Below, piece after piece: positions 1 through 51,304 of a stretch of 51,304 nt of DNA. Below the pieces are notes generated by a model. That model did not search any database. It was given only the letters and a program-made list of their open reading frames with translations, and had not been told where the DNA came from. The DNA is from Cyanophora paradoxa CCMP329 (lineage: Eukaryota; Plantae; Glaucophyta). Each line of letters begins with the position of its first letter. The stretch's first letter is position 1. The stretch is from positions 1 through 51,304 of the forward strand of contig QPMI01000543.1 of NCBI GenBank assembly GCA_004431415.1. The letters are read 5' to 3'. Both the position numbers and the translations under genes were made by a program.

Positions 1-77
1 CGCATCGATGGAGCTGGATCGATCTTTGTCGCGTCCTGAAGGATGTAGTCGCCCCCGAAACGAAGCAGACGCGCGGG

Positions 78-566
78 TTGGATGGCAGAAGATTCTGTGC
101 AACAGCCCGTCATCGTCTGGCCGCACGCGCCACGGGTAGTAGCTCTCGCTGGAGCTCGCGCTTGTGGGAATCGCGTTCAGAAGACGACGTTCTTTGGGTC
201 GACGGCGAGGACGCGATTCGTTCGCTGCAACTTTTCGTTGATGGTTTCATCAAGTCCCCACCAAAGACCCGTGGCGCGTTGTCTACGATGGACGCGTCCG
301 CACGATGCTGGCGCGACGACGACACACTTGAAATCACACATGCTGCGCCACAACGCCGCTGCGGTATTTCTCAGAGCTCCGTGATATCGAGAGGAAATTG
401 AGGCCGTGCTGCTCTCCGAACGGGACAGGTTCCATTGCGCGCTGCTGACGATGATGGTATCTTGACGCGATCGGAATTGGCTCTCCTCACTCTCGGCCTG
501 CACGGACGTCTTGGTGTCAGATTGATTAGGTCGCGTATACGTACGGAATTCAAAGCACTCTATTGA
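78..566 (+). pseudogene. Possible degraded ORF fragment, unknown product
   Basis: Protein-like frame 78..401 continues past a single TGA (399-401) in the same frame to a stop at 564-566; no recognisable motif. Confidence 0.25.
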
Positions 567-1849
567 ACTATAGCTAGCTGCAATGGAACGCTATTGTGGG
601 CGTCGTTTGCGTGCCAGGAGCGTCGCATGCGCGCATTCAAGCAATAGATACACGTGAAGCACGACATAGACGTGACAGACGCCAGCTGGTTGTTGTCCTG
701 GAGGGCGCGAAAAGGACCCGGTCTGCAAGAGTCGCGTGCGCGGGCCGCAGATGTCAAGGTTGATCACGAGGGGTGCACGAGCAGCCGCGACCGCGTTTCA
801 CGACGGGCAGGGGAACGGCATGGCGCAGTGCTTGCGGTGAGCCGGTAGTAGTGGCGTTTGGGCCCGGTCGTCGAGCTCGAGAGGTAGCAGCTGCACCGAT
901 CAGGAATCGATCTGTTACCGAGTCGTCTGGATCAGGAACGGTGGGCGACGGTCGATTTCCGGATGCTCCGCTGGCAATCTTATTACACAGCTGGGCAGAA
1001 CTTACCGCGGGGTGTTGGCCGTTACAATCTGGGCCCCTGCAGCTCGACCTCGTCGCGGCTGATTTCTCCGACCCCTCTGGCTCACTGCCTTCGTCATGCC
1101 GCCGCTGCTGGCGCTGGAGCTCTCATCATCGCTTCGCTCCCTCTGCGCCGTGCACGCCACTGCCACGCGCCGCCGCGCCGCCGCGCTTGAGCAGCTGCTG
1201 CGCCGGTCAGATCCGCTCGAGTCGCCCGCGCCGGCCACGGCTGGACGCTTAGAAGGTGCTCCGCCTTGCTCTCCGGGCGCGCGCGGCCGCGCGCCTCCGC
1301 CGGCGCAGGTGCTGCGCGCAGAAAGGCCAACGCGGGATGTCACGCATTAGCATTCGTGCGGTCGCAACAGACGCAAGCTTGAAGAGGCCGATCGCGAGAG
1401 AGCGGCCCGAAATGCAATGGCAATGCAAATTCGATCGGATTCTATAGCTAGACGCGCGCACCTCGCGGATCGGCTCTGGTGCGGAGCCGCAGCGCACGGC
1501 AGATTCGTCAGAGGTGGACTTGCGCTTTGCTCGAATGGGGCGACCGCCACTGGACCCTCTTGATCTTTTTGTCGGAGGGCTTTCTCCCGCGACTCCGGAG
1601 CTCTTCCCCCCTGGCGGCTGCGGCTGCGGCTCCATCTCCAGAGTCCGATTGTCTCGTCGGCACCGCGCTTCCGCGACATCACCCCGGCCGGAGCCTGGGG
1701 GTTGAAGATACATCTGCGTGTGCATTTGAATTTGTAAGTCGTTGTGCGCACTGCGAGATATAGAATTATAACGATGTCGAGTGCGTGCGAGACGATGAAT
1801 CAGGTGCAGGAAGAGTCCATAGTGGCAGGCAGCTAGATTATTATTAAGC

Positions 1850-4110
1850 CACTGGGCGCTCTTGCGCAAGGAACGAACCTTGCGCATGCGGTGCAGGCGT
1901 GCTGGCGGGGGTGCCGGGGCCCGGACCAACGTTCCGGCGTTCAAAGCCGCTTTGCGCTGCTCTAGCCGAGCAGTGCGTTCCGCCAACTCCACTTCAGCCT
2001 TGTCCAGCTTGTACATCAGCTCTTGGATCTCGAGATCCTCGTTTGACGCGCCCTGCGAGATCGCGTGTTCAGTTCGAGTACAACGTCGCATCCTGCGGGA
2101 AACAGGCGCTGCGCATGCGCCCTGCGATTGGGGTCCCAGGAAACGCACTCCTTTGCTCTTGCCTTCTGCAGATCCCTCTTCAGCTTGATCGTCTTGCCCC
2201 AAACTCTGGACCGCTGATCCGCGAGCTTTCGCAGCTGTTCGTCGGCAACCCCGTGTACAAGAAGCCTGCGACACCTCGCATCAGTGATTTCGATCGGTCG
2301 CGAGGTCTCGCCCCCCAAGCGGCTGCACAAACCAGGACTCCTTGCAGCCGTAGCGGGTGCGAACCAACTCGACACGCTTGGCCGCGATGTCGACACCCGC
2401 CTCCCGCATCTCCTCGCAGAAGATGTTGACGATGTCGCGCTGCGCAAGCTCGTCCGTCTTCCATTCGTAGACCAGCGCCCGCTCCAGATCGCGGGATCCA
2501 AAATCCATCTTGATTTTGAAAACCACGGCCTCTGCAGCTAGGCATGCGCACGCAAGCGATTCAGCACGCGCAACGGTGCCGATCATGGGCGCGTAGAGCA
2601 CGGATCGAAATCGGACCGTCAGAGTCCAAGTCGCTTGTGTCGGTTGGCGGGGAAATGCAGCAGCAGGGATTCGGAGTCCGATCGCGTTCGCGCGCTGCGC
2701 ATGCACACGGGGTCAGCAACTGAAATCGAGGGGGCCAGATTGCGCGCCAGAACGCGTGGCGGCAAATATGTGGACGTACGTAAACTTTGCTCGTCGGTTT
2801 CGCCGTCATCGTCGCAGGGGATGGAGAGGCGGAAGCCGCTTGGCATGAGGATGTCCTGCGCCTCTCGCAGCGACGAGCACCATTCGGCTTCCAGCCCCTT
2901 TGGCACGGCGTATTCGAATCCATCCAGGTCGTGAATCGGGAGCGCGTCGGCAGCGGGGACGACAGGCACGCCTCCGCGTTCACGCGTAGCTGACGTGCGC
3001 AAAGACACGAAACCGTTAGAGAAGGCCGGACGATCAGCGAACTCTGCCGGCCGGACAATGAATTAAGATCTATATTGCATTGTTCCGGGTCGAACCTGGG
3101 TCGGTTTCCGCACAGAAGGTGCGTGCGCGGGCCTGCAACTCGCAAAGCAAGCGCAAAGCAATGTCCTTTCCCATCGATACGAGGCCGCAGTGGGCAAGGT
3201 CGTGGGACAGCATGCGATCGCCAGACTCGATGATGAGGAGGTCCCGCTCGCCACCTGCCACGGTGGCCACTTCGCCGTGGCACGCTATCACGGGGACATC
3301 GCTCGCAGCACGGCGGAGCAGGCCTTCCAGGCGCAGCACGACCAGATCGGAAAGCTGTAAAAGGAGCTTGAGCGCGGGGTTGTCCCCCTCGCGATCGCCC
3401 GCCTCGGATGGCTGCCGCCGTGTGGAGACGACGTCGAAGTCGACTTGGGCGGCTTCAATTTCGCCTCGTACAGCTCCCTCGAAGCATCTGCTCATGCGGA
3501 ACGTTACCCATGCCGCGGCGCAAGGAGCTCGAGGCGCCAGAAGGTTTATTTAAAGGTGATCATGATCATGAGCGCAGGACGCGGGTGCAATTAAATGTGA
3601 TGGATGGACGACTGTGTAAAAGCTTGCGATTGCATGAAACGCTTCAACCGCAGTCTGAGATCCCGTTAAACGCACCTAGCAATATGAGCAGCTCGCGAAT
3701 CGGGCGGCGATGGGAGCCGCCTGCATCGCTGATGGCTGAGACGTCCACTTTGCCCTTGCCGAAATCAGGTCTGAGGCGGTTGATTCGGGTAGCAGACTCG
3801 GCTAGAAATGCCTCGAAACGGTCCTCCAGCGATGGGAGACAATGCACGGGTGATCCGAGGGTACCGCGTTCGCCAACTCCAGCCGGCGAATCGATGACGG
3901 TCTTCTTGAATTCAACGAAGAGCTCCAGTGCAGTCTTGAGGGCCTGCTTGCGCATGCATGGACGCGTCGGCTTCGAGTCCTCGGGCTGATTGAGACCGGC
4001 CGCGGTCAACATCCATTTGAGGAGCTGCGGTCGTCGCTGCAGAGGCCGGCGACGACGCCGACGGCGTTGTCGACAGAGGCTGTTGCACAAATGGCGGTGC
4101 CCTGCCAATG
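1850..4110 (-). pseudogene. Fragmented long gene of unknown function with C-terminal coiled coil
   Basis: Consecutive protein-like minus-strand ORF pieces (3644..4108, 3070..3495, 2619..3008, 2281..2706, 2016..2501, then EDLEIQELMYKLDKAEVELAERTARLEQRKAAL) joined by frameshifts and stops. Confidence 0.45.
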
Positions 4111-5733
4111 TTGACCCGGAGCTGTCGGCCCCGCGCCTTCTGCGCCGGCAGCCTCTCCTTTGATGTCACATCGACATCGAACGTGGCCGCGGTAGAGGAC
4201 GATACGAGCCCGCCGGCTCGGCCCCACGTCGGCCGCGCACCAGGGGATCAATATCGGTGATGGCAACCCGACGAGTTCGCCAAAGTTGTGGAGGCGCCAG
4301 CGACGGAATACGTGAAGCGAATGTCGTGCTGCGGGCCATGTCCTCCTCGGCGCTCTCCCAGGCGCCTTGAGAGAGCTTCGCCTTTAAAGTGCCAGTATCT
4401 GCACGCGGGCCCACATGGCCAAGCAGCCCGCCGATTCAGGTAGGTCTGCGTCGAGAGATTGTCTCCGCCTACGCTTCCGCACCCCCATACGTCGCGAATT
4501 TCATTGCCCCTGCGAATGAAGGCGAATCGAATTCAGCGCGGAGTGGTATCGTTTGCGAGCCGTCGATGGCATCGCATTTGAAAGCAATGGGATCCGGACG
4601 TATTTGCGTAAGCAATTCGAAGTTCATCCAATTCTACCCCAAAATCCGTCGCCCCTGAAGCAATCGTGCGACGCATGCGCACCTGGACCGGGGCCTCGTC
4701 GTTTCCGCCGACACTGAAATCCACCCGCGCGCTTCCACCCGCTTTCGAATTCGAGATCTACGCGACAGTAATCAGGTGCACTCGTACGCGCGAGCCATCA
4801 TTGATTCTTCATGGAGAGGCTCTTTATAGCTAGCGCTAGCTTCGGCGCACGCTTGCGTCGGCGATGCCTCGGCTCCCATCTTCGTGGCCTGCATAAAGCC
4901 GTGGAAAGCCACCAGCGCCATGCTGAGCGCGGGCTCGATCTCCCCACGTGCTCCAAGCTCCGCTGCATCACGGCGTCGGCATCGGTGATTTCGCAGTCCG
5001 AGTCATTGATGCGGCGCGCTCGAGCTTCTCTCGAGGAAGGTCTCGAGTCGCAACTTGGCAGCCAGCCGAGCCTGCCGTTCGATCCGCTCCCCGGCCTCGA
5101 AATGCTTGCAGCGGGGTCGATGTCGATCTCCAGCACCCGGGCCGATGGCGAGGTGCGCCTTTGAGCCCGAGCTCGAGGAGAGCTGCAGCTGGAGGTGCGG
5201 GGATACATGTGGGTGGCGCGGCATCGATATCAGCCGAGTACGCGCGGAGCGGTATCTGATGCATGAGGCGCGCGCACCGACTTTGGATCGCCCCCGCGAT
5301 CGCTCAAGGGTAGAGATGGGTAGCGCGACCACTGTCGACGTTGGTGGCGGCTCCAAGTCCGCGGTCCGCGGCCGGCGCTGGCGGCGCGGCGGATCGCGAG
5401 TGCGGACCCAAGCCGGGGCCGGCTGCAGCTGCGGCCGCGGTCGCCGCCACGCAGAGTCGCCCTGGCCGGGGCACAACGCGGCGTCGTGCACCGCGTCCGA
5501 GGCGAGATACTCCTTGAAAGAGAGGGCAAGGGCGACGTTGCCGGCTGCATCGATACACTTGCAGCTTGCAACTGGGCCGCCGATCCCCCGCCCTCCTCTG
5601 AATCTTTCAAGACGATCGCGATCTTGAACGAGCCGGAGGGAGTGCAGGAGCTCGCCACAGCCTTTGCGACTGCCGGCGGGGGCGGGAGCGATGGCGGCAG
5701 CGGCGCCGGCGGGTCTGTCGGTAGTTGAATTAA

Positions 5734-7214
5734 TTAATTGTGAGATGCAAATGCAGTGATGAGCGTTTGTATGTGCCGCGAAAATGAGAATGTATATATT
5801 TTGTACGTAGGCGCACCGATTTTGAGGATGGGCTTTGCAGTTTTGGACTCCGAGGACGTCGACAGCAGAGAATCGAGCCAAAACGGGGAGAGATCGGGAT
5901 CCTTGACATCTGGAGCGACGAGACTGCCGAGGGTGGGGCCCTCTTTGTGGACGCTCTTGAACCGGAGATCGTGCTTCGCGCCCATCAGCTCCTCCACCTC
6001 TGCCCAGGAAGGTCCGAGAGCTTCCTTCAACGGGGCAAGGATTTGGGCGCGGGCACAGAAGACATCTTTGACCCAACCATGAGGTCAGGAGACAGGCCAG
6101 CAGACTCTCCAGCAGGCTCCGATTCTTCTTCTTCTCGAGCTCGTCTTTGCAACCGGTAGGGCTTGACCTGGATCTGGCACGCTCGCGGAGTGGCAGTAAG
6201 CAAAAGCGAAGGCCGAGCGGTGGCGCGCAGCCACCCGCGGTCTATGTCTAAAATTCCAAGCAGGCGCCTGTACATGTAGAGCAGCGCATGCGCAGGCCTA
6301 GGTCGCGGCAAAATAGAATCGGTTTGCTGACGCACCTGCCTCTTTCGCACCGCTTGTACTCTCGACGAGGCAGATGTCGAGAGACACGGAAGACTGTTCG
6401 CCGCATGCCGAAGCCGACTTGCCATCGTCCCCCTCGAGCTCCCCGCCGGCCTTGCTGACATTGCACTGGCTACGATGGACGGCTTTCCCGGCTTCCAACC
6501 AGCAGAAGACGAACCCCAGCGCCATGCCAGCTCTCGGGGATCTCTCCACGTGCCGCGCACTCGACGGCCACTTGGGCCTCCTCCGCGGTGAGCGTGTACC
6601 TCCCGTTGCGGGCGAGCTTGAGCTTCTCCTCCAGTGCTTTTCCAGCATACGCCTGCTCCGGTCGACGAGTTCCCGACACTCGATGTGGGTGAGAGCTCCA
6701 GGGCGGGCTCCTTGTCCTTTGCGGGCGGGGACGCGGGGAGTGCGCTAGCGCTAGCGCTTGGCGGTTGCACGTCGGAGACGAGGTCCGCAAATGACATTCC
6801 GTGGGGGAGGTGAAGATTGCCCAACCGCACATGATTGGTGCAGGCGCAGCACTGGATCTCCGTGTCGGCGGTCAATTGGCCTCCGCTCTGCACGCACGCA
6901 AAAGCATGTTAATTGCTTGCCAGTACTAGCCCTCTGCTTGTCTGGAACGAGAGGCGTGGCGTCGACGTCGACGTTTTGCATTCTAGAAACACAAAGGTAG
7001 ATATCGATGGCACGCCGCCCGCGGCCGGCTCTAGATATGCAGCAAGCGCTGGATGTCCATTTAGCGAGCAGGTGGATTGTATATATGAGCGCACCGTGCG
7101 TTTGTTCTTCGCCGATTGTACGAGCTCGCGACAATGCTCCAAGCAAACGATGTGGGCTTGACCATGACATAGCACGTGAAGGATGACATAGTCCTCGGCC
7201 TTTTGACCGACCAT
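5734..7214 (-). pseudogene. Degraded gene with RING-like Cys/His motifs
   Basis: Pieces VILHVLCHGQAHIVCLEHC and LVLASN*HAFACVQ...IQCCAC, followed by further protein-like fragments (6470..6832, 5734..6030); interrupted by stops and frameshifts. Confidence 0.35.
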
Positions 7215-7577
7215 GTCTCGGGATTGATCAGTGCACAGGGCGCAAGCCGTGATCTTGTCGTCGTCGACTCCGGAGAGGTACGTCGCCGAATGCGAGCGGA
7301 GATCAGCTCGTCATGGGAAGGGGGCTCCTTCAGAGGGGCGAGCGGGAGGAAACGCTCCAGATCGAAATCGACGGCGTCTTCTTGCGCAAGTTGAACCGGA
7401 GGGCGGCTCTCGCGGACGGTGCCTGCATCTGTTGCGTACGAAAGTCATTCGTCTCGCGCACCCTTCAGCTTGTTGCGGAGGAAACGTCAAGCGGTAACAT
7501 TGGGGATTCGAATTCGGGAACAGGAACGCAAACTTAGACTCTTCCGTCGGCTTAAGGTCGGCGTGGGGAGATTTGAA

Positions 7578-9964
7578 TTATTGGGAGGCAACCGCTTGAT
7601 TTGACACGCAAGACGTTTGCGATTGATCATTTATAAGGAATGCAAGATTTAAGAAACACTGGATGCCAGCTGCAGGCTGCAATTGTACAACTAGCACGTC
7701 GATTCGCAATTGATCGTGTATGAGCGCAGAAGGATCGCGAGTACTAGTTCGATTCAAATCAAAGGTAACCAAATCAGGCCACACGTGCACGGACCGAGAT
7801 ATTCGGCAACGAATGTCCAAACGTCATGGGCTGAAAATCGCGAATCGTCTCCTGGAGGAGAGCAAGCGAACGATGGTAGAACAGTCGATCAGGAAGGCCA
7901 GTTCGGGGATGCCAGCCCGACGTCGACTCGCTGAAATGCCATAGCGTATTGTCGCTGCGATACATGTGCGAAAGGAAGCCAACTGCGTCACGACCGAGAC
8001 GTTGCGGAGATGATCGAGCTTGCTCATAACAGGGAATAGCAGCTGAAAATCGTTCGCATAAATCGTAGCGCCGGACAGAACAAGGCGCGTCACGATGGAG
8101 ATGAGACATTCGATACGATTTCGAACTCTCTTATTTTCCGCGTCTCCGGTGCCACCGGTCTGTGCACGTGTGCTTTGATCGTACAATTCCACAGCAGCAT
8201 GAAGCGACTCGGCCGCAATTGTCAGCAGTCGCTTTTTGCAACATACACACGGATCGCGATCGCGGGCGTCCAGCGTACGCAGCGAGGATTCGAATTCGTT
8301 GAAGTCGACGATTTCCTCGTTAATGAAATCCTGCAGACACGTTACAATTGGCGAAAGTTACAATTATATCGAGCCAAATCGAACTTCAGCAGTACTAGTT
8401 AGCTTGGTGTCAGATGCATGCGCATATATGCGCGGCATGCAGATCTAGATCTACTTCCAACCGATACATGAGTTCAATACAACGCACCTTTGCCGTTTGG
8501 CGGTAAAAGGACAAGATGTGAGCGCAGTCTCCAGAGTGCGCTGCTTTGATGACACGAACGAGAGTAACAAGAACGCCGAGTTCATGATCCCTCTTGGAAA
8601 TTGCGTCTGCGGCTCAATTGATATGCACAACGTATACATGTGCCCGTGGGGAGTTAATTCAGAACGACGCACGTGCACCCTTGGTAACATACGCTGCCCG
8701 TAAAGTGGAAAAGCTCGCGTCTCGATCTGGGGGAGGTAACGGTGTAGAAGCCCGAAGCAGCAGGTTTTTCCGAGGTCCCTCGTTCCAGAAGAAGACCGAT
8801 CGACAAAGCCAGCCTCAAGAGGGACGCGTGCGAGTATGTTGTAACCATTTATCACGGTTGGGATGAGCAATCTGTTGGAAATCTCCATGAGCAGATCCGG
8901 AACGATTGAACCGCGACCCGCTGCAATTGCCGTCAGAAAATTGTCGAGCTCCTTGGCGTTGTGGATGAGCGCGTTCAGAGCCGCGGCGGATACGTAGGAC
9001 AGGGCTTTTCCGGGCGCGAGGGGTTCCTTTAACACGGTTGAGATGCTGAGAAAGAGCAATTTTAGCAGCTCGACTGCGGGTGGGTAGTCTTGCTCCCGCA
9101 TCTCAAGCAGCAGAGGCCGAGAACACTGCTCCAGCATGCAGCCGCCTTTTCAAGTGCAAACTTCGACTGTACAGTGCGTACGTATCAGAGAACGCAGATG
9201 CCGAATCCATGGTCTGCATTTGTGCGCACCTTTATATTATTCAAATATGACTGGAAGCGCTCATCGCGATCGAGCCGGGTCTGCAGCACGGACCCGGGCC
9301 CGGAAGGCCCAGCTGCAGGGTGCGGTACCTCCTCAAATTCCAGCCGATTAAACTGCGAAACAAATTCGAGATATCATTCGGTTTCTGCGAGTGCAACGCT
9401 TTCGCATGTACATGCGTAAGTGCACGTAGGCCGATATGTGCCTATATACCGAAAATAGCTGCAGGCGCTTGCTCTTGAATTAAAAAGGATTTTAGATAAA
9501 AAGAACTAGACGTTATATTCACTCTTCGAATTAGCAAGACGTGCCTGCGAGAGAATCAAATGGATGATTGCAAAATAGGGTCCACGTCGCTTTTGATACG
9601 TATTTGGATTGACAGTTAACGTTGTAGCGTCATCGGAAGGGATAGCGGTAGCGACAGATGAAGACTTGTCGATCGCGAGGCCAAAGTTTTGAAACTGGAC
9701 GCCGACGATCATGTCGCTCTCCGAGATAGAGGTGCGATCGTGCAGCTGCTCCAAGTGCTCCTCGGAGAAGTCATAGCGACTGATGCAGCTGAAGGCATCC
9801 AGGAGATTTAGAACAACACGCCCCGATTCGCGCTTTGAAATTTCGTCTCGCGGTTGGAAATCAACAAGCGAAGGAAGCAGATTGATCTGACAATTGGCAA
9901 GTGCATGAATGAAAGGATGGTGCACGTTCATAAACCAGCCGCCGACTGTGCCAATCCGGCGCAC
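7578..9964 (-). pseudogene. Degraded lower-GC gene(s), unknown product
   Basis: ORFs 9506..9964, 8451..9137, 7824..8192 and 7578..7820; the last three share a frame and are separated by stops; helical globular-looking composition. Confidence 0.4.
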
Positions 9965-10243
9965 TGCGGCATCGAAATCGAATACCGGTTGTTAAAAGCG
10001 TGCACGTACGCGTGTGGAATTGAATGCTTATACGGATAGTTTCATTTGGTCATAGGAAACCGATCTAGAACGAAGATAAGACGTGCGCATACACGGACGC
10101 ATGTGCATGCGAGCATTTTGAAATGATAACATTTGGAATCGGGATCCGATGATCCAACCGTTCGGTTGGAGCGCGAGCGAATCGGCCGCGGACCGGGCGT
10201 CTAATCTCAAATATGTTGGACAAATATTGTATATGGTGCGTAA

Positions 10244-11467
10244 TTATTGAACGCAGAGATATATGCCGCGAGCTGAGCACCGTGAGCGAATTCGCCACCA
10301 GTGGATCCGGAGTCGCACCCGTGCACGTACCGTCTGAGATAGCGACCCTGGGCATGCATATGCATGTGCACAGACATGCACACGCGCGCGTGAGTATTGT
10401 GCACAAATCACGATCACGTTCAATGCACGATTTTTTATTATAATAATAGTCATAATTGATTGCGGATCGTATTTTGTTTGAGAGACTATAGCTACGGTGG
10501 GACGGATCGCAGCTATAGGCGAGCTTGAAGAAACGATGCACGCACGCACCTCCAGAAGCAACGTTCCAGCGCGAGTTGCGGGGATTGGAGCGCTTGCAGT
10601 TGCAGCTGCCAGCACCGCGAACAAGAATGGCAAAAGGGTTTCAACAGCACTCGGCTCGAGAGTTGAGACCGTGAAGCGACTGTGGGCGAAGCGGTACTCG
10701 CAGGAATTCGAATGATCTCGCCATTCCAACGTGGCGAGGTCGATACCATAAAACGTCTCGTCGGGAGAGAGGGATTCCCGGAGGTAATCATCGGAGAGGC
10801 GCCGGCGTAGGCCTCCACGAGCTCTGTAGCCCATGGCGAGGGCGAAGCTGTAGCCACCGCGCTGCTTGGGGCAGGCCCCCGAGCGAACAAGCTGATCGAC
10901 GGTCTCGATGTAAGCCCCGAGGCGGCTCTGAGCGTGACGCGTCTTGATGCAGCCGGCGTACGTCCCGGCGTACACCGCAAGGAGGAGGGCCCGTCCGTGC
11001 CCCGCATCGACCGCCGCCCCCGCCTCCAGAAGCTGAGCGACAATCTCCCTCCGCCCCCCGGCAGATGCGGCGGCCAGGGCGAGGTCTAGCTGGGCAGCCC
11101 GATCCGCCGCCCCCCGCACGGAGTGCGCGTCGCCGGCGGTACCGGCAACAGCGGTCGCGAGCTGCTCGGCAACGCGGGCCGCGTCGCCCTTGAACGCTGC
11201 GAAAGCCAGCTCGGAGCTCAGAACGCAGGCGGCGAGCTCGATGTCCAGACCGCCGAGCGCTCCGATGTTGGTCCCGACCGTGCCCTCGGGAACAGAGGTA
11301 TTGTGCAGTCGGGTGCAGTACGAGAAGAGGCCCTCGGTCAGCTGCTTGAGCGCCTCGTCGCAGTCGCGCGGGGCCATCCACAGCGGAAGGTCCAGCTTGG
11401 CGCCGCCCAGATCCGGAGGCCAGATGAGCGGAGGCTCGGCCATTTGCATGTCCGACAGCAACTCCAT
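10244..11467 (-). CDS. Ankyrin-repeat protein (intronless; C-terminus probably degraded)
   Basis: Ankyrin-like segments LAFAAFKGDAARVAEQL, LALAAASAGGRREIVAQLLEAGAAVD, ALLLAVYAG...YIETVDQLVRSGA; TATATA stretch about 100 bp upstream. Confidence 0.62.
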   Translation of the reverse strand: MELLSDMQMAEPPLIWPPDLGGAKLDLPLWMAPRDCDEALKQLTEGLFSYCTRLHNTSVPEGTVGTNIGALGGLDIELAACVLSSELAFAAFKGDAARVAEQLATAVAGTAGDAHSVRGAADRAAQLDLALAAASAGGRREIVAQLLEAGAAVDAGHGRALLLAVYAGTYAGCIKTRHAQSRLGAYIETVDQLVRSGACPKQRGGYSFALAMGYRARGGLRRRLSDDYLRESLSPDETFYGIDLATLEWRDHSNSCEYRFAHSRFTVSTLEPSAVETLLPFLFAVLAAATASAPIPATRAGTLLLEVRACIVSSSSPIAAIRPTVAIVSQTKYDPQSIMTIIIIKNRALNVIVICAQYSRARVHVCAHAYACPGSLSQTVRARVRLRIHWWRIRSRCSARGIYLCVQ

Positions 11468-11841
11468 CTGGTTCGTTTTCAGAATCGACAGCCTGGGGAA
11501 AAATCCTGCTTGTGAGACCTCGCGTTCGAGAGTATGGACTCGCGAGCGCACACGCGATGGTGAAGTACTATATATAGATAGAACAAGCCTTTATACTAAT
11601 TCATTTTTAAGCTAAACCCGTTGAACGTTAACTAGCTGCATATATAGGAGCCTAGATCGGGCGAGCGAGACGACGCCCACGGCCAGGAACTGGAGCTGCA
11701 GCTGCGCATGCGCACGCTGCGGCGCTAGACACATGTACAGCGATAGCTGCGGGAAAATATAGAGATCTAGAGTCGGTAAGCCTTGAAGGTGGTCCTAGGC
11801 CTAAAGATTCAGAGGACTGCAAACGCAAACGCAGCCCGCGC

Positions 11842-12102
11842 TTACCAGCGCCAAAGGCAATCTCCGGCGTCCTGGACCTCCAACAGGTGCCGCAAGGGGG
11901 CTCGCGGGTCGAAGTCGGGATCCGCGAACAGGCCTGGGTCGCGATTCGCCCCATGCACGTGCAGGAGGCCAGGTGCGGGTCCAGATCCTCCTTCGAATTC
12001 CACGCGTACGGCCGGCTCATCCTCACGGTTGATCATGCGATGAAGCACGTCGTCGACGTCCGGGCCGCCCTCCGTAAGAGCCGGTACGCACGCATCGGAC
12101 AT
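11842..12102 (-). CDS. Short hypothetical ORF or gene fragment
   Basis: Protein-like 86 aa frame (MSDACVPALTEGGPDVDDVLHRMINREDEP...), no known motif. Confidence 0.25.
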   Translation of the reverse strand: MSDACVPALTEGGPDVDDVLHRMINREDEPAVRVEFEGGSGPAPGLLHVHGANRDPGLFADPDFDPRAPLRHLLEVQDAGDCLWRW

Positions 12103-12229
12103 GGTACCGGCCGCGGGAGACCTGCGCGCGCTGACATGAGCTTCGAGGTCGCGCGCGCGAACATGGACCGATCGATATCGGAAGCCGCTGAGCTTGATCA
12201 ATGATCATGAGCCGCTGATCATGAGCCGG

Positions 12230-13845
12230 GCACTGCTAACGCTATAGCTAGTAGCGTTCCGAAAGTTTGGGATCCGTGCACGCATCACTAGTGCTGATTA
12301 TGAGTCATGGCATGCATATGTCACAGTGTGTATGGATCGGACCGTCGGACGTCAATTGCAACTCTCATGCATATGTATACGTATAGCATGTAATCCGGCC
12401 CGGCGGCCCATGCCATCATGCCATGATGCCAAATGCATGTATATCATGTGTGCACGTGTGACCGCGCGGCCCGGGGCCGCGGCCGGCAGTATACGTTTAT
12501 ATACGTATATTTGAGTGAAGTTATGTGTGTAATTATAAGACTCAGTGAGATGCGGTTGCGCATGCATGTATATGCCGCATATGCATTGCGCAGGCCTAGC
12601 CTGACGGCAACAGGCTCGTTCTTTCCGAAGTTCTATCATAGTATATAGATATGTGTGTGTGGCTATCTCGGTACTGCGCATGGTGCTCGGGGGTAATTCT
12701 AGATCTAGCCGCGGCGGCCGCGGGCGCCGCAGCCGCCGCTACGTATACGCACCGAATTCCGAAAGTTCGAAACGGTGTTACGGTCCCGCTGCCAGGCTGC
12801 CCAGCGTCGACAGAAGCCCAAGCCGAAGCCACCAGAGAGTATAGATAACCGTCGAACTGCCGCGAGTCACGGTCAGGGGTCCGACGGTCGACGTCGCCGC
12901 GACTCGCCGGGGTCGGTCGCGGCAGTACACTGTGACAATAGCTCTAGCGCGCTAGCTCAGAACGCGGCTGCTGTGCCGCAGTACCGAACGTTAACTTGAA
13001 AGCTTGAACTTCGGAAAGCCTTGAAGCTAGCTATATATAGAAGCCTTGAAGGCTTCGAGCTCGAGTTCGGATTCTGACTTCGGAAGCTCCGAGGCTCACG
13101 TACACGGCCGGGACGGGGGGCCGCGGACCGTGGCACTGGGGTCCACTGTGGGGGGCCAGTAGGCGCGCCGCCAGCTGCAGTGCCCGCCATGGCCAGTGGC
13201 CAGTGGCCAGTGGCCACTGCCAGGCTGGGGCGCCAGTGTCCGGCGGCCGCGCCCGGCCACGCCGCCACGCACCGTGAGTGACGCACGGCACCGTGCACGT
13301 GGCCCGTGGGTCCGTGACGAGCCCGGCGAGTCACAGACTCGCAGAGTCAGGCCGACCCAGGCGGACTCTGCCAGTCTGGCCGCGGGCTGGGCCGCCTGCC
13401 AGGCTGGGCGGGCCATAACTTACTAAGTTAAGCTTGCCGGTGGTACTACGTATACGGTATACAGTACTAGTATACTAGCTAAAGGCTACTACTTGAAAGG
13501 CTAGTACAGTATAATTATATAATTCATTACGCCGTGACGATCGCGAGGCGAGCCTCGAGCTCGGAGTGACCGCGACTCCGCGAGTCATCAATGACTCATC
13601 ATCAGAGTTGACAGAGTAATGTGATCACCGTGGCACTGATCAGTGATCATGAGTCTGACACTCTGAGTGAGTCACGTCCCGGAGTCCGACGGTCCGACGG
13701 TCGACTTCACTGAGTCAAGGCCGAGTTTCGCGCAACGTCAACTTGGCAAGCTTTCAAGTTTAAGCCTTGAAGTTGGCGGCGCAGTACTAGTACTAGTGCG
13801 GCCACGGTGCTCTCTCCTGAGTCTCTAGTAGTACTGTAGGACGGC
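12230..13845. repeat. Palindrome-saturated low-complexity non-coding tract
   Basis: Dense overlapping short palindromes and micro-duplications (ATGCAT, TAGCTA, ACTAGT, GTCGAC, TGGCCA, GAGTC/GACTC); no credible ORF. Confidence 0.7.
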
Positions 13846-13847
13846 TT

Positions 13848-13966
13848 AAATTGCCGTAGTTTTAAATTGCCGTAAAGTTTTTTTTTGAGAGACTACGGTG
13901 GGGCGAACCCCCGTAGGTAGTGATATTAAGGACAACAAAGCAATCACAAATTGCCGTAAATTGCCG
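13848..13966 (+). other. GC hairpin flanked by four AAATTGCCG(TA) direct repeats; possible element terminus or origin
   Basis: AAATTGCCGTA at 13848, 13864 and 13948, AAATTGCCG at 13958; hairpin CTACGG(T)GGG-GCGAA-CCCCCGTAG at 13893-13916 followed by GTAGT; T tract just upstream. Confidence 0.5.
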
Positions 13967-14701
13967 AGAGGCTGAATTCGGCTACTCTCTAGTACCCCTA
14001 AGAATTCTCGGCTTTACAGACGAGAAATATTCATTAATACATATTTGTGTTTCACGTTTTTGCATATATAATAATTGGTAGAGGCGCGCGGCGCCACCGT
14101 GGCACGCGCATCATCGGCGGCGATTCGGCGCATGCATGCGATCATGATCATTCAAATGACGCACTGACTCAGTCATTATTGCTATGATGCTGGTCCATTG
14201 CTGGATTGATGCATGAAATGCCATGAATGGGCCATTGGGCGGCGGATGGCGCCGCATGTGCAATTTTTACTACCGTGTAGCCTGCGGTGTAGGGAGTCTA
14301 CCGTAGTACCGGTCGGGACTCTAGGGAGTCAGCCCGGCGGCCTGGCAGGGAGTCAGGGACGCGCCGCGCCGGCCCGCGCGCGCGGTGCGGCAAATCACTG
14401 AGTCTGACGGTCATTTGCTGAGAAGTTGCCAAGTTGATTTGGTCCCCGCCGAGTCGGCGCCGAGTCGCCGCCGAGTAATACGCCGGCGCCGACTCCCCGG
14501 GCCCCGGCGCCGCCGGGCCGGCGGGCTGGTCCAGACTGTACTACGGTAGCTACCGGTAGCTATCATACTATATATGAGGGCCATCAATGGGCCAAACGCG
14601 AAAAGGCAACTCCGAGAGCTCGAGACTCGGAAGTGACGCTTGGATTGCGGAGGTTCTTATAACCGCCGCAACAGCTGTGGGGGTACCCCCTCCGAGGCTG
14701 G

Positions 14702-14986
14702 CGATCGCGGCGATCGCGACCCGATCGCGACCCTGGTGATCGCGACTTTCTCCCGATCGCGACCCTTTTCGATCGCGATTTCGAGATCGGGGGCATTTCT
14801 GCGATCGCGAGAAAGGAAAAATCGGAAAAGGCCGAAAAGTGCGTTTTTCACGCGTGAAATCGACCGAAAACGAGGGTTCGAATCCCGGGCCCGGATTTGG
14901 ACTTGGGCAAAATCTCGGACTGAAATGGGAGAAAAATGGGACCTGGACTTGGGACTTGGGACTTGGACTTGGGACTTGGGACTTGG
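14702..14986 (+). repeat. Clustered GATCGCGA motifs followed by a (GGGACTT)n minisatellite
   Basis: About seven GATCGCG(A) copies at 14702-14810; GGACTTGGGACTTGGGACTT... at 14939-14986, upstream of the ORF at 15045. Confidence 0.7.
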
Positions 14987-15044
14987 GAAGAGTTGGAATC
15001 AGAGTCTGGACTCAAAACGGGGAAATTTTCGGAGGGGGAGAAAA

Positions 15045-15515
15045 ATGTCAGGCAATCTCTATTACGATTTCCCCTTTGAGTTGCATATGGCATTCGAGAG
15101 GCTGCGCGAGTTCTGGCGTTGGCACCTCACAGGACATGACATTCCCGACATAACACCAGAGCCCAACACACAGGGCGTGCTTGAAGTCATCCGTCAATAT
15201 CCGCGTCGATTCAATGAATGGATCGAGTTCCACGCAACGAACCGTTTCCAGAGTCTCCCCGAGGCCATACGCGAAAATTTCGTGAGGCTGGTGGGACCAG
15301 GCTACGACAACCCTAACAATCATAGACCACGCCCAGCTGGCGTGACGCGCGAAGCTCGAGAAGACCGTAGACTTTTCCGCAGGGAATTGAGAGAGGATAG
15401 ACGGAGGCTTTCAATGGGGCTCCCGCAGATTGTGAGGGGGTACAGCCCGGATTACGAGACTTACCAAGAATTGTACGGCTTCGAAAATCCCTTTGAGAGG
15501 GTACTACCAGGGTGA
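15045..15515 (+). CDS. Hypothetical 156 aa protein
   Basis: Clean ORF from an A-rich ATG context (AAAAATGTCA), complex composition (MSGNLYYDFPFELHMAFERLREFWRWHL...); no recognised domain. Confidence 0.5.
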   Translation: MSGNLYYDFPFELHMAFERLREFWRWHLTGHDIPDITPEPNTQGVLEVIRQYPRRFNEWIEFHATNRFQSLPEAIRENFVRLVGPGYDNPNNHRPRPAGVTREAREDRRLFRRELREDRRRLSMGLPQIVRGYSPDYETYQELYGFENPFERVLPG

Positions 15516-15853
15516 GGGGCCAGGGGGGGCCCCTGAGGGTGTACCCCCCATCCGAGACTCGACCTTCGGCGGACGCACTCGGGCAATTTCCGTCAGGCCG
15601 GCTCCTTTTTCTGTCTTCGGTCCAACGCTAAATTTGGCTTTTTCAGGCCAGTTGGCAACGTTTTCCGTTGCGAACTAGCCCAGGAAAAAATTCGCCCACA
15701 AAACCGCGGTCCGCCGCCATTTTGCCTCACTCTTGAAACGGGTTCGCCGCCTTCTCTCAGCCCAAGGAAACCCTGCCTCTCCGAATTTTCACAAGTCCGC
15801 CCTCACAGTCACCTCACGTTTTGCCTTTGCTGATTTCTTTTCCCTTTGCGCAG

Positions 15854-16397
15854 ATGTCGATTCCCGCTGAGCTTGCCGAGGACTTCGCCTTTGTCCAAGC
15901 AACGTGGGCTAACTCCGGTGGCACTCAAGGGGCTACCCCTGAGATGGAGCAGCGCGCCGACGCTCTGGGGTACATCTACAATTATGCCATCTTACGCGCC
16001 ACTGGCCCCGAAGTGCAACTTCTCCCCAAGTCCGCCTTCACGTCCAAGGCCAAGAAATCCAAGTCCAAGCAACCCAAGCCCGAGCCCCCGTCGACGTGCC
16101 CCCCGTCCCCGGCTGGGTCAAGACCGCCAACGGCTGGGGCGACCCAAGCTTTTCGCCGAGTCTGCTGCCGAGACGCTCGCCTGGGCCTACCCCCCTCAAG
16201 TCTTCACGAATTACCCCCCTCCGTCATCGTCGTCATCTGCCCCTCAGCCCGTCGCCGAGCCCGCCCCCGAGCCCGCCGATGACGCCAAGTCCGAGGCCTC
16301 TGACGTCGAGTCTGACATCAACGACTTCATCGACTTTGACGTGCCGATTCCATACGACTCTGTACAGACTGCTGTACAGCAGTACAACGGACTCTAG
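15854..16397 (+). pseudogene. Hypothetical protein with two apparent frameshifts, 3' end eroded
   Basis: ATG directly after a polypyrimidine/CAG acceptor-like site; the protein-like frame moves 15821-frame > 16096-frame (VPGWVKTANGWGDP) > 15846-frame (AETLAWAYPP...DINDFIDFD). Confidence 0.45.
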
Positions 16398-16680
16398 TAC
16401 GGTACCGGCCCGGCGGTACTACGGTAGTAGTACCGTAGTACGGACTCCGGGACTCCCGGACCGGGGGTCGTAGACTCGTACGCGTAGAATCGTAGTAGTG
16501 TCATGATCACATGTACAGTATACATGACACTATAGCTACCGCCGGCCGTACTACGGTAGTACTACATGTACAAAACTACGTCATGTAGTACGGACCCTAC
16601 GGACCGGCTACGTTAAAGGGTACCACTGTACAACTAGTACCACTAGCTAGCCTAGTAGCGGCTAGTACTAGGGTAATAGC
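16370..16680. repeat. Palindrome-saturated tract (GTAC/CCGG/ACTAGT/TACGTA)
   Basis: Overlapping 4-8 bp palindromes; no ORF. Confidence 0.65.
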
Positions 16681-18182
16681 CTGCATGCGCAGGCTGCAGG
16701 CTCAGCGGCTGCAGCCACCGCGGGCCGCGGCGCGAATGGAGCTCAGCGGCTGCCTCCGCTGGAGATTTAGAGTTGGGGTCACGATCTGGGCTGCCCGGCA
16801 GCCCTGCCAGGCTGCTGGGACTTGCAGGCGTCGGCGAGGCCTCCGCCGTCGCCGTGCTCGCGGCACAAGCCCGCACGGTCGCTGCGATCGGTCCCAGCCT
16901 CCTCCCGGTACCGGTGCGCTCCCTGCGCATCTCCGGTGGCTCCAGCGCTAGCGCCGACCCCATGGCCACCTCGTCGTCCTCGCCGCCCGCCGCCTCGGCT
17001 GGCCCGCCCCGGACCCGCGCGTGCTCCCTGCCCTCTCCTCGAGCCCGCCGTTGGTCGCCGCCCTCCCCAAGATCTAGAGCGCCGGCAGAGCGACGCAGCC
17101 GGGGGCGGGGCGGTGGCGGGACGTGTCCGACGACGCGCTCGTGGCCCTCCGGAGCGTCCCCACGGCCCTTTGTCTCCGTCTAGGATCGCTGAGGCATGTC
17201 TCTCTCCTGGCGGGCGGCGGCAGGGACGCGGGGGCGGGGGAGGCGGCCGACGGGCCCGGCGAGCCGCAAGATGCCCCGTACGCCCCCGTCCCCTGCCCCC
17301 CCCTACTCCCCCCCCCCCCCCTCCCCCCATCTCTTGAGCGCTCGCCGAGGGCCGCCCCGCGCGGCGGCAGGGGCCCGGAGCAGCCGGAGGAGGAGGGCGC
17401 ACCGCCGTCCAAGCGCCGATGAAGGGAGGCGGCCGCGGACGGGGGTACGGATAGTCCAGATCCGGCGCGGCGGGCGCCAGACGGGGTGCGATCGAGGACG
17501 AGGAGGCGGCGGGGTGATGCGGGGCGGGGGAGGGGGAGGGGCAGGAGCGCGGCCGGGGCGGACCGGCTGCGGGCCCTCTGGGCGCGTACGCGTACGCCGG
17601 TAGCGGCGTCGGATTTCGTTTTCCTCTTTCGAGACGTCGTTTCCTCGGATAGGGCCCCTCTCGTTCACAGGCTAGGTGCTGGCCCGCAGCGGGGCCCCCG
17701 AGCGAGGGCTCGGTTCCTGTGCGCCTTCATTGAATGTCTCAATAATGCATGACGTCGACACGAGATGCGCAGACACGGCCCCTTTCATTTGCGACACTGT
17801 AGCCGTTATGATTTGCATGAAGCTGTACAATTTCTTTGTTTCGGATGTATGATATTCGCGCGCGCCTGCTCATCTATACTTCTACATGAATCTTCTACTA
17901 GGCTAGTCAGTCGACGTCAGGGGGCCTTTTCTTCTGCTTTAATTTCAATTTCGCATGCTACGAGGTACATTTCACGGTTCTCGTGCTGCAAAAGCCTCAA
18001 CTTTCGCGCCTTTTCAGGGAACCGTAGTAGTACAGCATAGCAGTGATACCGTTGCCGTTGCAGCGCCAAAGCCAGTCTCCGGCCCGAGGCTCTCGAGCTC
18101 TTTTTCGCGAATGAATACCATAGTATTAAATTTATCCGAATGCAGAGACGAGTTGCAGCCTCTCATTTTTCCGTTTCTGCAG

Positions 18183-18779
18183 CTAGCCCGTAGGGAGGCA
18201 GTCATCCGCCGACTGGAAGCGGAGGCCGGCATCGCGGGCCGCCTCTGCGAGTTTCTGCATGCACGCCACCTTGCGCGCGAGGCCTCCCGAGGCCTTTTTA
18301 ACCCTCATCTCGCACACGCGGGCCGATGCCGCGTCCTTGAACCCGTAGGCGACCGCGACGAGGCGCCACGGGCCCCTGCCGCGGCAGAACGAGTTCTTGA
18401 TCGAGCCCGTAAAGTGCTCGTGAAGGCGGCGCTTCAGGTTGGTGGTGGAGCCCGTGTAGCTGACCTTGCCATTCTCCAATATGTACACGGCGGGGCTCGA
18501 CCCCACGAGAACGACGAGGGGGTCCTCCGCGAGCTCGAGGGCAGAGGGGGAGCTCGCGCTCGCCGGGGCTGCGGCCGTCGGCGATGCTGCAGAGCGCGTG
18601 GCGCGCACGTGATCGAGCACGGCGCACGCAGCTCGCTCCGTCTGCGTCGGCGTCGACGTCGACGTCGCGATCGGCGGCAGCGGCAAGCTTAAGCCGCCGG
18701 AAGCGGGCGTATGCACGGTCTCGAGTTCGAGGCTTGCTTCGAGATCCGCCCCATCGCGATCGCCTGCAGCAGGATCCAT
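18183..18779 (-). CDS. GIY-YIG endonuclease (SLX1/UPF0213-like)
   Basis: AVYILE...SYTGSTTNLKRRLHEH...RGRGPWRLVAVAYGF...ARVCEMRVK; Tyr, Arg, His and Glu of the GIY-YIG site present; intronless. Confidence 0.87.
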   Translation of the reverse strand: MDPAAGDRDGADLEASLELETVHTPASGGLSLPLPPIATSTSTPTQTERAACAVLDHVRATRSAASPTAAAPASASSPSALELAEDPLVVLVGSSPAVYILENGKVSYTGSTTNLKRRLHEHFTGSIKNSFCRGRGPWRLVAVAYGFKDAASARVCEMRVKKASGGLARKVACMQKLAEAARDAGLRFQSADDCLPTG

Positions 18780-19977
18780 AGATACCTATATATCTATTAC
18801 TATATATATTGCCAAGAACCAGAGACGATGAGCCCTGCCCCGGCAATTTGTTTTTATTTATGTGTCCGGCCGGCCAGGCCCTCAATGGCCCAGCCCGCCA
18901 GCTGACAGTGACCCCGGCGATATGATGGCGATATCGATGTCGATCCTTAGGGCCTGTGCCGGTGTGATCGCGGTCTTTTAATCGAGAGCACGCCGCGCCA
19001 AGCTTAAGCCTGAATCGGTACTCGGGACGGGAATTTCGATAAGGTTCTTCGCCATACATGTCCAACCGAAATTCTAGCGGAGCACAGCGAACGATTGGCG
19101 CGAAACTGAGCACGTCTGAAGTGCAGTTTAGAGCAATCTAGAGCAGGGAGATTTTGGGTTTCGCGCCAATGTCTCGCCGTGCAGAAGTTGGCCTCGGGGG
19201 TCGCTGCGCCCCGGCCCCCTCTTCAGCCCTCGACAGCGCAAGGCAGCTCAAGGCCCGCCCAGGCCCCCCCGCTCCCCCCAACTGCCCTTCCCGGGACTCG
19301 AACGCTGGGGCAATAAGACGCCGGCCGGGCGCGCTGCTAGCTCGGCTAGCTCGCCGCGAAACTGGCCTTTTCCTCGTCGCTTTTGTATGGCCATACATCT
19401 AGGAAAATTTCGTACCGCATCCGCACGAAACTGAGCCTTATTCTAGCATCAAGATGCATACTAGCTAGTATTAAACGCTTCAGTTTCTCGCCAATCGCTT
19501 TCCATTATTTTATCCAGCCAAATCGACCAGACAATCCTAGAGTTGACACTCGCCGTAGATATAATGCTTTCGAACTGGTATTCGCTGGATTCCGGGTTTT
19601 ATAATCATGTGCGCACGTACTACGGTATACGTAGCTACTGACTCTGAGGTCCTTTTCATTTTGAATCGATCTAATTATAAAGCAGTCACGTTGACGTAAG
19701 CGTCGACATATGCAGTTGAATCCGAATTCTATTAGTATTAATTTCATGCGACTCGCCACGGCGTCCGACGGTCGGTGATTTGGTTTTTGGTGAATTCAAT
19801 GCATATGATTACCGGCCACAGTCTCTAGACACCAGCACTGCGGGGGCTGCCCAGGGGGCACAGTGAAGTTTTAGATGCGCATAAGTGTCCGAATTCGAAT
19901 ATATAAATACAACACTGTAACACGGGCGTACGCGTGTGAGTCTATTAATTACAAACAATGCCCGTGTATGCGACCAG

Positions 19978-21642
19978 CTAGCTGAAGGGGGCATACGGAA
20001 GGAGAAAAATGCTGTATCCAGAAGCGCTCGGTACAATGACGGCGCGCTCGTCCGCCGTGAAGCGCACGCCGCGGTGCACGGCGATCGAACCCTCAGCGCG
20101 AAAGGGAACACGAAAGGGCCCCGCCCGCAGCCCTCGAAAAGGCCAGACGACCTCTACCGATGCCATACTACGGCCGTGGGTCGACAGGGGGCGTTTGTAG
20201 AAAGCAAGAACAGAGCGGCTTGGGGTTGTGCACATCACGATAGAGACGGGAATCCCGAGGACTTCGAACAGGTCGTCCCTGACAAGCGTCTCGCTTACGC
20301 TTTGCGTGAGCTCCCATGCATTCGTCTTCGGATTGAAGGGGCGCCACGAAGAGGGACCTGTTGGAAGGCCCACGATGTAAAACGAATTTTGAGAGACATC
20401 GAGATAACCCTCGCGCCCCGGGGCAGACCACGTGGAAGGCAAGTCCGCGAAGATCGGTGTGAGCGTGGCGACGCGATGCCGCACTGGCTCCCACACGAAC
20501 GAGCTGGTTTGACACACGGCGAGCACGCGGCTCTCCCCCGCAGGGGCCAAAAAGCGAATCGAGATGACATCGCGAAGGGTTGACCGGGGATCCCGAACCT
20601 CGGATGTGCCCGCGCACAGCGTGTAGCGAGCTGCCCACCACCAGTAGACGTGCTTGCGACTGGCGGAATGCACGATCCACGGGCTCTCATCTTTTGGACC
20701 CTGAATGCGGGGCCAGGGCCCGGGAAAGAAAAGTTGCCCGCGACCGCGCGTCACGTTTTCGCGGTCGGGCTCGTAAATTGCAACCGAGTTCGTGTACTGT
20801 AACCAAAGGCGCCCTGAGGGGTCGCGCGCCATATCGACCAGCCAGGCGTGCGAGTTACGAAAAACGGGGGTCCATCGACCGGACTCCAAGTCCACGACGT
20901 GAATTGTTTCGCTCCCTCCGACGGCCAGGCCGACGTGGTTTTCATCGATGGCAACAATTCGCCGCACTCGCTTTTGAGGTATTATCGTGAGTGCGCTCGA
21001 CGTCAGGTCCTTTGTCTCGCTAGGAGGTCCGCCCCCGGACGGAATTACCCTGTATCGACCCTCTCGATACAAGGCGACGCGCCCATCCGGCAGCCCAAAC
21101 ACGATGCCAGGAGCTCCAAATGCAGGAGCCCAGCTCGGAGCCCCTTTAATGGAGGGAGCCGCGTCGCGCTCATGATCGCCGACGCCTTGCAGAAGAGAAA
21201 CGATGCGGTACTCATCGGTCTCGTAGCTGTGCACAACGGCCCACTCGCCGGAGGCCGCGAGGATAAGCGAGCCGCTCTCTCCTGGGGACAAGATGGGCAA
21301 GGCGAGAATGGCGGGTCGAGGCGGTCGGAAAAGCAGCCCGAGATCGGCAGGCATAGGGGCGGCCCGCCCCGCCTTGTGAAACACGGGATAGAGGCATCGC
21401 GTCATCTCTCCCGCGTCGACCGAACCGAATCGCGTCCGGGCGGATAGCCTCTTGGAGCAGATGGAAGCGAGCACGGCTGGGTCGGCCCGCAATAGTACGG
21501 CGATTGCAGAATCGGGTGCGAAAGGAAGGTCAGCGTCCACGTCTTCCGCAAAACCAGACACAGTTTTGCACGAGAGAGTGGATTGCGCATATGCGTGCCA
21601 TACGCAAGCCCATGAGGAGCTGCAGGAGGCCGGATAAGGCAT
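19978..21642 (-). CDS. Beta-propeller-like protein with possible divergent N-terminal F-box
   Basis: Long clean ORF; strand-turn repeats (IVFGLPDGRVALY, TIHVVDLESGRW, DMARDPSGRLWL); N-terminal DLPFAPDSAIAVLLRADPAVLASICSKRL loosely F-box-like. Start uncertain. Confidence 0.55.
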   Translation of the reverse strand: MPYPASCSSSWACVWHAYAQSTLSCKTVSGFAEDVDADLPFAPDSAIAVLLRADPAVLASICSKRLSARTRFGSVDAGEMTRCLYPVFHKAGRAAPMPADLGLLFRPPRPAILALPILSPGESGSLILAASGEWAVVHSYETDEYRIVSLLQGVGDHERDAAPSIKGAPSWAPAFGAPGIVFGLPDGRVALYREGRYRVIPSGGGPPSETKDLTSSALTIIPQKRVRRIVAIDENHVGLAVGGSETIHVVDLESGRWTPVFRNSHAWLVDMARDPSGRLWLQYTNSVAIYEPDRENVTRGRGQLFFPGPWPRIQGPKDESPWIVHSASRKHVYWWWAARYTLCAGTSEVRDPRSTLRDVISIRFLAPAGESRVLAVCQTSSFVWEPVRHRVATLTPIFADLPSTWSAPGREGYLDVSQNSFYIVGLPTGPSSWRPFNPKTNAWELTQSVSETLVRDDLFEVLGIPVSIVMCTTPSRSVLAFYKRPLSTHGRSMASVEVVWPFRGLRAGPFRVPFRAEGSIAVHRGVRFTADERAVIVPSASGYSIFLLPYAPFS

Positions 21643-21969
21643 ATTAGAGCTTGGAAGTGAGTGGGCATTGCAATTGCAATGGATATCCTGCGCATGCAAA
21701 CGCGAGTCGCGATCGGATTCAAGCACCGTGTCCGTATACGTATTTGCACCCCTCATGATCAGAACGCGTCTCGAACTCCGGATCGGGGTCTTTGAGCTTG
21801 TGCTTGCAATTGCACGTGGGTCCCTTTTGGGATGTGCCATATATGCATCCCACCCATGGCAAGGCCCCCGATTTGAAACGCGGGATCGACCGGAGCTCGC
21901 GATCGGAACGAATTCGGTGGACGTCGACGTAAATGGGAAACAGCGCACTACGGTACCCTCAGGTTCAGT

Positions 21970-23578
21970 TGCAGGCGGTCTTCTGCTTGGCTTATACAAT
22001 TAATCATGAATAAATCTAAGGAGGGAAAGGGGGAGAGGTGGGGGTGGGGGGCGCTTCAAAATTTCGGGGACACCAGAAATCTAGATCTAGAGCGGCCGTG
22101 GTCTTATATAATTAAGGAGGACTGGACGTCAATGGGAAACGGCGTATCCCCAGGTGCCGAGCTGAGCTTGGCCAGATGGAGAGACGAGGTGGGGGGTCCT
22201 TGAGCGAAGCCTGGACGTAAATGGGAAACGCAGTACCCCCCAAGGGGGCGAGCTGAGCTTGGCCAGAGGAAGAGACGGAGGAGGGGGCCGGGGGCCTTGA
22301 GCGAAGCCTGGACGTAAATGGGAAACGCAGTACCCCCCAGGGGGGCGAGCTGAGCTTGGCCAGAGGAAGAGACGGAGGAAGGGGGACCTTGAGCGAAGCC
22401 TGGACGTAAATGGGAAACGCAGTACCCCCCAGGGGGGGGGGGGCGAGCTGAGCTTGGCCGGAGGGAGAGAGGAGAGAGAGGGGAGGGGGCCTTGAGCGAA
22501 GCCTGGACGTAAATGGGAAACGCAGTACCCCGAGGGGCAAGCTGAGCTTGGCCGGAGGAGAGACGGAGACAGGGGAGGGCGGCCTTGAGCGAAGCTACTT
22601 TCTACTTTCTAGCTGAGCTTGGCCGGAGGGAGAGAGGAGAGAGAGGGAAGGGGGCCTTGAGCGAAGCCTGGACGTAAATGGGAAACGCAGTACCCCCTTC
22701 CCCTCCCATCCACCCTCCATGAGCCAATCCGAGCACATGATCATGATCATCAACGATTATTGCAATAATAATCAATCAAGCAGTAGGAATATTATGAGAT
22801 CGCAGCGTCAGTTTATATCTGCGGTCGATTCTAGATCGGATCCCGTCCCCGCGCGAGCCTTCTCTCTCTAGATTCAGATGTAGATCTCAATCTAAATGGC
22901 ATCGATGCCATGATAATCATATATATGCAGCTGCAGGCGGCAAGGAGAGCTGGGGGTACAGCGTTTCCCATTATCGTCCAGGGCTCCCCTATGGCCGGGG
23001 TGTCCCGCAGAGAGGAGAGCGGGGGTACAGCGTTTCCCATTATCGTCCAGGGCTCCCTATGGCCGGGTGTCCCGCAGAGAGGAGGGCCCCGGGGTACAGC
23101 GTTTCCCATTATCGTCCAGGGCTCCCCTATGGCCGGGGTGTCCCGCAGAGAGGAGAGCGGGGGGGACAGCATTTCCCATTTACGTCCAGGGCTCCCCTAT
23201 GGCCGGGGTGTCCCGCAGAGAGGAGAGCGGGGGGTACAGCGTTTCCCATTATCGTCCAGGGCTCCCCTATGGCCGGGGTGTCCCGCAGAGAGGAGAGCGG
23301 GGGGGTACAGCGTTTCCCATTATCGTCCAGGGCTCCCCTTTGGCCGGGGCCCCCCGCAGAAAGGAGAGCTGGGGGGTACAGCGTTTCCCATTTACGTCCA
23401 GGGCTCCCCTATGACCGGTGTGCCCCGCAGAGAGGAGATCTGCGGGGGACAGCGTTTCCCATTATCGTCCAGGGCCCTCGTACACATGCACATTGCCGGC
23501 CCCGGGGTCCCCGCAGATCTAGAGAGGAGATCTTTGGGGTCAGGGGTTACAGCGTTTCCCATTTACGTCCAGGGCTCC
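21970..23578. repeat. Bipartite repeat module 1 (6 forward cores, type-A centre, 9 reverse cores)
   Basis: CTGGACGTAAATGGGAAACGCAGTACCC at ~22122 (degenerate), 22211, 22308, 22400, 22503, 22668; reverse core GGGTACAGCGTTTCCCATTATCGTCCAG at ~70-bp period from 22953 to 23575. Confidence 0.95.
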
Positions 23579-23972
23579 TCTTTCGAAGCGTGCGCGTGAT
23601 CATGAGACTCTGAGATCGCGGCCATCTTTGGGACTCGGAGCTGTAGACCTCGCCAATCGCGAGTCGCGTTGTGCGCGGGCCGCGGCCGGCCGCGCGCGGG
23701 TCCAAAGTCAACTGTGCTGCATTCAATCATAATTTGCATTTACGTATATATACATTTGCGGCCGTGCGGGCCTTGCCAGCACTCTAGATCTAGATCTAGA
23801 TATAGATTTATCATCGTATGGCGTATGCGGGCCGGGGGCGCGGCGAGCCGGAGCGCGTGCAGCCAGCAGGGCTTGCGGCGCGCGTCGGCGAGCTCCGGCC
23901 GTGGGCCCGGGGCCCGGGGCCCGGGGCTGGCCATGGGCGCGAGGCATGTGCGAGGCGTGAGAGCGGGTGCAG

Positions 23973-24957
23973 CTGCAGGCGGTCTTCTGCTTGGCTTGAT
24001 CATGAATAAATCTAGAGGTGGGGGGCGGGGGGAGGGGGAGGGGGGGGGGGGGGGGGGGGGGGGGGGCAGAGGTAGGGGGGGGGCGCTTTCAAATTTTCGG
24101 GAGCACCAGAAATCTAGATCTAGAGCGGCCTTGAGGGAGGCCTGGACGTAAATGGGAAATAGCGTACCCTCAGATGCAGCTGAAGGCGGGAAGAAGTTTC
24201 GATCTGCTTGGCTTGAATAAATCCTAGAGGGGGGGAGAGGGCAGAGGTAGGGGCGGGGGGGCGCTTTCAAATTTTCGGGAGCTCCAGAAATCAAGATCTA
24301 GAGCGGCCGCGGCCTTGAGGGAGGCCTGGACGTAAATGGGAAACGCTGTAACCCCTGGCACACGAACTGAGTCTAGCCAGGGAGAAGCGGGGGGGGGGAA
24401 GGGGGGGAGAGGGGGGCTTTCTTACAATCACCCATATGCACGGCAGCCCGGCGGCCCCCCCTCTCCCCCCCCCCTCGCCCTCACCCTCCATGAGCCAATC
24501 CGAGCACACTGACATGATCATGATCATCAACGATTATCGCAATAGTAATGATCAAGCACTAGGAATATTAAAATGAGATCTAAGCGTCGACGTCGGTCTA
24601 GATCTAGATCTAGATCTAAATCTGCGGCTGTCAAGACGACACTAGCTATATAGATCAGATCCCGTCCCCCGCACGCGCCTTCTAGATCTCACTCTAGATT
24701 TAGATGTCGCTCTCAATCTAAATGGCATCGATGCCATGATCATCATATGCAGCTGCAGGCTGCAAGGAGAGCTGGCCGTGGGATACAGCGTTTCCCATTT
24801 ACGTCCAGGGCTCCCCTATGGCCGGGGTGTCCCGCAGAGAGGAGAGCGGGGTATAGCGTTTCCCATTATCGTCCAGGGCTCCCCTATGGCCGGGGTCCCT
24901 CGCAGAGAGGATGGCTGTGGGGGTACAGCGTTTTCCATTTACGTCCAAGGCTCCCCT
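23973..24957. repeat. Bipartite repeat module 2 (2 forward cores, type-A centre, 3 reverse cores)
   Basis: Same leader as module 1 (GCAGGCGGTCTTCTGCTTGGCTT...TTCAAATTTTCGGG...); cores at ~24142, 24326 and ~24781, 24849, 24919; centre 24483-24775 homologous to 22712-22950. Confidence 0.93.
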
Positions 24958-26995
24958 TTCCCCTCGCTCTCTTCAGCCAACTGCAGGCCGACCGCATACC
25001 TCCCTCTCGCTCTCTCGACAGCTGGATGGGGGGTCGAGGAGGAGGCCCGAAAAGTCGAAAGATCTAGATCTAGCTAGGCGCCGTTCAACTCTCGCAGGCG
25101 ACAATCCCAACACGATCATGTGGTGCGATTACGATCGAGCTGGCAGGGCGCCCACATCGATCGAGCTAGCCTACTAGGCGCCTCCCAGCCACCGGCCCGG
25201 GGGCGGGACAGAAAGAATCCGAGGGGGGCAGATCTAGAGGCGCGCGCACTGCACGGCCGCGAGAGAGAGGAGCTCCGCCACCTCCCCGCCCGCCCGGGGT
25301 GCAGAGCTGGACCGCCGTGCGTGTCCCGGTCCGCTGGTGTGCGTCTCCTTTGCCTGCTCCTGCAGCTGAGCGAGGGAGCGACGAGGGGTCCCGAGACCGG
25401 GGCGCCCGGGCCCGGGCGCGATGGGGCAGGGCATCGAGAGCTCGAGCGAGCGGTCTCGATCGCGAGAGGGCGCACCGGTACGGCCCTGCCGAAGAGGCCG
25501 CCGTCGGCCCGGACGACGACCGAGGGCTCCGAGCGGGACCGGCCGCGGCGCGCGCGCCTCCGGTCCCGAAACCGTCCCGAGCCGGTCCAGCTCGGGGCGA
25601 CGTCGAGCAGGCTGGCATTGGCCACATGCATGGCTGGCGAGACGCGCGCAGTGCGCCTAGCTGTAGCCGTAGGCCAATGGCAAGCTCAAGGCTAGGCCAT
25701 GCGCGCGCCCGACGCGCCGCGGCCGCTCGGGCTCCTCGTGCTCGCGATCGAGCCCCCGCCACTCGATTCTTCTCCGTCTGCAGCTGCAGCTGGATCTGCG
25801 CGCCGCGGCGCGCGTTACGTGGCGGCGGGGCCGACGGGGCGCATCGGCGCATGCGCACTAGCACTGCGGCAGCTGCGCATGCAGGCCCGGGGCAGGAGAC
25901 GCCCACGTGCGCGTGGGACGAGCTCTGAGATCGACAGCGCGCCCATGGCGATCTCGATTCCACGCGTTCAAGGCCGCACGGCCAGCGCATCGCCGATCTA
26001 GATCTAGATCAAGACGGCTCGAACTCGATGCTGCATGACGGCTTCACTCGCTGCGATGCCGATGCCGATGCCGATGCAATCGAGCCGATGCATGTGCCGC
26101 TCTTCCCCCGCAAGCTCGCTCGACCGCACTGGGGGCGGCCGCCCCGCGCTGTTCTCGCCGGCACGGGGCAAAGGATCCAGACTTGGAGCGTGCAGTCCGC
26201 CAGTGATCGGGCCCTAGATCTCCTTTCCGCACGACTTAAGCGCGGGGCGCGCGGGGCCACGGGGCGGCCTCGAGCGCGAGGTGCGACTGTACCCCACTGG
26301 CCCGCCCCGCTCTCTTGGATCGGCGGCTCCGACCCACCTCTGCGGTGCGGTACGCTCCTCTCGGATTTGGGCCCCCGTTCCGACCGGATTCGCAGACCCT
26401 GCGCCTTTCCGCAACATTCGATCCGCGAGCTACGAGCACGCGCGATCCACCGTGGCACGCGCGCCATTTGAGAGCCGCGCTGCGAGCGCGGACGATGGCC
26501 TGCCGTCCACCGCAGCCGCCCCCGTGCGCCCCTGCCATCCGATCTGCGACCCGCGGCCATCTCGCACCTTTCTCCCTCGATGGCGTCGCCCGATCGGCCC
26601 TCCACGGTGCACGCCGGCTCTTAGAATGGGTCTGGCCGCCTCTGGAAGACGCAGCGACGCCGGGGCTCGCAGGTCGCCGAGCTGGAGACGGGAATCTCTT
26701 CTTCTTGCATCCTCGGTTCGTACGGCGCTAAGCCTCGCCGACCGCGCTCCCCGGGTCGCGCTCGCGTGCTCACCGACCCCTCAGCGGTGGCGGGGCGGCG
26801 TGGGACGCTTCGTTCTCTTCGGGGCGGGCTGGGCGGGGGCGGCACCCGCGGATCGGGCGGACGAGGCCGAGCGGGGGCCGATCCGTCGGCTCCGGCAGCT
26901 GCGGCGCGACCGCCGGCTCCATCCCTTTCTCTTCCCTCTTTCCGGCGCGCCCCCGTGTCCGGCGCGCCGTCCGGCCCGGTTCCTTTTGGCCGCGG

Positions 26996-29900
26996 TCACG
27001 GCCCGCGGTTCTTCCGCGGCCTCCCGCGCGCCCGCGGGGCCCCCGAGCCGCCCCGTACGGCGGCCCCCGCACGCGGCGTCGGAGGAGCGGGGGGCGAGGA
27101 CGGCCCGCCCCCCAGGCCCAGCAGGTCGGAGATGCGGGCCGGGGGCGTGCGGATGTCGACGGCGCCATTGCGGGCATCGTACCTCACCGGCGCGAGGGTG
27201 CGCACGCCCGTCCACTCGCGCGCGCTGCCCTCTGAGCTCGGCGTCCAGAGCGCCCCGAACCGGCGGAGGACGGCCCAGCGCGACTCGTACTCGCCGCTCG
27301 GGAGGCGCACCATCTGCACCAGCCGGGCGAACACGGTCCGGGGCAGCGGGTCCGCCGCGTGCGTCGCCACCGCCGCCGCCACCTGCCCCGGGGGTACGGG
27401 CTCGCGCTGACCCACCTCAGGTGCCACACGGGCCGCGACGGCGGGTCCGCGGGCTGCGCGGCGGGGAGAGCGGGGCGCTCCGGGCCCGGAGACGCCGCGG
27501 GGGAGGCGGCCCGACGCCCCTTGGTCTCCGCCCCGCGTCCCGTCCCCGACGCCCCGCCCCCGCGGCGGGCCCTCGTGCGGCTCCCGCTGCCGTTGGGGCA
27601 GGTCTGCGCGTGCCTTCGGGCCCCCGCCGCCGTCTGAAAGGTCTGGCGTCGGTGAGACGGTGCGCGTGCGCGCGCGCGCGCTCGCTCCCCCTCGCTCGCT
27701 CGCGGAAGGGTGGGGCGGGGCGGGCTCACCCGTCGGCAGGGCTCGCAGTACCGGCCCTCTCCGATTGCGAGGTCGAGCTCCATCTGGTCTCCCGGGTCGA
27801 GGCGCCGCCGCTGCCACGGGAACCGCTTCGGCTTTCGCGGCCGCTCCTCTTCCTCCTCTTCCTCTTCCTCCTCTTCCTCTTCCTCTTCCTCCTCTTGCTC
27901 CTCCTCCTCCTCCTCCTCTTCCTCTTCCTCCTCTTCTTTGCCGCCCTCTGTCTCGCTCCGGCTCCCGCTCCGGCTCCCGCTCCCGCTCCCGCTTCCGCTC
28001 CGGCTCTCCGGCTCCCCTCCCTTTCCGGGCGGGGTACCGCCTCCCCGCGGGGGACGGGCGGCGGTGCGCGGCGGGACCGACGTCGGCGTCGCGCCCGTCG
28101 ACGTCTCGGGAGCGCGGGGCGAGCTCGGAGGCGGCAGAGGGGCGACCGCAAAGGGTACGGCGGTGCGGACGGGTACGGCGGTGGGGACGGGTACGGCGGC
28201 GGGCGCCTCGCCGGGGCCCGGCCCGCCCGGGTCCGGATCGGCGGGGAGGAGGGCCGGCGGCGAGTCGCGGTCGGCGGCCCCCGTGGACCGCTCCCGCTCG
28301 GCGGCGCGGCGGCGCTCGTGCTCCTCGGCCAGGCGCTGGAGGTACGCGACGGCGGCCGTCGCCGTGCGCTGCCGCGCGCTGGCGTCGTAGTGCGTCGTCG
28401 CCGTCTGCGGCGTGTGCGCCAGGAGGCGCGCCACGCCCTCGGTCACCGCCGCCGCCGCGTCCCCCTCGATCAGGTTCACCGCCGCCTGGTCCCGCACGTG
28501 CGTCGTGATGACCGCCCGCATCGTCTTGGCCGTCACAGGCACCCCGGTGTAGCGCACCATCACCTGCGCGCGCGCGCGCGCGGGCGCGCGGGGCGCCGGC
28601 GTCAGCGTCGGCGTCGGGATTCGAGCCCACGCAGTAGGTTCGCTCCCCCTCTTCCCCCCCTCCCCCCTCCCCCCTCCTCCCCCCCCTCCTTCTCCCCCCC
28701 CCCCCCCCCCCCCCCCCCCCTCTTCTCCCCGAGCGCACCTTTCTGACAAAGGCCGCCCAGCCGCTCTCGGAGAGGCAGGTGCCGAGGCTCGAGGCAAAGA
28801 GCCAGCCCTGGTCGGGCCCGCCCGGCGGCAGGAGGAGGGCGCGGAACCGCTCGATGTAGACGTCGAGCGGCCCCTGGAGGCAGTCGGCGATCGGCACGAT
28901 CATCGCGCCGTGGGACCTGCGCGGCCCGGCCTCGGCGCGGGCGGGAGGGGGAGGGGCAGGGGGGTACGAGGGCGCGGGGGCGCGCACTTGGCCGTCTTCG
29001 AGACGAGCTCGCCGGTCTCCCCGTGGCGCATCTCGAGGAGGCTCAGGTGCCACCGCCCGCCGTCGCGGCGCAGCGTGTGACCGATGCGCAGGCGCCGCAC
29101 GACGCCGACGCGGGCCGGCGTCACCGAGATGAACCCGATGAGCACGGCCTCGCGCAGCAGCCGGGCCTTGTCCAGCTCGAGCGGCGCCCGCTCGTACGCC
29201 GCGAGCGCCTCGACCCGCGCGGACAGCACCGCGTCGAACGAGACCCAGTTCGGTCCGCGCGGCCGCCACCCCCGCTGCTGCTTCTTCTCCTTTTCGAGCT
29301 GCGTCTTCAGGTTCCGGAGGGGGCGCGCGTGGGGACCCTCGGAGGACCCTCCGCCCGGCCCGCCCGACGTACCCCCTCCGCCGCCGCCGCCGCCGCCGCC
29401 AGAGGTGCGGGAGCAGACAAAGGTGTAGGCCTGCATGATGCTCTGCGTGTACCCCGCGAGCGTGCCGGGCGCGAGACGGCGCTCCTCGCGCAGGTACTGC
29501 AGGAAGCGGACGTAGATCTCGACAAAGTCGGCCCGCGCCAGCAGGTCCATGGTGAGGGGCCCGACGCGCTCGCGCTCCTTGACGTACCCCAGCAGGCGGC
29601 CGATCGTCCCCACGTCGTTGACGAGCACCGTGCTGCGCTCCGCCGCGCCCCCCTGGCGGTCGGGGTTGAGGGCCGAGGTGCGCCACGCCTGAAACGCCGC
29701 CAGCTGGTTCTTCAGCTCCCGTGACATCTCCGCCTCGCGCAGGGCGTACGGCGCCAGGCGCTCCGGCTCCGGCTCGCCCCCCCCGTCGGCCGCCTCTTCC
29801 TCCTCCTCCTCCCCCTCCCCCTCCTCCTTGCCCTCTCCTCCCTCGGGGGCTTCGAGGGGCCCTGCGTCCTCGCCCTCTTCGGCCTCGGCGGACGATCCCG

Positions 29901-31747
29901 AGGAGCGGGAAGAGGACGAGGAGAGCGAGGGCGGGGGCGGGGGCGAGGGCAAGGGCCCCGGCGGCGCGGCGGCGGGGGCGGAGGAGGAGGAGGAGGGGGA
30001 GGGGCCGGGGCCGGCGGAGGGGCCCCCTACCCCCCGCCGACGGGCGGCTCGGGGGGGTACCGAGGGGGGCGGCGGGGGGAGGACGACGCGCTCGGCGTCG
30101 GGCAGCGAGTCCTCGTCAAAGAGGACGACCTCCTTGTCCACCATCCCGCTCTCCAGGAGCGTCCGGTACGCCTCGCGCTTCTCCGCGATGAAGCGCCCGT
30201 TCTCCTCCGAGATCGCCGCCGACACCGCCTCGCCCCTTCGCACGTAGGCCAGGCTCCCCGCGGAGATCTCGTCGCCCCAGGGGAACCCCGTCATCACCTC
30301 CGTCGTGAGCGCCTCGGCGAACCAGAGCGTCCACGGCCCGCACTGGTACCCGTCCCCGACCTGCAGGCGCCCGCGCGTCTCCGTGACGAAGCGGTAGCGG
30401 GGAAAGGCGGCCTTGCAGGCGCGCTCGAGCCTGGGGTCGGGCGGGCCGCCGAGCGAGTCCCAGAAGCGCGTCTGCTTCGACGCCCCGTCCACCGCGAGGA
30501 GGGTCCAGTGGCCCCCGCTCGATCCCCCTGGGTGCGCTCCCCGCCGCGCCTCAGGTTGCCACGCTGACGGGGCAGAGGACGCAGGTCCCGCGCTCGGCGG
30601 CGCCCAGGGCCCTGCGCGCCCGCCGCGCCTCGTCGGCGCGCGCGTACCGGAGCAGCAGCGACGTCACGATCTCGACGTGCATGGGGTAGAGGGCCTTGAT
30701 CCGTCCCCCGGCGCCGGCGCGGAGCAGCAGCAGCGTGAGGACGTTGGCGATCTCGGCGTCGCGGAGCCAGCTCTTGCGGCCGAAGATCGAGATGCGGCGG
30801 GCCAGCGGGAGGGGCCGGGAGGGCCCCGCAGCGGCCACGGCGGCCGGGTCCGCCCCCTCGAGCACGAGGCGGGCCCTCTGGAACTCGGCGGCCAGCCCCT
30901 CTCTCCGGTCCGGCAGCGCCCCGAGGAAGCGCTCCGCCCCCAGGGCGCTGACAAAGGCCCACCTGCGCGCAGATCCGTGCGTCGCGACGTCGGCCCCGAG
31001 GCCGCCGTAGTGGACGAGGGTGCGGGTGAGGAGGGCGAGCCGCTCGCGCCCCACCGTCCGCGTGCTCGCCTCGAAGCGGTGCGGCCCGCCCACCGCGAGG
31101 TCCGGGTGCCGCCTCATGATCTCCATCCGGACGCAGTTCGTGGAGCGCGAGTCCCCGTAGGCCGCCTGGGCGAGGCTCGCCAGCGGGATCCACCACTCGA
31201 GCTCCGGCACCTGCGTACCCCCCCCGGCCCCCACCGTTGCCGGCGGCGATGGGGAGGGGGGTACAGGGGTACGCACCTCGATCCGCCGCGCGCGCACGGC
31301 CAGGAACCGATCCCCCGCGGCGCGCAGGACCTGCATCTCGAGGCGCTCGAGACGGGCCTGCCTCCGGCGCTCCAGCGCGGCGTAGAGCTCGGCCGCCGCG
31401 CGGTGCATGCGCCCGTCCTGCGAGCGCTCCCACGTGTTGCTCACGATCGGCTCGACGTAGCGCAGGGGCAGGACCCGCGGCGGCCGCTCCTGCGCGTCGT
31501 GCACGTTGCGCGCGATGGCGCCCAGCGTCTCCAGGAGGAGGATGGCGTTTTCGTCGGGCAGCGGGCGCGTCGGGACCCGGTGCGCCTCGGTGAGCGCCTC
31601 GTCGCCGCTCGCGATGCCCAGCAGACGCCTGAGCTCGGCCGTGCAGACGCAGGGGCCGGCGTCCGTCCGCAGGACCACGAGGCGGGCCGGCCCGTACGGG
31701 CCCTCGAACTCGGCCAGCTCGTACGTGTCCGTGACCGCGGAGAACAT
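26996..31747 (-). CDS. Spliced multidomain protein: Ulp1/SENP-type (C48) cysteine protease + tyrosine recombinase + acidic tract + C2HC zinc finger + AT-hook
   Basis: Protease motifs WLRDAEI, GGHWTLLAVD, FWDSL, QVGDGYQCG. Recombinase motifs TPARVG (R), SKTAKSHG (K), AKTMR (K-x-x-R), LLAHT (H), TTHYD (Y). Inferred GT-AG introns 31211-31276, 28917-28987, 28564-28738 and 27643-27729; splicing restores KTAKSHG and CEPCRRTFQTAAGARRHAQTC. C-terminal RGRPRK. Unresolved frame changes near 30560 and 27400. Confidence 0.82.
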
Positions 31748-32589
31748 TCTCTGCTCCCCGCGGCCGCCCCTCTCCGAGGTCGGGCGCGCGGGGGGCTTTT
31801 AGTCGCGGCGCCCCGGCCCCTCTCGGGCCTTTGTCGGCCCCTTAGTTGCAGTACCCTGAGGCCTTTGCCGGTCCGCTTCATTGCAGTACCCCTGCCTTCC
31901 TCGCGACCTCGCATTCATTGCTGTACCCCTGCCCGCCTCGCTTCCCCCACCTCCTTTCCCGCCCCTCGGAGCCGCTTCCGAGGCCTCGCTCCGCGCGCCT
32001 TGTGCGGCGCGAGCGCCGGCGCCGAGCGCGCTATCAGCGTAGAACGGTGTGCGGAGCACGCACGGCACCTTTCCGCGCCGTTTGCGCGCGTCTGGAGCGC
32101 CCCTGGGGGGAGGGGGGCCCCCCCGGGGTCGCGATCGAAGGCCGAAAGAGGGGCCGCATATACCGCACTAAAATTAGCATCAATTAGAGGGGGTCCCCTG
32201 CATGCCTTCGACGGCCTTTGTGCGGATCCGAAAATTCATTTGACCCCTTTTTCGGGGGGGGTGGGACTGGTATGGCACCTTTTGATTATCGTTTTGTTAA
32301 ATGAGCGGGATCGATCCGATCCGCACTAAGCCACTTTTTAAGAGTAAAGCGGGTCCCTGCATGCCGAATTCGAGCTCGGTGCCCAGCGGATCGGAAATCG
32401 GGTCTCGCCGGCGGCCCCCGGGGACCCCCTCGGAAACCGTTCCTAGGGCGGGCGCCGGCCCAAACGCACCGCCAGGAGTCGAGAGCGCGGCTATCAACAG
32501 GGATGAACGCGCAGAGGCTGCCGGCACCCTTCTTCGTGCGGGCCGGGGTACGCGTGCGGTTCTGCGGGAGGCTCTCATCTTCGAATCAT

Positions 32590-32616
32590 GGGTTCGAATC
32601 CCGGCGGGAGACTTTT
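32590..32616 (+). promoter_or_regulatory. Isolated Pol III B-box-like motif followed by TTTT
   Basis: GGGTTCGAATCCC matches the GGTTCGANTCC consensus; no tRNA cloverleaf upstream; similar motifs at ~14873 (+) and ~19292-19304 (-). Confidence 0.3.
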
Positions 32617-32782
32617 GTCCTGCGAGCAGAGCGGCGCTTTCCACGCCAATAGCCATGCTCCTCGGCCGCGGCGTCGCTCTCTCGGCGCGCCCCGTGCGCG
32701 TGCGCGCGTTGAAAAGGGACCCCGAGCGAGTCGGCTCCTCGGCGCGCTCCACGAGGTCCGCACCCGCAGACGCTCTCGGAGG

Positions 32783-34039
32783 ATGGCCCGCATCAAGCAG
32801 ACGGTGAGCGAGAGCGCCCGCCCCGCGCTCTTCTCCTCGTCCTCGTCGTCCGCCTTGCAGCCGATCATATGCATCGTGTCTCATGTCCGCCGTCTCTCGC
32901 AGGCAAAGAAGAGCACCGGCGGCAAGGCGCCGCGCAAGAAGCTGGCTACCAAGGCGGCCCGCCGCTCGGCTCCGGCGGCAGGCGGGGTGCGTGATGTCGC
33001 AGCGCGCGTCGCGTCCCAGCCGGAGCGCCGGCGCCGCATCCCGCGGCCGGCGCGTCTAACGTGTGCGCATGCGCACCGCAGGTGAAGAAGCCGCACCGCT
33101 ACCGCCCTGGTCGTCTCCCTCCCCGCCCCGCGGCCGCGCTCTAGCTCAATGCAAGCTACGCCACATGCATGCATGCACGCATACACGCAGCTATAGCTAG
33201 CTATAGATGCACCCCGCCCGCGCGCGCCGCTCCGGCCTCTCTCTCTCTCTCGCTCGCTCTCACCGATTCCTGACGCGCGTACCGCGCCGGTCGTCGGGCG
33301 GCGGCGGCGACGGAAAGGCACGGTGGCGCTCCGCGAGGTGCGCATGCATGCCGAGCCTACCGTAGCTGAGCCGACTCTGCGCCTGCGCGCCGCCTGATCC
33401 CGCGTCGCATCGCAGATCCGCAAGTACCAAAAGGTGGGCGCTGCCGCCGCGCTGCCGCCGGCCCGCCGCCGCGGGGCCCGGGCCCCGTGGCCCCGGGATC
33501 GTTCGACTGAGACCGCGGACGCAGACGACGAACCCGCTGATCCCCTACGCGCCCTTTAAGCGCCTCGTCCGCCTTCCCGCCCCCTTTTCCCGCCGCACCC
33601 CCGCACTCCCTGCCACGTCGTTTTCGCGCCCGCGCGGCGCAGGTCCAGGAGATCGGGAGCGAGATTGCCAAGGAGAAGAACGAGGAGGGGGCAGACCCCA
33701 AGATCGAGCTCCGCTGGACGCGCGAGGCCATCGAGTGCCTGCGCGAGGCCAGCGAGATGGTCCGCCGCGTTTGCGCCCCGGCCCCGCCCCCTCGACCCCA
33801 AGGGCGCGCTTCCCACGCTCGCTTTGCCCGCCTCTGCGCAGCAACTCATCAAGCACTTTGAGGAGGCGAACCTCTTGGCGATCCACCGCAGGCGCATCAC
33901 CATCCAGCCCAAGGTGCGGCCCCCGCCACCGCCAAGCCCCTGCGCCCGACCCCTGCCCCGCGCGCTCCGTTCTGTCCAGGACATTCAGCTCGCCCGCCGC
34001 ATCCGCGGCGAGCCTGCGACGGAGCCCACGGCCTCCTGA
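32783..34039 (+). CDS. Histone H3 variant, 153 aa, 9 exons; canonical-type tail on a CenH3-like histone fold
   Basis: Exons 32783-32803, 32903-32986, 33082-33109, 33318-33337, 33416-33433, 33525-33566, 33643-33759, 33842-33913, 33980-34039, all introns GT-AG. Product: [153 protein letters not shown]. Confidence 0.95.
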
Positions 34040-34393
34040 TCGCGACGGCGGCGGTCCAACAGCGGTCCGCGCAGAGGCCCGTCTCGGTCCGTCGCCCCTG
34101 CCCTCCTCTCCTTCGCCCCCCTTTCCCCGTACCCCCCCACCCCCCCACGCCGAGCCTCACCGGCGCGCGCGGCCGTGGCCAGCTCCGGGCTTGGCCGAGA
34201 GCCGGCGAGCCTGGCGTCGCCCTCCCTCCCCCTTCTCTCCCCCCCTCCCCCCCCCCCCCCCCCTTCCCCCCTCCTGTTTCTCTCCCGACTCGCCGCTCTC
34301 TCCCTCGTGCGAGAGCACCGCTGCTTCTGTACAGCAATGACCACACCGCACGCATACCCCCCGGGCCCTGTCTAAGAGGCGCGCGTCTAAGAG

Positions 34394-35675
34394 GGCGGCT
34401 TTGAGCGAAGCCTGGACGTAAATGGGAAACGCAGTACCCCCAGGGGGCGAGCTGAGCGTGGCCGGAGGGAGAGAGGAGAGAGGGGGGAGGGGCGGCCTTG
34501 AACAAAGCCTGGACGTAAATGGGAAACGCAGTACCCCAGGGGCGAGCTGAGCTTGGCCGGAGGGAGAGAGGGGGGAGGGGCGGCCTTGAGCAAAGCCTGG
34601 ACGTAAATGGGAAACGCAGTACCCCCAGGGGGGCAAGCTGAGCTTGGCCGGAGGGAGAGAGGAGAGAGAGAGGGGGCAGCTTTGAGCGAAGCCTGGACGT
34701 AAATGGGAAACGCAGTACCCCCAGGGGGGCGAGCTGAGCGTGGCCGGAGGGAGAGAGGAGAGAGGGGGGAGGGGCGGCCTTGAACAAAGCCTGGACGTAA
34801 ATGGGAAACGCAGTACCCCCAGGGGAGCAAGCTGAGCTTGGCCGGAGGGAGAGAGGGGGGAGGGGCGGCCTTGAGCAAAGCCTGGACGTAAATGGGAAAC
34901 GCTGTACCCCCAGGGGGGCGAGCTGAGCGTGGCCGGAGGGAGGGGGGGGGGGGGGGGGGGGGCGGGGGGCGGCCTTGAGCAAAGCCTGGACGTAAATGGG
35001 AAACGCAGTACCCCCAGGGGGGCGAGCTGAGCGTGGCCGGAGGGAGAGACGGGAGAGGGGGGAGAGCAGAGAAATGCAGGGCCCCAGGCGAGCTCCCCCC
35101 TCTCCCTCTCCTCCTCCCATCAGCCAAACGGAGCACACGATCGGCGATAGTCATCATGATCAATATTACCTGCACAAGCGAACGGTCCCGATACTCATCT
35201 TATCTAGAACTTCCAGCTTCTGAGCCTCACGATCAGCACCTAGATTTCAATTAGCCCTAGGCCTTCTTTCTCCTATGGTCCGTCTCTCGCTTTTTAATTT
35301 CAAGCTCATGATCGATTTCGATATATATTGCCGCTGTCCAAAGTCGAATCTTTTGTTGTGAAATCAAACTTCTGGCAACTCTCCTCCGCAGAGAGGAGGG
35401 TCCCGGGTACGAAGTTTCCCATTATCGTCCAGGCCTCCCCTATGGCGGGCCGGGAACGCTCCGGATCTGCAGAGAGGAGGGCCCCGGGGTACAGCGTTTC
35501 CCATTATCGTCCAGGCCTCCCTATGGCGGGGCTGCCCCGCAGAGAGGAGATCTGCGGGGGTACATCGTTTCCCATTATCGTCCAGGGCTCCCCTATGGCG
35601 GGGGCGCTCCGCAGAGAGGAGGGGCGTGGGATACAGCGTTTCCCATTATCGTCCAGGGCTCCCCTATGGCCGGGG
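34394..35675. repeat. Bipartite repeat module 3 (7 forward cores, type-B centre, 4 reverse cores)
   Basis: Forward cores at ~34412, 34509, 34597, 34693, 34791, 34882, 34986; centre ~35065-35400; reverse cores at ~35405, 35486, 35557, 35628. Confidence 0.95.
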
Positions 35676-36362
35676 CGCCCTGCAGATATAGAGAGCTCGA
35701 GGCCTCGGGTTCGATCCGCGACCGGGCTCGATCTCTTCTAGATCTGGATCCGCGGGGCCCGGGGATTCCGGTCGCTTGCGCTTCTTCGGGGGCCGGGCCC
35801 GCGCGGCGCCCGCCGATTGCGAGCTCGAGCTCGCGCCGCGGCGCCCCCAGCGGGCGTCCAGCGCGCGCAGGACCGCGCCCGGGTCGGACGCGTACTGGGT
35901 GGAGAGCTGGCGTGCCGCCCGCTGGACGATGCGGCTGCCGAGCGGGCCCTGGTACGCGTCGAGGAACATGAGCAGGTCGAGGAGCTCAAAGTACGCCCCG
36001 AGGTCGGGCGGCTCGCGCTCGGGGGGCCACGTTCCAAACGCGGCGGCGTTGGCGAGGCGCACGGTGGCCGCCGAGGCGGGGAGGTCGACGGGGACCGTCC
36101 CGGATCCGGACCCGGCCGCCGCGACGGCGTCGCTGCACTCGAGCACCGACCCGAGCAGCCGCGAGTACCCCACGAGGGCGGCGCAGAGGGGCACGCTCTC
36201 GCCGTCGGGGGTGCAGCGCGCCACGAGGGCGGGACCAAGATCGAGATCCAGGGGCGGGGCCGGCGCGCGCGCAGCGGGCGGCAGATGTAGAGTCTGCGGG
36301 GGTAGCGCCCGGGGCGAGAGCGCGAGGTGGGGTGCGCATGCGGTGTGCGTGGAGGTGCTCAT
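35664..36362 (-). CDS. Skp1/BTB(POZ)-like protein with basic NLS
   Basis: CTPDGESVPL...YSRLLGSVLE...VPVDLPASAATVRL...YFELLDLLMFLD parallels the Skp1/ElonginC pattern (SSDG..F....S..I..M....IPL....LFEL..AA.YL); PPKKRKR near the C-terminus. Confidence 0.6.
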   Translation of the reverse strand: MSTSTHTACAPHLALSPRALPPQTLHLPPAARAPAPPLDLDLGPALVARCTPDGESVPLCAALVGYSRLLGSVLECSDAVAAAGSGSGTVPVDLPASAATVRLANAAAFGTWPPEREPPDLGAYFELLDLLMFLDAYQGPLGSRIVQRAARQLSTQYASDPGAVLRALDARWGRRGASSSSQSAGAARARPPKKRKRPESPGPADPDLEEIEPGRGSNPRPRALYICRAPRP

Positions 36363-37207
36363 GATGCCGTGCACGTGTGTGTGTGTGTATGTAGCCGGCG
36401 GCGGGGAGGGGGCGGGGGCGGAAGCTTAAGAGGTCTCGCTCCCCGGCCCGCCCTGTGTACGTATACAAATGAAATGAGTATTCGATCCATTGAGCGCGTG
36501 CGGCGAGATGGAGACTCGGACTCGCGATCGTGGGCATGTGCATGCTGCATGCCGCCGCCGGCCGCCGAAAATTCAGACTAGAACCGAATCTCGAACACGG
36601 GTCGCATACTACGATATGTAGTTATTGGCCCGCGCGTCACCCGCCTCCCGACCCGGACGCGGATCCGGCCTCGGAGGCCTCGTCGCCGCGTTCTCCGCCC
36701 CCTCCTCCCCTTGTCGTCGTCTTCGTCTCGCCCCGAGGCGAGCGCCAGCACGGTTTCGTCAAACGTGTAGCCCTCGGCGCTCCGCACGGCGTCCAAGATG
36801 CGCGCCGAGACGCGCTTGGCGCCCTCGGCGTCGGCGGTTCGAAGAAGCGGGACGGTCGAGACAAAGTCGATGGCGCTGATTCCCGTTCCCGTGACGCGAG
36901 CCAGGCCCGGGAAGCGGCGGATGGTTTCGGCGAGGTTCCTCAGATCCGTGTAGATTTCCGTCCTCTGCGCGGAAGCTCGAGCCGGAAGCCGACCGCCTCT
37001 GCGCCGGCGTGTAAATTTGCGAGTCAGCGTAAACGGGGATGCGTAGATGTGCGCGGATCTATATATATAGATTTAAATGCAGGCGAGAAACCCGGAAATC
37101 GTAAAGTGCGCGGCGTGCGCTCAGCGACTTGACGATCTCGACCGAAACGAAAGCGAATCGAAACCAAAATTCAAAACGTGCACGTGCGCGAGCGATCACC
37201 CTCACGA

Positions 37208-39381
37208 TCACGTACCGAGGATGGAATTGTACTTGCTTTCGACGTGCGTCTTCCTCCAGTACCCCCAAAGCTTTCGGTTGTTTCCGTGCTGGTCCCTGTA
37301 CTTTTCGTAGGCGCCGAGCACGGCGGCGGCGACGAGCATGATGGCCCGGATCCGATCGCGCCCCAGCTGCTGGACGCGCTCCAGCAGCTCCGCCCGCGCC
37401 TCGGCGTTTCCGTCGAGGCGCCTTCCGACGAGGGCAATGTCCACGCCGGCCGACAGGCCCATCTCGTACGCGGGCAGGCTCTCGGGGTCCACCTTGGAGT
37501 CCTCCCCCGCGGCGGCCCCCTCGAGGCCCCCCTCGAGCTCGTCCTCGTCTCCCTGCGGGCCTTCGGCGGCCGTCGCGAGGGCCGCTTCCCACGCGGCCGC
37601 GAGCTCGGCCTCGCGGGGATCGACGTCGTGATCGGGGCTGCCGGCGCGCGAGTCGGAGCCCGAGCCCGGATTGGAATTCGAAGCGGACGGGGAATCGGAC
37701 GCGTCGGCGTCCGAACGGGCCCCTTTGTCGGCCCCCCGAGCCCCCCGCTTTCCGCCGCCGCTCGAGCTCGCGACCGGCCCCGCCAGCTGCAGCGCCGCCG
37801 CCGCCGGGGCCGCCGCCGCGCCTTTGGGATCCGTCGACGCCTCGGCCCCTTGGTCGGCTGCACCTGCCGCTGAAGCCGCAGGCGGCCCGGCCTCCTCCTC
37901 GGAGCCCGAGGCCTCCGGATTCTCTGCGGGGTGGGTGTACGCGCAGTAGAGGATTTTGACGAGCTTGTCGCTCTCGTAGGGTTTGCGCTCCGTCCTCCCC
38001 GCCCCCCACTTGCTGCGCGCGCGTTTCGCGGGGGTACCGGCACCCGCGGCCCCGGCCCCACGGCCCCCGGCCCCGTGGCCGATCGCGATCGCGATCGCGA
38101 GCTCGAGCTAGCAGCGCTGGGGCCGGAATTGGAGCTGGAGGCCACGGCCGCCGCCGCGTCCGAATCCGGCTTCTTTCGTTTTCGCAGCCTCTCCGTCGCT
38201 GCAGCTGCGGCGGCGGCGCGACCATCGTCCGGATCCGCCGCCGGATCTTTCCCTGCAGCGCTCGCAGCGCTCCCGCTCGAGTCTGCGGGGAGGGCGGGCG
38301 CTGCGGCTGCGGCCGGGTCCGCGGTGGAATTCGGATTGGCGGGAGATCGCGTCACCGGCGCCTTGCCCTTCCAGGCGCTCGAGCCGGGGCCGGCGCGATC
38401 GGGATCGGAGCTTGCGGCGGCCTTGAGCTTGCAATCGCCTGCATGCGCAGAGCTCGCGCTGGCCACGGAGGTGGAGGCCGTCGCGTCTGCCTCTTTCGGA
38501 GGAACCTCTGGATCCGCGCCCTTGGGCTCGCCGGACGCCTCCGAGGCCGGCGCGTGCGTGGGCGGATCGCGATCGGCGCCGGCGGATCCGGAACTCAGAG
38601 TCTGCTGCGCGTGCGCATGCTGCAGCTCGAGCTCGAGCTGCGCGACGCGCTCGCAGACGGAGACGAGCGCCTGCCTGGCGACGATTTCGGACGAGATCCA
38701 GCTCTGCGCGCTGCCGGCCCCTTCCTCGATAAAGGACATGTACGCCAGGTAGGCGTCGATGCGGGAGGACGTCAGCAGATCCTCCGGGGCCCTGTGCCCC
38801 TCCTTGCACGCGGGGCACGTGAACGAGCGGCGGGCATGCGCGGGCGCGTCCTCCGTCGTCGTCGTCGTCGGCTTTGGATTCAAATTGGACGTCGACCCCG
38901 CATCCGCGTTTGCGGCGGGTGGCCATGGGTCGCGATGGCGATCGGGTACGGCGCCGGAGACGAGGGTGAGGGCGCACGTGAGGCACACGAACGAGGAGGA
39001 CGCGCCCCCGCGCAGGTCCTCCAGCGTCGGGCTGGGGTGCGTCTCGAGCGCCTCGCCGAGGGACGAGGCCCCCGAGCGGGCCAGGACGCGGGCCGCGGCG
39101 CAGGGGAGGAGGTACGCCGGCGGCGTCACGCTCTCCAGGCCGCACCGCGCGCACGAGGGGCGAAACGCACGGCTCGGATCCCGTCCAATGCTTATAAACG
39201 TCGGAAGCTGCACCTTGGCCGGTCGGCCGTCAAACGACGGCCGCGCGAGCGCGAGAGCGTGGGCGGACGGTGGGCTCGAGGGCCCAGCGCCAGCGGCCGC
39301 GACGCCGGCGCCCCGCTTCGAGTTCGGGCTCGCGGTGGATCCGGATCCGGAGGCGCCGGCGGGGCCCTTTCCAGTCGACAT
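37208..39381 (-). CDS. RING-like zinc-finger/coiled-coil protein with one apparent frameshift (~38000)
   Basis: CARC...YLLPC...VCLTC...FTCPAC with insertions, then a coiled coil and KRKK; after ~38000 the protein-like frame is the one containing KLVKILYCAYTHP...DPESLPAYEMG...KLWGYWRK. Confidence 0.55.
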
Positions 39382-40146
39382 GTGTATGTGTTTTGTATCT
39401 TGCTGTTTTACAATTCGCGTCGACGTCTGAATTTGAAGCGGGCGATCACGGTCGGCGTGTGCGGGTGCGTCGCTTCGAATTCAAGCGCGAGGCTCGCAGT
39501 GGGATCATGGATCGTTTCACTGCGTCGACGTTCAACGGTTGCGGGTGCAACGTTGACCGCTGCTGCTGACTTGGGCTCCTTGCAATTGTATGCGTGTGCG
39601 GGCGTAGCTATATAAACCGGGGTGCACGTGCACTGCGGGGAGCTCGACCCGCGATCGGCGAGCTGGAGCACGCGTTGATTTTGTGCCACCTCGCACGTCT
39701 AGAACGGCCTGCACATGCGTCCGGCACGCCTGCTTTTAGCCGCGCTCGGGCTCCCAGATGCATGGACGGTTTCGTATGTCTGCACCTGGCCACATTCAAA
39801 TATTATTAATTTGAACGCTCACATTATTACCTGGCTACATAATTCGATGTTTGCTCATGCTCAGAGTTGAATTCGCTCGAATTCATGCTCACCTCGAATT
39901 CACATCCGACGCATTTAGATAGCTGTAGCTACAGCTACAGCTGCTGCGATGTATTATTGTTATCGATTAGACATCTGCAAGCTCAACCCGCACATATGCA
40001 TATGTATGTTTCGCAATTGCAAGTCGATGTTCTCAATTACGCAAACAATTGCCAGCGCAGAGACGTCGACAGAAACCGACCTCTAAGTTTGCCTCCCCGG
40101 CCTACAATTATCACTCATGGCCCAACAGAGTCGATTGTTATCGCTC

Positions 40147-41675
40147 ATGGCCCAACAGAGTCGATTGCGAGTGTGAGTGCACAGGAGATCTAGAGCTCTA
40201 CGCCTCCACGTCGGCGAGGGCGGCTGCGTGCACAGCGCCTCCACTAGTACTGGCATTCAAGAGTCCAATCGCAACGAAATCGAGTCCGATTTCCGATATC
40301 GATTACACGCGGGGCCTCGGATACACGGGCCTACATCTACAGCTCTACGCGTCCACGTCGTCGAGGACCGCGATGCGGACGGCGGGGTGCGCGCAGAGGA
40401 TCTGGTACGCCTCGACAAAGGCGCCGCGGAGCTCGTCGCCCTCGAGAGGGATGCGGCTCTCGAGGAGGTGTCGTGGACGGCGATGGGGTGCCGAACCGGA
40501 TGCGGAGGAAGCGGTGCTCGTAGGCGGCGGCGGCGGCGGCGGCGCGCTGGAACGCGAGCCCTCTGTTCGAGACGACGACGAGCGTCTTCGTCACGCCGTC
40601 CCAGATGCGGCCCAGGCGCGCGGTGGAGAACAGCGGCTCCTCGCGCACGACGAGCGCGCGCGCCGTCTCGCAGCGCGTCGTGGTCCATTGCGCAAACTTG
40701 CGGTTCTTCATCTCTTTCTCGCCGACATCCACGACGGCGTCGGCCCCGCCGGGCAGCAGCAGCTTGGCGACGGTGGTCAGGCAGTTGACGGCGAGCGTCT
40801 TTCCCGTGACGGTGAGCCCCTCGATGGAGAGCGCCGTCTTTCGGAAGCCGTCGTTGCCTCCGCCGACGAGGGCGCGGCCGTAGAGGGCGAAGACGGCGAG
40901 GATCCGCCTGTCGGCAAAGCCCTGGTCGCGTAGCACGCGGACGAGAACGGTGTCGGCGCGCCCGACGTACACCGCGTCGCCAGGGTTTGCGAGGTCGATG
41001 TTCCAACGCGGCGTCGCGATCGCCATGATCGTGATGGCTCGGCGCGTCGCGCTAACTTGGAAACGTTGACGCGACGGGTGCGAGCGTGCTAGGGTGCACG
41101 GCCGCGGTTTGCAGTGCGGAGCTCGCTCGGGGCCGCCTTTTATACTGCGGGCCGCGGCGGGCCCCGCGAGAATTCGAATTTCCAAAGAGTTGACGGGACG
41201 GGTACGCCCCTCGCGGTCGCTCATGATCGGACGGCCCTGCGTCGACGATCATACGAGCGCCCGCGTTCGAACTCCTATATACAGCTACACGCGGACGCGC
41301 GTGCGAATTCAGAGACCATCGGACGAGCTCCCGATCGGGGCGTCGGCCCGACGCCATGGCCCAACAGAGTCGATTGCAATTGCGAGTGTGAGTGCACAGG
41401 AGATCTAGAGCTCTACGCCTCCACGTCGGCGAGGGCGGCTGCGTGCACAGCGCCTCCACTAGTACTGGCATTCAAGAGTCCAATTAATCGCAACGAAATC
41501 GAGTCCGATTTCCGATATCGATTACACGCGGGCCTCGGATACACGGGCCTACATCTACAGCTCTACGCGTCCACGTCGGCGAGGACCGCGATGCGGACGG
41601 CGGGGTGCGCGCAGAGGATCTGGTACGCCCCGACAAGTGTTTTTAAAGGGGCCGAGGAGCTCGTCGCCCTCGAGA
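40147..41675. repeat. ~300-bp direct repeat pair (about 40147-40445 and 41356-41675)
   Basis: Near-identical CATGGCCCAACAGAGTCGATTGC...GAGGATCTGGTACGCC blocks; they contain the 3' end of the intervening gene, indicating a tandem duplication. Confidence 0.9.
40337..41026 (-). CDS. Hypothetical intronless protein
   Basis: Globular-looking ORF (MAIATPRWNIDLANPGDAVYVGRADTVLVRVL...); TATAAAA on the minus strand about 110 bp upstream; probable frameshift near 40480 into GDELRGAFVEAYQILCAHPAVRIAVLDDVDA*. Confidence 0.55.
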   Translation of the reverse strand: MAIATPRWNIDLANPGDAVYVGRADTVLVRVLRDQGFADRRILAVFALYGRALVGGGNDGFRKTALSIEGLTVTGKTLAVNCLTTVAKLLLPGGADAVVDVGEKEMKNRKFAQWTTTRCETARALVVREEPLFSTARLGRIWDGVTKTLVVVSNRGLAFQRAAAAAAAYEHRFLRIRFGTPSPSTTPPREPHPSRGRRAPRRLCRGVPDPLRAPRRPHRGPRRRGRVEL

Positions 41676-41862
41676 GCTCGAGGGGTGCGGCGCTGGAGGG
41701 CGGTGTCGTGGCGGGCGACGGCATCTGCATAAATACATATGGCTAGCTGTAGAAGCGCGCCTGCCCTCCTCCCGAGCCTCGCGATTCGCGATCACACGCA
41801 TGCGCGAGCTCAGCCTCGCGCGCGATCGCCATCGATATCGCCAGCCGCCTCGCTCACGCGCA

Positions 41863-42827
41863 CTACGGTACGGCGGCGCCCGCGGCGCCGGCCGCGGCTG
41901 GGCATGGCCGAGTGTCCTGCGCCGCTAACCGCTCCTTGAAATCGCGCGCGGCCGCGCGCACCGCCGTCGGCGAGACTCCCGCCGCGTGCGAGATCCTGCG
42001 AAAGCTCCAGCGTCGGGTCAAAGCCGACGTCGATTGCGCTCGCGGCGTCGACGGCTTGCTCGCAAGGGCCAGGGCGGCGACGGCGAGACTTTCGGGCGAC
42101 CTCGAAAATGGGCGGGGGGCACGGCTCGCTGCGGTTCGGAAGAGCTCCTGCGCGCGGGCAATGGTCGCTCGGTCGAATTCAATGCGTCGTCCTATGGAAC
42201 GGATGATCTCTTCCGTCATGCCGTACCCTGCCACCATTTGCTGACCGAATTGTGCGCTCAGGGAGCGGATCATGCGCTGCAGCTCGCCCCGAGTGAAAGA
42301 GGCCGTGCCGCCGCACGCGCACAGGTCGCCCTGCTCCAGAAACTCCCGGAGGAGGCGGGGGATCCCGCGAATCTGGACGGCGGCGTACAGCGCGGCGATG
42401 GCGAGGACGTCGTAGCGCCGCCCGTTGACGATTCCCGTGCGCTCGTCGGACTCGCACAGAATTTCAAAGGCCTGGAGCGCGACGCTCTCGGGAAGCGACA
42501 TGCGCTCCGCAATATCGTGCACGGTCGCGAGCAGGTTCTGGCGGTCCGCGCACGCGGAGCGCGCTCGCACCGCGCCCCGCCCTCGAGCTCGCCTCTGGCC
42601 GGCGCCGCGGCCGAGGCGTCCGTCGCCCGCGAGCGCGCCGCATTGGCGTTGCAAAGCACACGTGCACGTGCTTGCCCATGTGCATTCCACGCACATTCCC
42701 CCATGCCGCGTGTACGTGCGCAGCGCCGGGCCCTCGAACGCGACGCCCACGCACGCGCCGCAAACGGTGCACACCGGCCCTCGGGCGTGGACGCGACGAA
42801 AGGGTGCGGGCAGGTCTTGGATTCCAT
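41863..42827 (-). CDS. TFIIB/TFB-family transcription factor (zinc ribbon + two cyclin repeats), 1-nt frameshift near 42780
   Basis: CPH...VCTVCG ribbon; IAERMSLPESV...GRRYDVLAIAALYAAVQIRGIPRLLRE; RSPESLAVAAL...ISHAAGVSPTAVR. Confidence 0.85.
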
Positions 42828-42939
42828 TTCCGGTCTGTGAAATGCGGTACGAGAGAGATCGCGTCGTCTTTTATCCCTCGCTGCAATCGGGCCGACCGCG
42901 TCAGAAATCAAAGTTCCAAGTTCGCGCGTGGTCATGTAT

Positions 42940-43629
42940 GCGCATCATACGATCAGCGCTGGCGACCCGGCATACGTGGTCATATGCATGGGCCGCGTGC
43001 ACGTGCACGACGCCAACGACTCGAAGAATCGCTGCCGCATGCACGGTCGTGTGACGAGAACAAAGCAGGTGAATTCCGTTTGTTTCCACGTCTAAATGAA
43101 AATTTCGACACACGTGTACATGTACAAGGCTACGCGTGCATATGCGAGCAGCGAGGGGTACGGTCTGCGCGAGACACGGCACGGAGCCGAGCAGCCTCGT
43201 AGAGGGCGGCACGGAGGGCGAGGCCCCCGTACGCGCGGCCGGCGGTGCGCCCATGGCCATCCGGCTCCGCGTCAGAGTTGATGTGGGACCCCGACTCGTT
43301 CAGGATGCCGAGGGCCCGGCGCGCGGCGCTCCTCGGCCGCGGGAGCGACATGCGCTCCGCCGTCTCGCGCAAGGCGGTCAGCAGCTCTAGATCTCGGCCG
43401 TCTCGGTGGGCCTTGCAATTGGGCGACGTCGTCGAGCCGCCGCCGCGGCCGTCGGTTCCGGGCCCGTGCGCGTCGCGTTCGTTGAACGAATCGACGACCC
43501 TAGAGCCTGCGTATCCTCGCCCCTCAAACTCGAATTCGAACGCGACGCCCACGCACGCGCCGCAGACGGTGCACACCGGCCCTCGGGCGTGGACGCGACG
43601 AAAGGGTGCGGGCAGGTCTTGGCTTGCAT
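42940..43629 (-). pseudogene. TFIIB-like paralogue 2, degraded
   Basis: MQAKTCPHPF../VCTVCGACVG...LRETAERMSLP...GRAYGGLALRAALYEAARLRAVSR, then stops. Confidence 0.75.
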
Positions 43630-43839
43630 TTCCGGACTGTGGAATGATGGATGGCAGTGCTCGACACGCTTATATCCGGTGCCAGAGGGCCAGTTGCAAC
43701 GCCGACAAAGGCGTGGGCACGTGTTGATTGAAACAATGAATTCAAACGTATACTCAATATGTATACATGCGATGTCATTATAATATAAGAACGCGCAGGG
43801 CTGGAATGTAGATGTCGTCCTCGAGCGTGCTCATGTATA

Positions 43840-44546
43840 CGCATTATACGATCAGCGCTGGCGACCCGGCATATGTGCACGTGGTCATATGCATGGGCCG
43901 CGTGCACGTGCACGTGCACGACGCCAACGACTCGAAGAATCGCTGCCGCATGCACGGTCGTGTGACGAGAACAAAGCAGGTGAATTCCGTTCAAACGGTT
44001 TGTTTCCACGTCTAAATGAAAATTTCGACACACGTGTACAAGGCTACGCGTGCATATGCGAGCAGCGAGGGGTACGGTCTGCGCGAGACACGGCACGGAG
44101 CCGAGCGGCCTCGTAGAGGGCGGCACGGAGGCGAGGCCCCGTACGCGCGGCCGGCGGTGCGCCCATGCCATGGCCATCCGGCTCCGCGTCAGAGTTGACG
44201 TGGGACCCCGACTCGTTCAGGATGCCGAGGGCCCGGCGCGCGGCGCTCCTCGGCCGTGGAGCGACATGCGCTCCGCCGTCTCGCGCAAGGCGGTCAGCAG
44301 CTCTAGATCTCGGCCGTCTCGGTGGGCCTTGCAATTGGGCGACGTCGTCGAGCCGCCGCCGCGGCCGTCGGTTCCGGGCCCGTGCGCGTCGCGTTCGTTG
44401 AACGAATCGACGACCCTAGAGCCTGCGTATCCTCGCCCCTCAAACTCGAATTCGAACGCGACGCCCACGCACGCGCCGCAGACGGTGCACACCGGCCCCT
44501 CGGGCGTGGACGCGACGAAAGGGTGCGGGCAGGTCTTGGCTTGCAT
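43840..44546 (-). pseudogene. TFIIB-like paralogue 3, degraded (second copy of a ~900-bp tandem duplication)
   Basis: About 43830-44743 repeats about 42930-43826; intact MQAKTCPHPFVASTPEGPVCTVCG ribbon, then frameshifts. Confidence 0.75.
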
Positions 44547-44986
44547 TTCCGGACTGTGGAATGATGGATGGCAGTGCTCGACACGCTTATATCCCGGTGC
44601 CAGAGGGCCAGTTGCAACGCCGACAAAGGCGTGGGCACGTGTTGATTGAAACAATGAATTCAACGTATACTCAATATGTATACATGCGATGTCATCATAA
44701 TATAAGAACGCGCAGGGCTGGAATGTAGATGTCGTCCTCGAGCTCGGCCCGGGCGAGAGCAGACTCTGGGAGGCGACGTCGGTGCACGTGGCTATAAGCA
44801 CCCAGGGCCCGCCTATGGCCAGATCTAGACGTCGAGGCCACGGGTGCTGTGGTGCGGATCGGATGATGACCAAGTCCGGCACGCATCGCAAGAATATTAA
44901 TCCCGCTGGCACGTGCACGACCATATGCATGGCCAGCAGACCTTCCAGCCCCCTGGGCCCCCGCCCTCGACGCACGCACTTTTCCC

Positions 44987-46081
44987 GTGCATGCTGCAGG
45001 CGCTGTCGCGACGCTCGCACAAAATAGGGACATCGACTCTGGCGGTACGCGCATCGACGATCGCGAGCTCGAGCTCGAATCTGGATCTCCGCTGTCAGGC
45101 AAGGACAATCTTCTCGAGCCCGTCCGTGCCGATGCACATGTGCATGTGCATGTGCCGACGTCGGCGCTTGCAAGCACGTGCGCGAGCACGGGCGGCGCGG
45201 AAGAGGGCGACCTCAAGCCCGAGGCTGCGGCGGCAGCTGCAGTTACCGCTGCGACCGCGTCCACGGATCGGGAGGCCGATCGCGAGCCGGAGTCGGACCG
45301 CGCAGATGTCGACGCCGATCGCGACAAGCTCAGGCGCGAGCGCGAGGAGGCCGGGAGCACCGGTCCGGATTCGGCGCGCAACGTCGACGTCTGCACCGAT
45401 CAAGAGGGTACACGCGGTGCGCCAGTGGCCAGTCATGATCATGATCAGCAAACGCATGCGCGCGCGCAATCTCCGGCGCGCGCAGTCATCGGGCCGGATC
45501 TGCAAGCTCCGAATTCTAATTCGGACTCCGGCGCCCACAGCGCTAGCGCGGGTGTCCCGGCAGGCCCCGCCCGCGGCGACGTGGACGGCATGCGCACCGA
45601 CAAGAGCTCCCCCGCCGCCCAATCCCTCTCGGGCGCGGCGGAGCTCTCCGCGAAATTTGGCTGCAAGCAGCCCGTCGTGTTTCTCCTCGGCGGCGCCAAG
45701 CCCAGCTCTGCCTACGTGGGTTGCTGCTGCAATCTCAAGCGCAAATTTGCGGAGCTGCGCGGGTCGGGGCTCCTGGACATGACGCGCGACCGAGGCCCCT
45801 GGAAGATTCGGGCCGTCGCGCACGGATTCCCGAACGAAAACGTCGCCAAAGCTTTTCAGATGCTCCTCGAGTCCAAGTGCCGCAGCAGCGGGGTGAGCAA
45901 GAAGCTGCGGGTGATGCGCGAACTCACAGAGGATTTTTCGGCGATCTCCGGCGAGCCGCGCGCTGGTGACGCGGGGCGATCCGCGTCGAGGTGGACGCCG
46001 ACGGCGACGCGCATGCTCTACGAGTCGGAGAGTAGGCGAATGGAGCTCGCGCATCCCGTATCCCGTAGTACATACATGTAG
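44987..46081 (+). CDS. GIY-YIG-like protein with degenerate active site and long disordered N-terminus
   Basis: VVFLLGG...AYVGCCCNLKRKFAEL...RDRGPWKIRAVAHGFPNENVAKAFQM aligns by eye with the 18183..18779 protein; start uncertain. Confidence 0.7.
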   Translation: MHAAGAVATLAQNRDIDSGGTRIDDRELELESGSPLSGKDNLLEPVRADAHVHVHVPTSALASTCASTGGAEEGDLKPEAAAAAAVTAATASTDREADREPESDRADVDADRDKLRREREEAGSTGPDSARNVDVCTDQEGTRGAPVASHDHDQQTHARAQSPARAVIGPDLQAPNSNSDSGAHSASAGVPAGPARGDVDGMRTDKSSPAAQSLSGAAELSAKFGCKQPVVFLLGGAKPSSAYVGCCCNLKRKFAELRGSGLLDMTRDRGPWKIRAVAHGFPNENVAKAFQMLLESKCRSSGVSKKLRVMRELTEDFSAISGEPRAGDAGRSASRWTPTATRMLYESESRRMELAHPVSRSTYM

Positions 46082-46339
46082 ACGGCGCCGGCATACGCAC
46101 GAGCTCGAGCGTACGCGTGTCGCACAGAGGTTCATATGCAGTGCAGCCGCACTTTCACGCGGGCCATCCGAGTCGCTATATTTATCTTATATGGTTTGAT
46201 AGGCTTTTTTTTGGAAAGCCTGTTGCATTCGTACACACTTGACAACAGTCCCCGCTCCTCGCCTACCGGATACTGGGATGCTGACTGCAGGAGGAGATAG
46301 ATGACAAGAGTGCTACAGCTAGTATTCGTGTCGAGCTGG

Positions 46340-46856
46340 TGCTTGAGCTTGGCCAGAGGGAGAGAGGAGAGAGAGAGAGAGGGCAGCTTTGAGCAAAGCC
46401 TGGACGTAAATGGGAAACGCAGTACCCCCAGGGGGGCGAGCTGGCGTGGCCGGAGGGAGAGAGGGAGGAGGAGCCCCTTGAGCGAAGCCTGGACGTAAAT
46501 GGGAAACGCAGTACCCCCAGGGGGGCGAGCTGAGCTTGGCCGGAGGGCGAGAGGAGAGAGAGGGAGAGAGAGGGCAGCTTTGAGCAAAGCCTGGACGTAA
46601 ATGGGAAACGCAGTACCCCAGGGGGCGAGCTGAGCTTGGCCGGAGGGAGAGAGGAGAGAGAGAGAGAGAGAGGGCAGCTTTGAGCAAAGCCTGGACGTAA
46701 ATGGGAAACGCAGTACCCCCCAGGGGGGCGAGCCTCGGAGCTGAGCTTGGCCGGAGGGAGAGAGGGAGGAGGAGCCCCTTGAGCGAAGCCTGGATGTAAA
46801 TGGGAAACGCAGTACCCCCAGGGGGCAGGCTGAGCGTGGGCGGAGGGAGTGACGGG

Positions 46857-46914
<58 letters not shown>

Positions 46915-47590
46915 CGGGGGCAGAGAAATGCAGGACCCCAGGCGATCTCCCCCCTCCCTCTCCTCCTCCCATCAGCCAAACGGAGCACATGATCGGCGAT
47001 AGTCATTATGAGCAATATTAATATTACCTGCAGAACTGAATGCGTATGGTCCCAACCTAGAATGCCTCATGATCATCTTATCTAGAACTTTCAGCTTCTG
47101 AGCCTCACGATGCGCATCTAGATTTAAATTAGCCCCTCTTTCTCCTATGATCCGTCTCTCGCTTTTCCTGCTTGGAATGTCTTTCTTGAAGTTTCAAGCT
47201 CATGATCGATTTCGATATATATTGCCGCTGTCCAAAGTCGAATCTTTTGTTGTTAAAACAAACTTCTGGCAACTCTCCTCTGCCGAGAGGAGGGCCCCGG
47301 GGTACAACGTTTCCCATTATCGTCCTGGGCTCCCTATGGCGGGCGGGGGGCGCTCCGGATCCGCAGAGAGGAGGGCCCGGGGTACAGCGTTTCCATTATC
47401 GTCCAGGGCTCCCCTATGGCGGGCGGGGGCGCTCCGGATCCGCAGAGAGGAGGGCCCCGGGGTACAGCGTTTCCATTATCGTCCAGGGCTCCCCTATATA
47501 TGGCGGGGGCGCCTCCGCAGAGAGGAGGGCCCCGGCTTTCACGCGGGCCATCCGAGTCGCTTTATATATATTATATGGTTTGATAGGCGT
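46340..47590. repeat. Bipartite repeat module 4 (5 forward cores, long G tract, type-B centre, 3 reverse cores)
   Basis: Forward cores at ~46400, 46489, 46591, 46691, 46790; centre ~46920-47295 homologous to 35065-35400; reverse cores at ~47299, 47379, 47459. Confidence 0.95.
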
Positions 47591-47671
47591 GCCCGTCGCC
47601 AGTCGTGTATATATCGATATCATAGTATGCAACCTAGGCCTCGAGCTCTTTATATCATACCGTCGTCCTCT

Positions 47672-48431
47672 GCGCCCGATTTAGAACACGGGCCGGGGCG
47701 CGGGGGCCGGGGGCGAACCTCGAGCGCATGGTATCGCTCGAGGTGGCGGGATCCGGCCAGCTCGCCCCGTACCCCCCTCTGAACGCGCCCGCGCCCGATT
47801 TAGAACACGGGCCGGGGCGCGGGGGCCGGGGCGTGCCTTCTGGTATCGCTCGAGGTGGCGGGATCCGGCCAGCTCGCCCATACCCCCTCTGAACGCGCCC
47901 GCGCCCGATTTAGAACACGGGCCGGGCGCGGGGGCCGGGGGCGTGCCTTCTGGTATCGCTCGAGGTGGCGGGATCCGGCCAGCTCGCCCCGTACCCCCTC
48001 TGAACGCGCCCGCGCCCGATTTAGAACACGGGCCGGGGCGCGGGGCCGGGGCGTGCCTTCTGGTATCGCTCGAGGTGGCGGGATCCGGCCAGCTCGCCCG
48101 TACCCCCTCTGAACGCGCCCGCGCCCGATTAGAACACGGCCGGGGCGCGGGGGCCGGGGCGTGCCTTCTGGTATCGCTCGAGGTGGCGGGATCCGGCCAG
48201 CTCGCCCCGTACCCCCCTCTGAACGCGCCCGCGCCCGATTTAGAACACGGGGCGGGGGCGCGCGGGGACGGGGCGCACCGCCCGGGTTCGCTCGAGGTGG
48301 CGGGATCCGGTCAGCTCGCCCCGTACCCCCCTCTGAACGCGCCCGCGCCCGATCTAGAACACGGGGCGGGGGCGCGCGGGGACGGGGCGCACCGCCCGGG
48401 TTCGCTCGAGGTGGCGGGATCCGGCCAGCTC
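47672..48431. repeat. Tandem repeat, ~110-119 bp unit, nearly 7 copies
   Basis: Unit GCGCCCGATTTAGAACACGG...CGCTCGAGGTGGCGGGATCCGGCCAGCTCGCCCCGTACCCCCTCTGAACGCGCCC starting at ~47672, 47791, 47901, 48012, 48121, 48231, 48345. Confidence 0.93.
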
Positions 48432-49999
48432 ACCGTCGACGCCACCTACAACGCACCGAGGTCAAGCGTGGGCGCAAGGCGAGGGAACGCTAGACGGCGG
48501 GCCAAGGCGGGCCTCGCCCGTGGAGAGCCACCTGCAGCGAGACGCTCCCACCACGTTCCGCCGCCCGCCCTCTGCTCGCTGCCACCCCGCCAAGCCGAGT
48601 AAGATCCCAGGAGAGAAGGAGCGAGGCCGGGGGCCGGCGCACCTCGCAGAGCTCGGAGCGCCGCGCGCGGCGCTGCGGAGATCTAGATCTAGAGGCAATT
48701 GCAAGGGCGGCCGACCGGCGCGGGCGGTCGTTCCACGCGCTCCGCCACGCACGAGGCGCCAGAGGCGCGAGATGACCCGATCCGACCTCCATCGGCGCCT
48801 CGGCGCTCCGGGGCTCGGGAGCAGAGCGCTGCGTGGGCGCGAGGAAGCGCGTCCGGTCGCGGCGCGGCTGCGGGGCGCTAGGAGAGCTACGGTGCGCTCG
48901 GGGAGGTCGCCGATGCGGCGGCTGCCCCTTGATGTCGTCCGCCTTGCCTGTCTCGCCCGCAGGCCCAGAATCGCGCAATCGAGCGCCGCCGCGCGGCGAG
49001 ACCAGGCGGCGTGGCGCTCCGGGAGCTCGCTCGAGCCGCCGGCGAGCTCGTGCGGCTGCTGCGCCCAGATCCAGTCGTCCGGTATACGTAGGTCGGCCCC
49101 GGCGCAGGCCGGGGTCGGAGCCGACTGCGGGTACGCGTGCGCGGCCCGACCTCTCTCGCCGGCTTCCTGCCTCTGGACTCTTGCGGCGGTCCCGGGACGC
49201 AGAGGCAGGCTCGAGCTCGCCCACGCCGGTCCGATTGCGCCGAGACCGCGCGGCTCGCGTGCGGTTCGCCTCGCCCGACAGCACCGCTAGCTACAGAGCT
49301 ATCGCCGGCACCGCCAGCCGGTAGGGTGTGACCAACGCGCAGCGCGCATCCTCTCCGGGCGTTTTCTGCGGTTTCCGCCCGCCCGGGCCGCTCGGTCGCC
49401 CCGGCCGCCGCTCCGATCCGGTCGCAGCAACGGCGCCTTTCACCCAGGTCGGGCTCGCGCCCAGGCAGCCCGTCGCGCGCCCTCGAACGGGGAGCAGGTC
49501 GCACATAGGTTGCAATCGAGGCTGCCGGTGCGGCCCCCCAATTCGGGGCTTCGCGGCGTATACGTACGATCTGATCGGCGGACCCGCCGCAGGCGCCGAC
49601 CTCGCCGGCGCAGGAGATCCCGCGGCCCGCGGGGCGCGAGCGGATGCCACGCTTGATTTCGCCGCGAGGCGCGGGGCTTCTGCGCTCGGTACGACCCCGC
49701 CGCGCCCAAAGCCCGCCGCCGACTCGCCGACCGCGCGCGCGCGCCCCGCGTATCAGCCCGCGCCGCGCGGCGGCGGCCGGCGAGCCGGCCGAGCGAGCCG
49801 AGGCGCGGCGCCGGGCGACCTCGCCGATCGGCCCGTCCGGCCCGTCCAGGGAGCGACCGCCCGGGCTCCGGCGAGGTCGCCCCGCGCCTCTTCGAGTGTC
49901 CTCGCTCCGCCGGTCCGATACCGTTTCCCCCCCCGTCTCTTTCGAGCTCGCCGCGCGGCGCTTTCGACGAGGCTCTGCAGCTGCGCCGGACGGGAAGAG

Positions 50000-50290
50000 A
50001 GGGGGTACGCTTCACGCTGGCCGGAACCCGCCAGGCGCGCGGTAGGGGCCCGCCCCGCGCCCTCTTCCCCCCCTCGCCCCGTCCCCGTCCCGACGCCGGC
50101 CGGCAGAAACGACGGGGAGCGGGGGGTACGCCTCTCGCTGGCCGGAACCCGCCAGGCGCGCGGTAGGGGCCGCCCCGCGCCCTCTTCCCCCCCTCGCCCG
50201 TCCCCCGTCCGACGCCGGCCGGCAGAAACGACGGGGAGCGGGGGTACGCCTCTCGCCGGCCGGAACCGCCAGGCGCGCGGTAGGGGCCCG
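50000..50290. repeat. Tandem repeat, ~120 bp unit, ~2.4 copies
   Basis: GGGGGTACGC...GCCGGAACCCGCCAGGCGCGCGGTAGGGGCC at ~50001, 50121, 50240. Confidence 0.85.
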
Positions 50291-50592
50291 AGCTCGAGGT
50301 CCGACACCTCTCCCTCCCTTTCCCCTTTCCTCCTCCCTCTCCGCCCCCCTAGGCTCCCGCCCCTCCCTCTCTCTCCCCGCCCCCTTTCCCTCTGACCTTC
50401 CTTCCCCCTCTCCTCGCCCTCCCCACCCCTCCCTGCCCACCCTGCCCGCCGGCGCCCCTCCTCGCGCCCCCATACCTCTCCGCGTCTCACGCCCGTTTCG
50501 ATAGGAACCGAGGCCTCGACACGACATCGCACAGCAGAGCTAGACATAGGTGCGCTCGCAGGGTCCTCTCCCACGTTTGCTGTAAATAGGTC

Positions 50593-51304
50593 CGACGGTA
50601 TGATATAAAGAGCTCGAGGCCTAGTTTGAATACTATGATATATACATGGCTGGCGACGGGCACGCCTATCAAACCATATAATATATATAAAGCGATTCGG
50701 AAGGCCCGCGTGAAAGCCCGGGGCCCTCCTCTCTGCGGAGGCGCCCCCGCCATAGGGGAGGCCTGGACGATAATGGGAAACGCTGTACCCCGGGGCCCTC
50801 CTCTCTGCGGATCCGGAGCGCCCCCCGCCCGCCATAGGGGAGCCCTGGACGATAATGGGAAACGCTGTACCCCGGGGCCCTCCTCTCTGCGGATCCGGAG
50901 CGCTCCCGGCCCGCCATAGGGGAGCCCTGGACGATAATGGGAAACGCTGTACCCCGGGGCCCTCCTCTCTGCGGATCCGGAGCGCCCCCCGCCCGCCATA
51001 GGGGAGCCCTGGACGATAATGGGAAACGCTGTACCCCGGGGCCCTCCTCTCTGCGGATCCGGAGCGCCCCCCGCCCGCCATAGGGGAGCCCTGGACGATA
51101 ATGGGAAACGCTGTACCCCGGGGCCCTCCTCTCTGCAGAGGAGAGTTGCCAGAAGTTGTTTTTTACAACAAAAAGATTCGACTTTGGACAGCGGCAATAT
51201 ATATCGATCGAATCATGAGCTTGAAACTTCAAGAAAGACATTCCAAGCAGGAAAAGCGAGAGACGGATCATAGAGAAAGAGGGGCTAATTTAAATCTAGA
51301 TGCG
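50593..51304 (-). repeat. Bipartite repeat module 5, inverted copy of the right half of module 4 (5 cores), truncated by the window end
   Basis: 50593-51304 is the near reverse complement of 47113-47665, with two extra core units. Confidence 0.93.

Follow-up and report, generated by a model that had tools for sequence, protein, structure and literature searches.

A protease-fused tyrosine recombinase and five inverted repeat modules in a candidate virus-derived mobile element of Cyanophora paradoxa

The 51,304-nucleotide stretch of Cyanophora paradoxa CCMP329 DNA analyzed here (contig QPMI01000543.1 of assembly GCA_004431415.1; hereafter, the window) raises the question of whether the repeated modules that divide it into gene blocks are recombination junctions of a tyrosine recombinase (YR) encoded among them. 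An earlier note on this DNA had described five modules, each made of inverted arrays of a ~30-bp core around a center, and this architecture is borne out: the union of two core scans (43 and 44 matches) comprises 45 copies of the core in nine arrays and five modules between 21.9 and 51.3 kb, the center of the fifth module being cut by the window end. No copy lies in positions 1-21,900, and none arose in any of 60 Markov simulations. The core is non-palindromic, and an Rfam search returned 0 matches. In every complete module the arrays face inward on an AT-rich center spacer, with 42-44% GC in the module centers versus 66-73% in the blocks.

The first module (M1) consists of a forward-strand left array (21,922-22,700; seven cores, the outer two degenerate), a type A center (22,700-22,945; 44% GC) and a reverse-strand right array (22,945-23,580; nine cores in units of ~70 bp). 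M2 (24,141-24,957) has two left cores, a type A center at about 24,465-24,760 and three right cores; M3 (34,390-35,696) has seven left cores, a type B center at about 35,067-35,385 and four right cores; and M4 (46,344-47,535) has five left cores, a type B center and three right cores. Successive complete modules, M1 to M4, are 1,771, 10,629 and 11,852 bp apart from center to center. The proposed division into two center types holds, with 90% identity between the A centers of M1 and M2, 92% between the B centers of M3 and M4, and 69% between A and B. Units are 88-104 bp long in left arrays and 68-82 bp in right arrays, with an overall left-to-right identity of only 54-61%. Center type and right-array type mostly co-occur (A with 70-bp units, B with 82-bp units), and the M3 right array mixes unit types, 82 bp on its inner side and 71 bp on its outer side. 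As had been claimed, M4 and M5 are inverted relative to each other: M5 (50,717-51,304, reverse strand) carries five cores of the right type and the right-hand portion of center B, and the two modules have the center, the array and a 135-bp flank in common in inverted orientation. Eight substitutions in 129 aligned flank bases separate M4 from M5, so that the pair is not an error-level foldback. At 46,152-46,205 on the forward strand is a ~54-bp direct copy of the sequence beginning at the outer margin of the right arrays of M4 and M5.

The recombinase previously assigned to the ~10-kb block was verified as an intron-containing gene on the reverse strand (26,996-31,747), the exons of which carry the catalytic R-K-R-H-Y residues of the YR domain. 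The first catalytic His is replaced by Lys in the window protein and is non-His throughout the family. The protein comprises, in order, an N-terminal region that is likely DNA-binding, a Ulp1/C48 protease, SAM-like and catalytic YR domains, and a low-complexity tail; the protease fusion had been overlooked. Eight paralogous gene models were found in C. paradoxa, each on its own other contig; two are fused to host genes and one follows a translated tandem repeat of about 1,000 aa. Paralog P0008, with 43% identity to the window YR over the exon-1 core, has a predicted structure with pLDDT near 90 across much of residues 350-730, and this model of the paralog, rather than of the window protein, has Cre/XerA as its best PDB matches, with the top 11 matches at E ≤ 1e-3. 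A family profile matched a XerC-like chain in the PDB (E = 0.0014), and exon 1 by itself gave only Gly-linker noise. The family has no curated Pfam match; 48 family proteins contained no Crypton-type YR, GCR1_C or DUF3435 domain at E ≤ 0.01, and only weak Phage_int_SAM matches. Judged by its catalytic residues, the fold of its paralog and the family profile, the window protein is a genuine tyrosine recombinase.

The right half of the core, TTGC(A/T)GTACCC, occurs three times at 31,846-31,929 on the forward strand, at a distance of about 100-180 bp upstream from the start codon of the YR gene. Three half-cores within 200 bp occurred in 0 of 200 simulations, and these upstream half-cores, which had escaped the first inspection, support a link between the core motif and the YR gene.

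Beyond C. paradoxa, the YR family is widespread in marine metagenomes (at least 78 loci). A HMMER library search yielded 132 YR matches, and a word-indexed search with the YR exon yielded none; the two-YR metagenome elements described below fall in the same family (HHalign probability 100%, E = 8e-42). The N-terminal domain of the relatives has a predicted fold resembling Bro-N/KilA-N DNA-binding domains, whereas the N-terminus of the window YR gave non-significant matches to a Bro-N-like domain (two paralogs at E = 7.6-9.4, and an HHalign probability of at most about 1%) and a non-significant profile test for an internal repeat. Five of the 78 loci (L005, L018, L021, L023 and L025) contain two convergent YR-family genes, which belong to separate clades. 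L005, L023 and L025 have long identical inverted repeats, with the YR genes beginning at their inner edge; those of L005 hold tandem units of 181 bp, and in L018 a gap of about 40 bp separates two arrays of opposite orientation, a module-like arrangement. The L005 repeat, 100% identical between its copies and placed symmetrically around the middle of the contig, may be a single unit walked twice by the assembler. Among relative loci of at least 4 kb, tandem units were found in 9 of 27 and distant inverted repeats in 6 of 27, both being uncontrolled frequencies. The motif flanking L033 is microsatellite-like and was given less weight. The window core is absent from all 78 loci. Viral fold matches of the YR are a mixture of algal-virus proteins and phage integrases; protein scans of IMG/VR gave 0 confirmed relatives, the core motif had 0 matches there, and 0 of 74 candidates in GTDB genomes were confirmed.

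A 620-aa open reading frame (ORF) left of M1 (19,978-21,840, reverse strand), outside the coordinates considered earlier, has no Pfam, PHROG or PDB match; its block probably belongs to the same element. The near-empty block reported between M1 and M2 was confirmed at 23,590-24,110, and its right ~200 bp show homology to the sequence flanking M1 on the left. In the next block, RNA-like contigs with splice ends mark a transcript region with two GT-AG introns (25,110-26,284, reverse strand); runs X15 and X16 were taken as RNA-like solely on the basis of contigs skipping GT-AG introns, and none of the listed runs is recorded as RNA. The histone H3 variant claimed beside the recombinase (32,783-34,039, forward strand) is intron-rich and is upheld by exon-wise translation and by a Pfam Histone match (E = 4.4e-4) on one exon, under the curated cutoff. 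It retains the K4, K9 and K36 positions, has an extended loop region, and has Arg at what we take to be the K27 position.

The cargo claimed for the M3-M4 block fared unevenly: of the three TFIIB-like copies claimed, one is whole and two are truncated, the RING- and GIY-YIG-like assignments are weak, and the Skp1-like one is unsupported by searches. The whole TFIIB-like copy (41,863-42,827, reverse strand; Pfam E = 1.3e-10) has a second gene model of at least 90% identity on another contig, and the truncated N-termini lie in a ~916-bp tandem duplication (42,922-44,743, reverse strand; 99% identical). The 232-aa ORF labeled Skp1/BTB (35,664-36,362, reverse strand) has no Pfam match and no relevant PDB match; a long low-complexity ORF with Cys pairs (37,171-39,381, reverse strand) has zinc-finger matches that all fall below cutoff, leaving the RING label weak; and a degenerate, weak GIY-YIG/SLX1-like ORF (45,590-46,081, forward strand) matches SLX1 only (E = 0.34). 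Overlooked previously was a likely D5-like superfamily-3 helicase remnant with the P-loop GLTVTGKT (40,487-41,026, reverse strand), which matches DUF5906 clusters of the Atlas at 0.92 (186 of 256 features shared) and has no relevant Pfam or PDB match. No gene was recognized in block 3 (47,536-50,716), which has ~135-bp inverted flanks and arrays of 110 bp x 6.8 and 121 bp x 2.5. In both large blocks genes point toward modules, and in the relatives YR genes start at repeats. No capsid, polymerase or packaging gene was recognized in the window (34 ORFs searched by Pfam and 15 by PHROGs), the element running past the window.

Short-read contigs cover 19-38 kb of the window (M1-M3), and within this range there was no sign of a circle, an empty site, an inversion or a changed order. 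In run X1, contig depth is 486 for the M3 center B, 381-716 for blocks and >30,000 for a neighboring repeat; contig depth is not copy number, and these values hint that blocks and centers are all present in few copies. A contig spanning 19,834-22,075 left of M1 shows 0 differences from the window and a depth of 716 in run X1, with pieces at 219 and 190 in run X5, and there is a hint that the element reaches left beyond the region first described. The listed joints have sides 20-48 bases long, come from repeats or other genes (a host H3-like gene among them) and were rejected as recombination evidence; the sole module-to-module joint among those listed has a 30-base side inside left arrays and is a cross-match. 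A protelomerase-type hairpin junction is ruled out by the non-palindromic centers.

The crossover core of lambda-type attP sites and of integrative and conjugative elements (ICEs) consists of 11-13-bp inverted sites around a 6-8-bp spacer. Centers A and B share no inverted half-site pair with perfect arms of at least 6 bases (imperfect cores would escape this search), and there is no A/B chimera among the 4 complete centers. The recombinase block itself sits between unlike centers, A and B. The idea that the modules are recombination junctions thus stands in part: a real YR, the half-core link, block-like center depth and relatives set in inverted repeats argue for it, and the negative searches for a shared crossover core and a chimeric center, together with the unlike centers on the two sides of the recombinase block, argue against it.

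Our preferred explanation, to which we give about an even chance, is that the region belongs to a mobile element of viral descent, at least 31 kb in size and present in few copies, in which the modules are attP-like junctions of tandem-accreted units inserted by their own YR. Starting from the observed arrays, recombinase, dispersed paralogs, half-cores and virus-like cargo, we infer six steps. The N-terminal region of the YR protein would bind the 30-bp core in the style of an arm-binding domain, and the YR domain would carry out strand crossing somewhere in the AT-rich center. A unit would leave as a circle with both arrays at the joint and reinsert at an existing joint, and inner junctions would therefore be two-armed. 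Recombinase-less blocks (0.5 kb and 10.7 kb) would be passengers mobilized in cis, the M4/M5 pair would have arisen by inversion or inverted insertion, and the upstream half-cores may confer autoregulation on the YR gene. Predicted products are circles of 11.85 kb (M3-M4) and 1.77 kb (M1-M2) and an inversion of block 3. The right-end flank of the near-empty block, being that of the block left of M1, as in a deleted unit, was counted for accretion, and the dispersed paralogs on eight contigs count for mobility. Further points against this explanation are the non-significant Bro-N match of the window N-terminus, the orientation of genes toward the modules in both large blocks, unlike that of the YR genes in the relatives, the small share of relative loci with tandem units or distant inverted repeats, and the absence of the window core from all 78 loci. 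A more far-reaching proposal, which we regard as unlikely, is a eukaryotic cassette system: one Ulp1-fused YR would excise, reinsert and invert multi-gene blocks between att-like modules, copies would differ in cargo and order, and the K27-less H3 could shield the element from silencing.

The closest parallel to tandem accretion at att sites is bacterial. The available text on ICE/IME/CIME accretion (ICESt-type elements; modular excision of PAISt) describes a YR, tandem units, two-armed inner junctions and recombinase-less passengers, as proposed here (PMC5704250, PMC4057263). The window element differs in being eukaryotic, intron-containing and devoid of conjugation genes, and each of its arms is built from 2-9 tandem units, 70-100 bp long, with a negative search for a crossover core. 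In layout only, the candidate arm-type sites flanking a center recall lambda-type attP. A further parallel is offered by Polinton-like viruses (PLVs) with an OLV11-like YR, a group to which the window YR may belong: the Atlas lists a Preplasmiviricota cluster at 0.96. YR, SF3 helicase and GIY-YIG genes belong to the PLV gene pool, according to parts of PMC4642659, and PLVs are reported in C. paradoxa in the accessible portion of PMC12220804. Compared with PLVs, the window element is larger than 15-30 kb and has internal repeated modules, a YR fused to Ulp1, an H3 variant and TFIIB, with no capsid or packaging ATPase recognized.

The contention that the layout does not match Crypton, DIRS, Starship or Polinton organizations holds for the first three; for Polintons it may hold, no capsid or packaging ATPase having been recognized in the window, past which the element runs. 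Cryptons (CryptonF-2_PS and the CryptonS of oomycetes), in the accessible text of PMC3212892, are DNA transposons of the YR-only kind; a C48/Ulp1 peptidase occurs in some of them, and movement as circles is proposed. That text gives them 4-6-bp direct repeats only, with no terminal inverted repeats (TIRs) or long repeats and no large cargo, whereas the window has long inverted arrays. The 48 family proteins, as noted, lack a Crypton-type Pfam domain. The DIRS/Ngaro markers reverse transcriptase and RNase H had no Pfam match in the 34 ORFs. Fungal Starships are likewise giant, YR-mobilized, cargo-carrying eukaryotic elements, from what partial sources describe, yet the window differs in its internal YR, repeated internal modules, glaucophyte host and absence of a DUF3435 match. 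The Starship captain is a DUF3435 protein encoded by the first gene; an integron cassette is a single promoterless ORF ending in attC, unlike the window blocks, which are multi-gene with divergent genes, or gene-less. Nearest in recombinase are the two-YR inverted-repeat elements of marine metagenomes (the five loci above), themselves undescribed, which have the same YR family and, in L005 and L018, tandem arrays in inverted repeats; they differ in having two convergent YR genes and another core sequence, and most lack the protease fusion.

Among the rival explanations, the one that survives best, and which we consider possible though doubtful, takes the modules to be iterated replication origins or enhancers (hr- or iteron-like) of an endogenous DNA virus or plasmid, with the YR integrating the whole element elsewhere. 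Arrays around an AT-rich unwinding region resemble origins, and the AT-rich centers, the helicase remnant and TFIIB-like genes, and the empty crossover core search all fit; half-cores 5' of a gene would suit a transcription-factor motif equally. Left and right arrays, however, differ in unit type and keep a constant order, as would the two unlike ends of an element, and the relatives' arrays are located in inverted repeats at element ends. Baculovirus hr units contain a palindromic core, which the window core is not, and no capsid, polymerase or packaging gene was recognized. In favor of this rival, giant-virus elements are reported in C. paradoxa in parts of PMC12344493, the supplement text of which contains neither "GEVE" nor any of five contig names; its figures may show such a region.

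Less likely still, each module as a whole could be a single long terminal structure that was multiplied as a unit through nested insertion, unequal crossing-over or inverted duplication, with M3...M5 or M4...M5 as the ends of a TIR-type element and no cassette exchange. The tie between center type and right-array type, the inverted M4/M5 pair with its common center, array and flank, the long identical inverted repeats of L005, L023 and L025, and the ordinary tandem duplication of TFIIB nearby would all be expected; the mixing of both unit types in the M3 right array would not, four direct modules in series would require several nested events, and a short target duplication was not identified. 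An origin of the modules from five insertions of a foldback MITE or satellite family that has nothing to do with the recombinase is very improbable: the C. paradoxa genome is about 29% repetitive and 11.5% unclassified, in the accessible part of PMC6704402, and a very deep repeat lies immediately left of the element, but all 45 cores are confined to 29 kb and the first 21.9 kb is free of them, half-cores lie upstream of the YR gene, and dispersed solo MITEs are disfavored because center depth (M1-M3) is like block depth and unlike that of the neighboring high-copy repeat. Least probable of all is a block order partly created by the assembly through concatenation of different copies across repeats, to which single-base indels against short-read contigs (many in total; 12 of 29 among the rows listed), the lack of a contig spanning a whole module and the apparently multi-copy region lend some color, and against which stand real substitutions between modules, module lengths of 0.8-1.7 kb, short relative to long reads, and non-redundant blocks.

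Cargo-carrying YR elements of eukaryotes have so far been mainly fungal Starships and Polinton-like viruses. The present analysis points to a further YR family, found in one glaucophyte and at least 78 metagenome loci, the members of which tend to adjoin inverted repeat arrays. The host, C. paradoxa, is culturable, and the element-borne H3 without K27 offers an anti-silencing lead. Were the cassette system real, bacterial accreting islands and shufflons would have a nuclear equivalent, driven by an undescribed YR family common in marine eukaryotes. If the modules are junctions, the accretion of gene blocks in modular fashion, a process of bacteria until now, would also shape algal genomes, and the recombinase with its 30-bp site might serve as a new site-specific tool.

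The repeat anatomy described in the earlier note was recovered: five modules (M1-M5), in which arrays of a ~30-bp core flank an AT-rich centre of type A or B, on the left and the right in M1-M4 and on one side in the truncated M5. The union of two motif scans of the window (43 and 44 matches) contains 45 cores, which make up nine arrays, every one oriented toward a centre; no core lies in the first 21.9 kb, and none arose in 60 simulations. Little beyond the core is common to the two unit types, left (88-104 bp) and right (68-82 bp), which are 54-61% alike. The centres span 245-360 bp at 42-44% GC, versus 66-73% in the blocks between modules. Type A occupies M1 and M2, and type B occupies M3, M4, and M5, with 90-92% identity within a type and 69% between A and B. 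M5 is inverted and cut off at the window end; it shares with M4 a 135-bp flank, and a 54-bp part of this flank recurs in direct orientation ~190 bp from M4, on its left side.

The best protein matches are EukProt models of Cyanophora paradoxa. The gene at 26,996-31,747 (minus strand), in block 1 (M2 to M3), joins a C48/Ulp1 protease to a tyrosine recombinase (YR), with an N-terminal region in front of both. The recombinase had been proposed from the sequence alone and is now corroborated: catalytic R, K, R, H, and Y were found in the YR exons, the family profile matches a XerC-like chain, and the predicted structure of the C. paradoxa paralog P0008 matches Cre and XerA. In the Atlas it neighbours integrase-like and Preplasmiviricota clusters, and the curated Pfam YR cutoff was reached by none of 48 family proteins. 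The protease domain scores above its Pfam cutoff (E 8e-5), with His, Asp, Gln, and Cys visible in the sequence. RNA-like contigs, so called because they skip GT-AG introns, came from two runs of two studies; ~445 bases bridge 739 genomic bases in the 5′ part of the gene, suggesting that the gene, or a near-identical copy, is spliced. Downstream, spliced RNA-like contigs at 25,110-26,284 (minus strand) encode no convincing protein and possibly represent a long non-coding RNA or an extended 3′ region. Three half-cores precede the YR start by ~100-180 bp; this shorter half motif occurs four times in all outside the modules, and no cluster of three appeared in 200 simulations. Core binding, cutting, circle formation, and autoregulation are all inferred.

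The H3 variant reported earlier in block 1 was likewise found (32,783-34,039, plus strand), as an intron-rich gene with an extended loop and an Arg at the K27 position in the usual numbering; an anti-silencing role is possible. Of three TFIIB-like genes assigned to block 2 (M3 to M4), one is whole and has a further copy elsewhere, on a separate contig; the other two are truncated. Searches gave weak or no support for the Skp1, RING, and GIY-YIG labels in that block. A D5-type helicase remnant is likely present there, and a ~340-bp direct repeat (89%; 40,146-40,486 and 41,355-41,721) flanks most of the helicase-like ORF. The genes of both large blocks point toward the modules, which are therefore unlikely to be promoters of these genes.

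Each block could be read as a unit with a right-type array at its left end and a left-type array at its right end, such that a module would be the joint between two units and would match the one that forms when a unit is excised as a circle. If units kept inserting there, inner junctions would have two arms and some passengers would lack a recombinase, as in bacterial accretion (PMC5704250). Accretion at unit joints has roughly an even chance of being correct. Counting against it, neither a crossover core in the centres nor an A/B chimeric centre was found in the window, the YR block is flanked by unlike centres (A and B), and no recombination product of the modules was observed.

Among the alternatives, it is conceivable but doubtful that the modules are origins or enhancers. 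The cassette-shuffling system of the earlier note is unlikely. As an account of the modules, duplication of whole modules or TIR ends is a distinctly poor prospect. Unrelated MITEs are very improbable. Depth data came from contigs of 4 of 24 listed runs, placed on 19-38 kb only (the M1-M3 side). Long contigs with few differences have depths of 381-716 in DNA run X1 and 126-219 in X5, and stray contigs cross-matching low-complexity spots mostly 70-190 and 28-83; in X1, centre B of M3 has 486, versus >30,000 for a repeat at 19.0-19.86 kb. Because contig depth is not copy number, these values only hint that the whole region, extending 2 kb or more beyond M1 on the left, is present in a few copies, without a large solo-module family. 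Depth drops from the left block through block 1 to block 2 (716, 612, and 430 in X1; 219, 166, and 126 in X5), which could reflect copies with different content, or GC bias and contig splitting; the contig joints listed for the four runs over 19-38 kb included no informative junction. Finally, M5 is a true diverged copy, since 8 substitutions separate its flank from that of M4, and mis-assembly of the arrangement is scarcely credible.

Farther left, the very deep repeat (19,000-19,863; depth 30,000-127,000 in X1), likely a MITE or SINE-like element, adjoins the start of the deep block and breaks contigs at 19,834. A GIY-YIG nuclease with a clear Pfam match (18,183-18,779, minus strand; E 1.3e-9), beyond the region treated earlier, may be part of the YR element. 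The palindrome-rich, non-coding stretch at 12,200-17,000 contains two orphan ORFs (14,925-15,515; 15,854-16,397) besides short tandem motifs, and has the look of a further inserted element. Positions 1-12,000 (~50-64% GC) hold several long ORFs lacking clear Pfam matches (e.g., 10,244-11,467 and 8,451-9,137) and may be further virus-like DNA.

Of 132 library matches to the YR exon-1 core, eight are C. paradoxa models, each on a different contig and with 36-80% identity by BLASTP; a look-up of ten others traced every one to ENA or JGI collections. P0035 was spurious (one match checked), as were a few PLAT proteins in the Pfam-searched family set. In a tree of 51 sequences (rows of the family alignment that cover 260 or more domain residues, and five additions), Cyanophora proteins form a single clade (support 1.0), whose sister (0.90) is a pair including a protease-fused homolog. 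In the paralog P0006, residues 1-1090 correspond to a ~140-bp tandem array on another contig, translated over ~1,000 aa directly before the YR.

A metagenome scan yielded 78 loci with YR relatives. Six have a minus-strand family match, which is a second YR-family gene in five and ambiguous in L046. In L005, L018, L021, L023, and L025, two YR-family genes, belonging to separate clades, converge on each other; such elements are apparently undescribed. Both genes begin at the inner edges of inverted repeats in L005, L023, and L025 (2,994, 105, and 123 bases, within the available locus sequence); in each repeat of L005 there are four cores, set in units of ~181 bp. L018 has two opposed pairs of the same core ~40 bp apart, a compact analogue of a module. 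Among loci of at least 4 kb, counted without a control set, 9/27 have tandem units and 6/27 distant inverted repeats. Neighbours of these YRs include a telomere resolvase, an SF2 helicase, RING proteins, a Clp protease, and a nested DDE transposase, which in L005 (1-19,071) is pogo-like. Because its telomere resolvase (12,360-13,400; ResT/TelK, E 5e-15) adjoins a family YR and an SF2 helicase, L033 is suggested to be a linear hairpin-ended replicon. The predicted fold of the relatives' N-terminal domain resembles Bro-N, Dachshund/Ski, and Mbp1 DNA-binding domains (best Z 8.1, rmsd 3.1, 98 aligned), and profile comparison gave no significant homology to the N-terminus of the window's YR.

Neither the element nor its YR family is described among the matches listed from the openly accessible literature. 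PMC12344493 reports that C. paradoxa carries giant-virus elements and that viral genes are methylated in it; the word "recombinase" does not occur in its main text, nor does "Cyanophora" in that of PMC10120064.

The layout is indeed unlike Crypton, DIRS, and Starship organisations, as first supposed: the window element departs from Cryptons, Starships, DIRS, and integrons in features that were tested for each. It could belong to the Polinton-like viruses. Comparisons with lambda attP, integrons, hr, and DUF3435 follow the general definitions of these systems. The structure is real and unusual, and represents a eukaryotic family of YR mobile elements not described before; the window element, which combines virus-like cargo with att-like modules in its interior, most plausibly works like an accreting integrative element.

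Follow-up and report, generated by a model that had tools for sequence, protein, structure and literature searches.

Gene and reading frame

The window (the whole stretch analysed, i.e., 51,304 nucleotides of a contig of Cyanophora paradoxa CCMP329) carries on its minus strand a gene predicted to encode a single protein that joins a protease to a tyrosine recombinase. The protein begins with two N-terminal domains, the first of them Dachshund/KilA-N-like, and continues with a CE-clan protease, the recombinase, a poly-Glu tract, a C2HC finger, an unassigned domain and an AT-hook. The motifs listed in the first-pass annotation (protease, recombinase, poly-Glu, C2HC and RGRPRK) are all present on this strand, where GC3 in the coding frame is 0.93–0.95 vs. 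a GC2 of 0.56–0.58. The features of the gene are as follows.

26996..31747 (−): protease–recombinase gene, ~1,450 aa; 5 predicted exons (31747–31277, 31210–28988, 28916–28739, 28563–27730, 27642–26996); stop codon at 26996–26998
31420..31747 (−): N-terminal domain 1, Dachshund/SKI/KilA-N/Bro-N-type fold (model of paralogue P0002)
31211..31276 (−): predicted sense intron 1, 66 nt, GT-AG, in frame; unspliced in RNA
30870..31330 (−): N-terminal domain 2, kept in Cyanophora-type paralogues
30150..30800 (−): predicted CE-clan (Ulp1/C48-like) protease (motif set, Pfam, profile-to-PDB); Trp 30769, His 30510 (GGHW), Asp 30459, Gln 30363, Cys 30342
30523..30558: two homopolymer runs, one at either end, in each of which the assembly lacks a single C (DNA run X1)
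28347..29757 (−): tyrosine recombinase, core-binding and catalytic domains (fold of paralogue model, conserved residues); Arg 29112, Lys 28998, Lys-x-x-Arg 28527/28518, His 28416, Tyr 28389
28917..28987 (−): predicted sense intron 2, 71 nt, interrupting the KTAK motif; splicing not seen
28564..28738 (−): predicted sense intron 3, 175 nt; splicing not seen
27845..27938 (−): poly-glutamate tract, its length varying among paralogues
27643..27729 (−): predicted sense intron 4, 87 nt, within the zinc finger; splicing not seen
27600..27747 (−): C2HC zinc finger, C-x2-C-x12-H-x3-C after predicted splicing
27389: one G missing from the assembly, a single-base slip (DNA run X1, depth 248 of 436)
27100..27440 (−): C-terminal domain, ~115 aa, common to paralogues P0149, P0004 and P0007
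27011..27028 (−): RGRPRK, which we take to be an AT-hook; also in P0149 and P0004

In the window sequence, stops at two frame breaks (30560 and 27389), together with the fact that the RNA seen is antisense only, would be consistent with two separate genes or a decayed copy, the fusion then being an artefact of reading. We read both breaks as assembly slips because X1 supplies the missing bases and paralogues are uninterrupted there: an extra C behind 30558 and another behind 30523 give a continuous frame, and an extra G at 27389 joins the C-terminal domain to the AT-hook. RNA contigs of three runs likewise carry the additional C at the 30523 run. These calls rest on one DNA run plus the paralogues, among which the 30560 segment is uninterrupted in three of nine (P0149, P0002 and P0005; the stretch is missing from the other gene models) and the 27389 position in P0149 and P0004. 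The frame at 30560, which the first-pass annotation had marked for checking, is thus continuous; an intron, a second gene or a programmed frameshift at this point is ruled out, since the missing bases are present in X1. Moreover, the protease His, Asp, Gln and Cys and the N-terminal half of the recombinase lie in one uninterrupted 524-codon frame of the window, P0149 and P0004 each carry every domain in one gene model, and P0083, an unrelated metagenome protein from another organism, has the identical protease–recombinase order in a single ORF. The fusion proposed from the sequence alone is therefore upheld by X1 and the paralogues, and we find an artefact barely credible.

Four sense introns, not the three first proposed, are predicted from GT-AG ends and paralogue alignment. 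No sense-strand splice occurs among the joints listed from the run contigs (15 of 32), and intron 1, a 22-residue insertion missing in all aligned paralogues, is retained in RNA contigs—observations that count against reading the gene as part of a transposon.

Domains of the predicted protein

The recombinase residues named earlier (R, K, KxxR, H and Y) were all found, and they are conserved across 86 sequences (Arg 86/86, Lys 86/86, second Arg 82/86, His 79/86, Tyr 75/86, most misses being gaps in truncated alignment rows), the first His being replaced by Lys in 66 of the 86. Structure prediction bears out a Xer/Cre-like fold (Z about 10–11): the model of P0002, which is 84% identical in the recombinase, matches XerH (Z 11.0, rmsd 4.7, 261 aligned) and Cre (Z 9.8–10.3, with rmsd 4.7 and 244 aligned at Z 10.3), pLDDT in the paralogue model is mostly >85 over residues 560–770, and a profile match links the domain to XerC-like 4a8e (E 3.7e-4). 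The protein thus resembles Xer, Cre and lambda Int in its core-binding plus catalytic fold and its R-K-(H)xxR-H-Y order, but differs from them in sequence (13–17% identity) and in its large eukaryotic accessory domains. Prokaryote genomes returned two weak matches (33–34% over 87 residues, E 2e-4), one of 15 PHROGs matches was the phrog_1 integrase (0.0098), and an Rfam search gave no match. No Pfam model of Starships, or of what we take to be Crypton recombinases, matched the recombinase.

In the protease, the expected His-Asp-Gln-Cys set is complete, in order and alignable to ChlaDub2; the Trp motif and the order and spacing of the set are shared with CE-clan proteases (ChlaDub2, XopD, NopD, SENP1/2, SENP8). 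The part 3′ of the slip reaches 19.9 bits against Pfam C48 (PF02902; E 7e-4; cut-off 20.7), and whole paralogues reach 14–16 bits against the same cut-off. A profile search of the PDB found ChlaDub2 (3.7e-7) and also XopD, NopD and SENP1/2, the best solved matches being bacterial CE-clan enzymes. The SENP8 likeness once read into the GGHW context, and with it a deNEDDylase specificity, gained no specific support from this search, SENP8 being absent from the 22 solved structures matched with E ≤0.5. Judged from its sequence, the predicted protease is a CE-clan (Ulp1-like) enzyme. The alignment is shallow, and pLDDT is <40 over this region in both predicted models, one of them a single-sequence prediction with a pLDDT of 40; this low confidence, with a score just below the Pfam cut-off, weighs against the transposon reading.

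At the N-terminus, residues 4–108 of the P0002 model match 1l8r (Z 10.2, rmsd 2.7, 95 aligned), with Bro proteins among the fold matches, and this domain likely binds DNA. Of the two BRO-N-like segments proposed, the first is accordingly retained as a Bro-N/KilA-N/Dachshund-type fold and the second is not: a profile comparison found no match among N-terminal domain 1, N-terminal domain 2 and the N-terminal domain of relatives. Toward the C-terminus, the C2HC spacing is identical in P0149, via the last intron acceptor, and the Cys/His positions recur in P0004 and partly in P0007. The ~115-aa domain has no Pfam match, and its best Atlas matches (0.89) are clusters without a name.

Transcription from the opposite strand

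26395..31942 (+): spliced antisense RNA across the whole gene (contigs of X15, X16 and X19)
26607–26784, 27198–27420, 27660–27739, 30166–30247, 30346–30397, 30532–30584 (+): antisense introns, part 1
30908–30972, 31079–31136, 31269–31327, 31403–31460, 31590–31646 (+): antisense introns, part 2

Antisense joints and pieces occur in X15, X16 and X19 (three studies), with GT-AG on the plus strand, and none occurs in DNA run X1; the three runs are taken as RNA solely because their contigs skip GT-AG introns kept in X1. The transcript is apparently non-coding, as far as its sequence tells. A protein from 29990–31942 was rejected, with stops in all three frames and a longest open stretch of 195 codons, and 26200–28470 holds a 591-codon open frame that is low-complexity and, by estimate, within chance at 77% GC. 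Antisense donor-like sites number 24 vs. 12 in pooled synonymous shuffles (z 5; z at most 2.0 in 35 control ORFs) and 24 vs. about 17 in exon-by-exon shuffles. The donors used coincide with TAC, CAC, GAC or ACC codons, which the high GC3 imposes, and we lean toward regarding them as cryptic sites. RNA-based gene models at this Cyanophora locus would annotate the wrong strand.

Relatives, surroundings and the proposed element

The gene has nine paralogous gene models, each on a different further Cyanophora-type contig, with 45–84% identity in the recombinase part (n = 9); the protease region is found in seven of the nine, P0149 is full-length (1,346 aa), and catalytic residues are intact in diverged paralogues. 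Beyond these, >100 relatives occur in environmental data, and the family is multi-copy and without a Pfam model. In a FastTree tree of 86 of 206 matches (including the window protein, excluding rows with <80% core coverage, and unrooted by outgroup), P0083 is sister to the Cyanophora-type clade (support 0.89). This independent protease–recombinase fusion has a recombinase that is 26% identical, a protease matching at E 4e-13 and a chromo domain at its C-terminus. Accessory domains of relatives are chromo, Tudor, PHD-like or a Cys/His tail; the tail, present in 17 relatives with an invariant G-D-C and His, is one we take to be OTU-like and has no Pfam or PDB support. Pattern scans of IMG/VR found no relatives, and protein searches were clustered at 50% and 90% identity, which would hide recent copies. 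The literature searched (without Repbase and most subscription papers) held no description of this protease–recombinase family.

Starship captain recombinases are DUF3435, which had no match in the window, P0149, P0004 or 58 relatives, and none among the best 25 of 28 families for 76 relatives. DIRS/Ngaro retrotransposons carry reverse transcriptase and RNase H beside their recombinase; neither was found among 24 + 11 window ORFs/pieces or selected relatives' locus ORFs, scans that intron-split genes could escape. The protease–recombinase pairing itself is not new in kind, because a C48 peptidase already accompanies the recombinase in Cryptons of oomycetes (Kojima and Jurka 2011, PMC3212892). 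CryptonF-2_PS and some CryptonS likewise combine a tyrosine recombinase with C48/Ulp1 and have no reverse transcriptase; in CryptonS the C48 sits on an additional protein, and for CryptonF-2_PS fusion is unstated in the text (PMC3212892). CryptonF has a C-terminal GCR1_C (PMC3212892), whereas this domain is absent from the window C-terminal pieces, P0149, P0004, and the best 25 of 28 families for 76 relatives. CryptonA and CryptonI are without a C-terminal domain, unlike the Cyanophora protein with its long C-terminal extension, and their DUF3504 had no match in 58 relatives at E 0.01 and none among the best 25 of 28 families for 76 relatives at E 0.2. The Dachshund/KilA-N-like N-terminus, C2HC finger and AT-hook further set the protein apart from Cryptons. 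Dispersed copies, a Crypton feature, are seen in the paralogues on different contigs; others described are terminal direct repeats of 4–6 bp, a lack of long inverted repeats at the ends and, in CryptonS, TATGG-type termini (PMC3212892). The accessory set of the relatives, in turn, recalls Ginger, Mutator and Helitron transposases, which carry Ulp1, OTU and PHD domains (PMC2836005). In Ginger1, Mutator and Helitron, as here, an Ulp1/OTU protease and chromatin readers sit on the (here presumed) mobilising enzyme and are exchangeable between families, but those enzymes are DDE or rolling-circle with a C-terminal protease, whereas ours is a tyrosine recombinase with the protease N-terminal (PMC2836005).

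The gene encodes one ~1,450-residue protein, and we consider it somewhat probable that this protein mobilises a family of Crypton-like DNA transposons, its recombinase lineage being new to the literature searched. The single frame, two catalytic sets, recombinase fold, nine paralogous models and exchangeable accessory domains (the relatives' set being that of Ginger, Mutator and Helitron transposases; PMC2836005) argue for this, as do the independent fusion P0083, the existence of Cryptons with C48 (PMC3212892), host-type introns and the absence of a reverse transcriptase or capsid gene from the scanned ORFs. The surroundings bear on other readings.

32783..34040 (+): gene for a divergent histone H3 variant (8 predicted introns), placed head to head with the protease–recombinase gene
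31848..31928 (+): three GCWGTACCC copies, 100–180 nt upstream of the start codon; one short tandem repeat
24110..24960: repeat unit to the left of the GC-rich block (forward and then reverse copies, with an AT-rich spacer between them)
34390..35697: repeat unit to the right of the GC-rich block, built like the left one

GC is lower outside 25.2–34.3 kb of the window, where intronless TFIIB-like (1.3e-10) and GIY-YIG (1.3e-9) genes lie; such flanks look like a virus-derived island and count against a transposon. So do virus-like genes around some relatives (protelomerase at 5.7e-15 and an SF2 helicase in L039, ERCC4 in L069, Clp protease and RING near L031) and the inverted arms of at least 4.5 kb in L007, which also has an ORF with a P-loop-like motif, presumably a helicase, that has no Pfam match. 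In view of the flanks and of such neighbours, the protein could instead serve a large endogenous virus or cargo-carrying element (phaeovirus-like or Starship-like) as its integrase, with the window part of an island and the repeats its attachment sites or origin. Relatives also lie beside a C5 methylase and an H4-like gene, a histone gene stands head to head both here and in L080, and phaeoviral elements integrate via a tyrosine recombinase; the phaeovirus integrase of Ectocarpus elements is likewise large, XerH-like in fold and housed in an algal genome (PMC13236599), and some relatives here have virus-like neighbours, protelomerase included. The fold match is, however, only distant (FirrV-1-B4, E 0.025, 13%), no relative appeared in IMG/VR, and no capsid, polymerase or packaging ATPase had a Pfam match in the scanned window ORFs, Pfam being weak for such capsids. 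The recombinase gene and its histone neighbour—possibly cargo, with its last two introns spliced in three runs and a Pfam Histone match (4.9e-4) on one exon—are GC-rich and intron-bearing, unlike surrounding ORFs, and neighbours mostly differ between the relatives' loci, most of which are too short for a judgement (few exceed 8 kb). We judge a viral or cargo-element integrase rather unlikely. The narrower suggestion, made at first pass, of a Polinton-like virus or virophage recombinase draws on the frequent use of tyrosine recombinases by such viruses (PMC4642659, PMC12220804), on the mention of a Polinton-like virus in C. paradoxa (PMC12220804), and on the arms and P-loop-like ORF of L007. 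It gained no specific support: the IMG/VR viral contigs scanned hold no confirmed relative, the four predicted introns are host-type, no capsid genes were detected, and viral fold matches are distant and unspecific (8–18% identical, no better than phage integrases). We think it very improbable.

Five repeat units (at 22.1, 24.1, 34.4, 46.3 and 50.7 kb) bound blocks of differing composition, and their core 9-mer, GCWGTACCC, matches 36 times in the window vs. 0.56 expected (32 in arrays, 3 upstream of the gene, 1 elsewhere). An IMG/VR 17-mer match to the repeat (L083) was dismissed as chance, its flanks differing. The units at 24110 and 34390, which we infer to be linked to the gene, are each a candidate element end or an independent foldback element; compared with one another, the repeat units have no clear common outer boundary, and neither element ends nor an empty site nor, in the clustered searches, a near-identical copy came to light; these observations tell against the transposon. 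This arrangement, the upstream 9-mers and the 16–55% divergence of paralogues with intact catalytic residues could instead suit a resident resolvase or invertase that shuffles or amplifies modules between repeat units, or a domesticated chromatin protein, in a family no longer mobile as a unit. But the three upstream copies are one event, diverged multi-copy families are also typical of old transposon subfamilies, and the clustered searches would hide recent copies; we hold this improbable.

Under the Crypton-like reading that we prefer, the recombinase would cut the element out in circular form and carry it into a new site through tyrosine-mediated strand exchange, the mechanism proposed for Cryptons. 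Binding to the ends of the element or to the target DNA would fall to the Dachshund/KilA-N-like domain, the zinc finger and the AT-hook. Tyrosine recombinases form a covalent protein–DNA intermediate, and cells remove such intermediates via SUMO and ubiquitin signals. The protease may strip SUMO, NEDD8 or ubiquitin off the recombinase, or off silencing or repair proteins at the site, and tag removal would protect the intermediate from being cleared; the antisense RNA may keep the Cyanophora copy quiet. A broader picture, which we offer tentatively as possible, is a widespread new algal tyrosine-recombinase superfamily, homing to or travelling with virus-like islands, that independently recruited two unrelated erasers of ubiquitin-like tags, a CE protease ahead of the recombinase and an OTU-like domain after it, together with chromatin readers and histone cargo, the Cyanophora copy being bounded by the repeats at 24.1–25.0 and 34.4–35.7 kb and held down by its own spliced antisense RNA.

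To our knowledge, only a few kinds of eukaryotic DNA element use a tyrosine recombinase (Cryptons, Starships and some viruses), and the >100 environmental relatives without a Pfam model would add a further lineage. Transposases of several classes have repeatedly gained Ulp1 or OTU domains for a reason that, as far as we know, nobody has demonstrated. With an eraser fused in cis to the recombinase, many paralogues and a host that grows in culture, the Cyanophora system would make the role of transposase-borne Ulp1/OTU domains directly testable.

Reading frame, domains and folds

The minus-strand gene (31747 to 26996) carries every motif listed by the first-pass annotation, and its coding frame shows a GC3 of 0.93–0.95 vs. 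a GC2 of 0.56–0.58. All four protease residues (His, Asp, Gln, Cys) and the recombinase's first half fall within one unbroken 524-codon frame (30558–28987); parts of this frame match Peptidase_C48 (E 7e-4, 19.9 bits vs. a cut-off of 20.7) and Phage_int_SAM_1 (E 0.029) in Pfam. The stretch is present in 20 of 24 listed sequencing runs (14 at 0.92–0.93 of its words), and contigs of four were compared with the window: X1, the only DNA run among them, and X15, X16 and X19, treated as RNA. In that one DNA run, an extra C follows 30558, another follows 30523 and an extra G follows 27389, so that a single frame runs unbroken between the first domain and the AT-hook. The paralogues agree with X1, both around 30560 (uninterrupted in P0149, P0002 and P0005) and at 27389 (read through in P0149 and P0004). 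Continuity across 30560, where the first-pass annotation had called for a check, is thus borne out by the DNA run and three paralogues. RNA runs cover 27389 (depth 13.4 and 9.4) and lack the extra base there; this probably reflects short partial matches, because the main RNA contigs skip that site. With four predicted GT-AG sense introns removed (66, 71, 175 and 87 nt), the predicted product has ~1,450 aa (1,436 counted plus 15 codons at frame breaks). That the fusion is an artefact seems extremely improbable.

Structure prediction, on paralogue P0002 with an alignment of 76 sequences, upheld the proposed recombinase fold. Model confidence is high over the recombinase and residues 20–110 and drops below 40 in the protease. 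Structures resembling the recombinase include XerH (Z 11.0, rmsd 4.7, 261 aligned), XerA, Cre (Z 9.8–10.3) and integron integrase. At the N-terminus, where two BRO-N-like segments had been suggested, the model favors one domain: residues 4–108 resemble SKI and Dachshund (Z 10.2, rmsd 2.7, 95 aligned), less strongly Mbp1, and Bro proteins among viral models, and these matches support a single predicted domain of Bro-N/KilA-N type. For the protease (about residues 295–530 of the predicted product), a profile of protease-bearing proteins best matched ChlaDub2 (3.7e-7), then XopD, NopD, SENP1/2 and ChlaDUB1 (22 sequences, E up to 0.5), which by sequence profile places it in the CE clan, consistent with the Ulp1/C48-like assignment. 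The C2HC finger likewise stands (C-x2-C-x12-H-x3-C, spacing identical in P0149), and three paralogues conserve a 115-residue domain that precedes the AT-hook and matches no named family.

Antisense RNA and genomic surroundings

Nine of the contig joints listed (15 of 32) fall in the gene; all occur in X15 and X16, six in X19 too (three studies), and none in DNA run X1. Because eight follow the GT-AG rule when read on the plus strand, as does the ninth once the extra C is counted, the transcript over the gene is antisense. Two further joints follow from contig pieces, sense intron 1 is retained in this transcript, and from 29990 to 31942 it has stops in every frame; its splice sites may be either selected or cryptic. 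Sense splicing was not seen among the 15 of 32 joints listed, in contigs that cannot prove its absence. Four listed joints with 20–23 letters on one side look spurious.

Features surrounding the gene in the window
32783–34040, plus strand: divergent histone H3 variant, 8 predicted introns, head to head with the recombinase gene
21926–23590, 24050–24960, 34390–35697, 46344–47535, 50593–51304: five repeat units
41866–42696, minus strand: intronless TFIIB-like gene (Pfam 1.3e-10)
18186–18779, minus strand: GIY-YIG nuclease (1.3e-9)
45590–46081, plus strand: second GIY-YIG-like ORF (by eye; no Pfam match)
19981–21999: 673-aa beta-rich ORF
37174–39480: Cys-rich RING-like ORF
10247–11467: ankyrin-like stretch

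The gene lies inside a GC-rich block (~25.2–34.3 kb, 66–79% GC) bounded by repeat units on its sides. Its neighbor, the H3 variant, has an H3-like tail, a long loop 1 and altered residues in the core, traits we take to be CENH3-like; its last two introns are spliced in three runs (two of the 15 joints listed). Each repeat unit comprises forward tandem copies (~97 nt), a conserved AT-rich spacer and reverse copies (71–82 nt), and their core 9-mer, with 0.56 occurrences expected in the window, is present 36 times, including three copies immediately upstream of the gene's start codon. The fourth and fifth units are inverted and flank 110-nt and 121-nt tandem arrays; a ~65-nt direct repeat (46155 and 47538) flanks the fourth. 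As comparison of the units gave no clear outer end in common, they could mark the ends of the element, represent junctions or belong to a foldback family unrelated to it.

Outside the block, GC is lower and the TFIIB-like and GIY-YIG genes are intronless. The TFIIB-like ORF is 100% identical over the matched part to EukProt model tig00021071_g17957.t1, its sole homologue found and the host's own, and its upstream part is tandemly duplicated (0.9 kb) at 42734–44743. Stretches 1–22000 and 35700–46100, lower in GC, with many intronless, mostly minus-strand ORFs lacking Pfam matches, look like a decayed virus-derived island; that the protease-recombinase is the integrase of a virus-like island is a possibility we hold to be rather unlikely. 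The PacBio-based Cyanophora paradoxa assembly spans 99.94 Mb, with 29.4% repeats and 11.5% unknown repeats, and the accessible portion of its description mentions neither recombinases nor viruses (PMC6704402).

Relatives and their loci

A search with the recombinase half returned 133 proteins (E up to 0.001), a few of them spurious (PLAT, lectin and TPR proteins). Nine matches correspond to gene models, each on a contig of its own (P0001–P0008 and P0149), seven labeled Cyanophora paradoxa (gene-model names of the form tig00021071_g17957.t1). The eight with a value are 45–84% identical in the recombinase part, and seven of nine carry the protease region. P0001 is an EF-hand gene model that ends in an 80-residue fragment of this recombinase, a decayed copy that gene prediction attached to it. 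That the protein is a resident resolvase or a domesticated gene appears decidedly unlikely.

The protease-recombinase order, which the first-pass annotation proposed to seek elsewhere, recurs in P0083, a 1,138-aa JGI/IMG protein from an 18.7-kb contig, with a recombinase just 26% identical and the order N-domain, CE protease (His-Asp-Gln-Cys), recombinase and chromo domain. Since a FastTree phylogeny (86 cores) places P0083 and P0056 as sister to the Cyanophora-type clade, with support 0.89 and long branches, the CE protease may have been fused to the recombinase just once. Scanning metagenomes confirmed 96 matches, of which 80 were retained as loci. These relatives have an N-terminal domain of their own, common to 91 sequences. 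At the C-terminus they carry a chromo, Tudor or PHD-like domain or, in 17 sequences, a Cys/His domain with a motif we take to be OTU-like, a label that Pfam and PDB comparisons did not back. DUF3504, DUF3435, GCR1_C and Phage_integrase had no match in 76 aligned relatives (25 of 28 families listed). No relative was confirmed in IMG/VR and just two weak ones were found in prokaryote genomes; a Polinton-like virus recombinase is a very unlikely identity for the protein.

Features of metagenome loci
L039:2878–18400: recombinase with OTU-like tail; protelomerase (5.7e-15), SF2 helicase, DnaJ-ended ORF
L069: ERCC4 near recombinase
L031: Clp protease and RING near recombinase
L026:2542–3633, plus strand: C5 DNA methylase adjoining recombinase
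L080:562–1263, minus strand: H4-like gene head to head with recombinase
L041:159–494, minus strand: short ORF with P-loop (Pfam only 0.089)
L007:2976–7460 and 16078–20562: inverted arms, identical over at least 4,485 nt, that contain 181-nt tandem repeats

Most loci are short. The L007 arms, either genuine or produced by the assembly, enclose one recombinase gene, the start of another and a Tc5/DDE transposase, and the left part of the locus holds a 1,038-aa ORF with a P-loop-like motif. Recombinase genes are paired on opposite strands in five loci (L007, L014, L015, L019, L032). The L041 P-loop presumably resembles those of A32 packaging ATPases. In L039, a separate ORF shows a His/Gln/Cys pattern like that of CE proteases (by eye; no Pfam match). 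A short-type recombinase is followed by two conserved small ORFs, which occur in 13 and 9 loci.

A proposed Crypton-like cycle

In the literature covered, of which Repbase was not part, the recombinase lineage, the Dachshund-like domain, the N-terminal protease position and the interchange between CE and OTU-like domains are without description. Kojima and Jurka report C48 with the recombinase in CryptonF-2_PS, where the two may be fused in one protein, and C48 as an additional protein in some CryptonS (PMC3212892). With Ulp1 and OTU fusions also known in Ginger, Mutator and Helitron, the pairing is a known theme.

On balance, we lean toward the protein being the enzyme of a Crypton-like element, and we infer both a mobility cycle and a role for the protease. 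The N-domain, finger and hook would bind DNA, and the recombinase would excise the element to a circle and then reinsert it, a cycle proposed for Cryptons (PMC3212892). The protease would strip SUMO, NEDD8 or ubiquitin, protecting the recombinase-DNA intermediate or loosening silencing, as has been suggested in the case of Ginger elements (PMC2836005). Repeats are methylated in the Cyanophora genome (PMC12344493), and the copy in the window may itself be silenced.

What the first reader, a model, noticed from the sequence alone, without database searches (positions are those of the whole stretch)
32783..34039. Chimeric-looking histone H3: canonical tail with K27R on a CenH3-like fold, head-to-head with the recombinase
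Seen: an intact 9-exon gene. The tail is nearly canonical (K4, K9, S10, K14, K36 kept) but has T3I and K27R. The fold has Q68K, F84W, T107A, IPYAPF in place of IRKLPF, C110L and an 11-residue loop-1 insertion. Known: loss of Q68, W at 84, a non-Thr at 107 and a longer loop 1 are CenH3 hallmarks, but CenH3 tails are normally unalignable to H3; K27 is the PRC2 target and T3 the Haspin site. Inference: an element-borne histone that might resist Polycomb silencing and/or give excised circles centromere-like segregation, possibly on the repeat arrays.
Basis: partly seen in the sequence, partly recalled or inferred. Interest (0 to 1): 0.85.

Follow-up and report, generated by a model that had tools for sequence, protein, structure and literature searches.

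The report
Mobile-element histone H3 variant in Cyanophora
An alga carries several near-identical copies of an odd histone H3 gene that sits beside a recombinase in a repeat-bounded, virus-like DNA segment, suggesting that a selfish element brings its own DNA-packaging protein.

Summary
The gene is real: nine exons, all GT-AG, 153 aa, and every listed substitution checks out. The host is the glaucophyte Cyanophora paradoxa, whose public proteome holds at least four near-identical copies; at a second locus the downstream neighbour came along. It is therefore not a single-copy host CenH3. It sits head-to-head (1,035 bp) with a protease-recombinase gene, frameshifted here, inside a 10-kb unit bounded by motif arrays, among TFIIB and GIY-YIG genes. 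First, the 'CenH3 fold' is not diagnostic: trees do not place it with CenH3s, residues shared by CenH3s (Q85, Q93) are lost, Cyanophora has a family of such long-loop H3s plus a more conventional CenH3 candidate, and a giant-virus H3 combines a normal tail with the same hallmarks. Second, PRC2 and H3K27me3 are unconfirmed in Cyanophora. Best reading: an element-borne replacement H3, analogous to singlet viral H3s, that alters nucleosomes on the element or host. Expression, mobility, and recombinase linkage at other copies remain untested.

The parts
32783..34039 (+). H3 variant gene, 9 exons, 153 aa: near-canonical tail (T3I, R8K, Q19K, K27R), strongly diverged fold with +11 loop 1, short polar C-terminal extension
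   Evidence: (Pfam Histone E 3.5e-29 for P0001)
33643..33759 (+). Exon 7: end of helix 1, the 11-residue loop-1 insertion, W84 and the altered chaperone patch 85-90
   Evidence: low-confidence model extends helix 1 to residue 83
31748..32782 (.). 1,035-bp divergent intergenic region between the two start codons; candidate bidirectional promoter (inferred); holds one tRNA B-box-like 11-mer at 32591 that is not above chance
26996..31747 (-). Multidomain gene: unassigned N-terminal domain, CE-clan (Ulp1-like) cysteine protease, tyrosine-recombinase-like core, Cys/His finger, C-terminal domain with AT-hook; frameshifted near 30560 in this copy
   Evidence: (protease E 5e-5); unbroken paralog P0124 is 67-76% identical
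24780..24957 (-). Left motif array of the H3-recombinase unit (68-71 bp period, core motif pointing outwards)
34393..35062 (+). Right motif array of the unit (7 copies, about 95 bp period, same 26-bp core pointing outwards), 372 bp after the H3 stop
35063..35400 (.). AT-richer spacer between converging arrays, related to the spacers at 46.9-47.3 kb and (inverted) 51.1-51.3 kb; candidate element end or recombination site (inferred)
35402..35686 (-). Motif array opening the next unit (71-82 bp period)
35664..36362 (-). Unassigned 232-aa ORF (P0127); a copy differing by a 2-residue indel is annotated next to the H3 copy on another contig
   Evidence: no structure hit
41863..42827 (-). TFIIB-like gene in the adjacent unit, apparently frameshifted near its 5' end, with two partial duplicates at 43.1-44.7 kb
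   Evidence: (Pfam TFIIB E 1.6e-10)

Best explanation
The gene is the histone of a multi-copy, repeat-bounded, virus-like mobile element (or element cluster) in Cyanophora paradoxa, and one member of an older Cyanophora family of long-loop H3 variants. SHOWN: intact host-style gene; several near-identical copies; co-duplication with its downstream neighbour; location beside a protease-recombinase gene inside a 10-kb unit with outward-pointing motif arrays at both ends; kin at about 60% fold identity. INFERRED: the shared upstream region turns on recombinase and histone together; the protein pairs with host H4 and replaces H3 in some nucleosomes; the tail can still carry K4, K9 and K36 marks but not K27 methylation or acetylation nor T3 phosphorylation; changed DNA contacts (63-65, 114-115), H3-H3' interface (110) and chaperone patch (85-90) give a looser or separately deposited nucleosome. 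The likeliest use is keeping the element's own DNA open or diluting host silencing when it is active, as proposed for singlet H3s of giant viruses. It works like a selfish replacement histone; it is not shown to be a CenH3.
For: Gene integrity. One protein sequence under three C. paradoxa accessions plus a fourth copy. Neighbour P0128 (g23063) next to H3 copy P0002 (g23064). One copy lies four to six gene numbers from ordinary host genes (g3860 vs g3864, g3866), a setting not seen in this window, so copies seem dispersed. Unbroken paralog of the recombinase gene elsewhere. Protease triad and recombinase-type R, K, xxxR, H, Y motifs present in the window copy. Array geometry. No ortholog in other organisms; next best 50-55%. 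Paralogs evm1s8071 and evm1s4222 share the motif after K56, W84, a 10-11 residue insert and exon ends (compared by eye). Giant-virus H3s often alter K27 or S28, one has K27R, and one (L042) shares 9 derived fold residues with a normal tail.
Against: No expression evidence; no transcript-derived sequence in the P0001 cluster. The search on the recombinase's last exon found only one distant paralog and none at accessions next to the other H3 copies, so H3-recombinase linkage is shown for this locus only (fragmented gene models could hide it). Recombinase assignment is statistically weak (Pfam E 0.02; Cre hits E 0.23 on a poor model). The recombinase and TFIIB copies here are frameshifted. No target-site duplication or att site was identified. 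PRC2 in the host is unconfirmed. The assembly has 34.7 Mb of duplicated sequence, so some copies may be segmental or redundant.
Confidence: 0.5

Rival explanations
1. A silent passenger: a divergent host H3 paralog captured in repeat-rich, methylated DNA and recently multiplied by segmental duplication or assembly redundancy, with no present function tied to the recombinase.
For: No expression shown; neighbours frameshifted; 21% of C. paradoxa genes are methylated and mostly silent (PMC12344493); 34.7 Mb of duplicates in the assembly; recombinase linkage unproven at other copies.
Against: Eight clean introns, GC3 0.91, tail 52/56 identical to a host H3 while the fold is far away, and paralogs at about 60% identity keeping insert length and exon ends point to long purifying selection.
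Confidence: 0.2
2. Remnant of an endogenous large DNA virus (nucleocytovirus- or mirusvirus-like) whose singlet H3 has gained host introns.
For: TFIIB, GIY-YIG, CE-clan protease and mostly intron-poor orphan ORFs nearby; closest pattern of derived residues is a nucleocytovirus H3; histones are core mirusvirus genes (PMC12768974).
Against: No capsid, DNA polymerase or other hallmark found in the window; ten window ORFs have no tblastn hit in 101 fetched loci, most of them viral; no relatives in IMG/VR; tree link to L042 is weak (86/11, unresolved); the mirusvirus host survey does not mention Cyanophora.
Confidence: 0.15
3. A CenH3-derived protein with centromere function: either the element builds a kinetochore on its arrays to segregate excised circles, or this family is the host's CenH3 and the arrays are centromeric DNA.
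For: S57T, R63P, L65A, Q68K, F84W, T107A, long loop 1; fold scores as well to S. pombe Cnp1 as to H3 (97 bits each); AU test does not reject a clade with CenH3s (p 0.26); host candidate evm1s556 also has A65, K68, W84; tandem arrays beside the gene.
Against: Canonical tail; Q85 and Q93 lost, no His at 102, E133 kept, C-terminus polar rather than hydrophobic (CENP-C preference from own knowledge); 59-63% identity to CenH3-like rows versus 63-67% to canonical rows; hallmarks recur in viral H3s; arrays are under 1 kb and look like element ends; no partition or replication gene identified.
Confidence: 0.15

Closest known systems
Singlet H3 histones of giant viruses and xenomavirus (PMC9145170, section 'Single H3 histones')
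   Same: A lone H3 on a selfish genome, thought to assemble with host histones; tail marks largely kept. In IMG/VR loci fetched here K27 is often replaced (13/22 kept versus 22/22 for K4; K27R in L076/L077) and L042 has a normal tail with P63, A65, non-Q68, W84, A107.
   Different: Those are 73-89% identical in the fold, on viral genomes with hallmark genes; this one is about 59%, has eight host-type introns, an 11-residue loop insert, and is chromosomal and multi-copy beside a recombinase.
CenH3 / CENP-A
   Same: Non-Q68, W84, non-T107, long loop 1, fold identity near 60%.
   Different: Tail alignable and nearly canonical; Q85, Q93 lost; loop insert +11 versus +1 to +3 in the four comparators; at least four copies; not grouped with CenH3s in trees.
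K27-immune host variants (Arabidopsis H3.15, K27H; H3.10) (PMC10426802)
   Same: H3 variant that cannot take H3K27me3 and could dilute the mark.
   Different: Those are host developmental genes with near-canonical folds in a species with proven PRC2; here the gene is element-associated, the fold is highly diverged and host PRC2 is unconfirmed.
Tyrosine-recombinase elements of eukaryotes (Cryptons, Starships, DIRS, recombinase-type Polinton-like viruses) (own knowledge)
   Same: Intron-containing recombinase gene, cargo genes, multi-copy.
   Different: Recombinase fused to a CE-clan protease and AT-hook; no Starship captain, reverse transcriptase or capsid hit; ends marked by arrays of a 26-bp motif; carries a histone, which I found described for none of these.

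Membership tests
CenH3 | N-terminal tail not alignable to H3 | tested here: not met
   38/44 identical to reference H3; 52/56 to host H3 evm1s8247 by eye
CenH3 | No Q68, W at 84, non-Thr at 107 (hallmark list from own knowledge) | tested here: met
   K68, W84, A107; also met by viral L042 and L032, so not specific
CenH3 | Longer loop 1 | tested here: met
   23 versus 12 residues for 73-84; comparators 13-15
CenH3 | Fold only 50-60% identical to canonical H3 | tested here: met
   53/90
CenH3 | Groups with CenH3s in a fold phylogeny | tested here: inconclusive
   Long unplaced branch; AU p 0.258; only 83 columns, 4-5 comparators, host CenH3 not available by reference
CenH3 | Conserved helix-2 residues and hydrophobic C-terminus of CenH3 comparators | tested here: not met
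   Q85T, Q93R, K at 102, E133 kept, polar C-terminus
CenH3 | Single or low copy host gene | tested here: not met
   At least four near-identical copies
CenH3 | Centromere localisation, kinetochore recruitment | not testable with these tools
   needs tagging and ChIP
Viral singlet H3 | Lies in a genome with virion or replication hallmark genes | tested here: not met
   none found in the window; rest of the contig set not available
Viral singlet H3 | Fold 73-89% identical to eukaryotic H3 | tested here: not met
   about 59%; range from PMC9145170
Tyrosine-recombinase mobile element | Recombinase with catalytic R, K, HxxR, H/W, Y | tested here: met
   motifs at 29121, 29001, 28530 (Lys in place of the first His), 28425, 28398; weak profile and fold support
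Tyrosine-recombinase mobile element | Dispersed multiple copies with the recombinase | tested here: inconclusive
   H3 and right neighbour multi-copy; one distant recombinase paralog; pairing at other loci not seen
Tyrosine-recombinase mobile element | Defined ends (att site or target duplication), empty sites, circles | tested here: inconclusive
   motif arrays bound the unit but no att core or duplication was found; genome not searchable
PRC2-evading H3 variant | Residue 27 cannot be lysine-methylated | tested here: met
   R27
PRC2-evading H3 variant | Host has PRC2 and H3K27me3 | tested here: inconclusive
   no core PRC2 found, blot inconclusive (PMC5405695); later surveys did not give an answer in the held files

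The most novel reading that the evidence does not exclude
A nuclear, recombinase-mobilised element family encodes its own histone H3, expressed together with the recombinase, and deposits it on its motif arrays to make element-specific chromatin: K27-proof nucleosomes that escape silencing, possibly also a private centromere-like tether for excised circles. The several long-loop H3s of Cyanophora would be the histones of different element subfamilies.
Probability: 0.25. Interest if true: 0.88.

Novelty: new variant of a known kind. Interest (0 to 1): 0.62.

Why it matters
Selfish genomes are known to carry chromatin readers, anti-silencing proteins and, in viruses, histones; a chromosomal recombinase element with its own intron-bearing H3 was not found in the literature searched. 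If expressed it offers a natural test of whether swapping the histone itself is an anti-silencing strategy. It also warns that best-hit 'cenH3' labels (seven in Cyanophora) can be element-borne variants, and that the usual CenH3 hallmarks arise convergently on selfish H3s.

Tried and rejected
Mirusvirus endogenisation recalled from memory: the survey does not mention Cyanophora; dropped as a claim. Profile search with exon 7 alone gave only repeat-protein noise. Genomic context of the other copies could not be fetched. Exact look-ups of ten more ORFs found nothing. Array motif and recombinase absent from viral and metagenome collections. No tRNA or Rfam RNA in the window; the B-box-like 11-mer is within chance. 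Single-sequence folds were poor (pLDDT 61 and 41) and fold searches non-significant. My guesses of a helicase at 40.3-41.2 kb, a BTB/Skp1 fold for P0127 and a Bro-like N-terminus got no database support. A recent tail swap from host H3 was considered: kin share a hydrophobic residue 3 and the same exon ends, so uneven constraint explains the mosaic as well; not excluded.

Full report
Observation. Translating exon by exon confirms a nine-exon gene from 32783 to 34039 with eight GT-AG introns (66-208 nt, seven in phase 0), 153 codons and GC3 of 0.91. The tail also has R8K and Q19K, and the fold differs from canonical H3 at 32 aligned positions, including Q85T, S86R, S87E, M90E, Q93R, G102K, A114R and K115R. 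One failed script joined the exon DNA locally to count codons and printed none of it.

Source and copy number. The exon-7 search returned two EukProt proteins of Cyanophora paradoxa. P0001 equals the model apart from one Arg from an alternative exon-3 donor and is filed under three accessions; P0002 is a fourth copy with a mis-spliced middle. Intron size and density match that genome (mean 86 bp, 9.2 per gene; PMC6704402). The ORF just downstream in the window (35664-36362) has a cluster mate differing by a two-residue indel, annotated as g23063, next to P0002 at g23064: the duplicated stretch spans the histone, the repeat module and the next gene. The copy g3860 lies a few gene numbers from a universal stress protein and HEATR3, which I did not find in this window, so copies appear to sit in different surroundings (inference). 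No close relative exists outside Cyanophora; next hits are 50-55% identical in the fold.

Neighbourhood. A minus-strand gene starts 1,035 bp upstream. An unbroken paralog elsewhere in the genome (P0124, 1,346 aa, 67-76% identical) shows its plan: unassigned N-terminal domain, CE-clan protease (E 5e-5 to solved ChlaDub structures), tyrosine-recombinase-like core, Cys/His finger, C-terminal domain and AT-hook. Recombinase support is modest but consistent: Phage_int_SAM_1 E 0.02, repeated Cre matches on a poor model, box-II alignment to rhizobial plasmid proteins and the R, K, xxxR, H, Y motifs in the window copy. The window copy is frameshifted near 30560, by decay or assembly error. A 26-bp motif occurs about 40 times, in arrays that converge on short spacers at 22.1-23.6, 24.3-25.0, 34.4-35.7 and 46.3-47.5 kb, with an inverted copy at the window end. 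The DNA thus falls into units with outward-pointing arrays at both ends; histone and recombinase share one 10.4-kb unit, and the next 11.6-kb unit holds a Cys-rich ORF, TFIIB (E 1.6e-10) and a GIY-YIG-like ORF. This resembles subterminal repeats of mobile elements (own knowledge), but no att core or target duplication was found. The recombinase search found no copy at accessions next to the other histone copies; gene models in this region are fragmented, so linkage elsewhere is open.

Host H3 set. A published table for the 2012 assembly lists two canonical H3s and seven divergent ones auto-labelled cenH3 (10.1101/2021.11.30.470311, file 7). These sequences have no tool reference, so they were left out of all tools and compared by eye only. 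The window tail (1-56) differs from host evm1s8247 at just T3, R8, Q19 and K27. Two entries are clear kin: evm1s8071 (47 of 77 identical over 57-122, same 11-residue insert, K27 kept, tail eroded) and evm1s4222 (10-residue insert); their model ends and skips fall at the same exon borders, and both have a hydrophobic residue 3. evm1s2376 and evm1s2610 are more distant long-loop forms. evm1s556 looks like a conventional CenH3 (unalignable tail, K68, W84, loop +3). So the gene belongs to an older lineage-specific family; K27R is not family-wide, and a recent tail swap is not needed to explain the mosaic.

Is it a CenH3? The fold scores equally against H3 and S. pombe Cnp1. In trees of 83 fold columns it is a long unplaced branch; forcing it with four CenH3-like rows costs 7.2 log units, p-AU 0.26. 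It is 59-63% identical to those rows and 63-67% to canonical rows. It has the classic hallmarks but lacks Q85, Q93, a His at 102 and a hydrophobic C-terminus. Membership fails on tail and copy number and is unresolved by phylogeny.

Viral parallel. IMG/VR scans gave 55 H3-like proteins, 34 after removing near-copies. In the first set of 22, K4 was kept in all, K9 in 18, K36 in 17, K27 in 13 and S28 in 6; the search pattern favours intact N-termini and the whole 19-35 stretch is variable, so this is not proof of selection on K27. L076/L077 carry K27R. L042, on a contig with capsid, VLTF3 and RNA polymerase genes, has a normal tail with P63, A65, C68, G75, W84, M98, A107 and I117, the largest share of the window gene's derived residues (9 of 32), though their tree link is weak. 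A normal tail on a CenH3-looking fold therefore recurs on selfish genomes without implying centromere function. Window ORFs have no hits in these loci, and no viral hallmark was found in the window.

Mechanism. Most likely (0.5) this is an element-borne replacement H3: switched on with the recombinase from the shared upstream region, assembled with host H4, readable at K4, K9 and K36 but not at K27 or T3, and forming atypical nucleosomes through changed DNA contacts, dimer interface and chaperone patch. Gene, copies, neighbours and family are shown; co-expression, deposition and effect are inferred. The Polycomb part is uncertain because core PRC2 was not detected in Cyanophora and its H3K27me3 blot was inconclusive (PMC5405695), while CpG methylation of repeats is documented (PMC12344493); K9, the usual partner of such silencing, is kept. 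Rivals: silent duplicated passenger (0.2), endogenous large-virus remnant (0.15), centromere function (0.15).

Verdict. Real and unusual; a new variant of a known theme (selfish singlet H3s, K27-immune variants), in a setting, a chromosomal recombinase-protease element, for which I found no description in ten literature searches. Interest 0.62.

Noticed in passing
window 22122-23600, 24325-24957, 34393-35686, 46366-47535, 50746-51304: Modules of converging arrays of one 26-bp motif around two types of spacer cut the region into units; 47113-47665 and 50593-51304 form a 93% identical inverted pair that runs to the window end.
   Followed up: partly
window 26996-31747 (-) and P0124: CE-clan protease fused to a tyrosine-recombinase-like core, Cys/His finger and AT-hook; no relative outside Cyanophora found; a candidate new element family in its own right.
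   Followed up: partly
window 41863-44750: TFIIB-like gene followed by two partial tandem duplicates of about 915 bp carrying its zinc-ribbon end.
   Followed up: no
window 18183-18779 (-) and 45095-46135 (-): Two GIY-YIG-type ORFs (first Pfam E 1.3e-9, second by eye), each next to a repeat module; they resemble each other in the C-terminal motif.
   Followed up: no
window 47672-48431 and 49989-50290: Further tandem arrays (110 bp x 7; 121 bp x 2.5) inside the 4-kb unit bounded by the inverted pair.
   Followed up: no
window 40164-40418 and 41379-41636: Direct repeats of about 250 bp flank the unassigned 40340-41029 ORF, like a small insertion or local duplication.
   Followed up: no
window 1-22000: Lower-GC (50-62%) stretch of orphan, intron-poor ORFs (673 aa at 19978-21999, ankyrin-like at 10244-11551) with no Pfam or PHROG hits.
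   Followed up: no
L035 8001-8405 and L039 7931-8335: Giant-virus H3s with Met at position 27, the substitution known to inhibit PRC2 in animals (own knowledge); others have S, T, L, N or R there.
   Followed up: no
L090 780-1076: A nucleocytovirus contig (VLTF3, cap methyltransferase, helicase) encodes an H3 with unalignable tail, V68, W84, long loop and His 102: a CenH3-looking viral histone.
   Followed up: no
L001 3283-3690: Intronless H3 (P0010) lacking the K27 region, with W84 and A107, between a SET-domain-like ORF and a Pif1-like helicase fragment; apparently another element-borne H3.
   Followed up: partly
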